From contig NGBS01000590.1 in NCBI GenBank assembly GCA_002245135.1, forward strand, positions 124,001-188,000: a stretch of DNA of 64,000 nt, written 5' to 3'. Positions 1-64,000 of this stretch are shown here, one piece after another. The position numbers and the translations under genes were made by a program. Below the pieces are notes generated by a model, which did not search any database, had not been told where the DNA came from, and worked only from the letters and a program-made list of their open reading frames with translations. Source of the stretch: Proteromonas lacertae. Its lineage: Eukaryota. Every line of letters begins with the position of its first letter. Positions within the stretch are counted from its first letter, which is position 1.

Positions 1-3000
1 TTCCACGATTTTCGATTGAAAATAATAAAGTTCTTTGAGAATTATTCAATATACAACCAAAATCAAAATCATTTTGAGATAACCATAAATTGGGAAAGGC
101 TACATCAGCTACACATGGAATTGAATCTTTCTGAGGATGATCTTCATATCTTATATTCAATATTCCATTTATTTTACATGAGATTTTATCATCTTTATAA
201 TTTGGATCAAATTCTACTGTCACATTAGTTGATTCATTTGGTTCTAAATGGAATTCATTCATACTTAATAAGAATGGAGCTGCTATACTTATTATCACAT
301 CTAAACTTAACGTTGATATATTCTTAAATACAACTGTCTTACTTTGAACTTCACATGCAACTCCAGCTTCATATACATATTTAAATTCGATTTTCTCTTC
401 AGAACATTGAATTAATGGATTTATAAAGTTCACTTTTACTTCTGTTTTTATTGCTTCATTATTTCTTACTTCTCCATCAAATTTCGTCAAACAAGAAAAC
501 ATTTCCATCACTTCACAGGGTTTTTCACAACTTCCAGATATTACAAAATTACAAGCTGTATTTGGTTTTAATTCAATTGCATTGGGAGTTATTGTAAATA
601 TTGCTTCATAAGGTGATGTATCTTTCATTTTCTTTCTTCCAGCTATGGAATTCATTTCACTTTCCATCTTTGATTTATTGGCTTTAAACGCTTTTTCTTT
701 TTCTACTGCAGTTTGATTTATCCAAGTTAATCTTTGACTTCTTAAACCTCGGTTTTCTAATAAAAATACTCTTTCGATTGTTCTGTTTGTGAATTGATCA
801 CCAAAATCAATTACATCTACTGGATCTTCACAGAATAATGTTGTTCCTATACCTTTCGCTGTAACTGGAAGAATTACACTATCTCCTTCAGTTACTGCTA
901 TGTATATTGTATCTTTATATGCTAATACATCTTCCAACATGCAACTAACTACTATCTTTTGAGATTCTCCACTTTGTAATATACCATCAACTATATCAGT
1001 ATTAAAATGAAATCCTCGTTTAAAATCTAATTTATATGGAGCTGGAATTGGAGTTGGATTAGTTATTGTAAATTCTTTTGTATGAGTATCTAAACAAGTT
1101 ATATCACCAAATTTTATATGATTTAAATTTGACTTTATCACTGGTCCAAGTCCATTTGCTTCTAATACTAATACCAATGGTGGATATTGACTGCCAATTA
1201 TTTGAATATATAATGGAATTCTCATATCACCTAATTTCTCAGGGTTTAATTGAACTTGAATCATTTGAGTTGCCATTGGTCCAATTACACCTTTAGCTGG
1301 ATCAGGGAAATAACTACCAATCGATTTACTTCTTTCATCTTGTTCTGTTACTTCAAATCGAGCACTTAAATTGGATTTATTTTTTAATGTTAAAGTTCGA
1401 TAATAAGGATATCTTAAATAACAATCTCCATATTTCAAGGATTCTTCTAATAATTCTACTTCAGCTACTCGACATTCAGCACTTATTGGAATTGTTAATA
1501 ATGCTTCACCTACACTTTCAATATCAATTGCTAAACAATAATCATATACTTTTATTGTCTGAGATATGAAATTGATTTTGATTTTTTCTTCTCCTTCTGG
1601 TAATACTGTTGCTTTTGCTGGAATTATTTCGAATTCTTTATTTAAGAAATTACCATCTTGTGGAACTCGTAAATTGAATTTAAATGGAACAGAGGAAGTA
1701 TTTCTTAATATCAAATCAGTTGAGTTTAAAAACGCATAACTTACAATACCAAAATCTAATTTATTCTTATTGAAGAAGAATGTTGGACCAACTACATGTC
1801 CTTTTATTGTTAATACCACATTATTAGTTGCTCCTTTTAATGCAAATTCAAAATGATCACTAAATTCACCAAGAGTTGAACTTGTATAACATACTTCGAT
1901 TGTTACACTTTCTTCTATATCTAATTCACCTTCTGGTGGAGTAAATATCACATTTGGTTTTCGACATTTATCTATTAATTTATAAGCACATTTGATTGAT
2001 CCTTCATTGGTAAGTGATACTTCATATCGATGTGTTGAATTAATAAATATATCACCAATATCTAATACATCATAACTAAAATGAGCTTTTGGACCAACAC
2101 CTGAACCTGTTATTAACAATGGAATTCGATCTAATCTTCCTTCTAATTCACAAAAACATTTTATTTCAAAATCTGCTGATAATGTTGGATGGAATACTAC
2201 AGTTATTTCTATTTCACTATGTGACCAGATTTCACCTTCATTTGGAATGATTGATACATTTTTATCTTCAAATGCTAAACAATCACGATCTACTTGGGAA
2301 TGTAATATTTTATATTTTCTACTCACTAAAAGGGCCGATTTTGATTGATCTGTTAATGGTTCTAAATCCATTGTGGAGTTGTTTATACTGTTGTTCAAAT
2401 TACTTCCTGAATCAGATGGTAATATTTGAGCTTGTGGTTGGTTTAATTTACTTATTTCTTCTTCTTCTAATACATGTAATTCATTGTGTAATCTTTGTCT
2501 TTCTTTTTCATCATCATCTTCAGTTTGAAAGGCTTTCCACATAAAATGACATTTTGATGTTGAATTATTGATAATTTTGAATGTCTTTCTTGATTCTAAT
2601 GATAAATAAGTTGGATCCATTGATATTATTTGAGTACTTAAACCAATATCTAAATCTTGAGCTTGAGCTTTAAGATCAATCACTTTTGATAAATTCTCAC
2701 CATATACTAATACTAATGATGAAGCTAATGATTGTGTGGCATCTACTGGATATAATGTAACATCTAATGTAGTTAATCCATTGATTGGAATAGTTGGATT
2801 ATCTAATTTTACTTTGTAAGGTAGATTAATAAATGGACGAAGTACAGCAACTGAATCTCCTTGATTATATATTGTAATAGTCTTGGTTGTTTCTAATCGA
2901 CAAGGGACTGTACCAAAATCTAATACATCTTGACATATTAAGACAGGATGACGACCTGGAGCACTAATTGAGACTAAGAATTTTTCTCTTTCAGTTATAC

Positions 3001-3548
3001 ATAATAATTCTGCATGATAATCTTTTCTTTCGTGTGGTGCAAATGTAACATTGTATTTTACAGATAATCCTGGTGCTACTGAACCATCTGGGTTTCTATT
3101 TGCTGATTCTGCATCTAGTTCTACTTTAAAATATGGATCATCTAATTTTTGGACTGTCAAACGTCTTGGAACCTATTATATAAAATCAAATTACGATTTA
3201 ATGAAAATACTGAATCTTGATTTCTGAATGTTAATGGTTGGGTATATGTATGATGTTCCTCATAATTAGCAAATACTATAGAGTTTGGAAAAGGTTGAAA
3301 TAGAGGACAATCCAAATCAACACTACATTTCGGGTTTGCTGATGTTTCATGAAGATCCAAATGCTATATTATAAATAATAAATATATACTTCAACTATTT
3401 CTGGTATTTCTGGTTTTGTTAATGCTCTAGTTTTGATTGATATGTCTTTATGTGTATAAGCTGGAACAATCTTCTAAAAAATGAGATGAATAGAGTATAC
3501 AGTTGTCAGTTTATTGGTATTTCCAATCTCAGTAAGGTTGTTTGACAT
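1..3548 (-). CDS. HYDIN: Hydin (axonemal central-pair ASH-domain protein), N-terminal ~1150 aa; continues beyond the left window edge
   Basis: ATG at 3548, three small GT-AG introns, then a frame from 3172 that is consistent at both ends of the interval (absent from the ORF track because no stop falls in the window). Translation FQPFPNSIVFANYEE...FRNQDSVPRRL...VAPGLSVKYNVTFAPHERKDYHAELLCITEREKFLV matches the Hydin N-terminus. Confidence 0.9.
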
Positions 3549-3716
3549 GAAAAAAAATAAAACTGTTTTTTAAAAAACGTATTGAATCAAGCTTTTGCTT
3601 GAAAATATAAATTCAAAAATGTATTTTCAATTTAATCTATTATTCTGGTTATATACAACAGGTTAAGAATATATAAATATATGTATATAAATACTGAAAT
3701 CAAATACAAATTATTA

Positions 3717-4967
3717 CTATTCTTCTTTGGGTAGATTTTTATTTATCATATTCTCAGCCTCTACATCAGCTAAATTATTAATTAACTGTTTCATATCATC
3801 CATAATCCCAACTCTCTTATGTACAGTCGATTCTATCACAACCATAAGATCTTCCATCTCATCCACCTTCTTAAAGAAATTATCAGCTTTCTCAACATCC
3901 CAACTCATTGCATTATATCCTTTAGTACGTTTATAAGCATCTAATGCCTTAGCTTTCTCATGAAATAGCTTCTTATATGCTTCTAATTCTACTTCCAACT
4001 GTGCAGCGTGTTGTCTCAATGAATCTGCTTCAATTTCTGCTTTTACTCTAGCTTTTACATCTTCACTCAACTTCTCTTTCTTTACTTTTTCTTCTAATAG
4101 TTTATTATAATCTTTTTCTAGTGAAATATATTTGTAATTCAATTTATCTAATAATTGAATTGTTGAACCAAACAGTGTGTTTTGAAACAATCCTAACTCT
4201 GGATTAACTGATGTTATCTTTCTTAATAATGGTCTATGTAGATGAAATAACTCTAATATTTCATGTTCCAAGTCATTTACTTTCTCATTTGCAATTTGTG
4301 TTTTTAAAGTGTCTTCAAATATTGTTAATAGATTACTATACAAAGGATTCTCTTTTACTGTATGAGTGACATTTGGTTGGGCTTCTTTAACGATTTGTCC
4401 ACATATATCTAAATCATTTGCCACTCTATTAAAATAAAATATAATAATTGTAAGTATATATACAATGGGAATGATTTAAATGAATGTCTTATCTCTTCTA
4501 ATGTTGGATCAACAAAATGTAAATTACTTGATGTTCTTTTAATATATTGAGGAGTATCTAATAATAATGCTTTTCTTATAATTTCTTGAGATTCATTCAT
4601 TTCATTTTCCTTATGCCTTGGTGTGACTAATGCAGCTGTGTTAATTCTTCCGTGTGTAGGTGAAGTGAGTGGTGTACTACCATATTTTTTTGTTATTTTA
4701 CTTCTTCTTGGGGTTGTATAAGATGAGCGAGAAGTTGGAGCGTGAGGAGTGATGGAATTATTCCTCCAAAATCGATTTTTTATATTATCTGATGGAGTTT
4801 TTAGAAACATATTTACATCTGGAGTTCTTAGTGAAAATCTTAATTAGTATATAATTTAAATTATACTTTGTCACAATATCTTCTTCTTCTATTTCTTCAT
4901 CATCATCAATACTCAAAGGAGGTAAATTAGGTTTATATTTTTTAATTGGTGAGAATTCTTCTTCCAT
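3717..4967 (-). CDS. Coiled-coil protein with an axonemal dynein light chain (AXDND1-like) segment; intron-split
   Basis: ORFs 4785-4967, 4409-4810 and 3717-4424 can be joined via short introns. LLRKITSVNPELGLFQNTLFGSTIQLLDKL resembles the ELIRQVxxxCxERGxLL motif. Family call is weak. Confidence 0.45.
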
Positions 4968-5073
4968 TTTCCTATAATATCATTCAATAAATAATTTTGA
5001 AAGAATCTGTTTTATTATAACTCAAGCTTTATTGTCAAACTTACAGTTTATTTTTTTAATTCTTTCTTTTATA

Positions 5074-5978
5074 ATGGAAACCTCAAATAATACGCAACAA
5101 TCTTCTTCAATGAAGCAGACATGGACTTTAGACGACTTTGAGATTGGCAAACCTTTGGGAAAAGGAAGATTTGGAACAGTGTATTTAGCTAGGGAGAAAT
5201 CATCGCAATTTATTGTTGCATTAAAGGTATTATCGAAACGTATGATTAAACAATGTAAACAAGAACACCAACTCAGAAGAGAAATAGAAATTCAATCACA
5301 TTTAAGGTATTAGTGAATAAATTATACATTTATTAGACACAAAAATATAGCACATTTGTATGGTTTATTCGATGATAATAAAAAGATATATCTCATATTG
5401 GAATATTGTCCAAAAGGTGAGTTATACAACGAACTCTGTAAATTCAAAAGAATAAAAGAAAAACAAGCAGCTGTATATGTAAAATCATTAACAGAAGCGT
5501 TAATTTATTGTCATCAGAAATGTATAATACACCGTGACTTAAAACCAGAAAATATATTATTAGGATATAATGTATAAAAATGTAAAATTATAACATATAG
5601 GGAGAAGTAAAGATATCAGATTTTGGATCAGCAATCCATGCACCTAGTTCTCGTCGTTTATCACTGTGTGGAACATTGGATTATTTACCACCAGAAATGA
5701 TAGAAGGAAAGCATTATGATGATAACGTAGACACATGGTCGTTAGGTGTGTTAATTTATGAATTATTAGTAGGAAAACCACCATTTGAAGCAGAAGGATA
5801 TGATCAAACTTATAAAAGGATATGTGATGTTGATTTAAAATTCCCCCAAAGTGTTTCTTCTGAAGGAAAAGATCTTATAAAACAGATTTTGGTGAAGGAT
5901 CCAGAGAAGAGAATTAAATTGGATGATATTTTGATACACCCTTGGATTGTACATAATACAAGACATAGAATGAATTAA
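5074..5978 (+). CDS. Aurora-family Ser/Thr kinase (2 introns)
   Basis: [50 protein letters not shown]...[20 protein letters not shown]; introns of ~30 nt near 5308 and 5573 splice in frame. Confidence 0.93.
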
Positions 5979-6159
5979 CTCTATCGCTTAATCTCAACTT
6001 TTTCTCATCAGTTAGTATAACCTTATTTTAGTCTTATATATAATAACAATAAGTTTTTAATTTTAAGTTATTTATTTAATTTTTCTATTATTCTGGTTGA
6101 AATTTAATAAAAATAAAGTAAAAAAAAAGTTATAAAAATAAGTAAATAATAATCATTAA

Positions 6160-6797
6160 CTAATCTACAAGATATAATTCCCACAATTGATTTATTCTAT
6201 CAAATTTAGGTAAATCGTTTAAATCAAATTTCTTTAACATATCTCCTACAATTAAACCAGAACAGTCATTTGGATTCGATCTATTCCAATGGATCTTTGT
6301 TATATTTTTATATAAATACAATAAATTTCTATCAATAATATAAAAGATAGAAATACTCTGAATGTTGTATTTTTGCATCTAGTTCTTCTATTTTTGTATG
6401 ATCAACTCTATTTTCTCTGATTCTTCATCCAATGATAATATTTTGGTTTTTGTTTCTTTCACTTTAGACTCAAATTTGTTTAAATCACGTTCTAGTTCAT
6501 TCTTTGCTCTTTCTGTTTCAATAAGTTCTACATTCCGTTCTTGCACAATTTTTATCATCTCTTCTATATTCTGAGCAATAACTGACTCTTCATTCTGCAT
6601 GTCTATAAGATAATTGATAAAATTTTACTTCTTATTGCATCACACATTTCTTTTTGGTTATTATCACTTTTTTCATCTATTTGGTTTAGTTTCTGTTTTA
6701 TATGTTGTATTTTCTCAAAATCATCATTCAATAAATAAACTGAAGAGAGATCATGTAAAATAGAAAGAGTTTCTTCCCATGACAAATCTTCAGACAT
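6160..6797 (-). CDS. Coiled-coil protein with short globular C-terminus, Spc24-like kinetochore protein; needs one added base near 6391-6395
   Basis: Long coiled coil followed by LLYLYKNITKIHW...FDRINQLWEL, which resembles the Spc24 RWD domain. Two small introns. The frame is restored if the A5 run is really A6. Confidence 0.55.
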
Positions 6798-6878
6798 TGT
6801 AAACAACAAAACAAAATTTAAAAAGTGTTCAAGCCTTGACAAGCTTTTTAGAAAAACTGAAATTTGTTTAAGTGAAAT

Positions 6879-7968
6879 ATGAATATTGTAGGACTTGTTT
6901 TTCTTATCATCGGTATTGTAATAGCCTTGTTCATATTGTTCTACTTATTGAAATGGGTGGTTACTGGTTTCTCTCTTGTTAAAGAAAAAGAAGTAATGAT
7001 CATCGAAAGATTTGGTAAATATCATTCTATGTGTACTCCTGGAATTAATTGGACATGGCCGTTTATTGATCGATTTAAAGTATCATAATCTCTTATTCTT
7101 TACACTATAGAGTTATCATGTAAGATACTACAACACAAATCAATCAGCAGGTGGTGAAGTTGTTCAATTGATAGATAGAACAGAGACAAAAATCTCTACA
7201 CAAAATGAAGTTATGGACTTTCCAAAACAGACAGTTATTACTCGAGATAATGCTAAGATTCAATTGGATGCTATTTTAGGATATAAAATTGTCAATGCTA
7301 AAGCTATGGTTTATTCTTGTCAAAATCTTCCTTATATTTTATCTAAATTAATGCAAGCTCAAGTATGTTATTATAAATTAATAAAATTGTTTATTATTAT
7401 TGTATAGTTGCGTAATACTGCTGGTTTATTAGATGTTGATCAAATTATAGAAGATTCCACCAAATTAGATTCTGTGATGGGTGATGTTGATGCAGTTGCT
7501 AGAGATTGGGGTGTGCAAATAAATCTATTAAAAATTCAACAAGTTTCAGCTGGAGATTTAAATGACGCTTTACAGGAAAAAATGAAAGCTGAATTTGAGA
7601 ATAGTAAAATCATCACAGAGTCAAAATCAAAGAGGCAACAAGCAATAATCAATGCTGAAGCTAATAGAGATAAATTAGTAAAAGAAGCTGAAGGTAATAG
7701 TCAAAATATTATATCTAATGCTAAGGGTGAAGCTAAAGCTATTTTAAATCGTGCTGAAGGTGAAGCAAAGTCAATCAAGGAAATATCAAGAGCAGTTAAA
7801 AAATCAGGTCAAAATCCTGCTAAATACCTATTGACAATAAAATATATCAATATATTATCATATATAATCACATTAAAGAGTGTCAATATTGAATTAATGC
7901 CAGCAAAACCATTATTGTTAAATGCTGCTTCAACTCTTGGAATGAACACTGTTATACCATCACATTAG
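6879..7968 (+). CDS. Stomatin/prohibitin (SPFH, band 7) membrane protein
   Basis: N-terminal TM helix, IIERFGKY...PGINWTWPFIDR, MDFPKQTVITRDNA, AEA/AEG-repeat coiled coil; two in-frame introns. Confidence 0.88.
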
Positions 7969-8093
7969 TTGAAATTTATGAATATTATAAATGTAATATG
8001 TTGTTCTTTTATTGTTGACTTTTTTTCTATTCATTCTTATGTTTAATTCCAAATAAAGAAAATAATATCATCATTATATCATAATTCAATATC

Positions 8094-11000
8094 TTATCTA
8101 TCCAAATATCTGATTTTAGAAATACATAAGTATAAACATAAAATCATCACAAATATGGCAATTAATTGATAACCAACAAAATTCCATAACAAATCATATC
8201 TCATTCCATAAAAATCAATGAAATATTCATGAATTGTCAAAGTAATATTACCTTCAATACGAACATTTGGACAAACAGCTTTATTTGTTTCAAAATTATC
8301 ACATTTGAACTGATTAATAGCTGCTGCTTGTATTGCATACATTGTTGGATTTACCCAAAATAACCACTTCCAAGGAGCTTTCAAAGAAGGATATGGAGTT
8401 AAAAATCCAGTAAATGTCATTAACACACTTATTAATAACCCAATTAATGTTGCAGCAACACCATCACTTGGAAATAAATATGAGAAACATTGAGCTAATA
8501 AAGAGCAAAACATAAACCATTCAAATGTCACTAAGAATTGAATTAATACTTTCTTTATATCACCATCTAATCCAACCATTGGATAGAATATCAGATTAAA
8601 TACCAATGATATTATGAATATGTAAACTGCTTCAACAAATACAATAGAAAACAAATGTGCAAATGGATGATATGTTTTCATTGCATCTTCTCTATAAAAC
8701 ATCATTCTGGATGATGTAATAAACTCAACAATTGGTAACATACAATTTGCTCCACTTGACATCATGTTTATACTTATTCCAGCAAATTTACTTTGAAGTC
8801 CACCTTGATAACTATCATCTACTTGAAAATATACAATACTAACAGCAAATATAACCATGAAGATTTCTTCAAATCTAGCCAAATTAAAATCAAGTTTTCT
8901 CCAATTCATTCGGAAATTTCTTTTAGTTACTTCATAGATTTGTTTGAATATTGAAACAGAATATTTGGATTTTGATTTGACTGATGGTTGATCAGAATTC
9001 TTTATTTCATTTATTATATTCAAATTATCTTCATACAATTTGTTTTTCATATAATAATCACCAAATTGAATAGTATTTTTACCATCTACACCAGCACCTG
9101 TTACTTCTAACATCCAACTAGCTGGATTTTCATTCTCTTTAATCTTTAGAACATTTTCTATCTCACTTACATATTCTACCACTTTTGAACCATGTTCACC
9201 TAATGGACCTAAATAAACTACTTTTCCACCTCTTTCTAACAATAATACATCACTAAATAATTCAAATATTTCATAAGATGGTTGATGGATTGTACAAATT
9301 ATACTTCTTCCACATTCACCTATCTTATTCAACATCTTACATACTAATAAAGCTGATGAACTATCTAATCCAGTTGTTGGTTCATCTAAGAATAATATTG
9401 AGGGATTAGCTGCTAATTCTATTCCAATCATCACCAATTTTCTTATACCCATTGGCAAACCATTCTCTTTTGTTCCTATCATCATATTCTTATATTCACT
9501 TAATCCTAATAATTCGATTGTTTCATCTACATACTTCACTATCATATTATCTTTGGGATTTCCCGGATATCTTAATCTTGCATTAAACATCAATGCATCT
9601 TTGACTGTCTCAGTTTCAGGTAATGTATCTTCTTGTTCTACATATCCACTTAACATACACAAATCATTGGGTTTATATTCTTTACCATTCAATAAGAATT
9701 TACCTTCTATTTTTCCTTGTGTTTTTCTATTTGCTAATACATCCAATAATGTTGTTTTACCAGCACCACTAGCTCCCATTAAAGCAGTCATACTGTGAGC
9801 TCTTACAAATCCACTTACATCATTCAATAACACTTTATCTACTTTTCTTTTTGTTATTGGATCTTTTACTCTTACACTGTATTTGACATGTTCAAATGTA
9901 AAATCTATATTCTTTATTGGATTATCAAGTGAACTAGTTTTCTTTTCATTCATATGTTTCTTCAATTTTTCTATCTTTTTCACTGAATCTTTGTCTACTG
10001 TTTTACTTGGATAGAATGGATCATATTGAAAGTAATGAACTACTATTACTTGACATATTACAAAGAAGATATGTTCACATAACATGATTATTAATGAATA
10101 CCATATTTCACTTCTCTCTGTTGGAAAATCAAATGCTCCAAGATATATCTCAGATTCTTCTTTTGTATATTTATTACTTGTAAATTCATTTATAAGTAAA
10201 GCTTTTATTATATGTGCAAGTGGACTGAAATAATAGAATTCAATTAACCAAATTGGAATACTCTTTCTGGTTATACTAAAACCATTAAACACATTCATAA
10301 TAAAATTGGCTACTGACAAAATTGCACTTAATCCACCCATTGTATCACATAGATAAACAAATATTTCATAAAAAGAATAAAAAGTAATATAACCAAGAAA
10401 TAATATCAAAATATGTATGAAATAATATTCACCATTATTATCAAATGAAAATCCCATCATTGAATAGATTATTGTCCCATATACTATAGTTTCAAGAAAT
10501 TGAAGTAAATAACGACTAATTACTGAAGTAACAATATAAGAACTACTACTATAATATCCTTGTTTCAACTGTTTATATAATGGTGGTTTATTAAAAAATG
10601 ATGGATATATTACACCTAAAGTAGCATTGAGAAGCGTTCCTAATACCATAAATATCCCTCCTGTTTTAGATATAAAATCATTCTTATCAAGTCCAAAGAA
10701 GATCCAACCAAGTAATACACCAGCTATCATTTGTTGAACTATTCTTCCTACAATTACACCAGGATTCTTGTATATATTCTTACAGTGATAATTGAACAAA
10801 TAACATAACTGTTGAATGTAAGACATTGTATGTTTTTGATGAAACATTAAATCATTATAATTATTGTGAATTTCTTTGGATGGAATTGTTTCTTCATTTA
10901 CTTCTCTTTCAATCTTTTCAAAACTTTCACTCTTATGATATAACTCAACCATTGACTTTGTATCAACATTCACACTTTCATCTTTTCGAAATGATAATCT

Positions 11001-12044
11001 TGATTCTTCTTTTCCCATATCTGATAAAAATGAACCAATATCTTTATTATTTGGAATATTATAACCAATTGAATTGAAATACTTCATAATACACTCTTCA
11101 TTTGATGATCCACCATAAATTATTTCACCTTCACTCAGTATTATCACATTATCAAACAGTTTTATTACCTCTGGATCTGGCTGTAATAAGTGACATACTA
11201 AAATTCCTTCAAATATCTTTACCCATTGATTTAGGAATTTACATATGTCATAGGTTACTGCACTATCTAAACCAGTACTAACTTTATCCAATAACAATAC
11301 TCTGGCTGGACCAGCTAATGCCTCACCTAATGTAACTCTTTTCTTTTCACCTCCACTAATACCTCGAATCATTTCATCACCTACTACTGTATTTTCACAG
11401 ATATTCAATCCCAACTTTTCTATCAACAGTTTGGTTTTATTACTCACATCAGCTTCTAATCTGTAATGGCCTTTCTTTGATAGATTACCTTTACCATTCA
11501 AACAATGAACTGCAAAGTCTAATGTTTCTTTCACAGTCAAATTGCCTAACTGAATGTCATTTTGACCACAGAAACTACACAATTTCTTCCAGTTCAAACT
11601 CTCGATTGGCTTACCATCACATTTCACACTTCCTGTGTGTTTACTGGATGGAATATAACCTGCCAATGCCTTTAAGAACGATGTAGTACCAGAAGAAGGA
11701 GGGCCAAATACCTAATTGCTTATAAGTATGTTTTATACTAACGTTGATGAACCAGACTTGAAGTGATAAGTCACATCCTTAAGAACCACTTGATTTTTCT
11801 TACTTGATAAACCTAATCCATCCACTACTTGACTGTAAACTCCAGTAACAATGTTTGGAATATCATTATACTCTCTTTTCTTCTTCTTTACCTCATAGGT
11901 GTAGTTTTTAATAACAATATCAACTTTTGGTAAGTCGGGTAAAAATGTTTTTAGCTCCTTTGCATATTTCACATACTCTGATTTTTCTATATTTTCGTCA
12001 TCTGTTATACATACACTAACTGGTAGATGATTAACATTACTCAT
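8094..12044 (-). CDS. Full-size PDR-type ABCG transporter (NBD-TMD)x2, single intron
   Basis: NBD1 GPPSSGTTS / ISGGEKKRV / LLDKVSTGLDS; NBD2 GASGAGKTT / FLDEPTTGLDS / CTIHQP; two TM blocks; one ~27-nt intron at ~11712-11738; first ATG at 12044. Confidence 0.93.
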
Positions 12045-12721
12045 TATCAATTCAGTTAAAGTATTGGTTAATAATAATGATTGGCGGTAATTAGTCCATT
12101 TCGCGGCTTAAGTATTGGGTGTCTTTTATTTTACTATCTCCTGTAAAATATATAGTATAACATACATATAATTAATCACATTATTACTTTCTATTTTAAT
12201 CACTTCATCCTGAAGGAAAAAATAATACAAATATTATAGAGTTTTGTTGTAAAAATTATAATTCCCCTATATAATTCCAACATAAATGGCATAAACCTAA
12301 TCCATTAGCAAAATCACTAAAACTAATTATACTCCAAAAATTATATTAGTAAACGTTTGAGAACTATGAATAAAGGTAATAAAGTACAAATATCCTGTAA
12401 ATACACCAATATTCCATAACTACATTAGCTTATTGCACTATTTTAGCTTAAATTTCAACATATGTACTTCCAAATTACCAATCTCAACTATTTAATAGTC
12501 TAATAGTGTATTACAAAATAATTTAGATGTTCCAATTCTCTAGGTTATAACATTTTGAATTAAAAAACAATTTAACTGCTTAAAATACTTCATGTTATTT
12601 AAACGCTTTAAGGTTAAGTTTTTTTTCAATGTTAAATCTACTTTACCATTACTTCAATATTTCTTAATTTAAGAATTTTCTGAAAAATTCTCAAACTTAT
12701 GTTAGGTTTGAGTTGTTATAA

Positions 12722-15190
12722 TTAAGCCTATTATTAAAATTATTGTATCTACCACCTTTAAAAAGTATAAAAATACTAATATATTTCACTCCATATGAAG
12801 AGATAGAATATAATGAAAATGTAGTATTTGAAATAAGTGGAATAAGTACTCAAACAGTAGAAATAAGAGGAAGAGGATCTCAATTACATTTAGAATTAGT
12901 AGATTTGAGAAAACAAGTAATCAATTTTGGTAAAGTAGAAGTGAATAGTGAGAATAATAAGAGTATAGAAATAATCAATCGTAGTTTATGTACTTACAAT
13001 TTCGAAGTAGTAAATGAATCAAATGAAGGAATGTTTGGTGATATAAACTGTGTAAGTATAAGTCCAAAAGGTGAAATAACAATAAAACCAAAACAAGTGA
13101 TTAGTTTAGATATAAATTTCCATCCAAATCAAAGATTATTAGCATTTGAGAATCATTACAATGTAAAAATCAATGGTGGTGAAGCATTATCATTCTTTAC
13201 AGTAAAAGGAGCTTGTCAAGGTGTAGATGTAGTGATAGAAACCTCGTTATTACAATTTGGAGCAGTGTGTTTAGGTTCATCAGTAACTCGAAAGATCTTA
13301 TTAAGTAATGAAGGTGATAAACGAACCAAATTCCGATGGAATGCAGGTCAATTTGCTCCAAATTTCTCCATAATTCCAGTGGAAGGTACTTTACTACCAA
13401 ATACTCCAATGTCATTAAATATAACGTTTACTCCTCAGAATTTGAGTAATGATATTCGATGTGATAATTTGATTTGTGATATAGAAGGATCAAGTGAACC
13501 ATTGAGATTGACATTATCAGGTTCTTGTGTAGGTCAACCAGAAGCAGGTGATAAAGAATTGAGATTTGAATGTGAAGTTCGAAAAGAGAATAGTCAAATA
13601 ATCAAATTAAGTAATCCAACAAATGATGGTTGGTTTTTACATCCAGCGATTCAAAATGAAGTATTTAGTGGAAATCCTTCAGTAACAGTTCCAGCGAAAG
13701 GTACAGTAGATTATACTGTAATATTCAAACCAACAACTTATAATGGTGATGGAATAAAATTAGATTTATCAGCCAATGCCAGTCGACCTCCATCTGAAGC
13801 AGGAAATCGAAAAGATGGTAAAGGAAAGAAAGGAAAGAAAGAGACAAATGCAGGATTTAATTGGAATAATCCTCATAAAGGAAGTTTATTTATATCTTTA
13901 CCTGATGGAAATACAGTGAATTATAATTTATTAGGAGCTTGTTCTTTACCTCAACCAATGGAAATTCCTTCAAATATTGAATTAGAAACAACATGTAAGA
14001 AATCTTTTGTAATATCCTTACCAGTATATAATTGGATGAAAACAGCTCAAAGATTCAAAGTAGAACTTGGTGATTTACCAAATAATTCAACATTTATAAA
14101 AGTTCCAAATGTAATAAACATTCCAGCTTTAGCTTCAAGAGAATGTCAATTGAATTTCTTAGCTTATAAACCAGGTGCAACAGAAATAATGTTGAGATTT
14201 ATCTGTGAAGAGAGTGGTGAATATTGTTTCTATCAATTCACCATCAATGCAACAAATGCTGATATAATGAATAGTTATGAATTAGTAACTCATGTTCGAC
14301 AAGTAGCAAAACAAACAATAACAATAAATAATCCATTACCTCCAACAGCCATAATCACATCTCCAACTCCATTTTATAAAACGTCCAATCCTTGTGTTCG
14401 ATTATCAGTAAGTAAAGAATTAAGTGGTCATAAAGATGGAAGTTATTCAATCGAATATCGACCATTATTAGCAGGTGAAAGTGAATGTGATGTGACAATA
14501 ATAACAAACGAATTAGGTGAATTTAACTACAAATTGAAACTAAAAGCATTAGAAAGTGGTTATGAAAGAGGATATAATATGTCATGTGGTTTAGGTGGTA
14601 AGATAGTAGAAGAAATCAAATTTACTAGTTATTGTCCAGCAAATACTGAATATAAATGTACAATCGAAGGATGTAAAGATTTTACAGTAGAGAATGTAGT
14701 GAAAGTAAATGGTTCAACAACTTGGGATGGAATTGCATCAATCGCCAAAGTGAGTTATGAACCATGTCAAATAGGTGATGTAAAAGCGATATTAAAAATC
14801 GATTCTCCTCAAGGTGGTTTATATAAATATCAATTATTTGGAAAATGTTTATCACCTCAACCATTAGGTCCATATACAGTAGGAAAAGGCAAACAGATCA
14901 GTGTTCCATTTAAGAATATCTTTTCCACCACCAAAACATTTGATGTTTATTTTGAAAATCCATTATTTACAGGTGGATCAAATAAACAATCCATTCCTGA
15001 AAAGAAAGAAGTTCAATTAGCAGTGAAATATGCAGGAAGTAAAGATGGTAAAGGTGGTAAAGATGTATTAAGTAAGATGATAGTAAGTTGTGAAGATGAT
15101 AATAGTGTAGGTCCTTGGATCTATTATATTCGTGGAGTAGAAACAGAAACAGCCACAGGAGGTGCTAGAAAGTCAAAAACTAGAAAGTAA
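12722..15190 (+). CDS. HYDIN: C-terminal ~820 aa of Hydin, starting mid-domain with no ATG at the start of homology (orphan fragment)
   Basis: FEISGISTQTVEIRGRG, FGAVCLGSSVTRKILLSNEGD, HKGSLFISLPDG, NWMKTAQRF, PQPLGPY and WIYYIRG match the Hydin C-terminus. In-frame TAA at 12719-12721; the first Met is ~100 codons into the homology. Confidence 0.8.
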   Translation, partial: LSLLLKLLYLPPLKSIKILIYFTPYEEIEYNENVVFEISGISTQTVEIRGRGSQLHLELVDLRKQVINFGKVEVNSENNKSIEIINRSLCTYNFEVVNESNEGMFGDINCVSISPKGEITIKPKQVISLDINFHPNQRLLAFENHYNVKINGGEALSFFTVKGACQGVDVVIETSLLQFGAVCLGSSVTRKILLSNEGDKRTKFRWNAGQFAPNFSIIPVEGTLLPNTPMSLNITFTPQNLSNDIRCDNLICDIEGSSEPLRLTLSGSCVGQPEAGDKELRFECEVRKENSQIIKLSNPTNDGWFLHPAIQNEVFSGNPSVTVPAKGTVDYTVIFKPTTYNGDGIKLDLSANASRPPSEAGNRKDGKGKKGKKETNAGFNWNNPHKGSLFISLPDGNTVNYNLLGACSLPQPMEIPSNIELETTCKKSFVISLPVYNWMKTAQRFKVELGDLPNNSTFIKVPNVINIPALASRECQLNFLAYKPGATEIMLRFICEESGEYCFYQFTINATNADIMNSYELVTHVRQVAKQTITINNPLPPTAIITSPTPFYKTSNPCVRLSVSKELSGHKDGSYSIEYRPLLAGESECDVTIITNELGEFNYKLKLKALESGYERGYNMSCGLGGKIVEEIKFTSYCPANTEYKCTIEGCKDFTVENVVKVNGSTTWDGIASIAKVSYEPCQIGDVKAILKIDSPQGGLYKYQLFGKCLSPQPLGPYTVGKGKQISVPFKNIFSTTKTFDVYFENPLFTGGSNKQSIPEKKEVQLAVKYAGSKDGKGGKDVLSKMIVSCEDDNSVGPWIYYIRGVETETATGGARKSKTRK

Positions 15191-15433
15191 AAATTGTTGT
15201 TTAATCCATTATTTATGATTTTATTTTATGAATATTGTATATTTGGGAAAATAACATTTTGTATTAAAAATATCATTTCATAATTGTTTTAATAAAAAGA
15301 AATATCAAAAATAATCGAAAGGTTTATAGTAGTTTGAGAATATACTCACATCTTCTTCTAATTTAATTCATCATTAAAGTGAAATAAGAATCAAATACTA
15401 TACAATACATAAACAATATATATGGAAAGATGA

Positions 15434-17476
15434 TTAATTTTGATGTGAAACTGATAATAATCCAATTGATGTTTTAATTCCACAAACTGAAGCATAAGGA
15501 TATAATGGTGAGAGTAAATCTTTAACAAGTAAAACAGGATATGAATCATTATGACTTATCCAAAATTCTCTTTTATTCATATCAACAATCACTTCATAAA
15601 TTGAACCATCTCCATGATTGTTGAAATTTGGATTTTTATTAACAATTCTTCCAATATGACAATAATCATTAATATCTTGACTTTTACTATTCCATGCATA
15701 ATAATTACATGTTATTGATTGATAATAAATATTAATTGCAGAATATGTATTATCAGTTGATAATCCTAACATTATACTATCATATTCACTTCCATTTTGA
15801 TGAAATTTATATTTGATATGATAAATTCCATTTTCCATTTTCAAATTCAAATAACAATGACGATGATCATAGAATCTATTAGTAATTATTTTCCCATTAT
15901 CTGATACTTCTATTCCATAACCTTTGTTTAATTCTATGAATTTTATATCAACAAATTCTAATGATATTTTGAATTTCTTTTCATTTACAATATTCTTACA
16001 ACTTATTTCATATCCTTTCTTTTCAATTTCTTTTTCTATTTTTCCATGAATTATTCCATTTTCTTTTTTATCATTAAACCATCAGATAATGAAGGATTGA
16101 TTGAAAATTCACATCGATTTCCATCAAATGATGGAATTATTGATATTTCTTCATTTAATCCAAATAAATATTCTAATTGAGGATATGAAAATGATGTGAT
16201 TTCTTTTGTTTTTAATTCTTTCAATAATTCTTTGTCTTTCATTATTTTTATCATTTCTTCTTCTTCTTCAAAACTCAATTTAATTTCTTTTATATATTTG
16301 ATTAATAATTCTTTGGATTTGGAGTTTAGATAATTATCTTCATTCAATATTCTAAAAAGAATTTCTTTTCCACATACTTCTTCTATTATTGAAATATTCT
16401 TTTTATCATCAACAAACAAACATAAACATTTCATTGTTCGATTTCTTTTATTCTCATTATATTCTATACATAATCTTTCCAACATAGTTCTCTTTTCGAT
16501 ATTTGAGATATATTCTATTTAAATATATTTTTAGTATTTATACTTTCCTTTTTCATATTTTTATATTTCATTATCATCAATACTATTTCGGTCATTTTTA
16601 TATTATTCATTTCTAATATACACATTATTTCATCATTCAATTCTTCTTCTTTCATCTTATCCAATATTCCTCTTTCTTCTTCATTAAAGTCTTCTTCTTC
16701 ATTATCTTCATTGTAATTGTTGATTATTACATTTTGAATTCTCTCATCTTTTATTAAATATATTTCTATATGATTTTTACATTCATTTTTCTTTAATTCT
16801 ATTTTCATTTCATTCAACATTTCTTTATTCTCTTTTTCTATCTCTTTCTCTTTTATCTTTTCACAATCAATATCTTCTTCTATCAATTGTCAATCTCTTT
16901 ATTATCATTCTTATTCTTTTGGAATTTATACCATTCTAATAAGCGATTTAATAACCATAACTCATTCACTATTATCACATCTCTCATATTTAATATCTCA
17001 ATCAAATTATTCATTTCTAATCTCAACAAATATTCATTCTTATATAAATATTTATATCCTCGCTTTTCTATTTCCATATTTTTCAATTCTTCTATCTCTC
17101 TCAAACATCCACCAAATACATTACAGATATGAATTAATTTCATTAATACTTCATCATCTATATTATTCTTCACAAATTCATAACAATCATTTATTATCTC
17201 TTTTTCACAATAACATAAACAAAACATCAACACTTCACACACACTCTCTTTACAGATTATCAATTCACCACCACTGTAGTATTTCTCCATCTCATAATAG
17301 CCAATTTCTTCGATTTCTTCATATAACTCCAAAACTCCTACAAACTCACGATCTAACAACAGTTTCTTTACAGTTTCATTTCCATTCACTAAAATTGACT
17401 TGATTGACATTATTCGATTATCTCCAATCTTCACTTCTATATCACCAAAACCACTTTCAGACCAAGTTTTCGACAT
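15434..17476 (-). pseudogene. BTB/POZ + low-complexity K/E/N linker + putative Ig (He_PIG-like) + SPRY/B30.2-like gene with at least two frameshifts (pseudogene or assembly errors)
   Basis: FGDIEVKIG...KSIL...MEKYYSGGELII (BTB); FSINPSLSDGLMI-KENGIIHG (Ig-like); IMLGL...GSIYEVIVDMNKREF...PLYPYASV (SPRY-like). -1 shifts near 16885 and 16064-16069; one 29-nt intron near 16516-16544. Confidence 0.6.
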
Positions 17477-17890
17477 AATCTATCATAAAAATAAATATAA
17501 TATATACCCATCTTCTCTTATGCTTTTATTCACTTTTATTATCATCTTTATGTGAATATAAAACAAAAATAACGAAATTTGATTTTTATCAAAATTTTGA
17601 ATAACCCAAATTTCAAAATGTGATTTAATTCAAGTTGCAGAAGGTAAGATGAAGACAATAATACTATATTCTGATTTTCTAATCATTATTGAAAATCAAA
17701 TAACAGTTATTATAATTACTTTTATTATAAGGTAAGAACATAGAATTATAAATAGCAACAAACATATATAGCAACTAGTTATTATAAGTAGTTATGTGCA
17801 GCTAATGAATAATACCAAATATTGATCTATTAGGATTACTATGAAAGGACTAAATCTTTTTTTCAAATCTTCGTTTTTTCTCAATTTTTG

Positions 17891-20800
17891 ATGGTTACAC
17901 ACGATTTACAGTATTTAAAAACTAAATTACCTGATCAAGTCCGGAATCTTATATATATTTCTCCTCTTGGCAATATATCTGAAGAGAAATTCCAACAATA
18001 TTCACAATTTATTCAGAAAAATGAGTATAAACTACTCTATTAATTTATTCTAGAGAAGTATCATATGTTGAAGCAGATATTGACAAGAAAGTAAGTCATA
18101 CAATGCAAATTTATTACAATTTATCGTCTCCCAAGCTTGCTATAATGCAGTTTAGATTTTTGGTAAATAAAGCTGAATATTTCAGAGTTCATTCCTGTCA
18201 ATATGAGAAATTTCAGGTATATTTCAATTTTGATATTATATTTGATGGTTAGCCATATCTTAAGCCAAGAGCTATTATATTTATTGTAGACACATCAATC
18301 GACAACGATGTTTTTTCAATTATTTCTGAATTTAACGAGTTGAAGAGTTCAGACTCATTTAAAGATGTAGGTAATAAGTATTTATTTTTATTTGGCATGA
18401 ATTCAGATATTAATGAACAGGATAGTAGAATTTTTCAATTTTCTGAAAATGATAATGTGAATAGCATAAGATCTTCCTTTACTAAAATGTATATATTATA
18501 GTAATTATAATAAATAGCGTTCAAAATATATTCTTTGATTTATTAACAATAATTGAAAATATAAATGATTATTTATATGAAGTGGTTGAATATTTGCCTA
18601 TAGAAATAGATCCACCATCCAAATTACCAACAAAACGAGCGGCACATAGAGCGAAGAAGATATTAGGTGATTATGGTTTATTACTTGGATTTAAAGAAGA
18701 TTCATTGGTATTATATAGGAGTGTAATAGAAAGTGCAAAGAAGACTAACGATTATTTATTTTCAGGAAGTGTATGTGAAGGAATTGCTGTTTATAATTAT
18801 GTAAGTAATAATGAAGGTGAAGCTGTGAATCAATTAATGGAAAGTGTGAAGTTTTATATGAAAGTTGGAATTAATATGATATATTTTGGTGTATATCTAT
18901 ATACATTTATATAAATTAATATTAATATAATAGTGTGTGTTTAAAATGATTTATTGTTATATGAATTATTCTGAATATTATTATTTTGATATATTAACAT
19001 TAATTGAAGATACAAGATATAAATATGAAATAGCAAATGAAGTATATAATAATGATATTATATATATATATATATAGATTAAATCAAATAATCATTTCGA
19101 TTTTATCAGTTTTATGTTTGGATGTTGTGATATATTTAATGAATTAAAAGCATATAGAAAACTGTTATTATATTATCACTTAGTATATTTATATGTAATT
19201 ATCATTTTAATAGTTATTTGAATCACTTGATCAAACCTCTAATGAAGCGTTTTTAGTATTATACAATATATTGTATCAATTCTACTTAATAAAGTATAAA
19301 GACTCTATTGTTAATATTGTAATTTGTTAATAGAAAAAGTGAATTAAGAAATGATAGAATCTATATTCCGATATGGAAGGAGTTATTATTGTATTTATAT
19401 GAACAATTTCATCATCTTATACCATCCAATATGATTGATATGTCAATACATGTTTCTTTATATTTATTGAATATTTCAGATAGTTCAGACTTGCAATTAT
19501 CATATGCTGAATATATCAAAGAAAAGAGTGTGTTTATAAGTGAATCAAGTCAAGTATATATATATATGTTATTTTAATGTTGTATAGATGTTTAATGGTT
19601 GTGATTTTATAATAATTAAATCATTTTTACCTCAGCCAGTTCAATCTCCAATCAAAATAGAACAAGTGAATAATAAAGGAAGTAATCCATTTCTTTATAA
19701 TCCATTTGAAAGTAGAATATCAAAAGAGCCATTAAAATGGGTAAAAAATGAGAAGAATACATTAATTATTACACTTTATAACTCATTGAAACTATCAATT
19801 TCAATGTCTAAAATATCTCTTCAAGATGAGAATAATAATTTTCCATTTATTATAGAACCAATTTCGCCAATTACATTATCATCTGAATCTGTATTTATTT
19901 ATTGATTATTATTATTATTATTATTATATAGACTACTACAATCACTTTAACATTAACCCCAACAGTTGAAGGAGTTATAAATATAACACATATTTTAGTA
20001 TAATATATTGTGTATGATTATTTTATTTTATAGATTAAAGTTTTAGGAATTCAAATCTTATGTCCATTACATAAACCATATGAATGTATATATATATAAT
20101 TTATTTGTATGTTGTTAGTAAATGTAACTGAACCTTTGCCATTATTATCACTCATTTCATTGGTTGATACTTCAATAAAACCATTACCAGGTGAATGGTT
20201 AGATTTCAATAACAAATTACAACTTACATCAGGAAATTATCTCATATCGTTGAATATAGTAAGTGATATAAAAACAACAACAACAAAATATCATACAGTT
20301 ATATATGACAGTAAAAACCAAGATAATAATATTAATAAAGATATAAACATAGTTATTGAAAATCCAAAAGATACTGATGGAATTCCAACCCTAATTAAAT
20401 GGAAATATGAAAATTTGTTGAATATTATATCCAATAATGATAGTGAGTGTGATTTGAATTTCAATATTCTATATGGAAGTGAAGAATTGTATAAATTACA
20501 TTATATATTATAGTGAATCTACTTTAACAATATATTATCAAACTGATAAAGTTAAGAGAACCATAACAAATGTAAGTGTTTATAAACCACTACACATTAT
20601 TAAACTTTCATCTTTATCAATCAATGATATAAATGAAATAATACCAAATACAATTCAGAATAATTTTCAACAAACTCAATCAACTACAAAAACATTTTGT
20701 TCTGTTGAGTTAAAAATAGAAAATTTGACTAATCAAAAAATAGAATTATCTCTGAAATCTCCATTAATTTCTGCAGATTCAGTTAGACTTCCAGTATTAC

Positions 20801-21442
20801 TATCACATTCAGCAGTTCTTATATCATTACCTTATGAAAGAAAAGATAGAAAGTTTAACAAAATTTTGAGTTTATATGATTTATATGATAAATCAATTGA
20901 ATTTGATTATATTATAAATGATCATAAATACTCAATAGAGAATTATCAATTTCATATAGATGATATTGAAATATTTAACTTGCAGTTGAATAAACCAATA
21001 CTTGTTAATAGATATAAATTATATAATAAAAAATCAGAAGAAATATCAAATGAAAATGTATTGATATTATATATATATATTATTAATAGACATTAGGAAT
21101 ATATAATATTAAACAGTACGAAACATATAAACTTGAAATACAATTAGAAAATACAGAATTACCATTTGTAATTGACATGTATTTGATTTTCTTTACTTTT
21201 TTTTATTTAGAATTACACCTGAAACTCCACAATTGTTATTACAAGGCAAATCACATGTATATTATATGAATAGAATATTATGTATCTGTATATAATAGAT
21301 TATTGTTGATGATCCAAATGAGATAGTTCAAATGTCATTCATGTGTGTAGAAAAAGCTACATTTTCAATTTATATGCATTACAGTCAGAATAATAATGTT
21401 AGTTGTTGGTTATCTCCTAATATAGAGCTTATATCAGAGTAA
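17891..21442 (+). CDS. TRAPPC9: TRAPP II subunit Trs120/TRAPPC9-like, many introns
   Basis: ISPLGNISEEKFQQY; RAKKILGDYGLLLG...YRSVIESAKKTNDYLFSGSVCEGI; NPFLYNPF...WVKNE...TLYNSLKLSI. Exon structure only partly resolved. Confidence 0.75.
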
Positions 21443-21536
21443 TTTATAGATTTACTGATAATTTGTTATATAAAGGCAATATAGTAATATGCTATACTTA
21501 ACAATATGATTAATTAATTTATCATACTTTGAATGT

Positions 21537-22373
21537 CTATTTAATCCAATATATTGCTTCAGCATATTTACTTTTACCTGGATTTTCATATTCATATATA
21601 ATTGGATTAGTAATACCGTTTTTACTTCTAAATTCATCAACTGCTTTTTTACAGCCTTTATATGAACCATAATCATCAAATTCTATATATCCATTTTTAT
21701 TTAACTTGTCATATGTATTCTCCAATAGAAACATTGTATTAGTGTAACTATCTGCATCAAGTCGAAGATAAGACAATTTTGGAATTTTAGTTTTTGGAAT
21801 TGTATCTTGGAACAAGCCACCAATTAAATTTACTCCATTGCTTAAATTATACACTTCAAACAAAGCTTTTACTTTTTTAACTGAGTTAGATCTCATATAA
21901 TCAGCAAAACCACCAACAACCAAGTTTTTTTCATAGACACCACTAATAGTAGCATTTTTTGGAAATCCACAGAAAGTATCAAACATCCACAGTTCTTTAT
22001 TTGTTACTCCATAAGCATCTAATATACCTTTAGCATACAACATGCTTCCACCTCTCCAATTACCTGCTTCAAGTATATCTCCTTCAATATTATTGTTGAT
22101 AATCTGCTCAACAATATATCTTATATTTTTTAACCTCATATAAGACAACAGAGTGAATTCACTTCTTTTAGCGAAATTGCTGAAAGGACTATTTCCTCCT
22201 ATAATGGAAAATTCGAGATATTGAATTGTTTTTAATATATTCTCCTGATGCAGATTGTTAGAATGTATTTTTGAGCTGTTTAACTGCTTTAACCTACCCC
22301 CTTTTGACATATATAGAGCAATGACTGAAGCAACTACAGTAATAACAACCAAAGCAGTTACTCCTCCAAACAT
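21537..22373 (-). CDS. TylF/MycF/NovP-family sugar O-methyltransferase with N-terminal membrane anchor; intronless
   Basis: GDILEAGNWRGGS, WMFDTFCGFP, GLFQDTIP, LRLDADSY, GYIEFDDYG, GCKKAVDEFR; hydrophobic N-terminus after ATG 22373. Confidence 0.88.
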   Translation of the reverse strand: MFGGVTALVVITVVASVIALYMSKGGRLKQLNSSKIHSNNLHQENILKTIQYLEFSIIGGNSPFSNFAKRSEFTLLSYMRLKNIRYIVEQIINNNIEGDILEAGNWRGGSMLYAKGILDAYGVTNKELWMFDTFCGFPKNATISGVYEKNLVVGGFADYMRSNSVKKVKALFEVYNLSNGVNLIGGLFQDTIPKTKIPKLSYLRLDADSYTNTMFLLENTYDKLNKNGYIEFDDYGSYKGCKKAVDEFRSKNGITNPIIYEYENPGKSKYAEAIYWIK

Positions 22374-22477
22374 GATTTTTTCAAAATCCAAATAGATTCT
22401 AACATAAACTTGGCTTGAAAATTTGTAACTGTCATATTTATATTATTGTCATTTACTCTTGTAATATAAAGAAAATA

Positions 22478-23619
22478 ATGTCCATATTAAAAGAAGCAAA
22501 TAAACTGTCTAAATATCTCAAGATTAGAAAAGTGTATGGTTTATTCATTCATATTCTTTAGTGATTTCACCTCTAGTCAAATGGTAAAGAGATCAATTAA
22601 GAGATTTTTGCTGAAAGCATTGGTAAATCTATTTGGTCTTGAAGTATAAAAGTACATTATTGTTTTTGTAGTTCACTCCACCTTCTGATAAAATATCATT
22701 GCAATATATCATCGATGAAATTAAAAAATACTATCCACAGAAAGATTTGAGCTATATATCAATAAAAGGAATTAGTGAAGGACATGATCAAGATATATAC
22801 AATATATTAACTTTGTTTAAAGAAATAGCAATAGATAGAGGAATTGTATACATCTATATGATAATATATTACATTATAGATTGATAGTGATTCAACTCCT
22901 TCTATTCTTCTCTCCTCATTTTCTTCATCATCATCTTCTAGTAATTCAAAAAGTGGAGATTATGATGAAGGAGCAGATAGTGACAGAGAAAGTTCAATAA
23001 TTCCTGATTCATCAGATGATGTTAGATCAATTTCTAGTTATTCAAGTAGTTCTAGAAATAGTTCTAGTTGTGGTACAATACAAGATGAAACAATGTTAGG
23101 TTTATGTAACAATGAGTATTTATCAAGGATGAGAGGTAAGTATTTAGAGAATTTAGTTTTAACTCATAAGAAATGGAGGGAATGTTCTTTGAATTATTTA
23201 AAATGTAAAAGAGAAGAATTGGAGATGAAAAGAAGAAGAGATAAGAAGGAAATGAGAAAAAATGAGAAAGAAAGATATAATAGAATAAAAGCAAATTGGG
23301 ATATATATCATTTTTTATATTTTTATGTTATTTTAAGTAGATTCATTAATTATAATGTACAACTGAATGGCATAAAGTCCACACAAAGTTACCATCCTAT
23401 ACATTTGAGACTAAAGAGACTAAATTGAGAAGAAATAGAAAAATTAAAGAAATATTGCATGAACTTCATCAAATTGATTTAATTCCTGAACCATATGTTC
23501 CTAATTTCAGTTATCCTAAATATAGTACAGTAGATGATGAGAATGTCAAACCTGAAGAGAAAGATTTGAAACATAAAGAATTACCATTTAAGAAACTTAA
23601 ACAAGTGAGTTACTGGTAA
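22478..23619 (+). CDS. CEP95/DUF5745-like protein with Ser-rich linker; contains an AT-AC intron
   Basis: LQYIIDEI...DLSYISIKGISEGHDQDIYNILTLF resembles the CEP95 N-terminal domain; downstream exons join in frame through the AT-AC intron at 23305-23360. Confidence 0.5.
23305..23360 (+). other. U12-type AT-AC intron (56 nt)
   Basis: Donor ATATCATTTT, branch-like TTCATTAAT 10 nt before a terminal AC. Removal gives phase-2 AT|A and the open frame ANWDITEWHKVHTK; no AG acceptor lies between the last in-frame stop and this point. Confidence 0.75.
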
Positions 23620-23832
23620 ATATATTATTTAATTTTATGTATTTATTGTATTAGCTATTGTTTGAATTGCTTGATGAATTGTTGATAAATAATAGTTTTA
23701 TTGAAATGAAATACGAAATGTTTCATTTTAATAATATCAATTTCATCATAATTATAGTTTTATCACACATTTTTCAAAATGAATTATCAAACCATTATCA
23801 AGTCTTAGAAAATCGTGTTTTTTGTTTTTCTC

Positions 23833-26800
23833 ATGAAATCCTTTTCGAATTCTGAGAGTATAGTTAATATTCATATTATTGATTTTCTAGGTCACAATTA
23901 TACAACAAATTACGAAGGAGATGAAAGAGATGAGAAAGATCAGGCTTTAAAAAGATATTTTCGAATTTTGAAGTATTCATTACCGGAATTACCATCGCTT
24001 GATTTGATTTTGCTATATTACAATTATTCAGCTATTGTTTCTACTAATCCTAGACACTTACCAACAGGAATAGGGTCAACTATAATGAATATATGTAAAT
24101 TTATGTTTTGTAAAATGAAATATGCCAAAAGATCAATATTAAATGATGTTACATTATATTTCGCTTCATCTTCCACAACAATAGTAAATATGAATATTTA
24201 GATTATTATATGTAGGTATTAGGTAGTCCTGGTTGTGGAACTACATCCTTACTAGACGCAATATGTGGTAGAAACAGCAATGGTATAGTAGAAGGAAAGT
24301 GTTTATATGGAAATAAGAATATAAGGAATTACAAATGGAATAGATTATCAATAATCTGTGAACAAAGAGATCATCATAATGCAACATTAACAGTAGAAGA
24401 AACGCTCTCATTTAGCAAGAAATTCGATTTAGGAAATATGTCATTCTATAAACAAACAGAAGCAAATATATTATATAAAGTAACTAAAATAATAATTCTA
24501 ATCAAAATATTGAATAGAAATCAATCAAATATTCCTCTGAAACAATAATGAAAATGATTGGATTATTAAACTGTAAAAACACATTAATTGGAGATAATAG
24601 CCAAAGAGGAATAAGTGGTGGAGAAAAGAGAAGAGTAAGTTTAGGTGAAGTATTACTTGGTCCACAAAGGATTCTAGTATTAGATAAGTTCAGTACTGGT
24701 TTAGATAGCGCAATAACAAATGATATATTGAGAATGTTGAAAGAATGGGCTAGTGTATATATTTATATATATATTTATTTATTTATATTGAAATCATAGA
24801 GAATGAATGGAATTGTAGTTTGTTCAATGTTACAACCAGATGCTGATATGTTGGAGCTATTTGATAATTTGATACTACTAGAAAAGGGTAATGTACTGTA
24901 TTCTGGACCATCAAAATATGCAAATGATTATTTTAATGAAATTGGTTATAAGATACCTCCTGATGAAGATATTGGTAGTTTCTTATGTAAAATGGGTAGT
25001 AGTTCATTTAGAAAATCATTATCACCCAGTGCTAAAGCACATACTGTTGAAGAAATGGCAAAATATTATAAACACTCACAATGTTTTCAAAATGAAAGTA
25101 ATAAAATATCAAAATCATTAAACACTTATCAAGATTTGAATGTTAATAATTATTGTAAAAAAGTATATAATACACAACATCCTATAGATTCATTTACAAT
25201 ATTTATAACATTATTACATCGTCAATTTCAGTTGATTATTAGAGATAAACCATATGTATTGGGAAGAATGATACAGAATCTATTGATTGGATGTATGTTG
25301 GGTTATTTATATTCAGATGTATAGTTATTTATATATCATTTGTTTATTATATAGTTACCAAAATATGATCCAATTCCTACATTCGCGATGTTATTTTTTT
25401 TCCATTTATTCATTGCATTTGGTAATTTTACACAAACTGGAACAATCCAAGCGCAAAAACAAGTTATGATTAAAGAAGTAAGAAAAAGTATTAAAAAAAT
25501 CAAATTAATAATATAATGTAATAGAATCTTATGGTAGTATTCCATATGTATTATCATCTGTAATTGTCTATTATCCATTTATATTGCTTGAAACGCTTTT
25601 ATTAGGAACTCCATTTTATTTCTTATCCAATTTAACACGTAGTGATTCATATTCACATTTTTGGATATTTATTGCATCAGGATTTCTCATGGGATTAGCT
25701 ACTCTCTCTTTAATTAGATTAATAGTGTTTATATTTGAAAATGAATATGTTTCAATTGGTGTAATACCATTAGTGATATTTGTAATGGCTAATTTGGCTG
25801 GCTTTACTATTAGTTATGAAAGAGTGCCTTGGATATTGAGATGGATGTATAATTCTAATTGTTTATTATTTTTTAATAGATATTATATTAATCCTTATAA
25901 TTATGGTTTAAGAATATTAACAACCAATGAATTCTTGTCATCTGATAGGAATATTATTGGAAGATTATATTTAGCAATAATGGATTTACCAACAAGTACA
26001 GATGATATGTATTTGTGGTTTATTGCATTGGTTGTTATGCATGTTATATGTATATGTATATTTATATTTATATAGATGTATTATTGAATATTGTTGTTAT
26101 TTCAATGAAATCTTATCACACACCCATTTCAGTATAAAACAGTCTTTTTTTTCCTTCTATTCTAATAATATTAAATAGTATGTAGTTGATGATGAAAATA
26201 TCAAATTACTCTCAGAGAATGAATTAAAAAGAAATATAGAAATGATTCATGAAAGTCGAAACTCTTTATTATGTGTTGAACAAATCACTCTTAGTTTTAG
26301 AAACCTTTCTTATTATGTAAAAATAAAGAATCCAATCACTCATAAACAACATGAAAAGATATTATTGAATCATATTTCAGGTTTTATTCGTCCAAATACA
26401 CTTACAGCGTTGATGGGTCCAAGTGGTGCTGGTAAAACAACATTATTAGATGTATTAGCCAACAGAAAAACAAGTGGAAAGATTACTGGAAAAATCTTAT
26501 TTGATGGACAAGAATTAGATAAGTCTTCACTAACGCATTACTTAGGATATGTTGAACAAGAAGATAGATTACCAGAAAAAGAGACTGTTTATGAAGCATT
26601 GAAATTTAGTGCGCAAACAAGATTACCTTGTGGTACAACAGATCTAGTAATAGAAAATGTAATAAAAGATACTTTAATGCTGTTGGAATTAGAATCATAT
26701 GCTGATTTAATGATTGGTACTTATGATGATGGTTTATCAATGGGAATAAGAAAATTAGTAATGACAGGAATAGAATTAGTAGCAAATCCACCAATTCTGT

Positions 26801-27158
26801 TTCTGGATGAACCAACTACTGGTTTAGATACAAACAGTGCATTTCTGGTAGTCCAAGGGTTAGAAAAGATAGCAGCAACAGGCAGAAGTGTGATTTGTAC
26901 AATCCATCAACCATCATATCAAATATTTAAGATGTTTACTGATATATTATTATTAGAAAGAGGTGGGAATATTGTCTATTTAGGTCCAAATGGAGATAAT
27001 TCCAATAAATTAATTGAATATTTCTCAAGAAATCCAAAAGTGAATAAATTAAAATCAAATGAAAATCCAGCTAGTTGGATGTTGGAAGAAATAGGTGGAG
27101 GAATAGAAAAAAGAAATAAATCATTCTCATTGTATTATAAGAATAGTATACTGATGAA

Positions 27159-27194
<36 letters not shown>

Positions 27195-28219
27195 TGTTTA
27201 ATATTTTATATATTATAGTGATAATATGAATACTTTAAACAAAATAGAGAGTATGGAAAGTATTCATAAACTTCCAAAGTTGTCAAGATATATGAAATCA
27301 TACTTAGATCAATGTTGGTTGTGTATTAAAAGAATAAGTCGTTATTATTGGAGATCTCCATCGATGGTTTTGTCTCGTTTATTTATTAGTTTATTGATTG
27401 GTTTGTCAATGGGTTTGATGTATTTGAAAGTATTTCTCATATGTTTATTTATCCTAAAATAGCCTGATCATATAGATATTGGAAGTATTCAATCAATAAT
27501 GTCAAGTTTATTTATAAGTGGATTGTTTATTGCTATTTTCTCCTGTTCTTCTTCACTACCTGGTATGTTTAGTGAAAGATATGTAATTTATTCACATATT
27601 GATATGAATTATGTAAGATCTTCAGCTTATTTAATATCATATTCTTTGTTGGAAATACCATTGTGTTTATTATCAGCGTATTTTATATCATTTCTTATAT
27701 TTATTAAATAGAATATTAAGTACTTGTTGTATCTATCCATTATCAGGTTTCAAATATGAATATGATGAATTGTTCTATTATATTTTGTCATTTACATGTG
27801 TTGTATTATTTTCAACATATTTAGGTCAGTTTCTATCATTCATTACACCATCTTTACAAGTAGCTTTATTGGCAGGAATAGCTATTTTAGCATTAATGGC
27901 GGTATTATCTGGATATTCATTGCCTTATGATCATTTACATGCAATATTCAAATATTTATATTGGATTAATCCTGTTCAATACTATTTCACTGGTGTAGCT
28001 GGTTCTCAACTCTATTGTACAAAGAATGTAACAGAATGTTCATTAGTATTTGATATATCAACACTCAGATTCATATCAATAAATGATTATATTTATGATA
28101 TAAAAGGAATAGATTATTCAATTAGATGGTACAATATAATAGGAATTGTTTGTTGTTGTATATTTTGGAGATTTCCATTTCTTCTTTCTTTATCAAAAGT
28201 AAGATATCAAACTAAATAG
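23833..28219 (+). CDS. Second full-size PDR-type ABCG transporter, intron-rich
   Basis: GSPGCGTTS, ISGGEKRRV, VLDKFSTGLDS; GPSGAGKTT, FLDEPTTGLD; roughly a dozen short introns; clear paralogue of 8094-12044. Confidence 0.9.
27160..27190. repeat. (TA)n microsatellite at an intron 5' end; similar tracts at ~36155-36181, ~19038-19055 and ~63459-63478
   Basis: Seen directly in the sequence. Confidence 0.85.
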
Positions 28220-28283
28220 AATATTTATTCATATATTTTATGATTTGTTTGTGTTTTATAGAAAAATGATAATACAATTATTA

Positions 28284-29770
28284 TTATATTAATTTCTTTT
28301 GAATAAATCTGAATAATGATTCATTCATTCTCTTGTTATTTTGTTTCTTATCTCCATATTCAAGAATCCAGTTATACAATTTATTCACTGTTAATTTTGA
28401 AATATCATATTTCATAAACTCATCTAATGATGGTTCAATTTTAGGATCATGGAATGGATAATATTCCATTTTGATTCTGTTATTATTAGCTGCACTACAA
28501 GCCATCCATTGAATCAAACATTTTAATTCATGATTTCCATGATAAACTCCACATCCCCAATTACCTGTACTTAATACATTCTTATTTGATAATTTTTCAT
28601 CTATTAAGAAACCTATATAAGCTTTATTCAGTTCTCTATCAACACATTTTTTACTAAATTCATATAATCTTTTATCAATTATTAAATAACCATTATATGT
28701 AAAATGTAAAGCATCAAAGATAGTATACTAGAATAAAATAATAATTATAAACATATATACATCATTCTGTAGTATTCCATCTACAACAGGTGCTTCATCT
28801 TTAATAATACCATTCAATACAGCTTTTTCTGCATAACCATCATATTTATTAAACTCTTCAAATCCTTGAATATAAACAGCTTCATTATCTTTCATTATTT
28901 CACATAATAACACTGCCAATAATGTTTCAGGTGATCTCATCTCTAATATCTCTTCCTGAACAAATCCAAAAGATAATACTCCACCTCCTACTCTTCTATT
29001 AGCAAATATAGAATGAATTGTTTCATTTCTGTCAGTCAAACTTCCATCTTTATTTATACAAAAATCACAAAGTTTCAAATCAATTTTAGACCAATCTATT
29101 GGACTTGGTAATACTTTACGTATTATTCTGATGTATTTAGCTTCTTTATTATGAAGTTCATCATTCTGCATACACTTAAAATATTGAAACATTCCAGCTA
29201 TTTTGTGAGGTATTATATTCTTTCTTTTTACATAATTCTTACCAAAGAAATAGAATTTGAATGATGAAAAATTTTCTGGACATGAAGTAAAAGTACCAAG
29301 CAGCAAATGAGAGAGTAAACATTCAACTAACTCACGATTAATCTCAATTTCACAATTCTATAATATTAATAAATAATTACATAAAATACACATTGTGATT
29401 CTAAGTAAGGAATTGGTTCTCCTATATAATCTACTAGTTTCTTTGATGCTTCAAGAATATGCTATAACCATAATAATATCATAAGGTTATAACATACATT
29501 AAATACTCCATCGTCTTTTAGATATTCATTACATTTTAAAATACCTGTTTCATCTTCTTTAAATATTAACTGAATGGCTTCAGCTATTTGTGGTTGTTTC
29601 ATTTCCACAAACATATTACTTATTCTAGAAGGTGTATATGGTGGTGTTGGTAGCTGAGTAAGGAAATGTTCCCATTTCTTCTCTACAATAGAATATTTAC
29701 CATCTTTTAAAAAAACAAATGGTAATTTAACATAGTTTTTTGGGCTGGTTTTGGAAATGTACTTAAACAT
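28284..29770 (-). CDS. PARG: Poly(ADP-ribose) glycohydrolase (canonical macrodomain PARG)
   Basis: FANRRVGGGVLSFGFVQEEI (GGG-x6-8-QEE signature), YDGYA, RELNKAY, STGNWGCGVY, KCLIQWMA. Confidence 0.9.
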
Positions 29771-29919
29771 GATGATTTAATGAAAGAATTATTTTTTTCT
29801 GTTTTAACAAAAATGTTAACAAATCAGATAATTTATTGTTCTTAGTGCATTATTATATTACGAGAAACAAATAAAGAGAATAATATTTGAAAATAGAAGA
29901 AAAATAACAATAAACTGAT

Positions 29920-31688
29920 TTAATTCAACTCATTAGTATAAATTATAGGAACTGCATCATCAGGAGGAGGTGAACTAACTACAGCTGGAAGTGGAGCTAC
30001 TGGTGGTGGTTGTATCCTATTCATAAAATAAACAAATAATAAATATACATTTGATTATTATTAATATCAATAGTAGGAGGTGGTGGAACATATTTTACTT
30101 CTTTCACATTATGATACTTTTCTCTCAATTCATCATTATTAATACTTGATATAAATCCATCAGCTTGAATTATTCTTTTTACTCCACTTTTCTTTGTTTT
30201 AGTTAAATCTACTGTAGGTAGTGTTACTGCAGGTGTTATTCCTAAAGGAGGTGCATTGAATACTTGTGCTGCTGTTAATGTAGATTGTTGTTGTTGTTGT
30301 GATGATGATGATGTTATATCGTATATTGGCATATTGATTGGAGTTGGATAAAGATTCTGTTGTTGTTGTTGTTGATGATGATATGATGGTATAGATGGAG
30401 GAATAATACCATTATTATTATTATTATTATTACTATTGCTATTAGGATTACACACTAATACTGGTTCTTTAAGATGTGATTTTAATGATGGAGAAGATGA
30501 TATTCCTTTATTGAGTGAATGAGGAGGTGATGATGATGGTAATGATGGTTGTTGTTGTTGTTGTTGTTGTTCCTGTGGTGGTGGTATTGATAATGGGGTT
30601 TGATTGTTTAAAAATGATGGTGAAAATGTTTGATTACTGTTTGATATTGTATTTGGATATGTATTGGATTGTACTACTTGTGGTGGTATTTCTGATGAAT
30701 AATAATAGTTATTATTATTGTTATTATTAGATGATGAGGAAGACAGTGTATTAGGTGTATTGCTTGTATTTGTATTAGTAATTGGTTTGTTTAATTGTGA
30801 AACTAATATCTTTGGTGGTTGAGGAATTTGTTTCTTAGTAAATTGTGGTTTCAACTGATTATTCACTATGGGAGCACTTAATTGTGATCTTAATTGAGGA
30901 ATACTACTTCCTGTATTAGGAGATACTTCAGATTGTTGTTGTTGTTGAACAAGTGGAGGTGGCTGTTGTTGCTGTTGAATATATGGTGGTGGAGGTTGCT
31001 GTTGTTGTTGATATTGTTGTTGATTTGAATCTTCATTCTGTATTGGTGGTGCTACATACATATTTGTTACTACATAGGGCGATTTTATATTTTGTGTATA
31101 TACTGGTGTTATTGGTGGAGGACCTACTGGCTGTGGTTGTGATTGTTGTTGATTATTTGAATTTGGAGAATTATCAGTGGTGTTGTTATGTTTAAACATG
31201 TTACTTAGTAAGAACTGACGTAATGCGATATCTGTACAGAAATCATAGGGTGTTTTCCCTTGATTATTGACTAATGAAGCATCTGCTCCGTTTTCTATTG
31301 ATTACAGGATGTTAATATATTTATACGTATTAAATATTCCACCATAGCTTTTTTATTTTGATTTGCTGCATAATGCAGAGCTGTATTTCCATTATTTCCT
31401 CTACAATGTATATCCATACCCAGCCTTAACAAAACTTCGACTATATTTATTCTGCCATGATAAGCAGCTGTATGCAGTAAATTATTGCCGTACATTTGAA
31501 AATTTGTAACATCAAAACCTCTACTTCGTATTGAAGTGAATAATGCCATATCTCCATTCACAACTGCATCCTAAATCAATATAAACAACTATTCAATATA
31601 ACTGTTATACTTGTATAAGCTCTTCATCGGTTTTTTGCTTTGGAGCAAGAATATTGCCAATGGAATTATCATAAACCCACTTAAACAT
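29920..31688 (-). CDS. Ankyrin-repeat protein with long Pro/Gln/Asn-rich low-complexity tail
   Basis: GNNLLHTAAYHGRINIVEVLL, GNTALHYAA, GKTPYD; three introns splice in frame to TAA at 29920-29922. Confidence 0.8.
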
Positions 31689-31782
31689 ATTGAAACTATT
31701 CTGATGCTGGGAATGAAAATCAGAATGAAAATTGAGATTAATACATATGTATTATCTTAATACACTGTATTACATTATAAAC

Positions 31783-32816
<1,034 letters not shown>

Positions 32817-32928
32817 GTTTTATTTAATTTGTTTGTAATAATTTTTTCTTTTTACAGAGATAAATAAAATTTTACATTTCTATTTTGATCAAACATTCAT
32901 CAAACAATTCTGTTTTTATTTTGAAAAA

Positions 32929-35900
32929 ATGCCAAGATGCAGTTCATGCCAGATTGATCTTCCTCCTTATGAGTTTGATGATAGTGAATTAGCAAAAACA
33001 AATGATAGAATATGTAAAGTCTGTTATAAGCAACAAAGACATTATCCAAGAAATCCAATTCCTGAAGCATGGAACCAGTATAAAAAATCACCAAATCTAA
33101 GACAATCACCAACTACAAGAAAATATCCTCCATATCCATCTCCAGATTCCATTAATCCTTCTCGAGATTATTATCAACCACATCCACCATCTGAATTACC
33201 TTCTCCACCTTCAAACTATCCACCACCACCAGATGCTTCTCCATTACCACAATCAATAAAAAGAGGTTACGACAGAGAACCATATATACCACCTCCTCAA
33301 GAATATGCTCCACCTCCAAAATATTCACCAGCACCTCCTCCAAATGAATCTTATGATAGATATTACGAAAGATATAGAGATCATGATAGAATAGAAAATT
33401 CATCTCCATATTATGATGTTAAATACGCTAAAGAAATGATTCCACCATTATATTACGATATACCTCCACAACCAGCATATCCACTACCAAAACGTCATCA
33501 CCGCCATCACCATCATCATCATCGACATGCCAATGATGATTATCCACCAGGTATTCCACCTCCAGTACCTCTACCTGGTTATGATTATCGATATGATCAA
33601 AGATCAGCATATCCAGAAGATATGTACATGAGAGTAGAAGATCCATCTCATAGATATCCTCCAGATAATGGATATGCACCACCTCCGCCTCCTTCACCAC
33701 CACCTCCTCCACCTCCATCTCATTCATTACCTCCACCACCTTCATCACCTCCTCGACATCATCACCATTCATCATCACCATCATCTAAATATTATCCAAT
33801 GGATAAATCATATCATTCATCTCAATCATCAAGATATCCATCAGGAAGATATGAGCAATCACCATTACCATTATATTCATCATCTAATTATCCACCACCG
33901 TCAGTACCAATGTCTAGATATGGTGATAGCAGTAATAAATATGTAGATAGTAGACATCGAGATAAAAAATCCAGGTCTAGATCCAGATCAACATCTAAAA
34001 GACATAATAATAAAAATAGTCGTTATAATAGTAGTAAAGATAAGAGGAAACATTCTCGTTCTAAATCTTCCTCATCATCGTCTAGTCATTCCAGACGTTC
34101 ATCATCTACTTCATCCTCCTCATCTTCTCGATCTTCCTATTCTTCTAAATCTTCTTCTTCTCGTTCTTCTTCTACATCAACTCATTCTTCAAGTAGAAAT
34201 AGTAGAAAGAATATTAGGAATAGAAAAGGATATGAAAATACTAAACCAAGAGTGAAGAATAAGTTTTATTTTTTAGAAATCTATAAACATAGTATATAAT
34301 AATAATAATAATAATAATAAATACATAAATATATAGAAAATGATGATCCAGAAAGACCTGATTCATTTTCATTAGGAAAATTATTTAAAGTTGAATGTAA
34401 TCAATTTATTGTATATATATTTATTATTATTAATTATTAGTTGGATGTTAGTCATATCATTCCATCAGTTCAACACTATGTAATCAATGTAGAATGTCAG
34501 AAAACAAAGGCAAGAAGAGTATCTGAGAAGTTAAGATATAGTATTTATGACAACATTGTAGAATATATTCGTACATTATATAAAGGGAAAGATGAACCAC
34601 CTGATTTAATATTTGATGGTGTTAGGAATGTTTATACAAAAAAATTATTGCCACTACCAGAAAATATATATGAAACTGATGTATAAATATATTAATTATT
34701 ATACTTCTTTAGATGAAAGTTGATATTGACAAATTGACTAGATTATTCCATGTAAAAATGACTTTATATGCTAAAGATATAGATATGACTGTATTAAAGA
34801 ACAATCCAAAACAAACTGGTGAATTTCCAATCTTTCAATATTCAATACTTGATTCAATATTCTTACATTATAATAGTAAAATGTATATGAGAATTGGAGC
34901 TAAATATTTTGATCCAAGTGATCGATTAAAATTAATTAATAATACTGAAGTTTATAGAGGATTTTCACAAGTAACGCATTTAATTCAAAATGGGAATTCG
35001 GTGAATATAGATAATACTTCGGGTATATTTATTGAAAATATACCCGTTTCAAAATTTATTGAAAGAGTATTGAATGGATATGGTAGAACATTTGATTTGA
35101 AAAGATATGAAGATAAAGAAGGCAATTGTTGTTTAGATTTGAAACAAATTAGACAGCTTAAAGGAGAATTATTATCTTATAAAGTAATCTGTCAAACATC
35201 AAGGATTTAATCGTGAATATAAAATCAATGACATATCTCAATATTCTGCTTGTGAAACGAAGTTTAAAGATAATAAAGGTAATAGCATATATATAATAGA
35301 TTATTTCTTATCTCAATATAATATCAAATTGAAGTATCCTTCACTTCCTTGTTTGATTGTAGGAAATAATAAAGTAGCAATGCCAATGGAATTATGTTTG
35401 ATTAAAGATAGACAAAAGAGGAGAAAGAAAATTTCTGATGCTTTACAAGTTGAAATGGTTCAGAAGACTTCAATTAAACCAAGTGAAAGAAGGAAAGTAA
35501 TAATGAATATATTAAAAGCAAATGAAAAAATGTATTCGAATATTGAAAAGGAGACTGGAATTCATTTAATAAACAAATTTACTGAATGTAATGCGAGAAA
35601 GTTGGATGAACCATTTATTAGATATGCAAATAAAGATTTAGAACCGAATAATGGAGGATGGAATCAAAAAGGAATTGAATTATTAAAACCAGTAAAAATT
35701 GTATAATTATTTATTATTTTCATTTTTAATTTATAGAGAAATTGGGCTGTAATTAATTATGATTATCAATTTGATTGTAAATATTATTTAGATTCATTTA
35801 TTAATGCTGGATTGGATATGGGAATTGATATAACATCTGATTTACCAAAAATATATAAATGTGATATAAGATATATTGATAGTGTTAAAGATAAATTTAA

Positions 35901-36154
35901 AGAGATATTAAGTAATGATCATCATTGTCAACTTGTTGTTGTGTATATTCCTACTAGACAGACGGATGTATATGGATATATAAAAAAAGCAAGTGACTAT
36001 TATTCATCTATACCATCTCAAGTAATGGTGACGAAGAATTTGATAAAAGGTGGAGTGATTTATTTGTCTAATGTTTGGTTGAAGATTAATGCGAAATTAG
36101 GAGGAATAAATTTCACTTCTATTCCACCAGAAGTTAAATTTAAAAATCCATTAG

Positions 36155-36186
<32 letters not shown>

Positions 36187-36979
36187 TAAATTAATATAGA
36201 AGGAAACAGCAACTTGTTTAATGGGAGGAAGTATTTTATATCCTTCACTTGGAGTAAACTGTAAATCAATCGCTTCTGTTGTATGTTCAACAGATTTAGA
36301 AGGTTTAAGAGTAGCTAGTGAATGGAGATGTCAAGATTATAAGTCTGATATTATTCAAGATCTCGATGTGATGTGTTTAAAAATGTTGAAGAATTTTATA
36401 GAGAAAACTGGAGTTATTCCAAAGAGAGTTATCTTTTATAGAAATATTACAAGTGTTTGCCAAAAGCCATTAATCCATGAGGAAGAAATACCAATGGTTT
36501 TACAAGCTATCGATAAAGTATTTAAAAAAGAAAAAGTGAAATTAACTTTCTTATTGGTTTGTAAAAGACATCATGTTAGATTCTTTTGTGATGATAATAA
36601 ATTTACTGATTATAAAGGAAATATAAAAAGTGGAGCTGTGATAGATAATAGTGTATGTAGTAATAGTGGATATGATTGGTATTGTTATTCTCATAGCGGT
36701 TTACAAGGAACGAGTAAACCAACGTTATATGATGTTTTATACGATGAAGTGAAGTGGGATCCAAACGATTTATATTTAACAACCTATTGGCAATGTTTTA
36801 CATTTATTCGAAGTACGAAAGCAGTATCAATTCCTCCAATGGCTTATTATGCCTATTTGACTTCTTTTAGAGCAAGATATTTAACGAAGAGAAATGATGT
36901 GAATGATAATATGGGATATGATACTGATGAAAGAGTAATACTTAATCCTAGAATGTACAACGTAATGTATTACATTTAA
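32929..36979 (+). CDS. Argonaute (AGO clade) paralogue A: N-terminal C4 zinc finger, ~400-aa Pro/Tyr/His/RS-rich extension, slicer-dead PIWI; +1 frameshift at ~35193
   Basis: Five introns splice in frame. PAZ (LKYPSLPCL, MPMELC), MID (YGYIKK, PSQV, LKINAKLGG) and PIWI (KRHHVRFF, GTSKP, VSIPPMAYYA, MYYI) are present; tetrad positions read S/D/N/Y. Confidence 0.9.
36701..36852 (+). repeat. 152-bp tract identical to 40029-40180 (shared between the two Argonaute PIWI exons)
   Basis: Base-by-base comparison from ttacaaggaacgagt to ggcttattatgc shows no mismatch. Confidence 0.92.
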
Positions 36980-37126
36980 CAAATGAAATTGAATTTTCAA
37001 GTAAATAATAACATATTTCAGTTTTTAGAAATTTGTATTTGATCATGTAATTTTCAGTGTAATTGACTTTCTCGAACATTATATTTGTGACATTCTCTAC
37101 AGATAATGTCTTTTGACATTTTGTGT

Positions 37127-37138
37127 AAAAAGCTTGAC
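37127..37138 (+). promoter_or_regulatory. Candidate promoter element AAAAGCTTGAC upstream of Argonaute B
   Basis: The same or a near-identical motif occurs at 3587-3596, 5022-5030, 6838-6849, 47933-47946 and 62730-62741, each a short distance upstream of a start codon. Confidence 0.55.
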
Positions 37139-37163
37139 AGTAGTTTGAATATTTGTTTTATAA

Positions 37164-40100
37164 ATGCCTCGTTGTATTAACTGTCAGAGAGATTTAGCAA
37201 ACGATTGTTTTAGTAATAAACAATTGAAGAATAAAGCTGGACCTAAATGTGTGGATTGTGTCTCTGGTAAGATTCTTCCCAAAAGTGATAAGCCTGCAGA
37301 GCCAGCTCCTCCACCAGAAAAATCTAATCCTCCACAAGCAACTCAACTTCCCTCAAAATCTGCTGTGGAACCTAGTAAACCTAATTATGCTGATAACAAA
37401 GCTGTCCAACAAGCGCCAGCATGGGGAATGAATCAAAAACAAAATAACTATCAGCAGCAGGGGAAATCAGGTAAAAAACCTTATCAACAACCAAATCGAA
37501 ATGGTAATAGAAATATCCACCAAAAACCAGCATGGGGAGCTAATCCAGCTGAGCAGCCGATTGTAGAGCCAGTAACTAAGCCAACTGAACAGCCTCCACC
37601 TCCATCAGCTACATTAACAGATACACTGTCGTTACCAGCAGTAGAAAAAGCTTCAGATGTTAAAGAAGAGAAGAAGGCAGAAAATCCATACAGAGATCTA
37701 GAAATATATACAATTAGTATATTAATTTATTATAATTACATATATATATATATATAGGTGCTACTGATCCAAGAAGACCAAATATTCCAGTAAAATACAC
37801 TTTCAAAGTGTTTGCTAATATGTTTAAGATTGATATAAGTCACATGTGTCAATTTATTAATCATTATGACTTATCCATCACAGTTCCATCTGCAAAAACA
37901 GATGTTAAAGTAAAAGATGAGATAATTGCGCAAGTATGGAAGTTTATTGAAACTCAATTAATTCCAAGTTATAATCTAACTCCAAAACCTTTATTAATAT
38001 TTGATAGTAAAAAGAACATATTAGTAAATCAAATAATTCCATTTCCAAATGATTGTTTTGAAGCAGATGTATATATTATTATTATTATTATTAATTATAT
38101 TTATATATTTAAATTAGATGGATATAAAAATGAACAATAAAACAACAACATATCATATAAAGATTACTTTAGTAGATAGAAACATTGATATGTATCATAT
38201 ATTACAATATCCAGCCAAAATCAAAGACTGTCCATTATTACAATATTCAATATTGGATAATATATTCGCCTATTTCAATTCAAAGTTTTACCTTAAAGTT
38301 GGTGCAAAGTATTTTGATCCGCGTAACAGAACTCCTCTTGGTAAAGGTGCAGAAATATACGATGGATTTCATCAAGGAGTTCGAAGGATTCAAGCTGGTA
38401 ATGCAATTAATGTTGATATAGCAAATACTGCATTTATTGAAGCTTTACCAATACCTCAATTCATTGAGCATTTATTCACAGATAGAAGAGGTGAATTCTC
38501 ACTTAGAAGTTATGAAAATAGACATGGAAAATGTTGTTTAGATAGAAGACAAATTAAGCAATTGAAAGGTGAAATAAGTAATTATTTAGTAATATGTAAA
38601 CATCAAGGATTTGCACATCAATATAGAGTGATGGGAGTAAGTGAAAACTCAGCAGATCAATATGAATTTGAAATAGAAAAAGGTAAAAAAACAACAGTTA
38701 GCCAGTATTTTGTAAATCAATATAACATAAAATTAAGATATCCAACTTTACCCGTATTATTATTAGGAGGTAACAAGATAGCAATGCCAGCAGAGTTATG
38801 TGTGATAAAAGAAAATCAACGAAGAAAAAAGAAGGTATCAGATGAACAACAAGCTACAATGGTTCGAGAAACTGCAAAACGCCCTGCTGATAGAAAGAGA
38901 ATAATAATGGATATTTTAAAGAACAATCAAAATATTTATTCATCACTAAACAAAGAAATGGGAATAAATGTAGATACAAAGTTTATGGAATGCAATGCGA
39001 TGTTATTAGATGAACCAAAGATAAAATATGCAAATCAAATGGTTGATCCAAATAATGGAGGTTGGAATCAGAAAGGTGTAAAATTATTGAAACCAATGGA
39101 TTTAAATAGTTGTGCAGTGATTAACTGTGATTATAGGTTTAATGCCAAAGATGGAATAACGAGATTTTTCGAGATGGGTGAAAGAATGGGAATTAGAGTG
39201 CCAAGAAATACACCACCAATATATAATTATGATAATCGTAATGGATATAATGAAATTTACAATATATTTGATAGAATATTTCAAAAAGGTGAAGTACAAA
39301 TTGTATTTGTTTATATCCCAAGAAGAGAAACAGAGATATATACTCATATAAAGAAAGCTAGTGATTATCATAATAAAATTCCATCTCAAGTAATGGTAAC
39401 TTCAAGTGTTTTAAAAGGAAGAGATCAATATTCATCAAATGTATGGTTAAAAGTAAATGGTAAATTAGGAGGAATCAATTTCACAGCAATGCCTCCAAAA
39501 CCAGCATTAAAGAATCCATTGACTGCAGTTCCAACAATATTATTAGGAGCTGATGTTACTCATCCAAGTCCTGGTACAAATATGAAATCCATTGCTGCTG
39601 TTGTATGTTCTACAGATTTAGAAGGTTTAAGAGTAGCTAGTGAATGGAGATGTCAAGAAAGCAGAGTTGAAATTATTCAGAATTTAGGAGATATTGTTGA
39701 GAAATTCTTAAAGAATTGGATTAAACATAATCCTAATGTTGTACCAAAGAGAATTTTATTTTATAGAGATGGTGTTAGTATTAGCCAAAGACCTATAGTA
39801 CAAGAAGAAGAAATACCTTTAGTATCAATGGCTATTAAAAAAGTGTTTGGTGATAAAAGTGATATTAAATTAACTTTCTTGTTGGTTAGAAAAAGACATC
39901 ACGTTAGATTTTTCAGTGAAGATAAACGATTTGTTGATAGAAATGGAAATATTGTAAGTGGAGCTGTGATAGATAATAGTGTATGTAATCCTGATGGATA
40001 TGATTGGTATTGTTATTCTCATGGAGGATTACAAGGAACGAGTAAACCAACGTTATATGATGTTTTATACGATGAAGTGAAGTGGGATCCAAACGATTTA

Positions 40101-40316
40101 TATTTAACAACCTATTGGCAATGTTTTACATTTATTCGAAGTACGAAAGCAGTATCAATTCCTCCAATGGCTTATTATGCTCATTTAACAGCATTTAGAG
40201 CAAGATACTTGACAAAAGTAGATGATTCCACTTCAGTTGTTTCTGGTGGTAGTGAAGAAACTGATACATCAGTATTAATGGCTCCATCTATGTATAACGT
40301 GATGTATTACATTTAA
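37164..40316 (+). CDS. Argonaute (AGO clade) paralogue B: N-terminal C4 zinc finger, intact DEDH slicer
   Basis: Two introns; GADVTHP, QESRVEII, YRDGVS, YYAHL, LKVNGKLGG, C-terminal MYYI. Confidence 0.95.
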
Positions 40317-40423
40317 GTAATTATTGGTATAAATAAATATATTTCTTTATAAAAGAATTGATGTGAATATAATAATACTCTATTATTACAACATATAATA
40401 ATAATTAAAGCTATGTAATTATT

Positions 40424-42161
40424 TTAGAAATCTACTGTTACATTCACTTCTTTTACTGCACCACTTGTCTCTCTTATTCCTACAACCAATACACCATTTT
40501 CATTAATTGACATAGTAACATCTACTTTAATTTGACCAGCTGGTTTTCTTGGAATATTTGGAATTAAACATTCTCTTAATTTATGATTAGCAGAAGCCTT
40601 CTTATCTTCACCTTCATAAATCACTACATTAATTGATTCTTGATTATCTGACACTGTGAAATATCTTTCAGTATTTGTAGCTGGAATTGGTTTATTTGCT
40701 TCTAATATAACAGACATTTTATCACCTAAAACAGCAATTCCAAGAGAATGAGAAATAACATCATGAATAATAATTTTACCTCCTCTATTGTTTGAAATTG
40801 GCACTTTAAAACCATTATTACTACCATCAACAACAACTTTAGAGCCTTTTGTACCACCAGTTGCTGATTTTACTACGACTTTTGCACCACTACTCTTTGG
40901 AATAACACCTTCTGGTGGTTCAATATTGTTAGCTCTAGCAACAAAATTACCTGTTTTTGTATCAATTATCACTTTAGCTCCATTTGGATATGTCTTTTCT
41001 TCACATCCTCTCACTAAATCTTCTGCTAATAATGCAGCTCCAATAGCTACAGCTTCATCTGGATTGATATCTTTGTTCAAAGTCCTACCAGCAAAACATC
41101 CTGATAACATTTCTTGAACCTTAGGAATTCTGCTACTTCCTCCAATTAATACAACATCTTGAATACTTTCTTTTGACAATCCACTATCTCTTAATGTCTT
41201 TTCTACTAACTCAATTGTTCTATCAAATATTTTTTGATTTAATCGATTGAATAAAGGTCTAGTTAAGGTTGTATCAATATCATTATCTTCTAAAATATCA
41301 ACCTCTATATCTGTTTCATTCATTTCACTTAGTAAACATTTTGCTTCATCACATGCTTTTCTTAATTTGTATAACTTCTTTGGGTCTTTCATTATGTTTA
41401 TTCCAGCATCACTTTGTAATTTTTCTGCATAATAATTCACTAAATTTGAGTTGATATCTTCACCTCCTAAATGAGTATCACCTCCTGTTGCTTTTACTGT
41501 GATCTCATTATTCTTTACTTCGATTATACTGACATCAAAAGTACCACCACCAAAATCATACACTAAAATAGTTGAATTAGATTTCTCTTTTACATACTTA
41601 TAACCATAGGCAATAGCAGCGGCTGTTGGTTCATTTATAACTCTCAATACATTCAATCCTGCTAATTCACCAGCTTGAATTGTTGCTCTTCTTTGATCAT
41701 CACTGAAATAAGCTGGAACTGTAATAACAGCATTCTTTGTATCTGCAGCTGCTTTACCTGTTGATTCAACTGCTGAATTAGCTAATTCTCCAAGAACATA
41801 TCTTGATATTTCGTAGGGAGCGAAATCTTTATCTGCTCCATTTACTTTTACTCTAATTTTTGGATTATTATTAGTCATTAATTACTTTAAAGTTCCAATG
41901 TTTTATATCTTCCTGAACAGCAGGTTCATTAAACTTATGACCTATTAATCGCTTAGCATCAAAAACTGTTGAATCAAGATGAGTAGCAATATCATTTCTA
42001 GCCAGTTCACCTACTATGATTTCACTTCCTTTGAATTGAACGTAAGATGGAATAGTTCGCTTACCAGTTCTGCTTTGCACTACAGTGGTTTTTCCATCAA
42101 CTGCATAAGCCAAGCATGAGTTTGTAGTACCTAAATCTATTCCAAAAGTGAATAAAGGCAT
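40424..42161 (-). CDS. Atypical Hsp70: NBD + expanded linker + SBD-beta, no helical lid or EEVD; intronless; +1 frameshift at ~41874
   Basis: GIDLGTTNSC, TVPAYF, INEPTAAA, DFGGGTFDVS, GGSSRIPKVQ, NPDEAVAIGAA, TVSDNQ; ends at EVNVTVDF*. Confidence 0.9.
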
Positions 42162-42292
42162 TTTTAGATTTTAGGGAACTTTTTTGGTTGTATTAAAATG
42201 TATTTACAGTAGAATAAGATGAACTGAACTAACTAATTATTTGAGATAAAGTTATTTATCCAATACACACACACAGAATATCAAGTAGAAAA

Positions 42293-45200
42293 TTATGTTC
42301 TTCTCATATTTAGAACCATTAACGCATTTTCAGCTGCTTTTATCTCTGCATTGCTTTTGAATTTACTTATAGCACAGCCAACACATTCTTCATTTACTTT
42401 CACAGTTATTTTCGACTTTTCACCTAAATCTTCTTTTTCAAATACTGCAGGAGGTAAATTATTTGCAGATAGATAATGCTATTCATAATTATAAAACATA
42501 TAATTATACAGATAACTCAGTAACAGGATGTTTCGGTATATTCAGAGGTGAAATATTCTTCAGCAATTGTTCATATATTCTATTAACTACTTTTTGTGCA
42601 GTGAATAAAATTAAGGTAAATAATATAAATATAAACATTCATTAAAAAACAAAAGGATATCTATAATAACCTCCATCTATTAAAACTGCTCCAATTAATG
42701 ATTCAAATATATCAGCAAGTACTTTTGGAGTATCAACACCAGTTCCCCATTTACTGTGATCATATTTTCTACTTGGTTTTTTAGATGGACATAATGGTGA
42801 TATTTCAAGAAATTCATAGCCATTGCCATAATTAATATTGCCATCTATTAATTCACTGACAAAATCTCTTATATTATCATCCACTATACTTTTTGAGTTT
42901 CTTATAAATTGATTTATTCCTAATGATGCTGATATATAAGCTAATGTTTCGTTGTTGGTTAAATAACTCTTAATTTCTATACAAATAATAATAATAATAA
43001 ATAAATATTCATACCTGTCAATTGTTGTATAGTTAAATCAGTATACTGCATTGTCCATCCATTCGAGAATAATGTAATCTAAAAATGAATCTCCTATAAA
43101 TTCTAGTGTTTCATAATTACTAGATTCATATGTTATAACAGATTTCAAAGTAAAAGCTCTTTTTAATAATTCTGTATTTATAAATGAGTATTGGATTATA
43201 TTCTCTACATCACGCACCCATTTCTCTTTATTCTTTATATTAATATTATAAACAAAGATTCCACTATCCATATTGTTGTATAAACACTTCTTTATCATAT
43301 CAAGTAATGGTTGTTGGTTAGAATGCATCATAATTTCATTAAAACAATTAAAAGCACTGGTAAGTCCATCTATTATTATTATTATTATTAAATTATAAAT
43401 TTATACAATTCAAATCAATGAAATAAATAATTGCAAATAATGCTGATTTTAGTGAGGATTCTGGAATTTCTGTTTCTTCCTTACAATTTGTAAACATTGG
43501 AATCCATGACTTTGGCATATTTGCAGATCTAATAACTCTAAATAATTATTAATAATGATAATATATATACTCATATAGTCTCAAATATTCTGCAGTTTCT
43601 TTAATATGCTTCTTAGTAAACATCTTATTCCTCTCTGATGATAAAAATGATGCTGTTTCTGATGAGTATTGATAATAAAGTAATAAACTAAGCAAAAACC
43701 TATATAAACATTCATAAAATAATGAATATACTTTGTTAGAATATTTCCTAAGCTAGAATACTTCTCATAATTGTAATCTTCATTATAAGAATAAGGAGTT
43801 AAACAATTAACTATCATATTAACATCATCTACACCATATGCTGTTCCAGCATTTAATAATTTCTTTTTCAATTGAGAAAACCTTGTTGCATATTCATATT
43901 CATAAGCCACTGATGGTAAGAAAGGCATAAGTTTCATTTCATCACAACTTCCACAGCAAACAGTACAAAATTCAGGTAAGAAATAGTAATAATCATTTGA
44001 ATATGTATAATTATTAATCAATAACACACATTTTACTGCAGTTTGATCATCTCTACAAGCAAAACCATATTTACTAAAATATAACTCTCTAAAGGATGTT
44101 TGACAAAGACTATCTTTTATATAATCTGGACTAATATCAGTTATTTCAACTACTTTATATAAATTCTCTGAAGAAGAATCTGTAAAATCAAGTGATTCAT
44201 GAGATATAATCCAATCTTTACAATCTTCTTCTCTTTTGATATGAAACAGTAATTTATCCTCATATTTTCTTTCAACTACTGGTAATAACACTTTAACTTG
44301 AAATGCAATAAATGGATTTTTAAATAAACCCATTTCATAGAACAAAATGTTTCTATCTCCATTTAATTTACATAAATAATATTGTTTACCAACTGAGCAA
44401 TCATAACTGTTAGTAGTACAATTGTAACAACCCAAAATATTCAGAGTATATGACTTTAAAGACGAAATATCATCATTATCCAATTCTATTGATTTATAGT
44501 ATGACCATTTTCCATTATATTGTTGATTGCTATTGACAAATGTAAAATTATAATTAATATTTTCTTTAGATTGACATATAATTCCATAACAATATTTACA
44601 TACATTTGCATTATCAGCAGAAGTACAAGTTAGTGTGTATAAATGATATGTAGAAGATGAGTTCAACTTAAAATATGAAGAATCTATTTCATATTTTACA
44701 ATTTTTGCTTCTCTCGTCATTATACTCTTCTATTTTAATAGTAAATTTATATATATACTGATTCTTTTGGTTGAATATCTGATATTACAACTACATTTGA
44801 CTGACTTTTAAACGGATATAGAAAAGGAGTTACGATTCTCTTTTCATACATTTCGATACAGAATTTGTAATAGATATTTATCAAAGCATATTTCTTTGAT
44901 ATTGACTAATAGAATAATATAACAAATAATATATTTTATATATACTACATCACTCTCAATTTCATTAATTGGAGAATTACTACTAAATATTGCTTTGATT
45001 CTACAATGTTCATTATCTATTATTCTCTTATATTGTAATTCTGGCTTTCTATTCATATATATATAATGATAAATATTATACTCAATTCTTAAAAACGAAA
45101 GTAATCTATAAAATAAATATTGGCAATTAAAAGATGTGATAGTTTCACCAGTTTCTCTAATAACATAACTTAATAATTGCTTATCATCAATATAAGTTGT

Positions 45201-47828
45201 ATAATTCGTTGATTTATAACCACTCTTATCATTCTTGTCTATAAACACATAATATTGATTATTATAACCACTGCTAATCTCTTTCTCTGTTTTTATATCA
45301 TTTATAGGTATATTAATATCATCCAATCGTATTACAACATCATAAACTGAAAAAATAATGTCTTTATATAATTCTTTTGTAGATATTAATATATTATAAT
45401 TATCCTATATAAAATAATAATAATACCTTAATAAAAATACATTTTCAAATTGATTTACATACAACTGCTGATTGATTTTACCAATTACTATCACTTTATT
45501 AATATTATTATCAGCAAATACTGACCAAAGTATGTTTGCATATATATTTTGTTTAACGAATATGATTATTTTAATCTTACAATTATCTTCAAGCAGTTTG
45601 TATATTAATTTCAATAATTTGTTTAATTTATCACTATAACTTTCATATCTTGATTTAGACAATATCATATTCAATTCTGCTGGTACACTTATTACATTAC
45701 TGTTTTTAAGATCATTTATGTAATTAACACATGGAGTTATTCCAAATGTGATTAAAATATCTTCAACTTCTTCATATACTCTATTTCTCTTTTTTAGTCT
45801 ATCTAAACAATCTTTCATTTGATTTATTTCTAATGATTCATCTTCTTCATAAGTAATAATATCTTCCATAACCATATTTTTATTTATTATATCTTTTATT
45901 TCTTCATCATCATTTGGTAATACTTCGTATTTACTTTCCTATTTTATAATATGAATTTATATAATATCATACTATTCGTATTGGTGGAGATGTTGGAGTT
46001 GGTGATGGAGTTGGTGTTTCACTTGGAATAGTTGGAAGTATTACATTTGATAGAATTTTTGTACATTTTATACATATTTCAGTAATAGTTGACATATATG
46101 TGTTTAACTTTTGACAATTATTCAATTCATCATCGTCGTAAAACACTACATCTCCATATTTAATGAAGGTAAAATCATTATTCCCTTTAGGTTTATTAAC
46201 GAAATTATTATAAAGGTATTCTAAAACTTTATTAAATGTATTGATCATTATTTCTTTCCATAAATCAAAATAATTAACTATCTTTATAGTAATATCCTAA
46301 TAGAAATAAATAAATAAAAACTATACATCTTTAGCAGTATCTTCTGATAAACAAAATTCAGATTGGAATGAGTAATTATTATACTGACATTCTATTCTGA
46401 AAACACTATATGTACTAACTATGGATGGAGAATTGAATATTAATTCAGGTTGTTTCTTATTATAATTATTACAATATAAAGTAAATAAATAATATAAATA
46501 ACACTTGTCAATTTCACTTGAATTTGGTGGGTCTGTTAAATTAATAGATTGAAAGGGATTTGTTGATGAAGTTATAAATGTAGATGTAGAGGAAGAGAGT
46601 GTAGATTCAATTAAATTACTATTGGATGTAGATGCAATTGTAGATTTAGGCATAGATTTTATTGAATATGAGTCTTGAGATTGAATAAGTGAAGTAGAAG
46701 GTTGTTGTTGAAATGATTGAGTTGGTAGAATGTTAAATGGTGGAGATTGATATGATGGAGGTTGTTGTTGTTGTTGTTGAAATTGTTGTTGTTGGAATGA
46801 TGGAGGTTGACATTGTTGAGATGTTTGATATTGATATTGATTATATTGTTGCTGTTGATATGGATTTTTATTTTTCAACTCTTTATAATAGTTATAAACA
46901 TCTTCAGCAACTTTCTAACAATAAATAAATAAATATATAATAATAATAATACTTGATTAGCTGCGTTTTTTGACCTTAAACTACGAGTAAATAATTTTCC
47001 ACACCAAGTGCATGTTGCTGTAAATGAGCCATTATCTTCTAATATCCTATCATTATTATGTAAATAACAAAATATACATTATATTTGGCAAATCATAACC
47101 ACTTTCTTGTATTTCTTTAAACATAGATTCTTTATTCAAAGGAGTGGAAGAATGAAATATTTTATTTGGTATTATTGGTTCAGTTGATGTAACATATTGC
47201 ATGTAAGGATTAACAGGAGCTGATTTAGTCATTGGGTCTAAAGGAGTAAAAGATTTTGGAGAATCAAAAGTTGGTACTGTTTTATTCATTATGCAAGAAG
47301 GATTAGAAGGTTTGACAGGAGTTTGATTCGGGATTTGATTTAATTGTTGAATTCCCGATTTAGGATATCTTGTGTTTTCTGGCGAATCTAAAAAAAGTAA
47401 TGCCTTTTGCGCTACTGCTTTTTCAGCTTCTTTTTTACTATTATATTCTTTATCTGTCTTAAATGTTCGATCAAAACATTCCACTGTACATTGAAAGTAA
47501 CTATTGCCTTTTTTGTTGGTTGGATCAGGAACAGGTATGTGCTTAAATTAATTAAAGATTTAAATAATTGTATGAAAAATTAAAAAGGATATTTATAATT
47601 AAGTTTGGAATTCATTTTATTTTTCTGTAAATACTGACTTAGCATTGATTTATAATCTTTTAGCTGTGTGTCTTTCGGTATATTTGCTTGTACTGGAAGA
47701 GTTTGTATATTAACATTGTTTTGGACAACCGGCTTAATAGGATCGCTAAATTCATTTAAATTATTAAACTGCTGAGTATAAAAATACTACTACATAAAAG
47801 AATATAAACATACACTTTGCATATCCAT
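42293..47828 (-). CDS. Dicer-like protein: 3 N-terminal dsRBDs, degenerate Hel2i/Hel2, DUF283, platform/PAZ, inactive RNase IIIa, active RNase IIIb, C-terminal dsRBD; +1 frameshift at ~43053
   Basis: About 15 introns traced from ATG 47828 to TAA 42293-42295. PAZ/connector SFRELYFSKYG...FLPEFC...FLPSV; RNase IIIb NYETLEFIGDSFLD and PKVLADIFESLIGAVLID; final HPVTEL...SNAEIKAAENAL. Confidence 0.88.
42601..42660 (-). other. U12-type AT-AC intron (60 nt) in Dicer, at the end of RNase IIIb
   Basis: Donor ATATCCTTTT, branch TACCTTAAT 9 nt before a terminal AC; removal gives AG|T and IDGGYYSAQKVVNRIY, skipping two in-frame stops. Confidence 0.9.
47543..47592 (-). other. U12-type intron (AT donor, ambiguous acceptor) inside Dicer dsRBD1
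   Basis: Donor ATATCCTTTTT, branch-like TCTTTAAT. As assembled, the frame requires an AA end at 47543 (or AT at 47537); AG or AC ends would need one more A before the donor. Confidence 0.75.
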
Positions 47829-48102
47829 TAGCTATAAATTTAAATTAAACGAAGGGTAACTATTAATATGTATATTATTCGGAAGTAGAAAAATATATGT
47901 ATAAGTAGAAAAAATGTATAATTAAAATCAATAAAAAAAGCTTGACTTCAATGTGAATGTCAAAGTCCATTTTACATATTTCTACTCAACCAATCAATAT
48001 TATTATGATTTGTTATATTTAATGTTATAAAAAAATAAAAAGTTAATAAAAATGATCATTTTTATTTAACAATATGTTCTACATTAAGATTTCTCAATGG
48101 AC

Positions 48103-51100
48103 TTACGATATTCCAACATACGTGTTATATTGTGAAGTAATAGCATCTTCTAAAATTTTTGAAAACTGCTCAGGATCATCTGATCTGTGATTGTATATAT
48201 GAGGATATAATTTTACCAATTTTTCAGATGTTTGTAATAAAGACACATCTTTACATACTTTATTCTCTAAAGCAATGAAATGAATATCAGCTTTCAATTT
48301 CTTTATATTTTCAAAACAATCATACCAATCTACAATCCATTCAGTATCTTTTTCTCTATCTCTTGGATAATAATCAGTATTAGGAACTTTTGAATCGCCA
48401 TGACCTGCTGCATCTCCACAAATAATAATGCAATGTTTATAATTCTTATATTCACCTAACAAATTCTCTACTGCATAGTTTACACCTCCATATACATCTT
48501 CACATATATCACCACCTCCTTTTTCCTTTACTGTTGACAAATAATTCTTTATTTTTTCGAAATCGCTTGTTATTCCAGAAGTGATTATTCTTTCTTCACC
48601 TGCATCAAAATCTCTATAACCAACAAATTGACCAACAATTTTTGAATTTGGATTGACTTTTGAATCTTGTTTTATCCTCACTATTTCATTGAATATATCG
48701 ATTAAATGCTGTGTTGTTTGTTTTATATATTCTTGCATTGAAACTGTACAATCTAATATTATTGTAAGACAGAAATTGATTGGCAAAAATTGTTTTCTAA
48801 TTTCTACATTTGGATCAGGTTTTATATTATTAATATTTATATTAAATTCATGTTGAAGTGTTTTTGGCATTTCACCACCTGCATTTCCAGCAAATGAAAA
48901 GAATGCATCAATATTTAATAGCCAAATCATCGAATTAGATATCCATCTACTAGCATCAGGTGTGAATTCTTGGAATAGTTTTGAAGCAGCTGTGTCAATT
49001 ACAGTTTTACCTTCACCTTCTTTACTTTCTCTCAACATAATAGCAGCATGATCATCATGTTCTCTAGCAAACACCACAAAACCTTTATCTATTAAATCAT
49101 TCTCATTTAAACAAGCTAAAGTATTTCCTTCTTTTATTATATCTAAGCCTGTATCAATTCTTAAACTAGACATATTATAATCCATTAAATTTTGACCAAT
49201 TGTCTGAAACATTCCTCTGTCAGCTTTTAATCCTCTTCTCATTTCTGATCCACCTGATACTTCAGTTTCTTCATCCACTATATCAATATTATAATATTTT
49301 TTAAAGTATTCTACTGCTTCATAATTGAAAGGAGGATTCTCTAACATCCAAAATATACCACCTCCATTCTCCTGATATTCATTTAAACATTCTAAAAATG
49401 AAGTTAAATATTTAATATCACTGTTTGGATTTTCTTCAGGGAATCTACCAGTTCCATCACTACAAGTAATAAGAATAGATCTGTATTTACCTGTTGTTAT
49501 TTCTCTTACAGCACTATAATAATCATATACAATTTCTACATTAAATCCTTTTGTTTGTAATTTCTTCTTTGGACTATTTTTACCATCACATCCAATTGTT
49601 AAAGTCTGAACTGTTATATTCTCATCGATTATTCTTCCTTCTCCATCTTTTTCATTTCTACACAAATACAAAATCACAAACAAGATGTTAAAATCTTTGA
49701 ACGATCCATCAACGCCTAAATCATATTCAGAATTAGTTAAATCAGCATCAATTGATGAAAATGAAGGATCATTTGAATGATGAGCATGTAAAAATTGTGC
49801 TCTAAATTCATAAGCTGATGGTATATTTGTTATAGATTTTACCATTTCACGATCTATTATTGAAACAGCTTCAAATTCATTTACATTTTGAGGTGTTAAA
49901 AATGGATATTTTGGTAATGTATATGATGATAAATTTGCTGCTGTTGGATTATTGATAGATGCAATAGCTTTATCCAAATTATCAGGATTATAAGACCAAA
50001 TAAAATGAGGGAAGATATTCTCTATTCCATACACTGTATAACCAACACCTATTCCTACTGTTGCACAATCAATACTCTTTATTATACTCTTTATCGATTT
50101 TCTAGTTGTTTCATTAGTAATACCATTTGTTAATATGAATATTAATGATGTATAAGGTCTTGCTGAACATGTAGCAATTGCATATTTTATTGTATCACTT
50201 AAAACTGTTTGTTGAACTAAGTTATTCTGACAATTCTCAATTACTGTATTTATAGAACTTGCAACATTAGATCCCCAAGCATCTGTTGATGTTAATCCTG
50301 TTCCTATTCTATTTATTTTATCTGTAGCTATCCAAATATCAATAGCTGGAACATTCACTTCACATATACCTCTTAATAATGTAAAGAATGTTTTTATTGT
50401 GTGAGATATGTTAATTGGACTAAATGTCACTTCTGAAGCATCTAATACAATTGAAACACTGTAAGATCTTACTTTATTCCCTGTTTTCTTTTTAAACAGT
50501 TTCCCATCAGTACTAATTCCTGCAATATACTTCATATAATTTTGAAAATGAATAGTAGTACCAGTTGCACTAGCTACCCAAGAAGTTGGTTTATTTGGTA
50601 TTACTAATGTTGAGTTTAATGGATAAAATAATATATTACTTTTTATCTTTTCATTTAAGAATTTCTCTAATGAACCATTGCCTATACCATTTACTATTTG
50701 ATCCAATTCTTTGTCTGCTATTTGAGGCAAACTTTTGGAGTTAATATTCTCATGACTTTCGTCTGAAATAACCAATATTTCACTTTCCTGTAATGGAGGA
50801 AATGAAAATTCAAATCTATTTGACTGAGATGGTTTTACATTTACAATCTCATCAGAATTTATATTTTCTACTTTATCTAATTTAGAATAGAATAATGGAT
50901 AAATGGAATTCATTAATATTGAATTTAATAAATCAGAAAGTTTACTTATTGATTGGTAATGCTTTGATGTAAAATTTGTATCTAATATATTCTTCATTAA
51001 TTGTGTATTTTCAGTTGATAATATTTCATCTTCTTTATCTTCAGAAAACACTCTAATAATGAACAGATATGGAATATATTTTCTAATATCATCCAATGTA

Positions 51101-54100
51101 GAAGAACATGTTGTCAAAAGCTGTTCACTGAAACAATCACTTATTATAACATACAAATATTCATTATTACTTGTAACAACTCCATCTTTCTTATATGCAA
51201 ATATATCTAATGGTGTAGAAGGCATTTTCTCAACAGATTCCAAATCAAAGATTCTACACATCTTAACAAATATATTCTCTTCTGGCTGAGCAACTGAAAT
51301 GACTTGTCCATGAGATATTGATGCAACTACTCTTGTCTTTATATTCAATTCATTACACAACAATAACATCACAATTCCTATCAATGTTCTTAATCTTGCT
51401 TTATATTTTTTATGTGTAAATGAAGTATCAATTACTATTGTCAACATCTTAATATATTGTTTCTTTTCAAATCCTTTCGCATTTCTTACTGCATATGACA
51501 TATTAAATACAGAAGGTAAAAGTATTTCTTTATATTTTTCCATTAACTTCAACTGTTCATCTGTTAATTTACTAAACTGAGCTGCTTTTAATGTATCTTC
51601 TTCTTTTTGCAGTTTCATTATCTTTGTTGCATCTTTATCTACTCTTCTATCGTAAATTGATTTGAAATAATTATCCAAACCTTGAGAAATGAATTGTTTC
51701 AATATATCTCTAACATATATTGTTCTTAAATCATTTCTTTCTCTCTGAATATCTTCATCAGATTTTAATTCATATGGATTTGATTTATCATCTTTTAATT
51801 CTTCTGGAACTAATTCTGACATAAATGTACCTATCACATCTTCCAAACCTGCATCTCTTACATCGGATTTGTCAAACACTTTATAGCCTTTGACATTATC
51901 ATTATCTTTAGATTGTTTAACGTAAAGCTTAGATGATGTTGTTGTTTCTTCCTCTTGTTCAACTGTTTTACGATTTGGATCAAATAGACTTTGAATATCA
52001 TCAGAATTTGTTATTTCATGTATATTACCTGAAGTTTTCCAAATTAATGGTATACTTCTTGATGATAAATACTCTATATTCATTTTCACCAATCTATTGA
52101 TAGTTTTCATGTATTGTTGTTGATTTGAATCAATATACTTCAAAGCATTTATGAATTTATTAACTTCTTCAGGATGTTTTTTAGATGAAAATTTCACCAA
52201 GAATAGATTATCTAAACTCCTCATATACTTTTTAACATTACCACTAAATAGTTCATTCTTTAAGTTTTCAATGTCAATTATATTATCTGGTATATCTTCC
52301 AATAGATTATCAATAGAATAGGAAAATTCATCAAATACATTCCATTTTCCATCTTTAGTAATAAACATTTTACTTGAATTATTATAACTATAAGAAACAT
52401 TTCTAAAACCATATGTGTTATATTTATCTAAATAAAATACATCATCAGTATTTAAATCATGTTTAAACTCTTTTCTTCCTTTATCATCAAACCAAAATAC
52501 TATCAATTCTTTTGGACCATCACTTCTTGGGGTATAATTCAATATTCTATTCTTAGTATTATCAATAAAACATGGATAATTCAAGAAATAAACAGTGTCA
52601 GATTTTTCCACATTAAATGTAAGAATAATTTCTTTTTGACATTGAGGTGTTGTTAATTCAAGTTTTGCTTCCTTCTTTCCTGGTAGTAAACTATGAAACA
52701 CTATATCTAATTTGGATGAGTTTATAATTGTTGCTTTACAATATGGAGTTTTTGATTTTACATAACATTCTACAAGTGATGGGTTTAGAATTGATATTGA
52801 TATATTTGGATCATTTCTTGAACATACAAATGTTGGTAATTTAAATGTATTATCCTTTGGAAGTATAATTTCATATCCTTTAACATTAGTTATTAATATA
52901 CAATTCTTAAGAATAGGAAACTTAGATGATTCTGAATCTGAAATAGCCAGTTGATTAATAGATTTAGGTAAAAATATTCTTTCATTGTAAGATAAAGGCT
53001 CTTTCAATTTATGTAAGCATTCTTCATTATGTTTTTCACTTTCTTGATTCTTAATTAACTCTGATTGCAATCTCTCCATTATACTATATTTTTCATTAAT
53101 TATCTTGACAATTGGATTATATTCAGAAACTAAAGAAGTATATTGATCTGATTTTGCATCATATTCAAAATAATGTGATTCTTTATAATTTTCTTTATTC
53201 TTAAACAAATCATATGAATATTCATTAAACTCTTCTGGTATTTCTGCAAAGGATGCTTTTTTAGGAACTTCAATAAGTGAAACTGAGTATCCTCTAAAAT
53301 AAAAAGGACAGACTGGGAAGTCATTTTGAATTTTATAGTATTTACATGAATCAACAGGAGATGGCATAACTGTATATTGTACGCTTTGTCTGGTAAGAGT
53401 TTCATCATAGAATAAAGTAACTACTTCAGTACTTGATTGAGATGTCTTACTATAAAAAGTATTCTCATTTAACACAAATCTATATTTATCCAAATAATCT
53501 TCATAGCCTGATAAATCATAATAAACATTATATTTCTGACAAAACCAACACATATTTGAAACTAATTTCCAAAAAAAATTATCATTTGTAACATTTCCTT
53601 GATTATAGTTATAATATTTGAACTGAATATTAACATTACTATTTCCCAATAATTTTACACTAACATTATAACTAGAGAATGGCAAAACAATAGGCAATTC
53701 TGTAACTGAACTACCAAAAGCGTTATGAATAATACTAATGAATTGATGGAACATATTTCCCTTTTCTACTCTGATAGTGTTATTAGTAAACTTAATTGGT
53801 AATGGTTTACCTATTATTCTATACTCAAAAGGCAAATCATCATTTGTATATTTAAATATAACAATTTTTAAATATTGACCTTTAGGAGAATCAGCTAAAT
53901 ATGGATTTACTTCTTCTAACAATTTCTTAACTGGCGATGTATCTGAATTTCTTAGAAAATGATTTACACTTTGGTGATAAAACACTGTCTTTATCCAATT
54001 GAATGTTTCATCAAAATTATCAATTCTTTGTACAATTCTATTATATTTCATTTTTTTAAACTGTATTTCTTCTTCAACTTGTTGTTTAAGTTGAGTAATT

Positions 54101-57100
54101 GCATCAACTCTGGAAGATACACAATTTTCAATTAATTGACAATTAGCATCTATTTTCTTCTTTATCTCTTCGATTTTACTTATAATTTCATTTTTTGTAT
54201 ATTCAAACTTCATTTTTACGTATTTATCAATACTATTAATAAGTTCTTTTATTGAACTTACTTCATCTAATCTTTCACTAAAGAATGGATTATAACTTGG
54301 ATCTTGTTCAATTTCTTGAAGAATTTCCATTACTAATTCTGTTAAAGATGTTTTACATCTTGGACAAAGTAGTATTAGTTTATCTTTCAAATCAACATTT
54401 GAATGAAATAAGGTATTCTGTAGTTGAGTTGCAACAGTAGCTTCATTAAAAACATGATATTCAAACTGTAAATCTGATGAGGATATGATTGAACCTTCAT
54501 TAGTATCACCAACAAAATTGTATTGAATCAATGAAACGATTTTACTCACTGTCCAATGGTAATCTTCATCAGCAGTATCTACAGCATGTATTAATTCAGG
54601 ACATTTCAGAGTCAATAGCGGAGGATGATAAATGGATGTATCACACTTCTCTAAATATGGATCTAATAAACTTTCAGCATCTTGTGCTATGGATTTTCCT
54701 CCAACAAATCTTAATTTCACTTTTCCTTGTTTCAACCAATCCATATCCAATAACCTTCTTAATGAGTCCTTTAACTCATCTTCACAAACATATCTATGAA
54801 TATATAATGGAGCAGATTTTATATCTTCTAAACAACCATTCAAATCAGCTTTCTTACTTACATTGTTTAAATATGCATTGATATAACTCATCAAAGGATG
54901 TTTAACTGATTCTAATTCATCTAACTTTTTAGTACAAGTTTTTTCATCAATTCCAAGTTTTGCAAATATATCGAAGTATTTAATAAATAATGATATTAAC
55001 AACTTATCATTTGCATCTAACATCCAACACAATATGTGACTGTATCTCATATATTCTGCTGTTTCTGGATTTAGTTTGTCATAATCAAAATCAAATGAGA
55101 ATAATGCTTCTTTTGCTTGGGTTATTGAATCTAAAGTATCTCCTGTTATTCCATCTTCTTTATTATCTTGACTGTATAATTCTGCAAATTTGGGATTTAA
55201 ATACTCCAATATTTTATGAGCTGAACTAAGATTATTTATTTTTTGTCTTAAATCATTACTTTTGATTGTTTCTTCAGTTCTCTTTTGATGTATTTTCTCT
55301 ACAAATTCATCATATTTCTTTTTTTCTTCCATTACACCATCAAATTTATCTAAATGATAATTCTCAATTGCATTTTGAAAATATAAACTTAAATCATCAA
55401 TAGCTTTATATTCTTCATCATTAACATGAAAATCACCTAAATGATCTTGTATTTTTGAGTATGCTTCATTCAGTATTTTTTGAATTACAGGCATCATTTC
55501 AGCTAATTCTTGTATATGTGAAGATAAATCTGGTAATTGAGATTCAATACTTTGATAAATCACTCTGAATCTATTATATCTTCTATCTATCAACTTTCCA
55601 GAATAACCAAGTATATAACTTGCAATAAACTCTTCATATGGAGAGAGAGTGAAACAATTTGAAAGTTTTGTTTGAAAGTTGTTTTCATTCATTTGATAAA
55701 ATGGAGATTGTCCACAATAACTTGATATTTTATTCAATTTGAAATATTTGAAATTCAACCACCTTTGGAAATGCTTATATTCTACTGGATCATTATTTGG
55801 ATCCATAATTGGTACATTCACACCTAAATGATTTGCTACTGTATTACATATATGAATTAATGGAAAATATAAAATCGAATAACGGTAATTCTGATTTACT
55901 AGTGCATTTAACATATCTAACTGAGAAGCATTAATCAATTGAATACTTACATTCAATATATCAACTATTAAATCAACTACATTTTCATCAGAATCTCCAT
56001 TTGCTAAAACATTTAATAAATTATCAATTTCAGACTTTTCTGTCGATTCTAACTTCGCTAAAATATCTCTATTACTTACCTTTGCTTGATTGAATTCTAA
56101 CATATACGATTCATCAGTTGGATTGGATAAATATCTCAAAACTTGTCTAAAAGAACATTGAATATCATTACCAAAACATTTCACTTCTGTTTCATCAGCT
56201 TTCTTTAAACACAACTCTTGGATAGATGAAATATTATCAAGTGATGATGATGAGATTACTATACATCTGCTTAATAATGGTGGAGGTATAACAGATATAT
56301 TATCAGTTGTAAATGAAAAGAATATTCTAAAATCTCTATGAATTATATATCTTGGATCTAATGAATCTTGTTTATAAGTTGGTCTATCATCACTTTCAAT
56401 TACTGTTAGTGTAGGATGTTCTTCACACAATGAATTTAACCTTTCTAAAATATCACTACTTGCTAGATTTATATCTTCTATTACAATCCAAGAACCTCTT
56501 TCCATTGCTAATAATAATGGTCCTTTCTTGAATGTTGTGGTTTTTCCTATTGAGTCATTAGACAATATATCCATTCTTCCTATCAATAATGATATTGTAC
56601 TTTCACTATTCAATGGAACTGGAATTAATTCTTTCTGGTATAATTCTGCTAATTTTCTTACTACATAACTTTTACCTGATGGAGATGGACCATAAAGAAT
56701 AATAGCTCTTCTTGATTCATAGGATAATGCTATTTTATAAGCCAACAGCTTTTCTGATGAAGTAAATTGATTAAAATCAAAATTCCATGAATCTGGAGAT
56801 AATGGAATTGACCAAGGTCCAGTTAACATTATTTTTCCACTATAATTGATAAATCTAATATTCATTTTACCATTTATAGCTAAAACGTTGTTTATTTCAT
56901 CTATATCATTGTTGTTATATTTACATCCAAATACTAACCACAATGCTGATCTAATATTTGTTTTACAAAACTCACAACTTCTATACACTTCAATTGCTTT
57001 TATTGATTCTCTTAATGTGAAATTAATACCAATTTGTTTACCTAAATGTAATGATGCTGAAAACAGTTTATTTATCATTTTATCAAACTTTTCTATTGCT

Positions 57101-60100
57101 TCTTCATCAATATTTATATCATTTGATGTAGAAAGTATTTTTTTGCCAATATACAACAACTCCCATATTTGATAAGCAATATCATTTTGGTATAAACAAA
57201 TAGATAATAGATGTGAAGAAAGAGTTGTTCTATTACCAGTCATTGAAGATGGATTTAAAGTACAAACAACATTAACGTTTTGAGGTAATATTATATCACC
57301 ATAACCAGGAGCAGTAAATATTTGATGATTAATACAGCATTTAATAAAATATAAAATCACATCAAGAACATCTGGAGTAGCCAAGTTAAGTTCATCAAAC
57401 AAAAAACCTATTGTTTCTATTCCTTTCTCTTTTTGTACTATAATGTAATCAGTTATTTTACCTGCTTTAGTATATTGTTGTTGATCTTTATCAATATCAA
57501 CACTACCAAATAATTCTTGAATAGTAACATTAGGTGAGAAATTCAAAGCTAAATATGGGATTTGTTTAGCTTCATACACATATCTTGCACATATTGATTT
57601 ACCCACTCCTGGATCACCTTCAAGAATAACTGGAATATTTGACTTAATACCAATTAATAGTGTAACTAACATTTGAACTGTAGTTTGAACTAAATAAAAT
57701 GTTTCACTAATATTATTCTCTAAATGTCTTCTTACAACATTCAAATCATCAACAAACTCTTTAGAAAAGGTATCTTCAGCATAATCTAATGTATGAATGT
57801 TAATTTCATTACTCATATATACCATTCTCTTCAAATTAGGAGTAATTGTTGATATTCTATTAGAAATCAACAAATCAGTTTTATCATGATGATTTCTGGA
57901 AATATAATCAATATAAAACAGAGAATCTAGAGGAGATAAGAAACAATTACTTACTTTTTCATTTAAATCATATATTGTGATAGGACAATCATAAGATGGA
58001 TCATAGTAAGAGTAATTATGTTTGATTTCTTCTGGTGATAGATTTGGTCTACAGAGGATACTTAAAAAGAGATTCTTATTCATAACTCTTGAATAATCCT
58101 CTTGTTCCACTGATGCTATAAAATGAGGTAAAACAGTATGAAGATGATACAACAACGAAAAATAACTGCCTATAGTATCTTCATATAATGAATATTGTTT
58201 CAGTTGAACAATGTTTTGATATAAATTCATTAAACCAGTCATTCTTGGCAATACAGAATCACTTAGTAAATCAATATGATTGATCAACAAATCTTGTCCA
58301 GTTACAAATGGTGAAGTAATCAAACCAGGCTTGAAAAATATATAAGAAGCTTTATCATCACTGTCATTCACATTAGTCAATATGGATTTTCTCCATTCTG
58401 TAAAATTGGAATATGAAACTTTTGGTTTTAACTGATCTACCATTGTCCGTAATTCCATTCCATTTGAAATCATTGTATTACCCATCAAATAACTACCATC
58501 ATAAGATCTTGATAATTCTACTGATTTACTATTTGGATATACGTTTTCTAAAAACGATTGCTTAAATGGATTTGATCCAATAAAGAGGATCGGAATGTTT
58601 TCATTTGCTTGATTAACTAATGAAAATCTAAATAAACTTTCTAGAAACCATCTATTTGGTGATTCTGGTATTTCTATTGAATCGTCATACTTTACTTCTA
58701 AATCAACCTTTTTACATCTCTTAGTTTTTCTATCGATAACAATAGGAGCTTCATAAAAATCTTTCAACTGTGGTGCTATATCTTTATACAAATCTAATAA
58801 TCTATCTAAATCAGTTTCTGTTGAAACAAACATACTTAATATATACACCATCAAATACTTATTATCTTTAATACGACCTTTATAATTATGGCATATTTTA
58901 CTTAAGTATTTTAATTGAGTCAGTGAGAATATATTTTCATGGAGTAAAGAAATTCTATACATATCTGAAGTAATCTCTTGTTTTTCTTCATCAGTAAAGT
59001 TTGGTATTTTAATAACTGGACAATATGGAGGAAGTTTAACAGGAGGTTTTCTCCCATTCACAGTTGTAAATAGAAACACAATTCTAAAATTTGAATGAAT
59101 TTGATAAGTAGTATTCATATATATGAATTCTTTTGCTGTTGGATCAATTATTGTTTCTAATAACTGGAAAACATCACTAGATAAATCAGAAGCAGATTCA
59201 ATTACTAAAATACCTCCATTTCTTAATGAATCAAGTAAAATACATGGATAAAAATCAAATGTACCAGATTCATTGCCACCAGAATTTGCTTTCTTTGTGA
59301 AAAACCCTAACAATTGATCAACTTCTGTCTCTGGTGATATATACAACACTTGATAATCTAAATTAGTAGTTGATGAATCAAAAATTTCACTTATCAATGT
59401 TGTTTTTCCAGATTCTTTATCACCTACTAAAGCAACTGATCTATTTGTCACTACATTATAAAACACAAATTGGTTCAACTTTTTTCTTATTCTAATATTT
59501 TCAAATGCTGTGAAATCTGTATTATCTTTATCTTTTGAATAATTAAGTAACTCATTTTCAAACATTTTTTCATTCTCTGCAAATTTGTTCGAGAAATTCT
59601 GAATAGTTTCAATTAGTTTATCTTCTCTTATTTCATAAGAATTCTTGATCTTTTCTTCAGGTAATTTAATGTGTATAAATCTATTAATTAAAGCAGGAGA
59701 GAATTTTTCGAGTCCTTCATTTGATACAGTTGCAATAACTCTAAAATCTTCATGAACTCTCACTTCTGGTTCTTCTATTCTTTCATCAAATCTAACAGTT
59801 TCTTGATAGTCTTTATTTGGAACAATTTCAAGAAGAGAATTAAGTCTTTCAATGAAATTAGATTTCATATTATCTAATGATTGTAAAACACATATTTTTC
59901 CATTAACAATACTATCAACCAATGGAGAATCAATCCACTTAGGAGTTACAACTGTTTTATTTCCATTATTATCACTTGGATTTTTACTTACATCTTGATT
60001 ATTAATATTGCTATTATTGTTATTCATTCCATCTTCATCATCTACATCAGCTTGATGATAATTTTCATTTTCTTCTTTTTCTTTGTTAGATCCTATTTGA

Positions 60101-62684
60101 AACATTCCAATAAGTGTATCTGTTGAAGTACCGCTTGTACATTTAATTACATTCATACTACTTTCATCTCCTCCTTTCTCTTTCAATATTTCTTTGATTA
60201 ACATATTCACATATTTTCTTGATATAAACTCATTCTCTGAAGATATCAATACATGATATCTTGATTCAAATGCAGATCTTACATAATCAACAAATCTTCT
60301 CCATATAAATGGATCAAGAGGATATAAAGAATCTTTTGGCATATCATCACTTGCTTCAATGCTTGGTCTTAATCTGTCTCCATAAACAATTTTAATTGCT
60401 TCATTCAATGAACCGATATGTTTAACCAAAGAAGACACTCTTATACAATCTCTTAATGTATAAACCATATCAGGATTATCATTAATGGCTTGTTGATGAG
60501 CAACTATTACTTTATCAATATCCTTATTTCTCTCTATCTTTTTTAATCCATTTAGAATATATCTCAATTCAGAAGTAGAAATTTCTGGAAAATGATTACT
60601 ATCAATACATCTAAATCTTGATAACATAGTGCCATCTAATTTTGTTCTTTTATAAACAGAACCAGCAGGATTCTGAGTTGCGATGATTCTGAAGTTAGGA
60701 TTCATTTCATATTTTGTATAACCAACTCCTAATTCATCAATGTATAATTCATGAGTATCTAATACACTTAAAATAGCTTGAACAACCTCTTTACTGGCTA
60801 AAGATAATTCATCTAAAAGTAATACTTTTCCTTCAATAAATGCATCAGAAAATGGACCTTTTTGAAACACTGGTTTAGGATGATTATTTTCTTTTTTAAT
60901 CACTATATTACCAATCAATTCATCAATTACTGAAGAAGGACTAAAATTATATCGAATTAAAGGCATTTGACCATTCATACACACTTGTTCAACTGTGAAT
61001 GTTTTAGCACTTGATGTCTTACCTTCAATTAATAATGGAATTCTATTAATAATACCATCTTCTATTATTTTCATCCTTTTCATTGCATTTTCAGTTATTA
61101 CAGCAGTTGCTTTACTTCTTTTAGTGTTGATTATATGATATATTTCATATTCACATGCTTCACCATTTACTGTTACTTTTTGTTGGTTATTTTGAGTATG
61201 AAAAATCAGAATTGGATCTTCACATTTAACATTAATATTACCAAATTGAAATGTCTTATTTTTTGCATTTTTTATTCTACAAAAGTATATAATCTTTGGA
61301 GAAACATTATAAGATTCATCTTTCTCAAGAAATGGTAATATAAACTTCTTATTACCTTCATCACTGTTAATGGTTGAAGATTTTGATAATTCAAATGCAA
61401 ATTTATAATTCTCTACTAGATCATTCAAACCCCAAACTAATGTTGATGAAACAGAAATAAATCTATCTTCCTTTCCATCTTTACTGTCTTTTGGAGTAGT
61501 TAACCATAATTGATTTGTAACATACTTTGAAAAACTTTCTGTGTGAATTCTACTATCTTTTATATCTTGTACAACTACTGAAAATGATTGGAAAGGTATG
61601 ATGGTAATAGATGATGATGAAAATTGATTTAATAAACTCATATTATCTGCTGTGTTTAAATTAACAACAGGAGCTGATGGTGGTACAATATATTGTAGAT
61701 TTGGATTGATATATTGAGGAGTAAGAGTAGGAAATGGTTGTTGATTTGGAGGAGTAAGAGTAGGAAATGGTTGAGGATTGGACTGTGGTAAAGGTGGATT
61801 GAAACTATTTATTGATCCATTTATTGGAATAAAAGGAGGGTTTAATGGTTGAGATGATGGATTTGGTATATAAAATGGGGGTGGATTATTACTCAATGGC
61901 TGAGATTGTGGATGTGACATTGGTAAAGGAGGTGGAATAATAGAAACTCCACTTGCATTAAACACTGGCGGTGTAAATACTGGAATACTTCCTGAAGTAT
62001 TTGTTAAATGACTTGGTAATTTTATATTAATTGGTTTATATTTGGGTGATGGTGATGGTGATAGTGATGTAGATTGTTGTTGTAAAAATGGTGGAGGTGA
62101 TGATGATGATGGAGATATAGATTGTTGTAGAAATGGTAGTTGTTGTTGTGAAGCAGTAGTAGAGTTATTCTTCTGATCCATACCACTTCCTAAATTCTTT
62201 GCTGCAGCAATAAACTTATTTACATATACAGTTGGAGCAACACCAGGATTTGGAGTAATAACTGGATTTTGTGGTTGCATTAGTTCAGATTGTAGAAACG
62301 GTAGAGACATTTGTCCAGAAGATGAAAAATTATCAGAAGAATGTGTTTCTATTACTGGAGGAGTGAATGATAGTGAATTTAAAAGAACTGGAGGATGATT
62401 TAATGCAGGAACTACTGGAACAGGTAAGTGACTAGATATTCTACTAACAACTAGATTAACTTCTGAGGAATTAGTAAAACATGTAATTTTTGAACAATCA
62501 TTTGGAATGGTTCGACCATCATCTAAAGCAACTTTTAAACATGCTGTTGATATATTCAAGCGTCCCTATTAACTGTAAGATAAAATAATACTTCTAGCAA
62601 GTCATAAACTGCTTGACATGATATATTATCATCAGCAGTTTGTATTTTATAATTTGAATTCTCAAAAATATAAGACACAATCAT
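48103..62684 (-). CDS. Giant (~4850 aa) midasin-like protein: N-terminal ubiquitin-like domain, Pro-rich linker, six AAA modules, two degenerate vWA-like domains, an unassigned alpha/beta domain and a C-terminal MIDAS vWA
   Basis: ATG 62684, one 26-nt intron (62566-62591), then a 14.4-kb exon. Walker A-like GKTSSAKT, GDKESGKT, GDPGVGKS, GPSPSGKS; LLLDELSLA, FDELNLA, ERLNSL, FRIIATQNP; C-terminal ILDCTVSM...YRDF...GGGDICEDV...CGDAAGHG. Confidence 0.85.
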
Positions 62685-62790
62685 CTTTTTTCTTAGATTT
62701 GTTTTATGTAATAATTACACAAGCCAAATGTCAAGCTTTTTCTAAAAAGAGAAATTGATATAAATTCACACATATTTTAATTATATTATA

Positions 62791-64000
62791 TTACGTACTA
62801 CCTAAACCACTTATAAAGCTACCATACTTTTGTGATTTCATCACTTGTACAAATCTTTGAGGTAAAATAATCATCTCTCCTTGTTCATTCTCCGATCCAC
62901 ATTGATTAAACATTCTAACAATTGTTCTTTCAGGGGTATTTGCATCTATTTCTTTCACCATTGAAGTAAATTCTTCTAAAGACAATACACCATCTCCATT
63001 ATCATCACCATTCTTAAATATCTCAAGTAAAGAAGCATCTTCTTTTGTCTGTATGGATAACCACGTTTTCATCACAGAATCAATCACATCATCTAAAAAT
63101 ACGTTTTTGTATTTACCATTTGGTTCAGTTATAGCAATTGAAGTTAAATGTGATTTTACCACTTTAACATCATCATAATCCATATAGTCAAATGCACTGA
63201 ATGTATCATTTATTACTTTAATCACATCATCTATTTTCAACTCAATATTTCCATCATAAGATAATCTAACTGATATAAACTCTACTGGGATTAATTGCTG
63301 TATAATATACAGATAGAAATCACATATTTGCATATTATATTCTCCGCTATCATCAACAGGAATAAACCCAGTAATTGCACCAAACCAAAAGAGTCTTTTA
63401 TTATCAGCATATGTTTTAACACTCACAGATAAAGTCTAATAATAATAATAAATAAAACTATATATATATATATATATACATGTAATGATTTAGTAGCTGC
63501 AGTTTTCATATTAAATTTAGATATATACCGATCCATTAAGAATTCAGGCATTGAGTCTCTCGCTTGATTACTTCTATCATCTAAAGCATCAGTTTGTATT
63601 TTCATATTCACAATTTGTGCAGCTTCACTTAATGTTTCGCTTCTTGACATTACTGTAATATTATCTCTCTTCTTTAATACATTTCGTAAAATAGCTCTAT
63701 ATAAACAGAATAAATAAAATATTTATAATATATATAATATTCATACTTCACTTTCTTTTCTGTCTTATCATAATCAATTGTACTTTGACTTCCTGTTGAT
63801 TGACATCCTTCTTCTACACTTGGCATTATTCTTTTAATATCACATAATTTCATTAAATCATCAGAAAGCATTCTTTTAATACTTAACGAATTCTTCAAAT
63901 AGGATTCTTTCAAATCTGCACTTTCTGCTGCTAAACTTTCTAATATGTCTTTTGTACAAGAACGAACTAATAGTGGAACAATCATTGGATTTGTTCTAGC
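62791..64000 (-). CDS. 3' part of an EF-hand-containing protein (begins beyond the right edge)
   Basis: IFKNGDDNGDGVLSLEEFTSMV canonical EF loop; exons separated by short introns. Confidence 0.7.

Follow-up and report, generated by a model that had tools for sequence, protein, structure and literature searches.

In other organisms, Argonaute loading driven by Hsp70 and Hsp90 is established, as is midasin-type remodelling; the Hop-Hsp90 route of loading uses the EEVD tail, Stc1 of S. pombe binds Ago1, and canonical Dicer produces duplexes of 21-25 nt from dsRNA. Linkage between Dicer and Argonaute genes has been described in Chlamydomonas reinhardtii, where DCL1 and AGO1 adjoin in divergent orientation, an arrangement that is kept in three species and for which a role in defence has been proposed (PMC10226591). 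Complexes of Dicer with TRBP, Loquacious or R2D2 are treated in PMC10328071, and the GTPase-centred systems of the GAP1-N2 theme, with HSP70 and GrpE, are described by Kaur et al. 2020 (PMC7159879) in section 29, which makes no mention of a glutamine amidotransferase (GATase)-fold domain.

The window analysed here, a single stretch of 64 kb from a unicellular eukaryote that is probably a relative of Blastocystis, a gut protist, contains five consecutive genes at positions 32929-62684, as the earlier note had reported, with spacers of 184, 107, 131 and 274 bp between their stop or start codons. Two Argonaute genes (AgoA and AgoB) lie on the + strand and the genes for an Hsp70, a Dicer-like protein and a giant AAA-vWA protein on the - strand, so that the cluster consists of two convergent blocks (+,+ and -,-,-) and is not operon-like. 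The outer spacers are also short. The housekeeping gene Dim1 (rRNA adenine dimethylase; 31777..32816, start approximate, + strand; Pfam RrnaAD and sequence) flanks the cluster at 112 bp, and an EF-hand protein gene (62791..64000, - strand), which extends past the window end, lies 106 bp from the start of the giant gene; tight packing is therefore not peculiar to the five genes. The Hsp70 gene is placed between AgoB and the Dicer-like gene and not at the cluster edge, with about 2 kb between the Dicer and AgoB stop codons. The remaining genes of the window are an unrelated mixture.

Our preferred reading, with a probability of roughly one half, is that the locus represents a compact RNA-silencing core cluster comprising a slicer Argonaute, a non-slicer Argonaute and a one-site Dicer, and that the Hsp70 and the giant likely represent large families with scattered members and not dedicated partners. 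The Ago-Dicer cluster is a variant of the known Ago-Dicer linkage, and the Chlamydomonas precedent (PMC10226591) runs against the earlier statement that no equivalent had been described. As in DCL1-AGO1, Dicer and Argonaute genes adjoin in a unicellular eukaryote; the pair is not adjacent and divergent, however, as in the one locus read here the two Ago genes face Dicer in convergent orientation, separated from it by the Hsp70.

Both Argonautes show the L1-PAZ-L2-MID-PIWI order and are nearer to AGO than to PIWI proteins, which places them in the AGO clade. AgoB (37164..40316, + strand; Pfam, PDB and gene model) is an intact slicer-type protein of 1020 aa encoded with two introns. It is matched by Pfam Piwi (1e-77) and PAZ (2e-22), and its top PDB matches are human AGO1 and AGO2 (1e-98 to 1e-96); an AGO match of 3e-98 compares with 5e-33 for the best PIWI. 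With human AGO1/AGO2 (PDB 4kre, 4ola) and the oomycete-like P0001 it shares the order N-L1-PAZ-L2-MID-PIWI and the catalytic tetrad, the residues D-E-D-H being kept in the alignment as expected of a DEDH/DEDD slicer. AgoA (32929..36979, + strand; Pfam on exons, gene model and alignment), with 1286 aa (X at one break) and five GTAT..AG introns, has S-D-N-Y at the tetrad columns; all four catalytic residues are gone and it is a non-slicer. It begins with a C4 zinc finger (32929-33027, + strand, identified by motif), followed by a region of about 420 aa rich in Pro, Tyr, His, Ser and Arg and then by N-L1-PAZ-L2-MID-PIWI. The same motif, C-x2-C-x21/22-C-x2-C, is found at the N-terminus of both proteins, in line with the earlier description of zinc-finger Agos, one slicer and one dead. 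The AgoB finger (37164..37280, + strand) is Stc1-like; it matches Pfam Stc1 (PF12898) with E 8.6e-4 and 20.3 bits, under the 24.8 cut-off, and has ESM Atlas scores of 0.84-0.89. Like the zinc finger of S. pombe Stc1 it contains C-x2-C ... F-S-x2-Q-L ... C-x2-C, although here a single finger is fused to an Argonaute. Pfam gave no Stc1 match for the AgoA finger.

AgoA and AgoB are sister sequences in the tree (local support 100) with 52% identity over 838 columns, and on sequence they appear to have arisen by an old tandem duplication (dN 0.41, dS 0.84; the dN/dS of about 0.5 is a modest sign of constraint only). A 152-bp tract in the PIWI C-terminus is identical in AgoA (36701..36852, + strand) and AgoB (40029..40180, + strand), and gene conversion is the likely cause. 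Sixteen of the 90 near-invariant columns retained in AgoB are altered in AgoA, mostly near the catalytic motifs. Slicer and non-slicer paralogues in tandem are a likeness to other eukaryotic AGO-clade proteins, whereas the zinc finger in both paralogues, the long low-complexity arm of the dead AgoA and the identity of at most 35% among matches covering most of the query are differences. Close orthologues were found for neither Ago nor Dicer (best 35%), and the viral and metagenome contigs searched contained no close Ago locus.

The Dicer-like gene (42293..47828, - strand; Pfam, gene model and alignment) has 16 introns and encodes 1646 aa (X at one break), ordered as three dsRBD-like repeats at the N-terminus, a helicase C-half that is degenerate, regions resembling DUF283 and platform/PAZ, RNase IIIa, RNase IIIb and a dsRBD. 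The order assigned from the helicase part onwards is that of the Dicer associated with TRBP, Loquacious and R2D2, and the three dsRBDs beside the helicase insertion region recall the Dicer-partner complexes, except that here these repeats are in one chain with Dicer (PMC10328071). RNase IIIb (Pfam 8e-11; top PDB match DCL1) has an intact motif pair and the C-terminal dsRBD is matched by Pfam at 4e-4 to 1e-3, whereas RNase IIIa, recognised only by aligning it to IIIb, is devoid of the acidic residues at both motifs. The protein has the tandem RNase III pair and dsRBD of a canonical Dicer but one active site instead of two, as had been claimed. Only position and motif point to its PAZ, DUF283 and helicase parts; when single exons were searched against Pfam and PDB, nothing matched for the three, the HEL2-like motifs were seen by eye without a Pfam or PDB match, and the single-sequence structure model (pLDDT 36) leaves PAZ and DUF283 placed by position. 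HEL1, present in canonical Dicer, is missing from the gene model.

If the locus is such a silencing core, the three fused dsRBD-like repeats would hold on to double-stranded RNA, taking over the part that a TRBP/Loquacious-type protein plays as a separate partner, and Dicer, with IIIa dead, would introduce a nick into one strand, at a set distance from the end; alternatively, both strands might be cut only by a IIIb-IIIb dimer of two Dicer molecules. The guide would pass to AgoB, which would slice or remove the passenger and the targets. AgoA, which retains its guide-binding residues, may serve as an effector that does not cut but brings in partners through the long low-complexity arm and the Stc1-like finger, perhaps toward chromatin. 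That such a module is self-contained, as the earlier note proposed, is doubtful: Pfam and ORF reading of the window revealed no RdRP, whereas RdRPs number 2 in the proxy genome, alongside 6 Piwi and 8 RNase III proteins.

It is improbable that everything but the Ago tandem duplication, Dicer included, came together by chance in a gene-dense genome. The cluster was picked post hoc out of a very large scan, RNase III and Piwi proteins are numerous in the proxy genome, and the rest of the window mixes unrelated genes; yet under random placement with proxy gene counts the chance of an RNase III gene lying no more than two genes from a Piwi locus is about 0.006 per genome (some 0.6%), which upholds the clustering of the Ago pair with Dicer, and a separate Ago-Dicer adjacency is conserved across Chlamydomonas species (PMC10226591). 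Another reading takes the locus for a decaying copy in which AgoA, Hsp70 and Dicer are young pseudogenes and AgoB and the giant alone are live. Each of these three genes has a single-base frame break, on which the earlier note was silent: an extra base where the PAZ region of AgoA begins (35192..35195, + strand, from comparison with AgoB) and breaks near 41873 in Hsp70 and near 43051 in Dicer (both - strand, gene model). Decay would fit the breaking of three of five genes, all inside 7.9 kb, with none in the 14.5-kb giant exon, as well as the loss of catalysis in AgoA and RNase IIIa and the degenerate Dicer helicase. However, the damage in each broken gene is limited to a lone single-base insertion, with zero in-frame stops; the splice signals are intact, as are the ATPase motifs of Hsp70 and the residues of RNase IIIb; the AgoA losses are concentrated at the catalytic site; and an unrelated gene at 15434-17479 has three one-base shifts in A-rich runs, the pattern of residual long-read error. 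Assembly error is the more likely source of the breaks, and we regard the decaying copy as quite unlikely.

The Hsp70 gene (40424..42161, - strand; Pfam, alignment and tree) is intronless and encodes 578 aa (X at one break). The protein (Pfam HSP70 2e-114) has an ATPase domain with intact motifs, an insert of about 75 aa ahead of the linker, and a beta substrate-binding domain directly after whose last strand the stop codon follows; with neither helical lid nor EEVD it is lid-less, as first described. It groups with eukaryotic Hsp70s in the tree (97 SH-aLRT). A joint clade with the bacterial operon Hsp70s was rejected (p-AU 0.028). One relative, P0314, is 52% identical and has the same insert, with degenerate ATPase motifs. 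The Hsp70 family is hugely expanded in the lineage and most members are lid-less: Table S5 of PMC12129017 lists 238 for Proteromonas, 102 of them with the peptide-binding domain and 12 with the C-terminal domain, and 51-76 for human Blastocystis, these and the AAA_5 counts being taken from the relatives' published tables and not counted from the contig's genome.

The giant midasin-related protein (48103..62684, - strand; Pfam, PDB and alignment) has 4851 aa and one 26-nt intron (62566-62591). It consists of a possible Ubl, a Pro-rich linker, six AAA modules, a long middle region and a vWA-vWA-GATase-fold-vWA block. Walker A matches occur in modules 1, 3, 5 and 6, module 5 is wholly canonical, and the degenerate modules 2 and 4 were recognised by alignment. 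Midasin/Rea1 (PDB 5jcs, 6or5) likewise has six MoxR-type AAA modules and a C-terminal vWA in a single chain of about 4,900 aa, but midasins have one MIDAS and match the giant patchily and locally, in the AAA region only; the giant differs further in its partly degenerate AAA modules, three vWA-like domains, GATase fold and multi-copy family. The earlier formula of Ubl, six AAA and vWA is right for the AAA modules and the C-terminal vWA but not for a single vWA, and the Ubl is a pattern seen by eye, with no Pfam match on the exon-2 part and no phmmer match among the collected proteins. As for RNF213, no RING/RZ E3 Pfam match was found in the giant and no RNF213 chain among the 10 PDB matches listed. 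A Blastocystis family matches the giant end to end (27% over 4,906 columns for one paralogue), and relatives are also found among metamonads, in Tritrichomonas, Kipferlia, Dysnectes and Aduncisulcus. At the nine Blastocystis-type loci that contain the C-terminal block, no neighbouring gene encodes an Ago, a Dicer or an Hsp70, a count that covers the 3' flank alone, with about 1 kb or less downstream at five of the nine and readable neighbours at three independent places only; those identified are transporters, GlnRS, an XPG nuclease and a mitochondrial carrier.

The class I GATase-fold domain of the giant (48898..49758, - strand) has homologues in bacterial GTPase/Hsp70 conflict operons, by alignment, structure model, Foldseek and reverse tblastn. 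The model (pLDDT 67.6) gave Foldseek E values of 1e-6 to 3e-5 and, against the ThuA-like 1t0b, VIA Z 15.0 (rmsd 3.5, 209 aligned), and a bacterial copy found the domain in the window at 2e-5. An Hsp70 lies inside the fetched stretch at 12 of 21 bacterial-type GATase-fold loci (about nine independent groups), and in five read ORFs (L012, L014, L015, L025 and L027) the domain is fused behind Hsp70, four of them having an ATPase domain and a lid-less beta-type substrate-binding domain before the GATase fold. Sister genes in these operons are Hsp70-vWA fusions, L021 has the order Hsp70, vWA, vWA, GATase-fold, and GrpE and DO-GTPase genes of the GAP1-N2 theme (PMC7159879) are present. The window shares with these systems the domain set of GATase fold, vWA and lid-less Hsp70, but has no linked GTPase, GAP1, FNIII-repeat or GrpE gene, and the Hsp70 that it encodes is eukaryotic by origin and lies outside the operon clade. 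In tblastn searches against the window, the L012 components gave no GrpE, GTPase, FNIII or GAP1-like match and the GATase-fold domain was the sole match, by the L021 copy only.

That the five genes are inherited together as a single machine for silencing, with the Hsp70 opening Argonaute for the duplex and the AAA-vWA ring stripping or recycling RISC, we hold to be improbable. The adjacency is real, all five proteins are atypical, loading and remodelling of these kinds have their precedents elsewhere, and each neighbour is improbable singly under random placement (post hoc, about 0.014 that a lid-less Hsp70, and 0.003 that an AAA_5 gene, lies among the nearest four genes). Against this stand the convergent orientation with ordinary spacers, the relatives' giants with no RNAi gene on the 3' side, the absence of GW/WG repeat arrays (0 in the Hsp70; 2 isolated in the giant), and the distinctive domain of the giant, which points to a bacterial Hsp70/vWA setting and not to RNA. 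The dedicated loading chaperone and AAA remodeller of the earlier note are further weakened by the 0/9 loci and by family size, and the missing EEVD tail also speaks against such a chaperone; the large scattered families that it named as counter-evidence are partly in place, with 238 Hsp70s (PMC12129017 Table S5) and, in one Blastocystis strain, four giant paralogues each on its own contig. Two interleaved modules, an RNAi core and a protein-level defence in which the Hsp70 and the vWA/GATase-fold part of the giant re-create the GTPase-centred conflict-operon domain set, are an unlikely alternative. A protein that is foreign or damaged would be held by the Hsp70 and pulled on by the ring via its vWA, and neither of the two would load Argonaute. 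The Hsp70s at the bacterial loci, the five fusions, the Hsp70-vWA sister genes with the L021 order and the GrpE and DO-GTPase genes argue for it, but the placement of the window Hsp70 means that any partnership with the giant would be convergent, Dicer separates the two genes, the nine Blastocystis-type loci have no Hsp70 beside the giant, and the window returned none of the other L012 components. The family sizes also do not co-vary, with no joint rise across Blastocystis strains: Hsp70 9-15 versus AAA_5 11-17 in tortoise strains and 51-76 versus 1-3 in human strains (PMC12129017 Table S5). Similarly improbable is an immune island of two layers, carried by an anaerobic protist, in which a newly built RNAi core is co-inherited with a midasin-like ring and the lid-less Hsp70; the vWA-GATase-fold tail of this ring would come from bacterial conflict operons, and a bacterial-style chaperone-gated defence switch would therefore be wired to RNA silencing. 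The core would then be new in build, combining a one-site Dicer with a built-in dsRBD partner and slicer and non-slicer Agos with Stc1-like fingers.

Finally, the Dicer-like gene differs from canonical Dicer in having two U12-type introns, both on the - strand of the gene model. The first (47543..47592), within the first dsRBD, has the donor ATATCCTTT and AT..AA termini, and the second (42601..42660), just past RNase IIIb, is an AT..AC intron with a CCTTAA branch-like motif. Among non-canonical minor-intron termini, AT-AA is the commonest (PMC10639083).

A total of five consecutive genes, modelled from window coordinates, make up the locus: AgoA (32929-36979, +, 1286 aa), AgoB (37164-40316, +, 1020 aa), an Hsp70 gene (42161-40424, -, 578 aa), a Dicer-like gene (47828-42293, -, 1646 aa) and a giant AAA-vWA gene (62684-48103, -, 4851 aa). 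We give a probability of roughly 0.5 to the reading that this locus acts as a linked pair of Dicer and Argonaute in defence, with enzymes of unusual build. The inter-gene spacers of the earlier note were confirmed (184, 107, 131 and 274 bp); its term 'operon-like' is unsupported because the five genes form two convergent transcription blocks and the outer spacers, to the Dim1 and EF-hand genes, are similarly short (112 and 106 bp).

The window is AT-rich and eukaryotic (GC 0.22-0.38 per kb; 27% is given for Proteromonas in PMC12129017). The 24 modelled introns measure 26-60 nt and start with GTAT in 22 cases and with ATATCCTT in two. An inserted foreign island was ruled out, as GC3 in the five genes (0.14-0.17) resembles that in seven neighbours (0.12-0.21) and the intron style is the same, so the stretch is not a recent foreign insert. 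Rfam gave no match anywhere in the window. Cilia-type genes and one TylF gene were also found. Two HYDIN/CFAP65-like Ig-repeat (ASH) genes (2-3172, -; 12722-15190, +) point to a flagellated organism; according to PMC12129017, nearly all cilia genes are lost in Blastocystis. The TylF/macrocin O-methyltransferase gene (21537-22442, -) is intronless and a possible bacterial acquisition; PMC12129017 Table S5 gives Proteromonas 12 members of this family, and eight Blastocystis strains none. The gene content and the Blastocystis affinity of the giant suggest a flagellated opalinatan stramenopile, and the published domain counts of Proteromonas and Blastocystis were taken as a proxy for those of this genome. 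A poly(ADP-ribose) glycohydrolase gene (28284-29776, -) sits upstream of AgoA at a distance of about 3 kb. The window also has a pair of ABC-G/PDR-type transporter paralogues, inverted relative to each other (8094-11711, -; 23809-28219, +), whose second nucleotide-binding regions are 71-80% alike; one of the two genes is nearly intronless.

AgoA, Hsp70 and the Dicer-like gene each carry one extra base, read through as X, and otherwise no in-frame stop; the 14.5-kb exon of the giant has no frame break. The three breaks are probably assembly errors. Because the Hsp70 and Dicer breaks fall at or near stops, we weighed programmed +1 frameshifting at stop codons; it was rejected since in AgoA the stop comes about four codons after the break and homology fixes the position of the shift. 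An unrelated gene (15434-17479, -) without a Pfam match has three one-base shifts in A-rich runs, and its end resembles an Ig-like repeat by eye.

AgoB contains the L1, PAZ, L2, MID and PIWI domains (Pfam), keeps the D-E-D-H residues and has human AGO1 and AGO2 as its best structure matches. Its homologue search gave 136 matches among 6,414 candidates, the top ones at 35% and none a close homologue, and no related locus was found in the viral or metagenome contigs searched. AgoA is the sister of AgoB in the tree (52% identical; dN 0.41, dS 0.84). All four of its catalytic columns are changed. AgoB keeps 90 near-invariant columns; AgoA departs from 16 of them, chiefly near the catalytic motifs, whereas its MID guide-binding residues are retained. 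The pattern speaks for a selected non-slicer over uniform decay. A 152-bp tract identical between the two genes points to recent conversion. Next to the first catalytic motif, which itself stayed different, the two genes share another near-identical tract (74 nt, 95%; 36263-36336 and 39585-39658). Both proteins have an N-terminal C4 finger; that of AgoB scores 20.3 bits on Pfam Stc1, under the cut-off, and has a weak Atlas lead. In fission yeast, Stc1 connects Ago1 with the H3K9 methyltransferase complex. No Stc1-Ago fusion was found among the matches listed in the literature search.

In the Dicer-like gene, the RNase IIIb domain (Pfam 8e-11; best structure match DCL1) has both acidic motifs intact once the frame break is read through, and RNase IIIa, aligned to it, lacks acidic residues in both motifs. 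The helicase half, DUF283 and PAZ were assigned by position and motif only; PDB searches with the platform/PAZ exon and the helicase-like exon gave no match, and the single-sequence fold of the former has a pLDDT of 36. Each RNase III domain of a Dicer cuts one strand, so this enzyme, with only IIIb intact, would either nick dsRNA or need a IIIb-IIIb dimer. Single-domain Dicers are described as working as dimers (PMC4521922). Three dsRBD-like repeats occupy the N-terminus, the first alone being confirmed by Pfam (1e-5); since animal three-dsRBD partners dock on HEL2i of Dicer (PMC10328071), repeats fused at this position could plausibly act as a built-in partner. Such a one-site Dicer with a fused partner, alongside slicer and non-slicer Argonautes, would yield a testable prediction for guide biogenesis, either nick-and-slice or dimer. 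Both clear U12-type introns seen among the modelled introns lie in this gene (42601-42660 and 47543-47592, -), one with AT..AA ends; short AT-AC minor introns are reported as typical of Blastocystis (PMC10639083).

Both the ATPase motifs and the beta substrate-binding domain of the Hsp70 are intact; it carries an insertion of some 75 aa, its chain stops before the lid, and it falls with eukaryotic Hsp70s in the tree. Of the 238 Hsp70-family proteins counted in Proteromonas (PMC12129017 Table S5), 102 possess the peptide-binding domain and 12 the C-terminal domain, so a lid-less Hsp70 is ordinary in this lineage; the figure of about 90 lid-less members is our subtraction, which split gene models could inflate. 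A relative, P0314 (52% identity), has this unusual insert too, together with degenerate ATPase motifs; its sequence stops at the insert, perhaps because the contig ends there.

Six AAA modules related to midasin were identified in the giant, module 5 being fully canonical and modules 2 and 4 degenerate. Its last 1,200 residues gave 713 matches at E <= 0.001. Of the 20 proteins looked up by name (19 from this search and P0314), those with a named source come from Blastocystis, Tritrichomonas musculus, Kipferlia, Dysnectes and Aduncisulcus, the closest named relatives being Blastocystis proteins; one Blastocystis strain has four paralogues on four contigs. As a Blastocystis-type protein (P0141) aligns with the giant end to end (27% over 4,906 columns) whereas midasins align in the AAA region only, the aligned sequences place it in a midasin paralogue family and not with midasin itself. 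For AAA_5, PMC12129017 Table S5 gives a count of 19 for Proteromonas, against 11-17 for Blastocystis strains of tortoises and 1-3 for those of humans. RNF213, which the earlier note had invoked, was absent among the PDB matches of the giant, and no description of the family was found among the matches listed in the literature searched. Whatever its relation to RNAi, the giant marks a multi-copy midasin-paralogue family in anaerobic protists.

A metagenome scan with the giant-family alignment found 27 loci, nine of them Blastocystis-type (39-47% identity to P0140, another such protein). None of these nine had a tblastn match to Ago, Dicer or Hsp70 on the visible 3' side, which in the window is occupied by Dicer. 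Their readable neighbours represent three independent places, five of the nine having about 1 kb or less downstream. Pfam was applied to 30 ORFs downstream, one of them from L002 and the other 29 from a list of 68; it identified an anion exchanger and a citrate-type transporter at L001, GlnRS at L002 and L008, and an XPG nuclease and a mitochondrial carrier at L006.

The other 18 metagenome loci and three genome loci match giant residues 4301-4587 only. This domain has 13 invariant columns over 15 sequences and is predicted to adopt a class I glutamine amidotransferase-like (GATase) fold (Z 15.0, rmsd 3.5, 209 aligned to ThuA-like 1t0b); its Atlas leads are DUF4960 and MJECL34 (0.95, fewer than 170 shared features). 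A search of viral contigs with the domain alignment found none, and neither PADLOC nor NCBIfam had a family that names the domain, or the proteins of the L012 operon, with a useful score. An Hsp70 lies nearby at 12 of the 21 loci (about nine independent groups), and five of the nine loci without one are shorter than 3.2 kb. In five ORFs read, the domain is fused behind Hsp70, with Hsp70-vWA fusions, GrpE and DO-GTPase genes alongside; Hsp70, vWA and the GATase-fold domain therefore form a unit in bacteria, without RNAi context. These loci represent the HSP70/GrpE theme of GAP1-N2 conflict systems (Kaur et al. 2020, PMC7159879); a word search for 'glutamine amidotransferase' found nothing in the main text of that paper and its section 29 does not mention the domain. 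L012:315-14309, L025:608-14568, L015, L027, L014 and L021 are GAP1-N2 GTPase-theme operons with up to three Hsp70s, one fused to the GATase-fold domain and another to a vWA replacing the lid. The tie between the giant and these operons suggests a part in defence or in protein remodelling for the many lid-less Hsp70s of the anaerobic protists.

These bacterial unions, with Hsp70 so often nearby, favour a separate Hsp70-giant module interleaved with the RNAi pair. We regard this as rather unlikely, as the window Hsp70 lies outside the operon clade (membership, and with it direct descent from the operon Hsp70s, rejected at p-AU 0.028), the numbers of Hsp70 and AAA_5 proteins do not rise and fall together across Blastocystis strains (PMC12129017 Table S5), and the window shares the GATase-fold domain but has none of the remaining L012-type operon genes. 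That the five-gene locus is a decaying copy is unlikely in view of where the AgoA changes fall. The single machine of the earlier note, with Hsp70 loading Argonaute and the giant remodelling RISC, gains from neighbours that are individually improbable: under random placement with proxy counts and 25,000 genes, a post hoc model, a lid-less Hsp70 among four neighbours has a probability of 0.014 (any Hsp70, 0.038) and an AAA_5 gene 0.003, yet any locus has some rare neighbour. It is quite unlikely given the convergent blocks, the short flanking spacers, an Hsp70 type ordinary in the lineage, a multi-copy giant and relatives' loci that carry no RNAi genes on the side seen. Were all five genes to cooperate, the locus would be the first RISC module to combine a chaperone and a remodeller in one physical cluster.

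Chance juxtaposition beyond the Ago duplication is the reading we find least probable. Under the same model, an RNase III gene would come to lie no more than two genes from a Piwi locus with a probability of about 0.006, and Ago-Dicer adjacency is on record for Chlamydomonas, where two related species share it (PMC10226591); a strong prior is held by the Ago-Dicer link only. For the Ago-Dicer pair the earlier claim of no described equivalent falls; the five-gene arrangement had no description among the matches listed in the literature searched. Word searches of PMC3129679 and PMC10690189 returned no relevant term. Among the matches listed, RNAi genes of the Blastocystis lineage were not described either, and RNA silencing there appears unstudied; the locus offers a parts list for it. 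In PMC12129017 Table S5, every human Blastocystis strain is credited with a single Piwi, a single PAZ and a single RNase III protein and with no eukaryotic-type RdRP.

Follow-up and report, generated by a model that had tools for sequence, protein, structure and literature searches.

Argonaute and PIWI proteins have small docking partners built of zinc fingers, such as GTSF1/Asterix and the LIMD1 type, and GTSF1 is described as unrelated to Stc1 (accessible portion of 10.1101/271270). Stc1 of S. pombe is itself tied to an Argonaute through its fingers. According to the available part of Bayne et al. 2010 (PMC2875855), the Stc1 finger mutants K100A and R116A lose Ago1 but remain able to bind the Clr4 complex and to recruit it, and the Clr4-binding part of the protein is its acidic C-terminal tail (He et al. 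2013, as cited in the accessible portion of 10.1101/271270). In the literature examined, the Stc1-Ago1 contact has not been linked to other organisms. A preliminary description of two neighbouring genes, here called A and B, in a window of 64,000 nucleotides (the whole stretch of DNA analysed) from an AT-rich eukaryote held that both encode Argonautes beginning with an Stc1-like zinc finger, and read them as a Rosetta-stone fusion that links small RNAs directly with the silencing of chromatin. Here, we report an analysis of both genes, their orthologues and the finger family, and propose that an Stc1-type finger on an Argonaute constitutes a new Argonaute architecture, for which we infer a mechanism.

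The start codons of the two genes lie at 32929 (A) and 37164 (B), and each opens directly into a finger:

32929..33027, + strand: gene A finger, a single Stc1-family C4 zinc finger, residues 1-33 (32.5 bits with a profile of outside fingers)
37164..37262, + strand: gene B finger, a single Stc1-family C4 zinc finger, residues 1-33 (matched by Pfam Stc1)

Both start peptides of the preliminary description, together with its pattern CxxC-x8-F[SD]xx[QE]L-x7-CxxC, were recovered at these positions. The gene B finger matches CxxC-x21-CxxC and the F-S-x-x-Q-L core throughout and has a net charge of +3, whereas the gene A finger (net charge -2) is degenerate, keeping the Cys, F and L residues with S17D and Q20E against the family. 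The two fingers are identical at 12 of 33 residues, a score reached in none of 100,000 shuffles (p = 0.0036 when the four Cys were fixed in the shuffles). The linkers that follow are unrelated, as had been claimed, their local score being reached by 75 of 500 shuffles. A six-frame scan of the window returned three CxxC...CxxC matches, namely the A finger, the B finger and a minus-strand match unrelated to them, and found no second CxxC pair in exon 1 of either gene.

The Pfam search suggested in the preliminary description gave a divided answer: Pfam Stc1 (PF12898) matched the B finger with an E value of 6.6e-4 over model positions 53-83 of 84, but the 20.6 bits fall below the gathering score of this curated two-finger model (24.8 bits), as do the scores of the B orthologues (16.4, 20.5, 21.7 and 21.6 bits), and the gene A finger gave no match at E <= 10. 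In the reciprocal profile search, Pfam Stc1 was found at E <= 0.01 on 62 of the 71 other finger-profile matches, and by our own count 39 of these reached the cut-off. A profile of 13 outside fingers, which had first been found by a profile containing A and B, was scored against 812 window frames and 120 Argonautes and gave 42.6 bits for B and 32.5 bits for A, the next best being 4.3. A wider, 16-row profile reached Stc1 itself (PDB 2LUY, E 0.008), ranked behind two repeat-driven unrelated matches; with profiles built from 2 or 4 fingers, the PDB search at E <= 10 missed Stc1. The fold models of the fingers (pLDDT 90.8 and 88.5) were compared to known structures using Foldseek, and 2LUY gave the best TM-score and probability for both, with E values that are not significant (B: rmsd 0.8 Å over 32 columns, TM 0.78, prob 0.87, E 0.9; A: rank 1, rmsd 1.1 Å over 34 columns, prob 0.99, E 0.086); the PacI nuclease and IQUB fingers were near runners-up. 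Alignment of the finger model to 2LUY by VIA-align gave Z 3.1 and an rmsd of 1.4 Å for 35 aligned residues. The profile and fold matches fall on Stc1 residues 90-124, that is finger 2, which holds K100 and R116. On the reciprocal profile search and the fold models the finger is assigned to the Stc1 (PF12898) finger family, in agreement with the identity proposed earlier, and its fold and zinc binding in A and B are predicted.

The remainder of gene B reads as follows:

37164..37716, + strand: gene B exon 1, finger and a ~140-residue Pro/Lys/Ala/Gln-rich linker with two PAWG motifs
37758..38068, + strand: gene B exon 2, Argonaute N domain (ArgoN on orthologue P0122, E 4e-4)
38118..40316, + strand: gene B exon 3, L1, PAZ, L2, MID and PIWI, with a Y-K-Q-K pocket and a D-E-D-H tetrad

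Predicted splicing removes two GT-AG introns and yields a 1021-aa protein free of internal stops, with the order N-L1-PAZ-L2-MID-PIWI, the ArgoN profile match being found only on orthologue P0122. The protein matches human AGO2 in the PDB at E 1.7e-62. Its tetrad codons at 39552, 39669, 39768 and 40182 encode D767, E806, D839 and H977 (DEDH), and the MID guide pocket Y-K-Q-K, as defined in the accessible part of PMC6284064, is present in both A and B. By predicted splicing, gene B thus appears to be an intact AGO-clade Argonaute with predicted slicer activity. An Ago-hook role for the conserved PAWG motif was weighed and dropped, since WG motifs occur commonly in the extensions of Argonautes (16 of 85 long homologues).

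A fusion protein would not be made at all if the finger exons were separate small genes or were skipped, and downstream in-frame Met codons (residues 170, 232, 234, 291 and 328 in A; 89 in B) would allow for this. Nevertheless, we regard this as very improbable: exon 1 runs stop-free up to the same phase-1 intron, just ahead of which A, B and every orthologue have a conserved motif; no intron-like segment was found inside exon 1 of A or B; the gaps between genes measure no more than 111 and 184 nt; and in 8 of the 10 aligned orthologue records, from two of the three groups, finger and N domain share one open frame. The finger is also better conserved than the linker and the Argonaute N domain in the comparisons of B with P0121 (finger 29/33, linker 45%, N domain 70%) and P0122 (27/33, 43% and 67%); with P0133 the finger is identical at 25/33, so that finger identity across the three orthologue groups is 76-88% against about 44% for the linker. 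Predicted splicing and the orthologue frames together make it very probable that the finger belongs to the Argonaute protein. In a tree of 35 rows, built by a quick method only and using 32 of the 120 homologues, A, B and P0211 share one long branch with a support of 100; the tree does not place the organism. An affiliation with Blastocystis or its relatives found no support, as the Blastocystis 3' motif does not coincide with gene ends in the window. The best identity to Argonautes outside these close relatives is 35%, and a scan of JGI metagenome contigs for the locus in relatives confirmed none.

Gene A departs from this plan downstream of its finger:

32929..34291, + strand: exon 1 of gene A, comprising the finger, a Pro/Tyr/His-rich linker and the Arg/Ser/Lys-rich block and ending where the Ago N region begins
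33913..34236, + strand: Arg/Ser/Lys-rich block of A, residues 329-436 (71% R+S+K, 19 RS/SR dipeptides)
34337..36979, + strand: gene A Argonaute body, predicted exons
35190..35210, + strand: gene A frame break, one extra base at ~35193 and a stop at 35208-35210
36701..36852, + strand: 152-nt tract identical to gene B 40029-40180, stopping one base short of the fourth catalytic codon

The predicted body exons are 34337-34410, 34441-34680, 34713-35700, 35737-36153 and 36200-36979, and the Arg/Ser/Lys-rich block is absent from B. The preliminary description had both genes splicing in frame to the Argonaute body, which agrees with the 1021-aa prediction for B; in A, predicted splicing is in frame into N and L1 only, and the frame is lost at the start of PAZ, ~35193, so that PAZ and Piwi stand in separate frames and the product as assembled ends after 724 residues. 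A is 52% identical to B over 843 positions, and its catalytic positions (36230, 36347, 36443 and 36854) read S-D-N-Y, all four residues being replaced. Neither the frame break nor the lost tetrad of A had been noticed in the preliminary description. The identical tract likely arose by gene conversion. A stop-triggered +1 frameshift was ruled out because the likeness to B resumes several codons ahead of the A stop.

The frame break may be either an assembly error or a recent lesion. In the latter case gene A would be a recently broken pseudogene and its finger uninformative on present function, a real possibility though short of probable, favoured by the break, the four replaced residues and a branch ~4x longer than that of B (0.47 vs 0.12, quick tree). 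On the other hand, the 1286 codons around the break carry no stop despite a synonymous divergence from B of ~0.84, dN/dS against B is about 0.5, and the guide pocket is retained. Two further one-base frame breaks in the window, in an Hsp70 gene near 41875 and in a gene near 16060, point towards misassembly, but no such break occurs in the 14.5-kb midasin frame.

The finger occurs widely on other proteins. Among the 71 other finger-profile matches none carries PIWI or PAZ, and the partners include SET, La, RNase H, ankyrin, CCCH, PCIF1, MYND, ZZ, alpha-kinase and LRR domains; a single finger stands at the extreme N-terminus ahead of unrelated domains in 18 of the 70 matches with a domain call. 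These profile matches indicate that the finger is a mobile module, and its presence on many unrelated proteins weakens the Rosetta-stone argument.

For the function of the finger in A and B, our tentative reading, held with less than even confidence, is a built-in docking module that likely grips an Argonaute body and does not recruit a histone methyltransferase. A and B are both AGO-clade Argonautes that carry one Stc1-family finger each at the end of a long tether of low complexity, which predicted splicing connects to the body. The finger would most likely grip its own or a second Argonaute body, as Stc1 finger 2 does. Gene B would be a working slicer whose tethered finger clamps or pairs Argonautes while they are loaded or bind a target. 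Should the frame break prove to be an assembly error, gene A would be a paralogue that binds guides but does not cut, its finger retaining the fold but not the basic face. In favour of this reading are the match to finger 2 of Stc1, the lysine (Lys28) that B and its three orthologue groups keep at the position of R116, the conservation of the finger, the orthologue frames that join it to the N domain and the absence of a CLRC-type acidic tail.

Several observations bear against Argonaute docking. Stc1, the sole tested family member in the literature examined, has two fingers; its K100 aligns to Leu11 in A and B, and its R116 aligns to Ile28 in A. The family is mostly basic and sits on proteins unconnected to RNAi, and Argonaute binding may therefore be special to Stc1. 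Binding of the finger to its own fusion partner requires an extra assumption (clamp or dimer). When B exon 3, which does not include the N domain, and the B finger were modelled as a complex without alignments, the score was 0.00, which speaks neither for nor against docking.

The basic character of the family would also suit a nucleic-acid gripper that helps the Argonaute to hold target or duplex RNA, leaving fold as the only link to Stc1. The median charge over 151 family fingers is +4, a trend that the B finger follows; La, CCCH, RNase H and PCIF1 are among the partner domains, and the DNA-binding PacI and Rad14 are among the near fold matches. The closest cluster in the Atlas, a viral one (13% Pfam Stc1, score 0.88), is a lead only, all Atlas finger leads being under 0.9 with nothing for orthologue P0122. 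We nevertheless consider this reading unlikely, as the A finger is retained yet acidic, to a degree that ~5% of the family fingers share, and RNA binding by Stc1 fingers was not found in the accessible portions of the literature examined. Somewhat less likely still is a general mobile protein-interaction module whose partner is specific to the lineage and has no relation to Argonaute or chromatin. The lone N-terminal fingers ahead of unrelated domains, the ankyrin, MYND, ZZ, alpha-kinase and LRR partners and a similar finger in the flagellar IQUB are consistent with such a module, but it leaves unexplained the higher conservation of the finger relative to the Argonaute N domain, and the sole tested relative, Stc1, binds Ago1 in the available part of the literature.

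The model of the preliminary description, in which an Stc1-Ago fusion recruits the H3K9 methyltransferase complex and so takes small RNAs directly to chromatin silencing, retains a genuine Stc1-family finger on an Argonaute; in addition, the finger occurs with a SET domain in one of the 71 matches (P0186), and the Arg/Ser-rich block of a non-cutting A could take A to nascent RNA. The model had credited the Stc1 fingers with both Ago1 binding and recruitment of the Clr4 complex. The accessible text of PMC2875855 upholds the first, whereas recruitment persists in the K100A and R116A finger mutants. Only the Argonaute-binding half of Stc1 is kept in the fusion, with a single finger, and gene B is a predicted slicer. 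An acidic tail of the CLRC type, a feature defined from the available portion of 10.1101/271270 without a figure for the tail of Stc1 itself, was not found in the A and B extensions, which hold at most 8 D/E per 30 residues with a lowest net charge of -4 (5-6 D/E per 30 residues in the orthologue extensions). Direct coupling to chromatin silencing is thus not borne out; we judge the model improbable and the link weak. Equally speculative, and just as improbable, is an extension of the docking reading in which an old Argonaute-docking finger, present far beyond fungi and joined in this locus to both paralogues, pairs slicer B with the non-cutting, Arg/Ser-rich A, the tail of A leading to nascent transcripts and to adaptor-free co-transcriptional or chromatin silencing.

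Although the fusion alone does not show a chromatin link, a conserved natural fusion suggests that finger and Argonaute cooperate outside fission yeast, and it offers a single-chain system for mapping the finger-Argonaute contact. The finger adds a folded accessory domain to the usually low-complexity Argonaute N-terminus, and the predicted active/dead Argonaute pair, adjoining a Dicer-like gene, makes a compact RNAi locus in a poorly sampled lineage.

A literature search on Stc1 and Argonaute architecture found no description of such a fusion in titles or abstract openings. The zinc-finger partners of the GTSF1/Asterix and LIMD1 types carry CHHC or LIM fingers in tandem and, unlike A and B, are proteins of their own that are not fused to the Argonaute (accessible portion of 10.1101/271270). 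The tandem AGO clusters of oomycetes (Phytophthora clade II) resemble the present locus in keeping the MID pocket better than the catalytic residues, in their degenerate PIWI residues and in the question of pseudogene versus non-slicer; the accessible text of that paper reports no zinc finger (0 occurrences of 'zinc'; PMC6284064). AGO-clade Argonautes such as human AGO2 (ArgoN, ArgoL1, PAZ, ArgoL2, ArgoMid, Piwi) share domain order and guide pocket with A and B and the DEDH tetrad with B, and N-terminal extensions of low complexity that contain WG motifs are frequent among them, whereas an N-terminal C4 finger is present in none of the 120 homologues listed. S. pombe Stc1 (SPBP8B7.28c; 2LUY; PF12898) is a free-standing adaptor of 25 kDa that has two fingers, an acidic CLRC-binding tail and K100/R116, in contrast to the one fused finger without such a tail in A and B, with Leu/Ile and Leu/Lys respectively at these positions; the C4 finger family and the predicted fold are the same, and the fingers of Stc1 and of A and B are each tied to an Argonaute.

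Two neighbouring Argonaute genes on the plus strand, A (ATG at 32929) and B (ATG at 37164), each encode a single C4 zinc finger in residues 1-33, and the peptides named in the preliminary description were located at both starts with an exact match to the pattern CxxC-x8-F[SD]xx[QE]L-x7-CxxC. The fingers are identical at 12 of 33 residues, a score that none of 100,000 shuffles reached (p = 0.0036 with the cysteines held fixed). Since the synonymous sites of the finger are saturated (pS 0.85), these identical residues have been kept by selection and not by recent copying. The low-complexity linkers preceding the Argonaute bodies are unrelated, as had been claimed, their local alignment score being matched by 75 of 500 shuffles. 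Histidine runs lie in the linker of A (33505-33522 and 33757-33768), adjoined by Pro-rich and Arg/Ser-rich blocks.

The proposed assignment to the Stc1 family was upheld: each gene carries one finger of that family, in canonical form in B and worn in A. Pfam Stc1 (PF12898) matched B over model positions 53-83, one repeat of two, at E 6.6e-4 and 20.6 bits, which is below the cut-off of 24.8 bits, and gave no match to A. A four-row finger profile searched against 1.84 billion representatives returned 72 matches at E ≤ 0.001; Pfam Stc1 was found on 62 of the 71 matches other than P0121, a relative of B carrying the finger, and PIWI or PAZ on none of the 71 among the families listed (the best five families for four entries). 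A profile of 13 outside fingers, originally found with a profile that included A and B, scored 42.6 bits for B and 32.5 bits for A, the next best among 812 window frames and 120 Argonautes being 4.3 bits. The 16-row profile matched the fission-yeast Stc1 structure (PDB 2LUY) at E 0.008, and AlphaFold2 models of the finger (pLDDT 90.8 for B, 88.5 for A) superposed on it with rmsd values of 0.8 and 1.1 angstrom, respectively, at probabilities of 0.87 (B) and 0.99 (A) and E-value ranks of 2 and 1, neither significant. The finger of human flagellar IQUB (PDB 8J07 chain c2, residues 598-632) matched the models nearly as well as Stc1; VIA-align gave Z 3.1 for Stc1 residues 90-124, with IQUB level at 3.0.

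The window is eukaryotic (23-33% GC), with short, very AT-rich GT-AG introns. The predicted exons of gene B are:

37164-37716, plus strand: first exon
37758-38068, plus strand: second exon
38118-40316, plus strand: third exon

The predicted product is stop-free, has 1021 residues and contains L1, PAZ, L2, MID and PIWI domains, with both the guide pocket Y-K-Q-K and the tetrad D767-E806-D839-H977. Exon 1 of neither gene holds an intron-like segment. A search with the fingers of A and B yielded 4 candidates, among them two proteins, P0121 and a second relative of B, P0122, whose clusters hold 10 Logan records; in 8 of them finger and Ago N domain share one called frame, which reads across the unspliced first intron, and in the remaining 2 the frame ends inside that intron. 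P0122 matched both Pfam ArgoN and Stc1, and the finger and a conserved motif just ahead of the intron recur in a third relative group (P0133, 3 records). Identity to B in P0121 and P0122 is 88% and 82% for the finger, 45% and 43% for the linker and 70% and 67% for the N domain, so within the N-terminal third conservation is highest in the finger. Finger-based searches gave no orthologue of the A finger. The indirect evidence that the finger belongs to the Argonaute protein is thus good, and the claim that both genes run in frame into the Argonaute body stands for B by predicted splicing, and for A as assembled up to the start of PAZ.

Gene A has six predicted exons, the first intron sharing place and phase with that of B, and its frame is interrupted by one extra base near 35193, where PAZ starts. 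The 1286 codons of A read on both sides of the break contain no stop; its identity to B is 52% across 843 positions, with dS about 0.84 and dN about 0.41, so A must have been a translated gene for most of its past. At least two further one-base breaks occur among the window genes covered, and the 14.5-kb midasin frame is intact; the break in A is probably an assembly error. Copy A is catalytically dead, with S-D-N-Y at the four catalytic positions, and broken in the present assembly. A related PIWI fragment (P0211) retains DEDH, so the ancestral state was likely an intact tetrad. The two longest exact tracts shared by the PIWI regions are:

36290-36336 (A) and 39612-39658 (B), plus strand: 47 nt
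36701-36852 (A) and 40029-40180 (B), plus strand: 152 nt, stopping one base short of the fourth catalytic codon

Both stop just short of catalytic codons; further PIWI tracts measure 32 and 28 nt. Conversion halting before the active site would fit selection holding A and B different, in this single case.

A, B and a Dicer-like gene (42400-47900, minus strand), 2 kb from B, form a small RNAi cluster. Features of the Dicer-like gene are:

42642-43400, minus strand: RNase III pieces
47056-47547, minus strand: Pfam dsrm, dsRNA-binding motif near the 5' end, membership tentative

By eye, the first of its RNase III signatures (near 43770) seems degenerate. Between the Dicer-like gene and B lies a divergent Hsp70 (40424-42170, minus strand) with a short C-terminal part and a one-base frame break near 41875. 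An intron-free frame change within a run of adenines affects a minus-strand gene without Pfam family at about 16060. A Dim1/KsgA rRNA dimethylase (31780-32817, plus strand) ends 111 nt before gene A, with a PARG gene (28284-29776, minus strand) upstream of it. A midasin-like open frame of 4820 codons (48103-62565, minus strand) carries several AAA domains and a vWA domain. A HYDIN/CFAP65/ASH Ig-like domain protein (12722-15190, plus strand) may hint at a flagellated organism, and an intronless TylF-type O-methyltransferase (21537-22442, minus strand, E 3e-47), of a mainly bacterial family, is possibly a lateral acquisition.

The finger was absent from the best 120 of 134 Argonaute homologues, a sample in which animals and plants are well represented and protists sparsely, and no published finger-Argonaute fusion was found in a literature search at the level of titles and abstracts, largely among papers available without subscription. 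In the portions available, PMC12863538, PMC8490990, PMC6284064 and PMC9262622 provide context, and Bayne et al. 2010 (PMC2875855) depict the domain architectures of two Stc1-family members in Figure S5C, according to its legend. As an Argonaute architecture the predicted fusion is new, genuine and conserved.

As for its function, we tentatively favour a tethered docking finger that would grip an Argonaute body, in cis or alternatively in trans. According to the accessible text of Bayne et al. 2010 (PMC2875855), Stc1 K100A and R116A each abolish detectable Ago1 association, and both residues fall within the matched finger, K100 aligning to Leu11 and R116 to residue 28, which is lysine in B and isoleucine in A, in the 16-row profile alignment to 2LUY. 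Because the finger family is basic (median charge +4) and mobile, two other readings are close rivals: that the finger grips RNA, which we consider rather unlikely, and, a little less likely again, that it binds a partner unrelated to Argonaute. Mobility is seen in 18 of 70 matches with one finger at the extreme N-terminus and in the ankyrin, RNase H, MYND, ZZ, alpha-kinase, La, CCCH, PCIF1, LRR and SET domains borne by matches. The direct coupling of small RNAs to chromatin silencing that had been proposed is improbable; in one match (P0186) the finger is combined with a SET domain, and gene A carries its Arg/Ser-rich block, but the same Stc1 mutants keep both CLRC (Clr4 complex) binding and tethered silencing (PMC2875855, as far as its available text goes), and neither A nor B has an acidic stretch like the Stc1 tail, the Clr4-binding part (10.1101/271270, citing He et al. 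2013, in the part available). That coupling hence does not follow from the finger. Judged by the accessible parts of these sources, the fusion therefore appears to have retained the Argonaute-holding half of Stc1, and the methyltransferase-calling half is absent.
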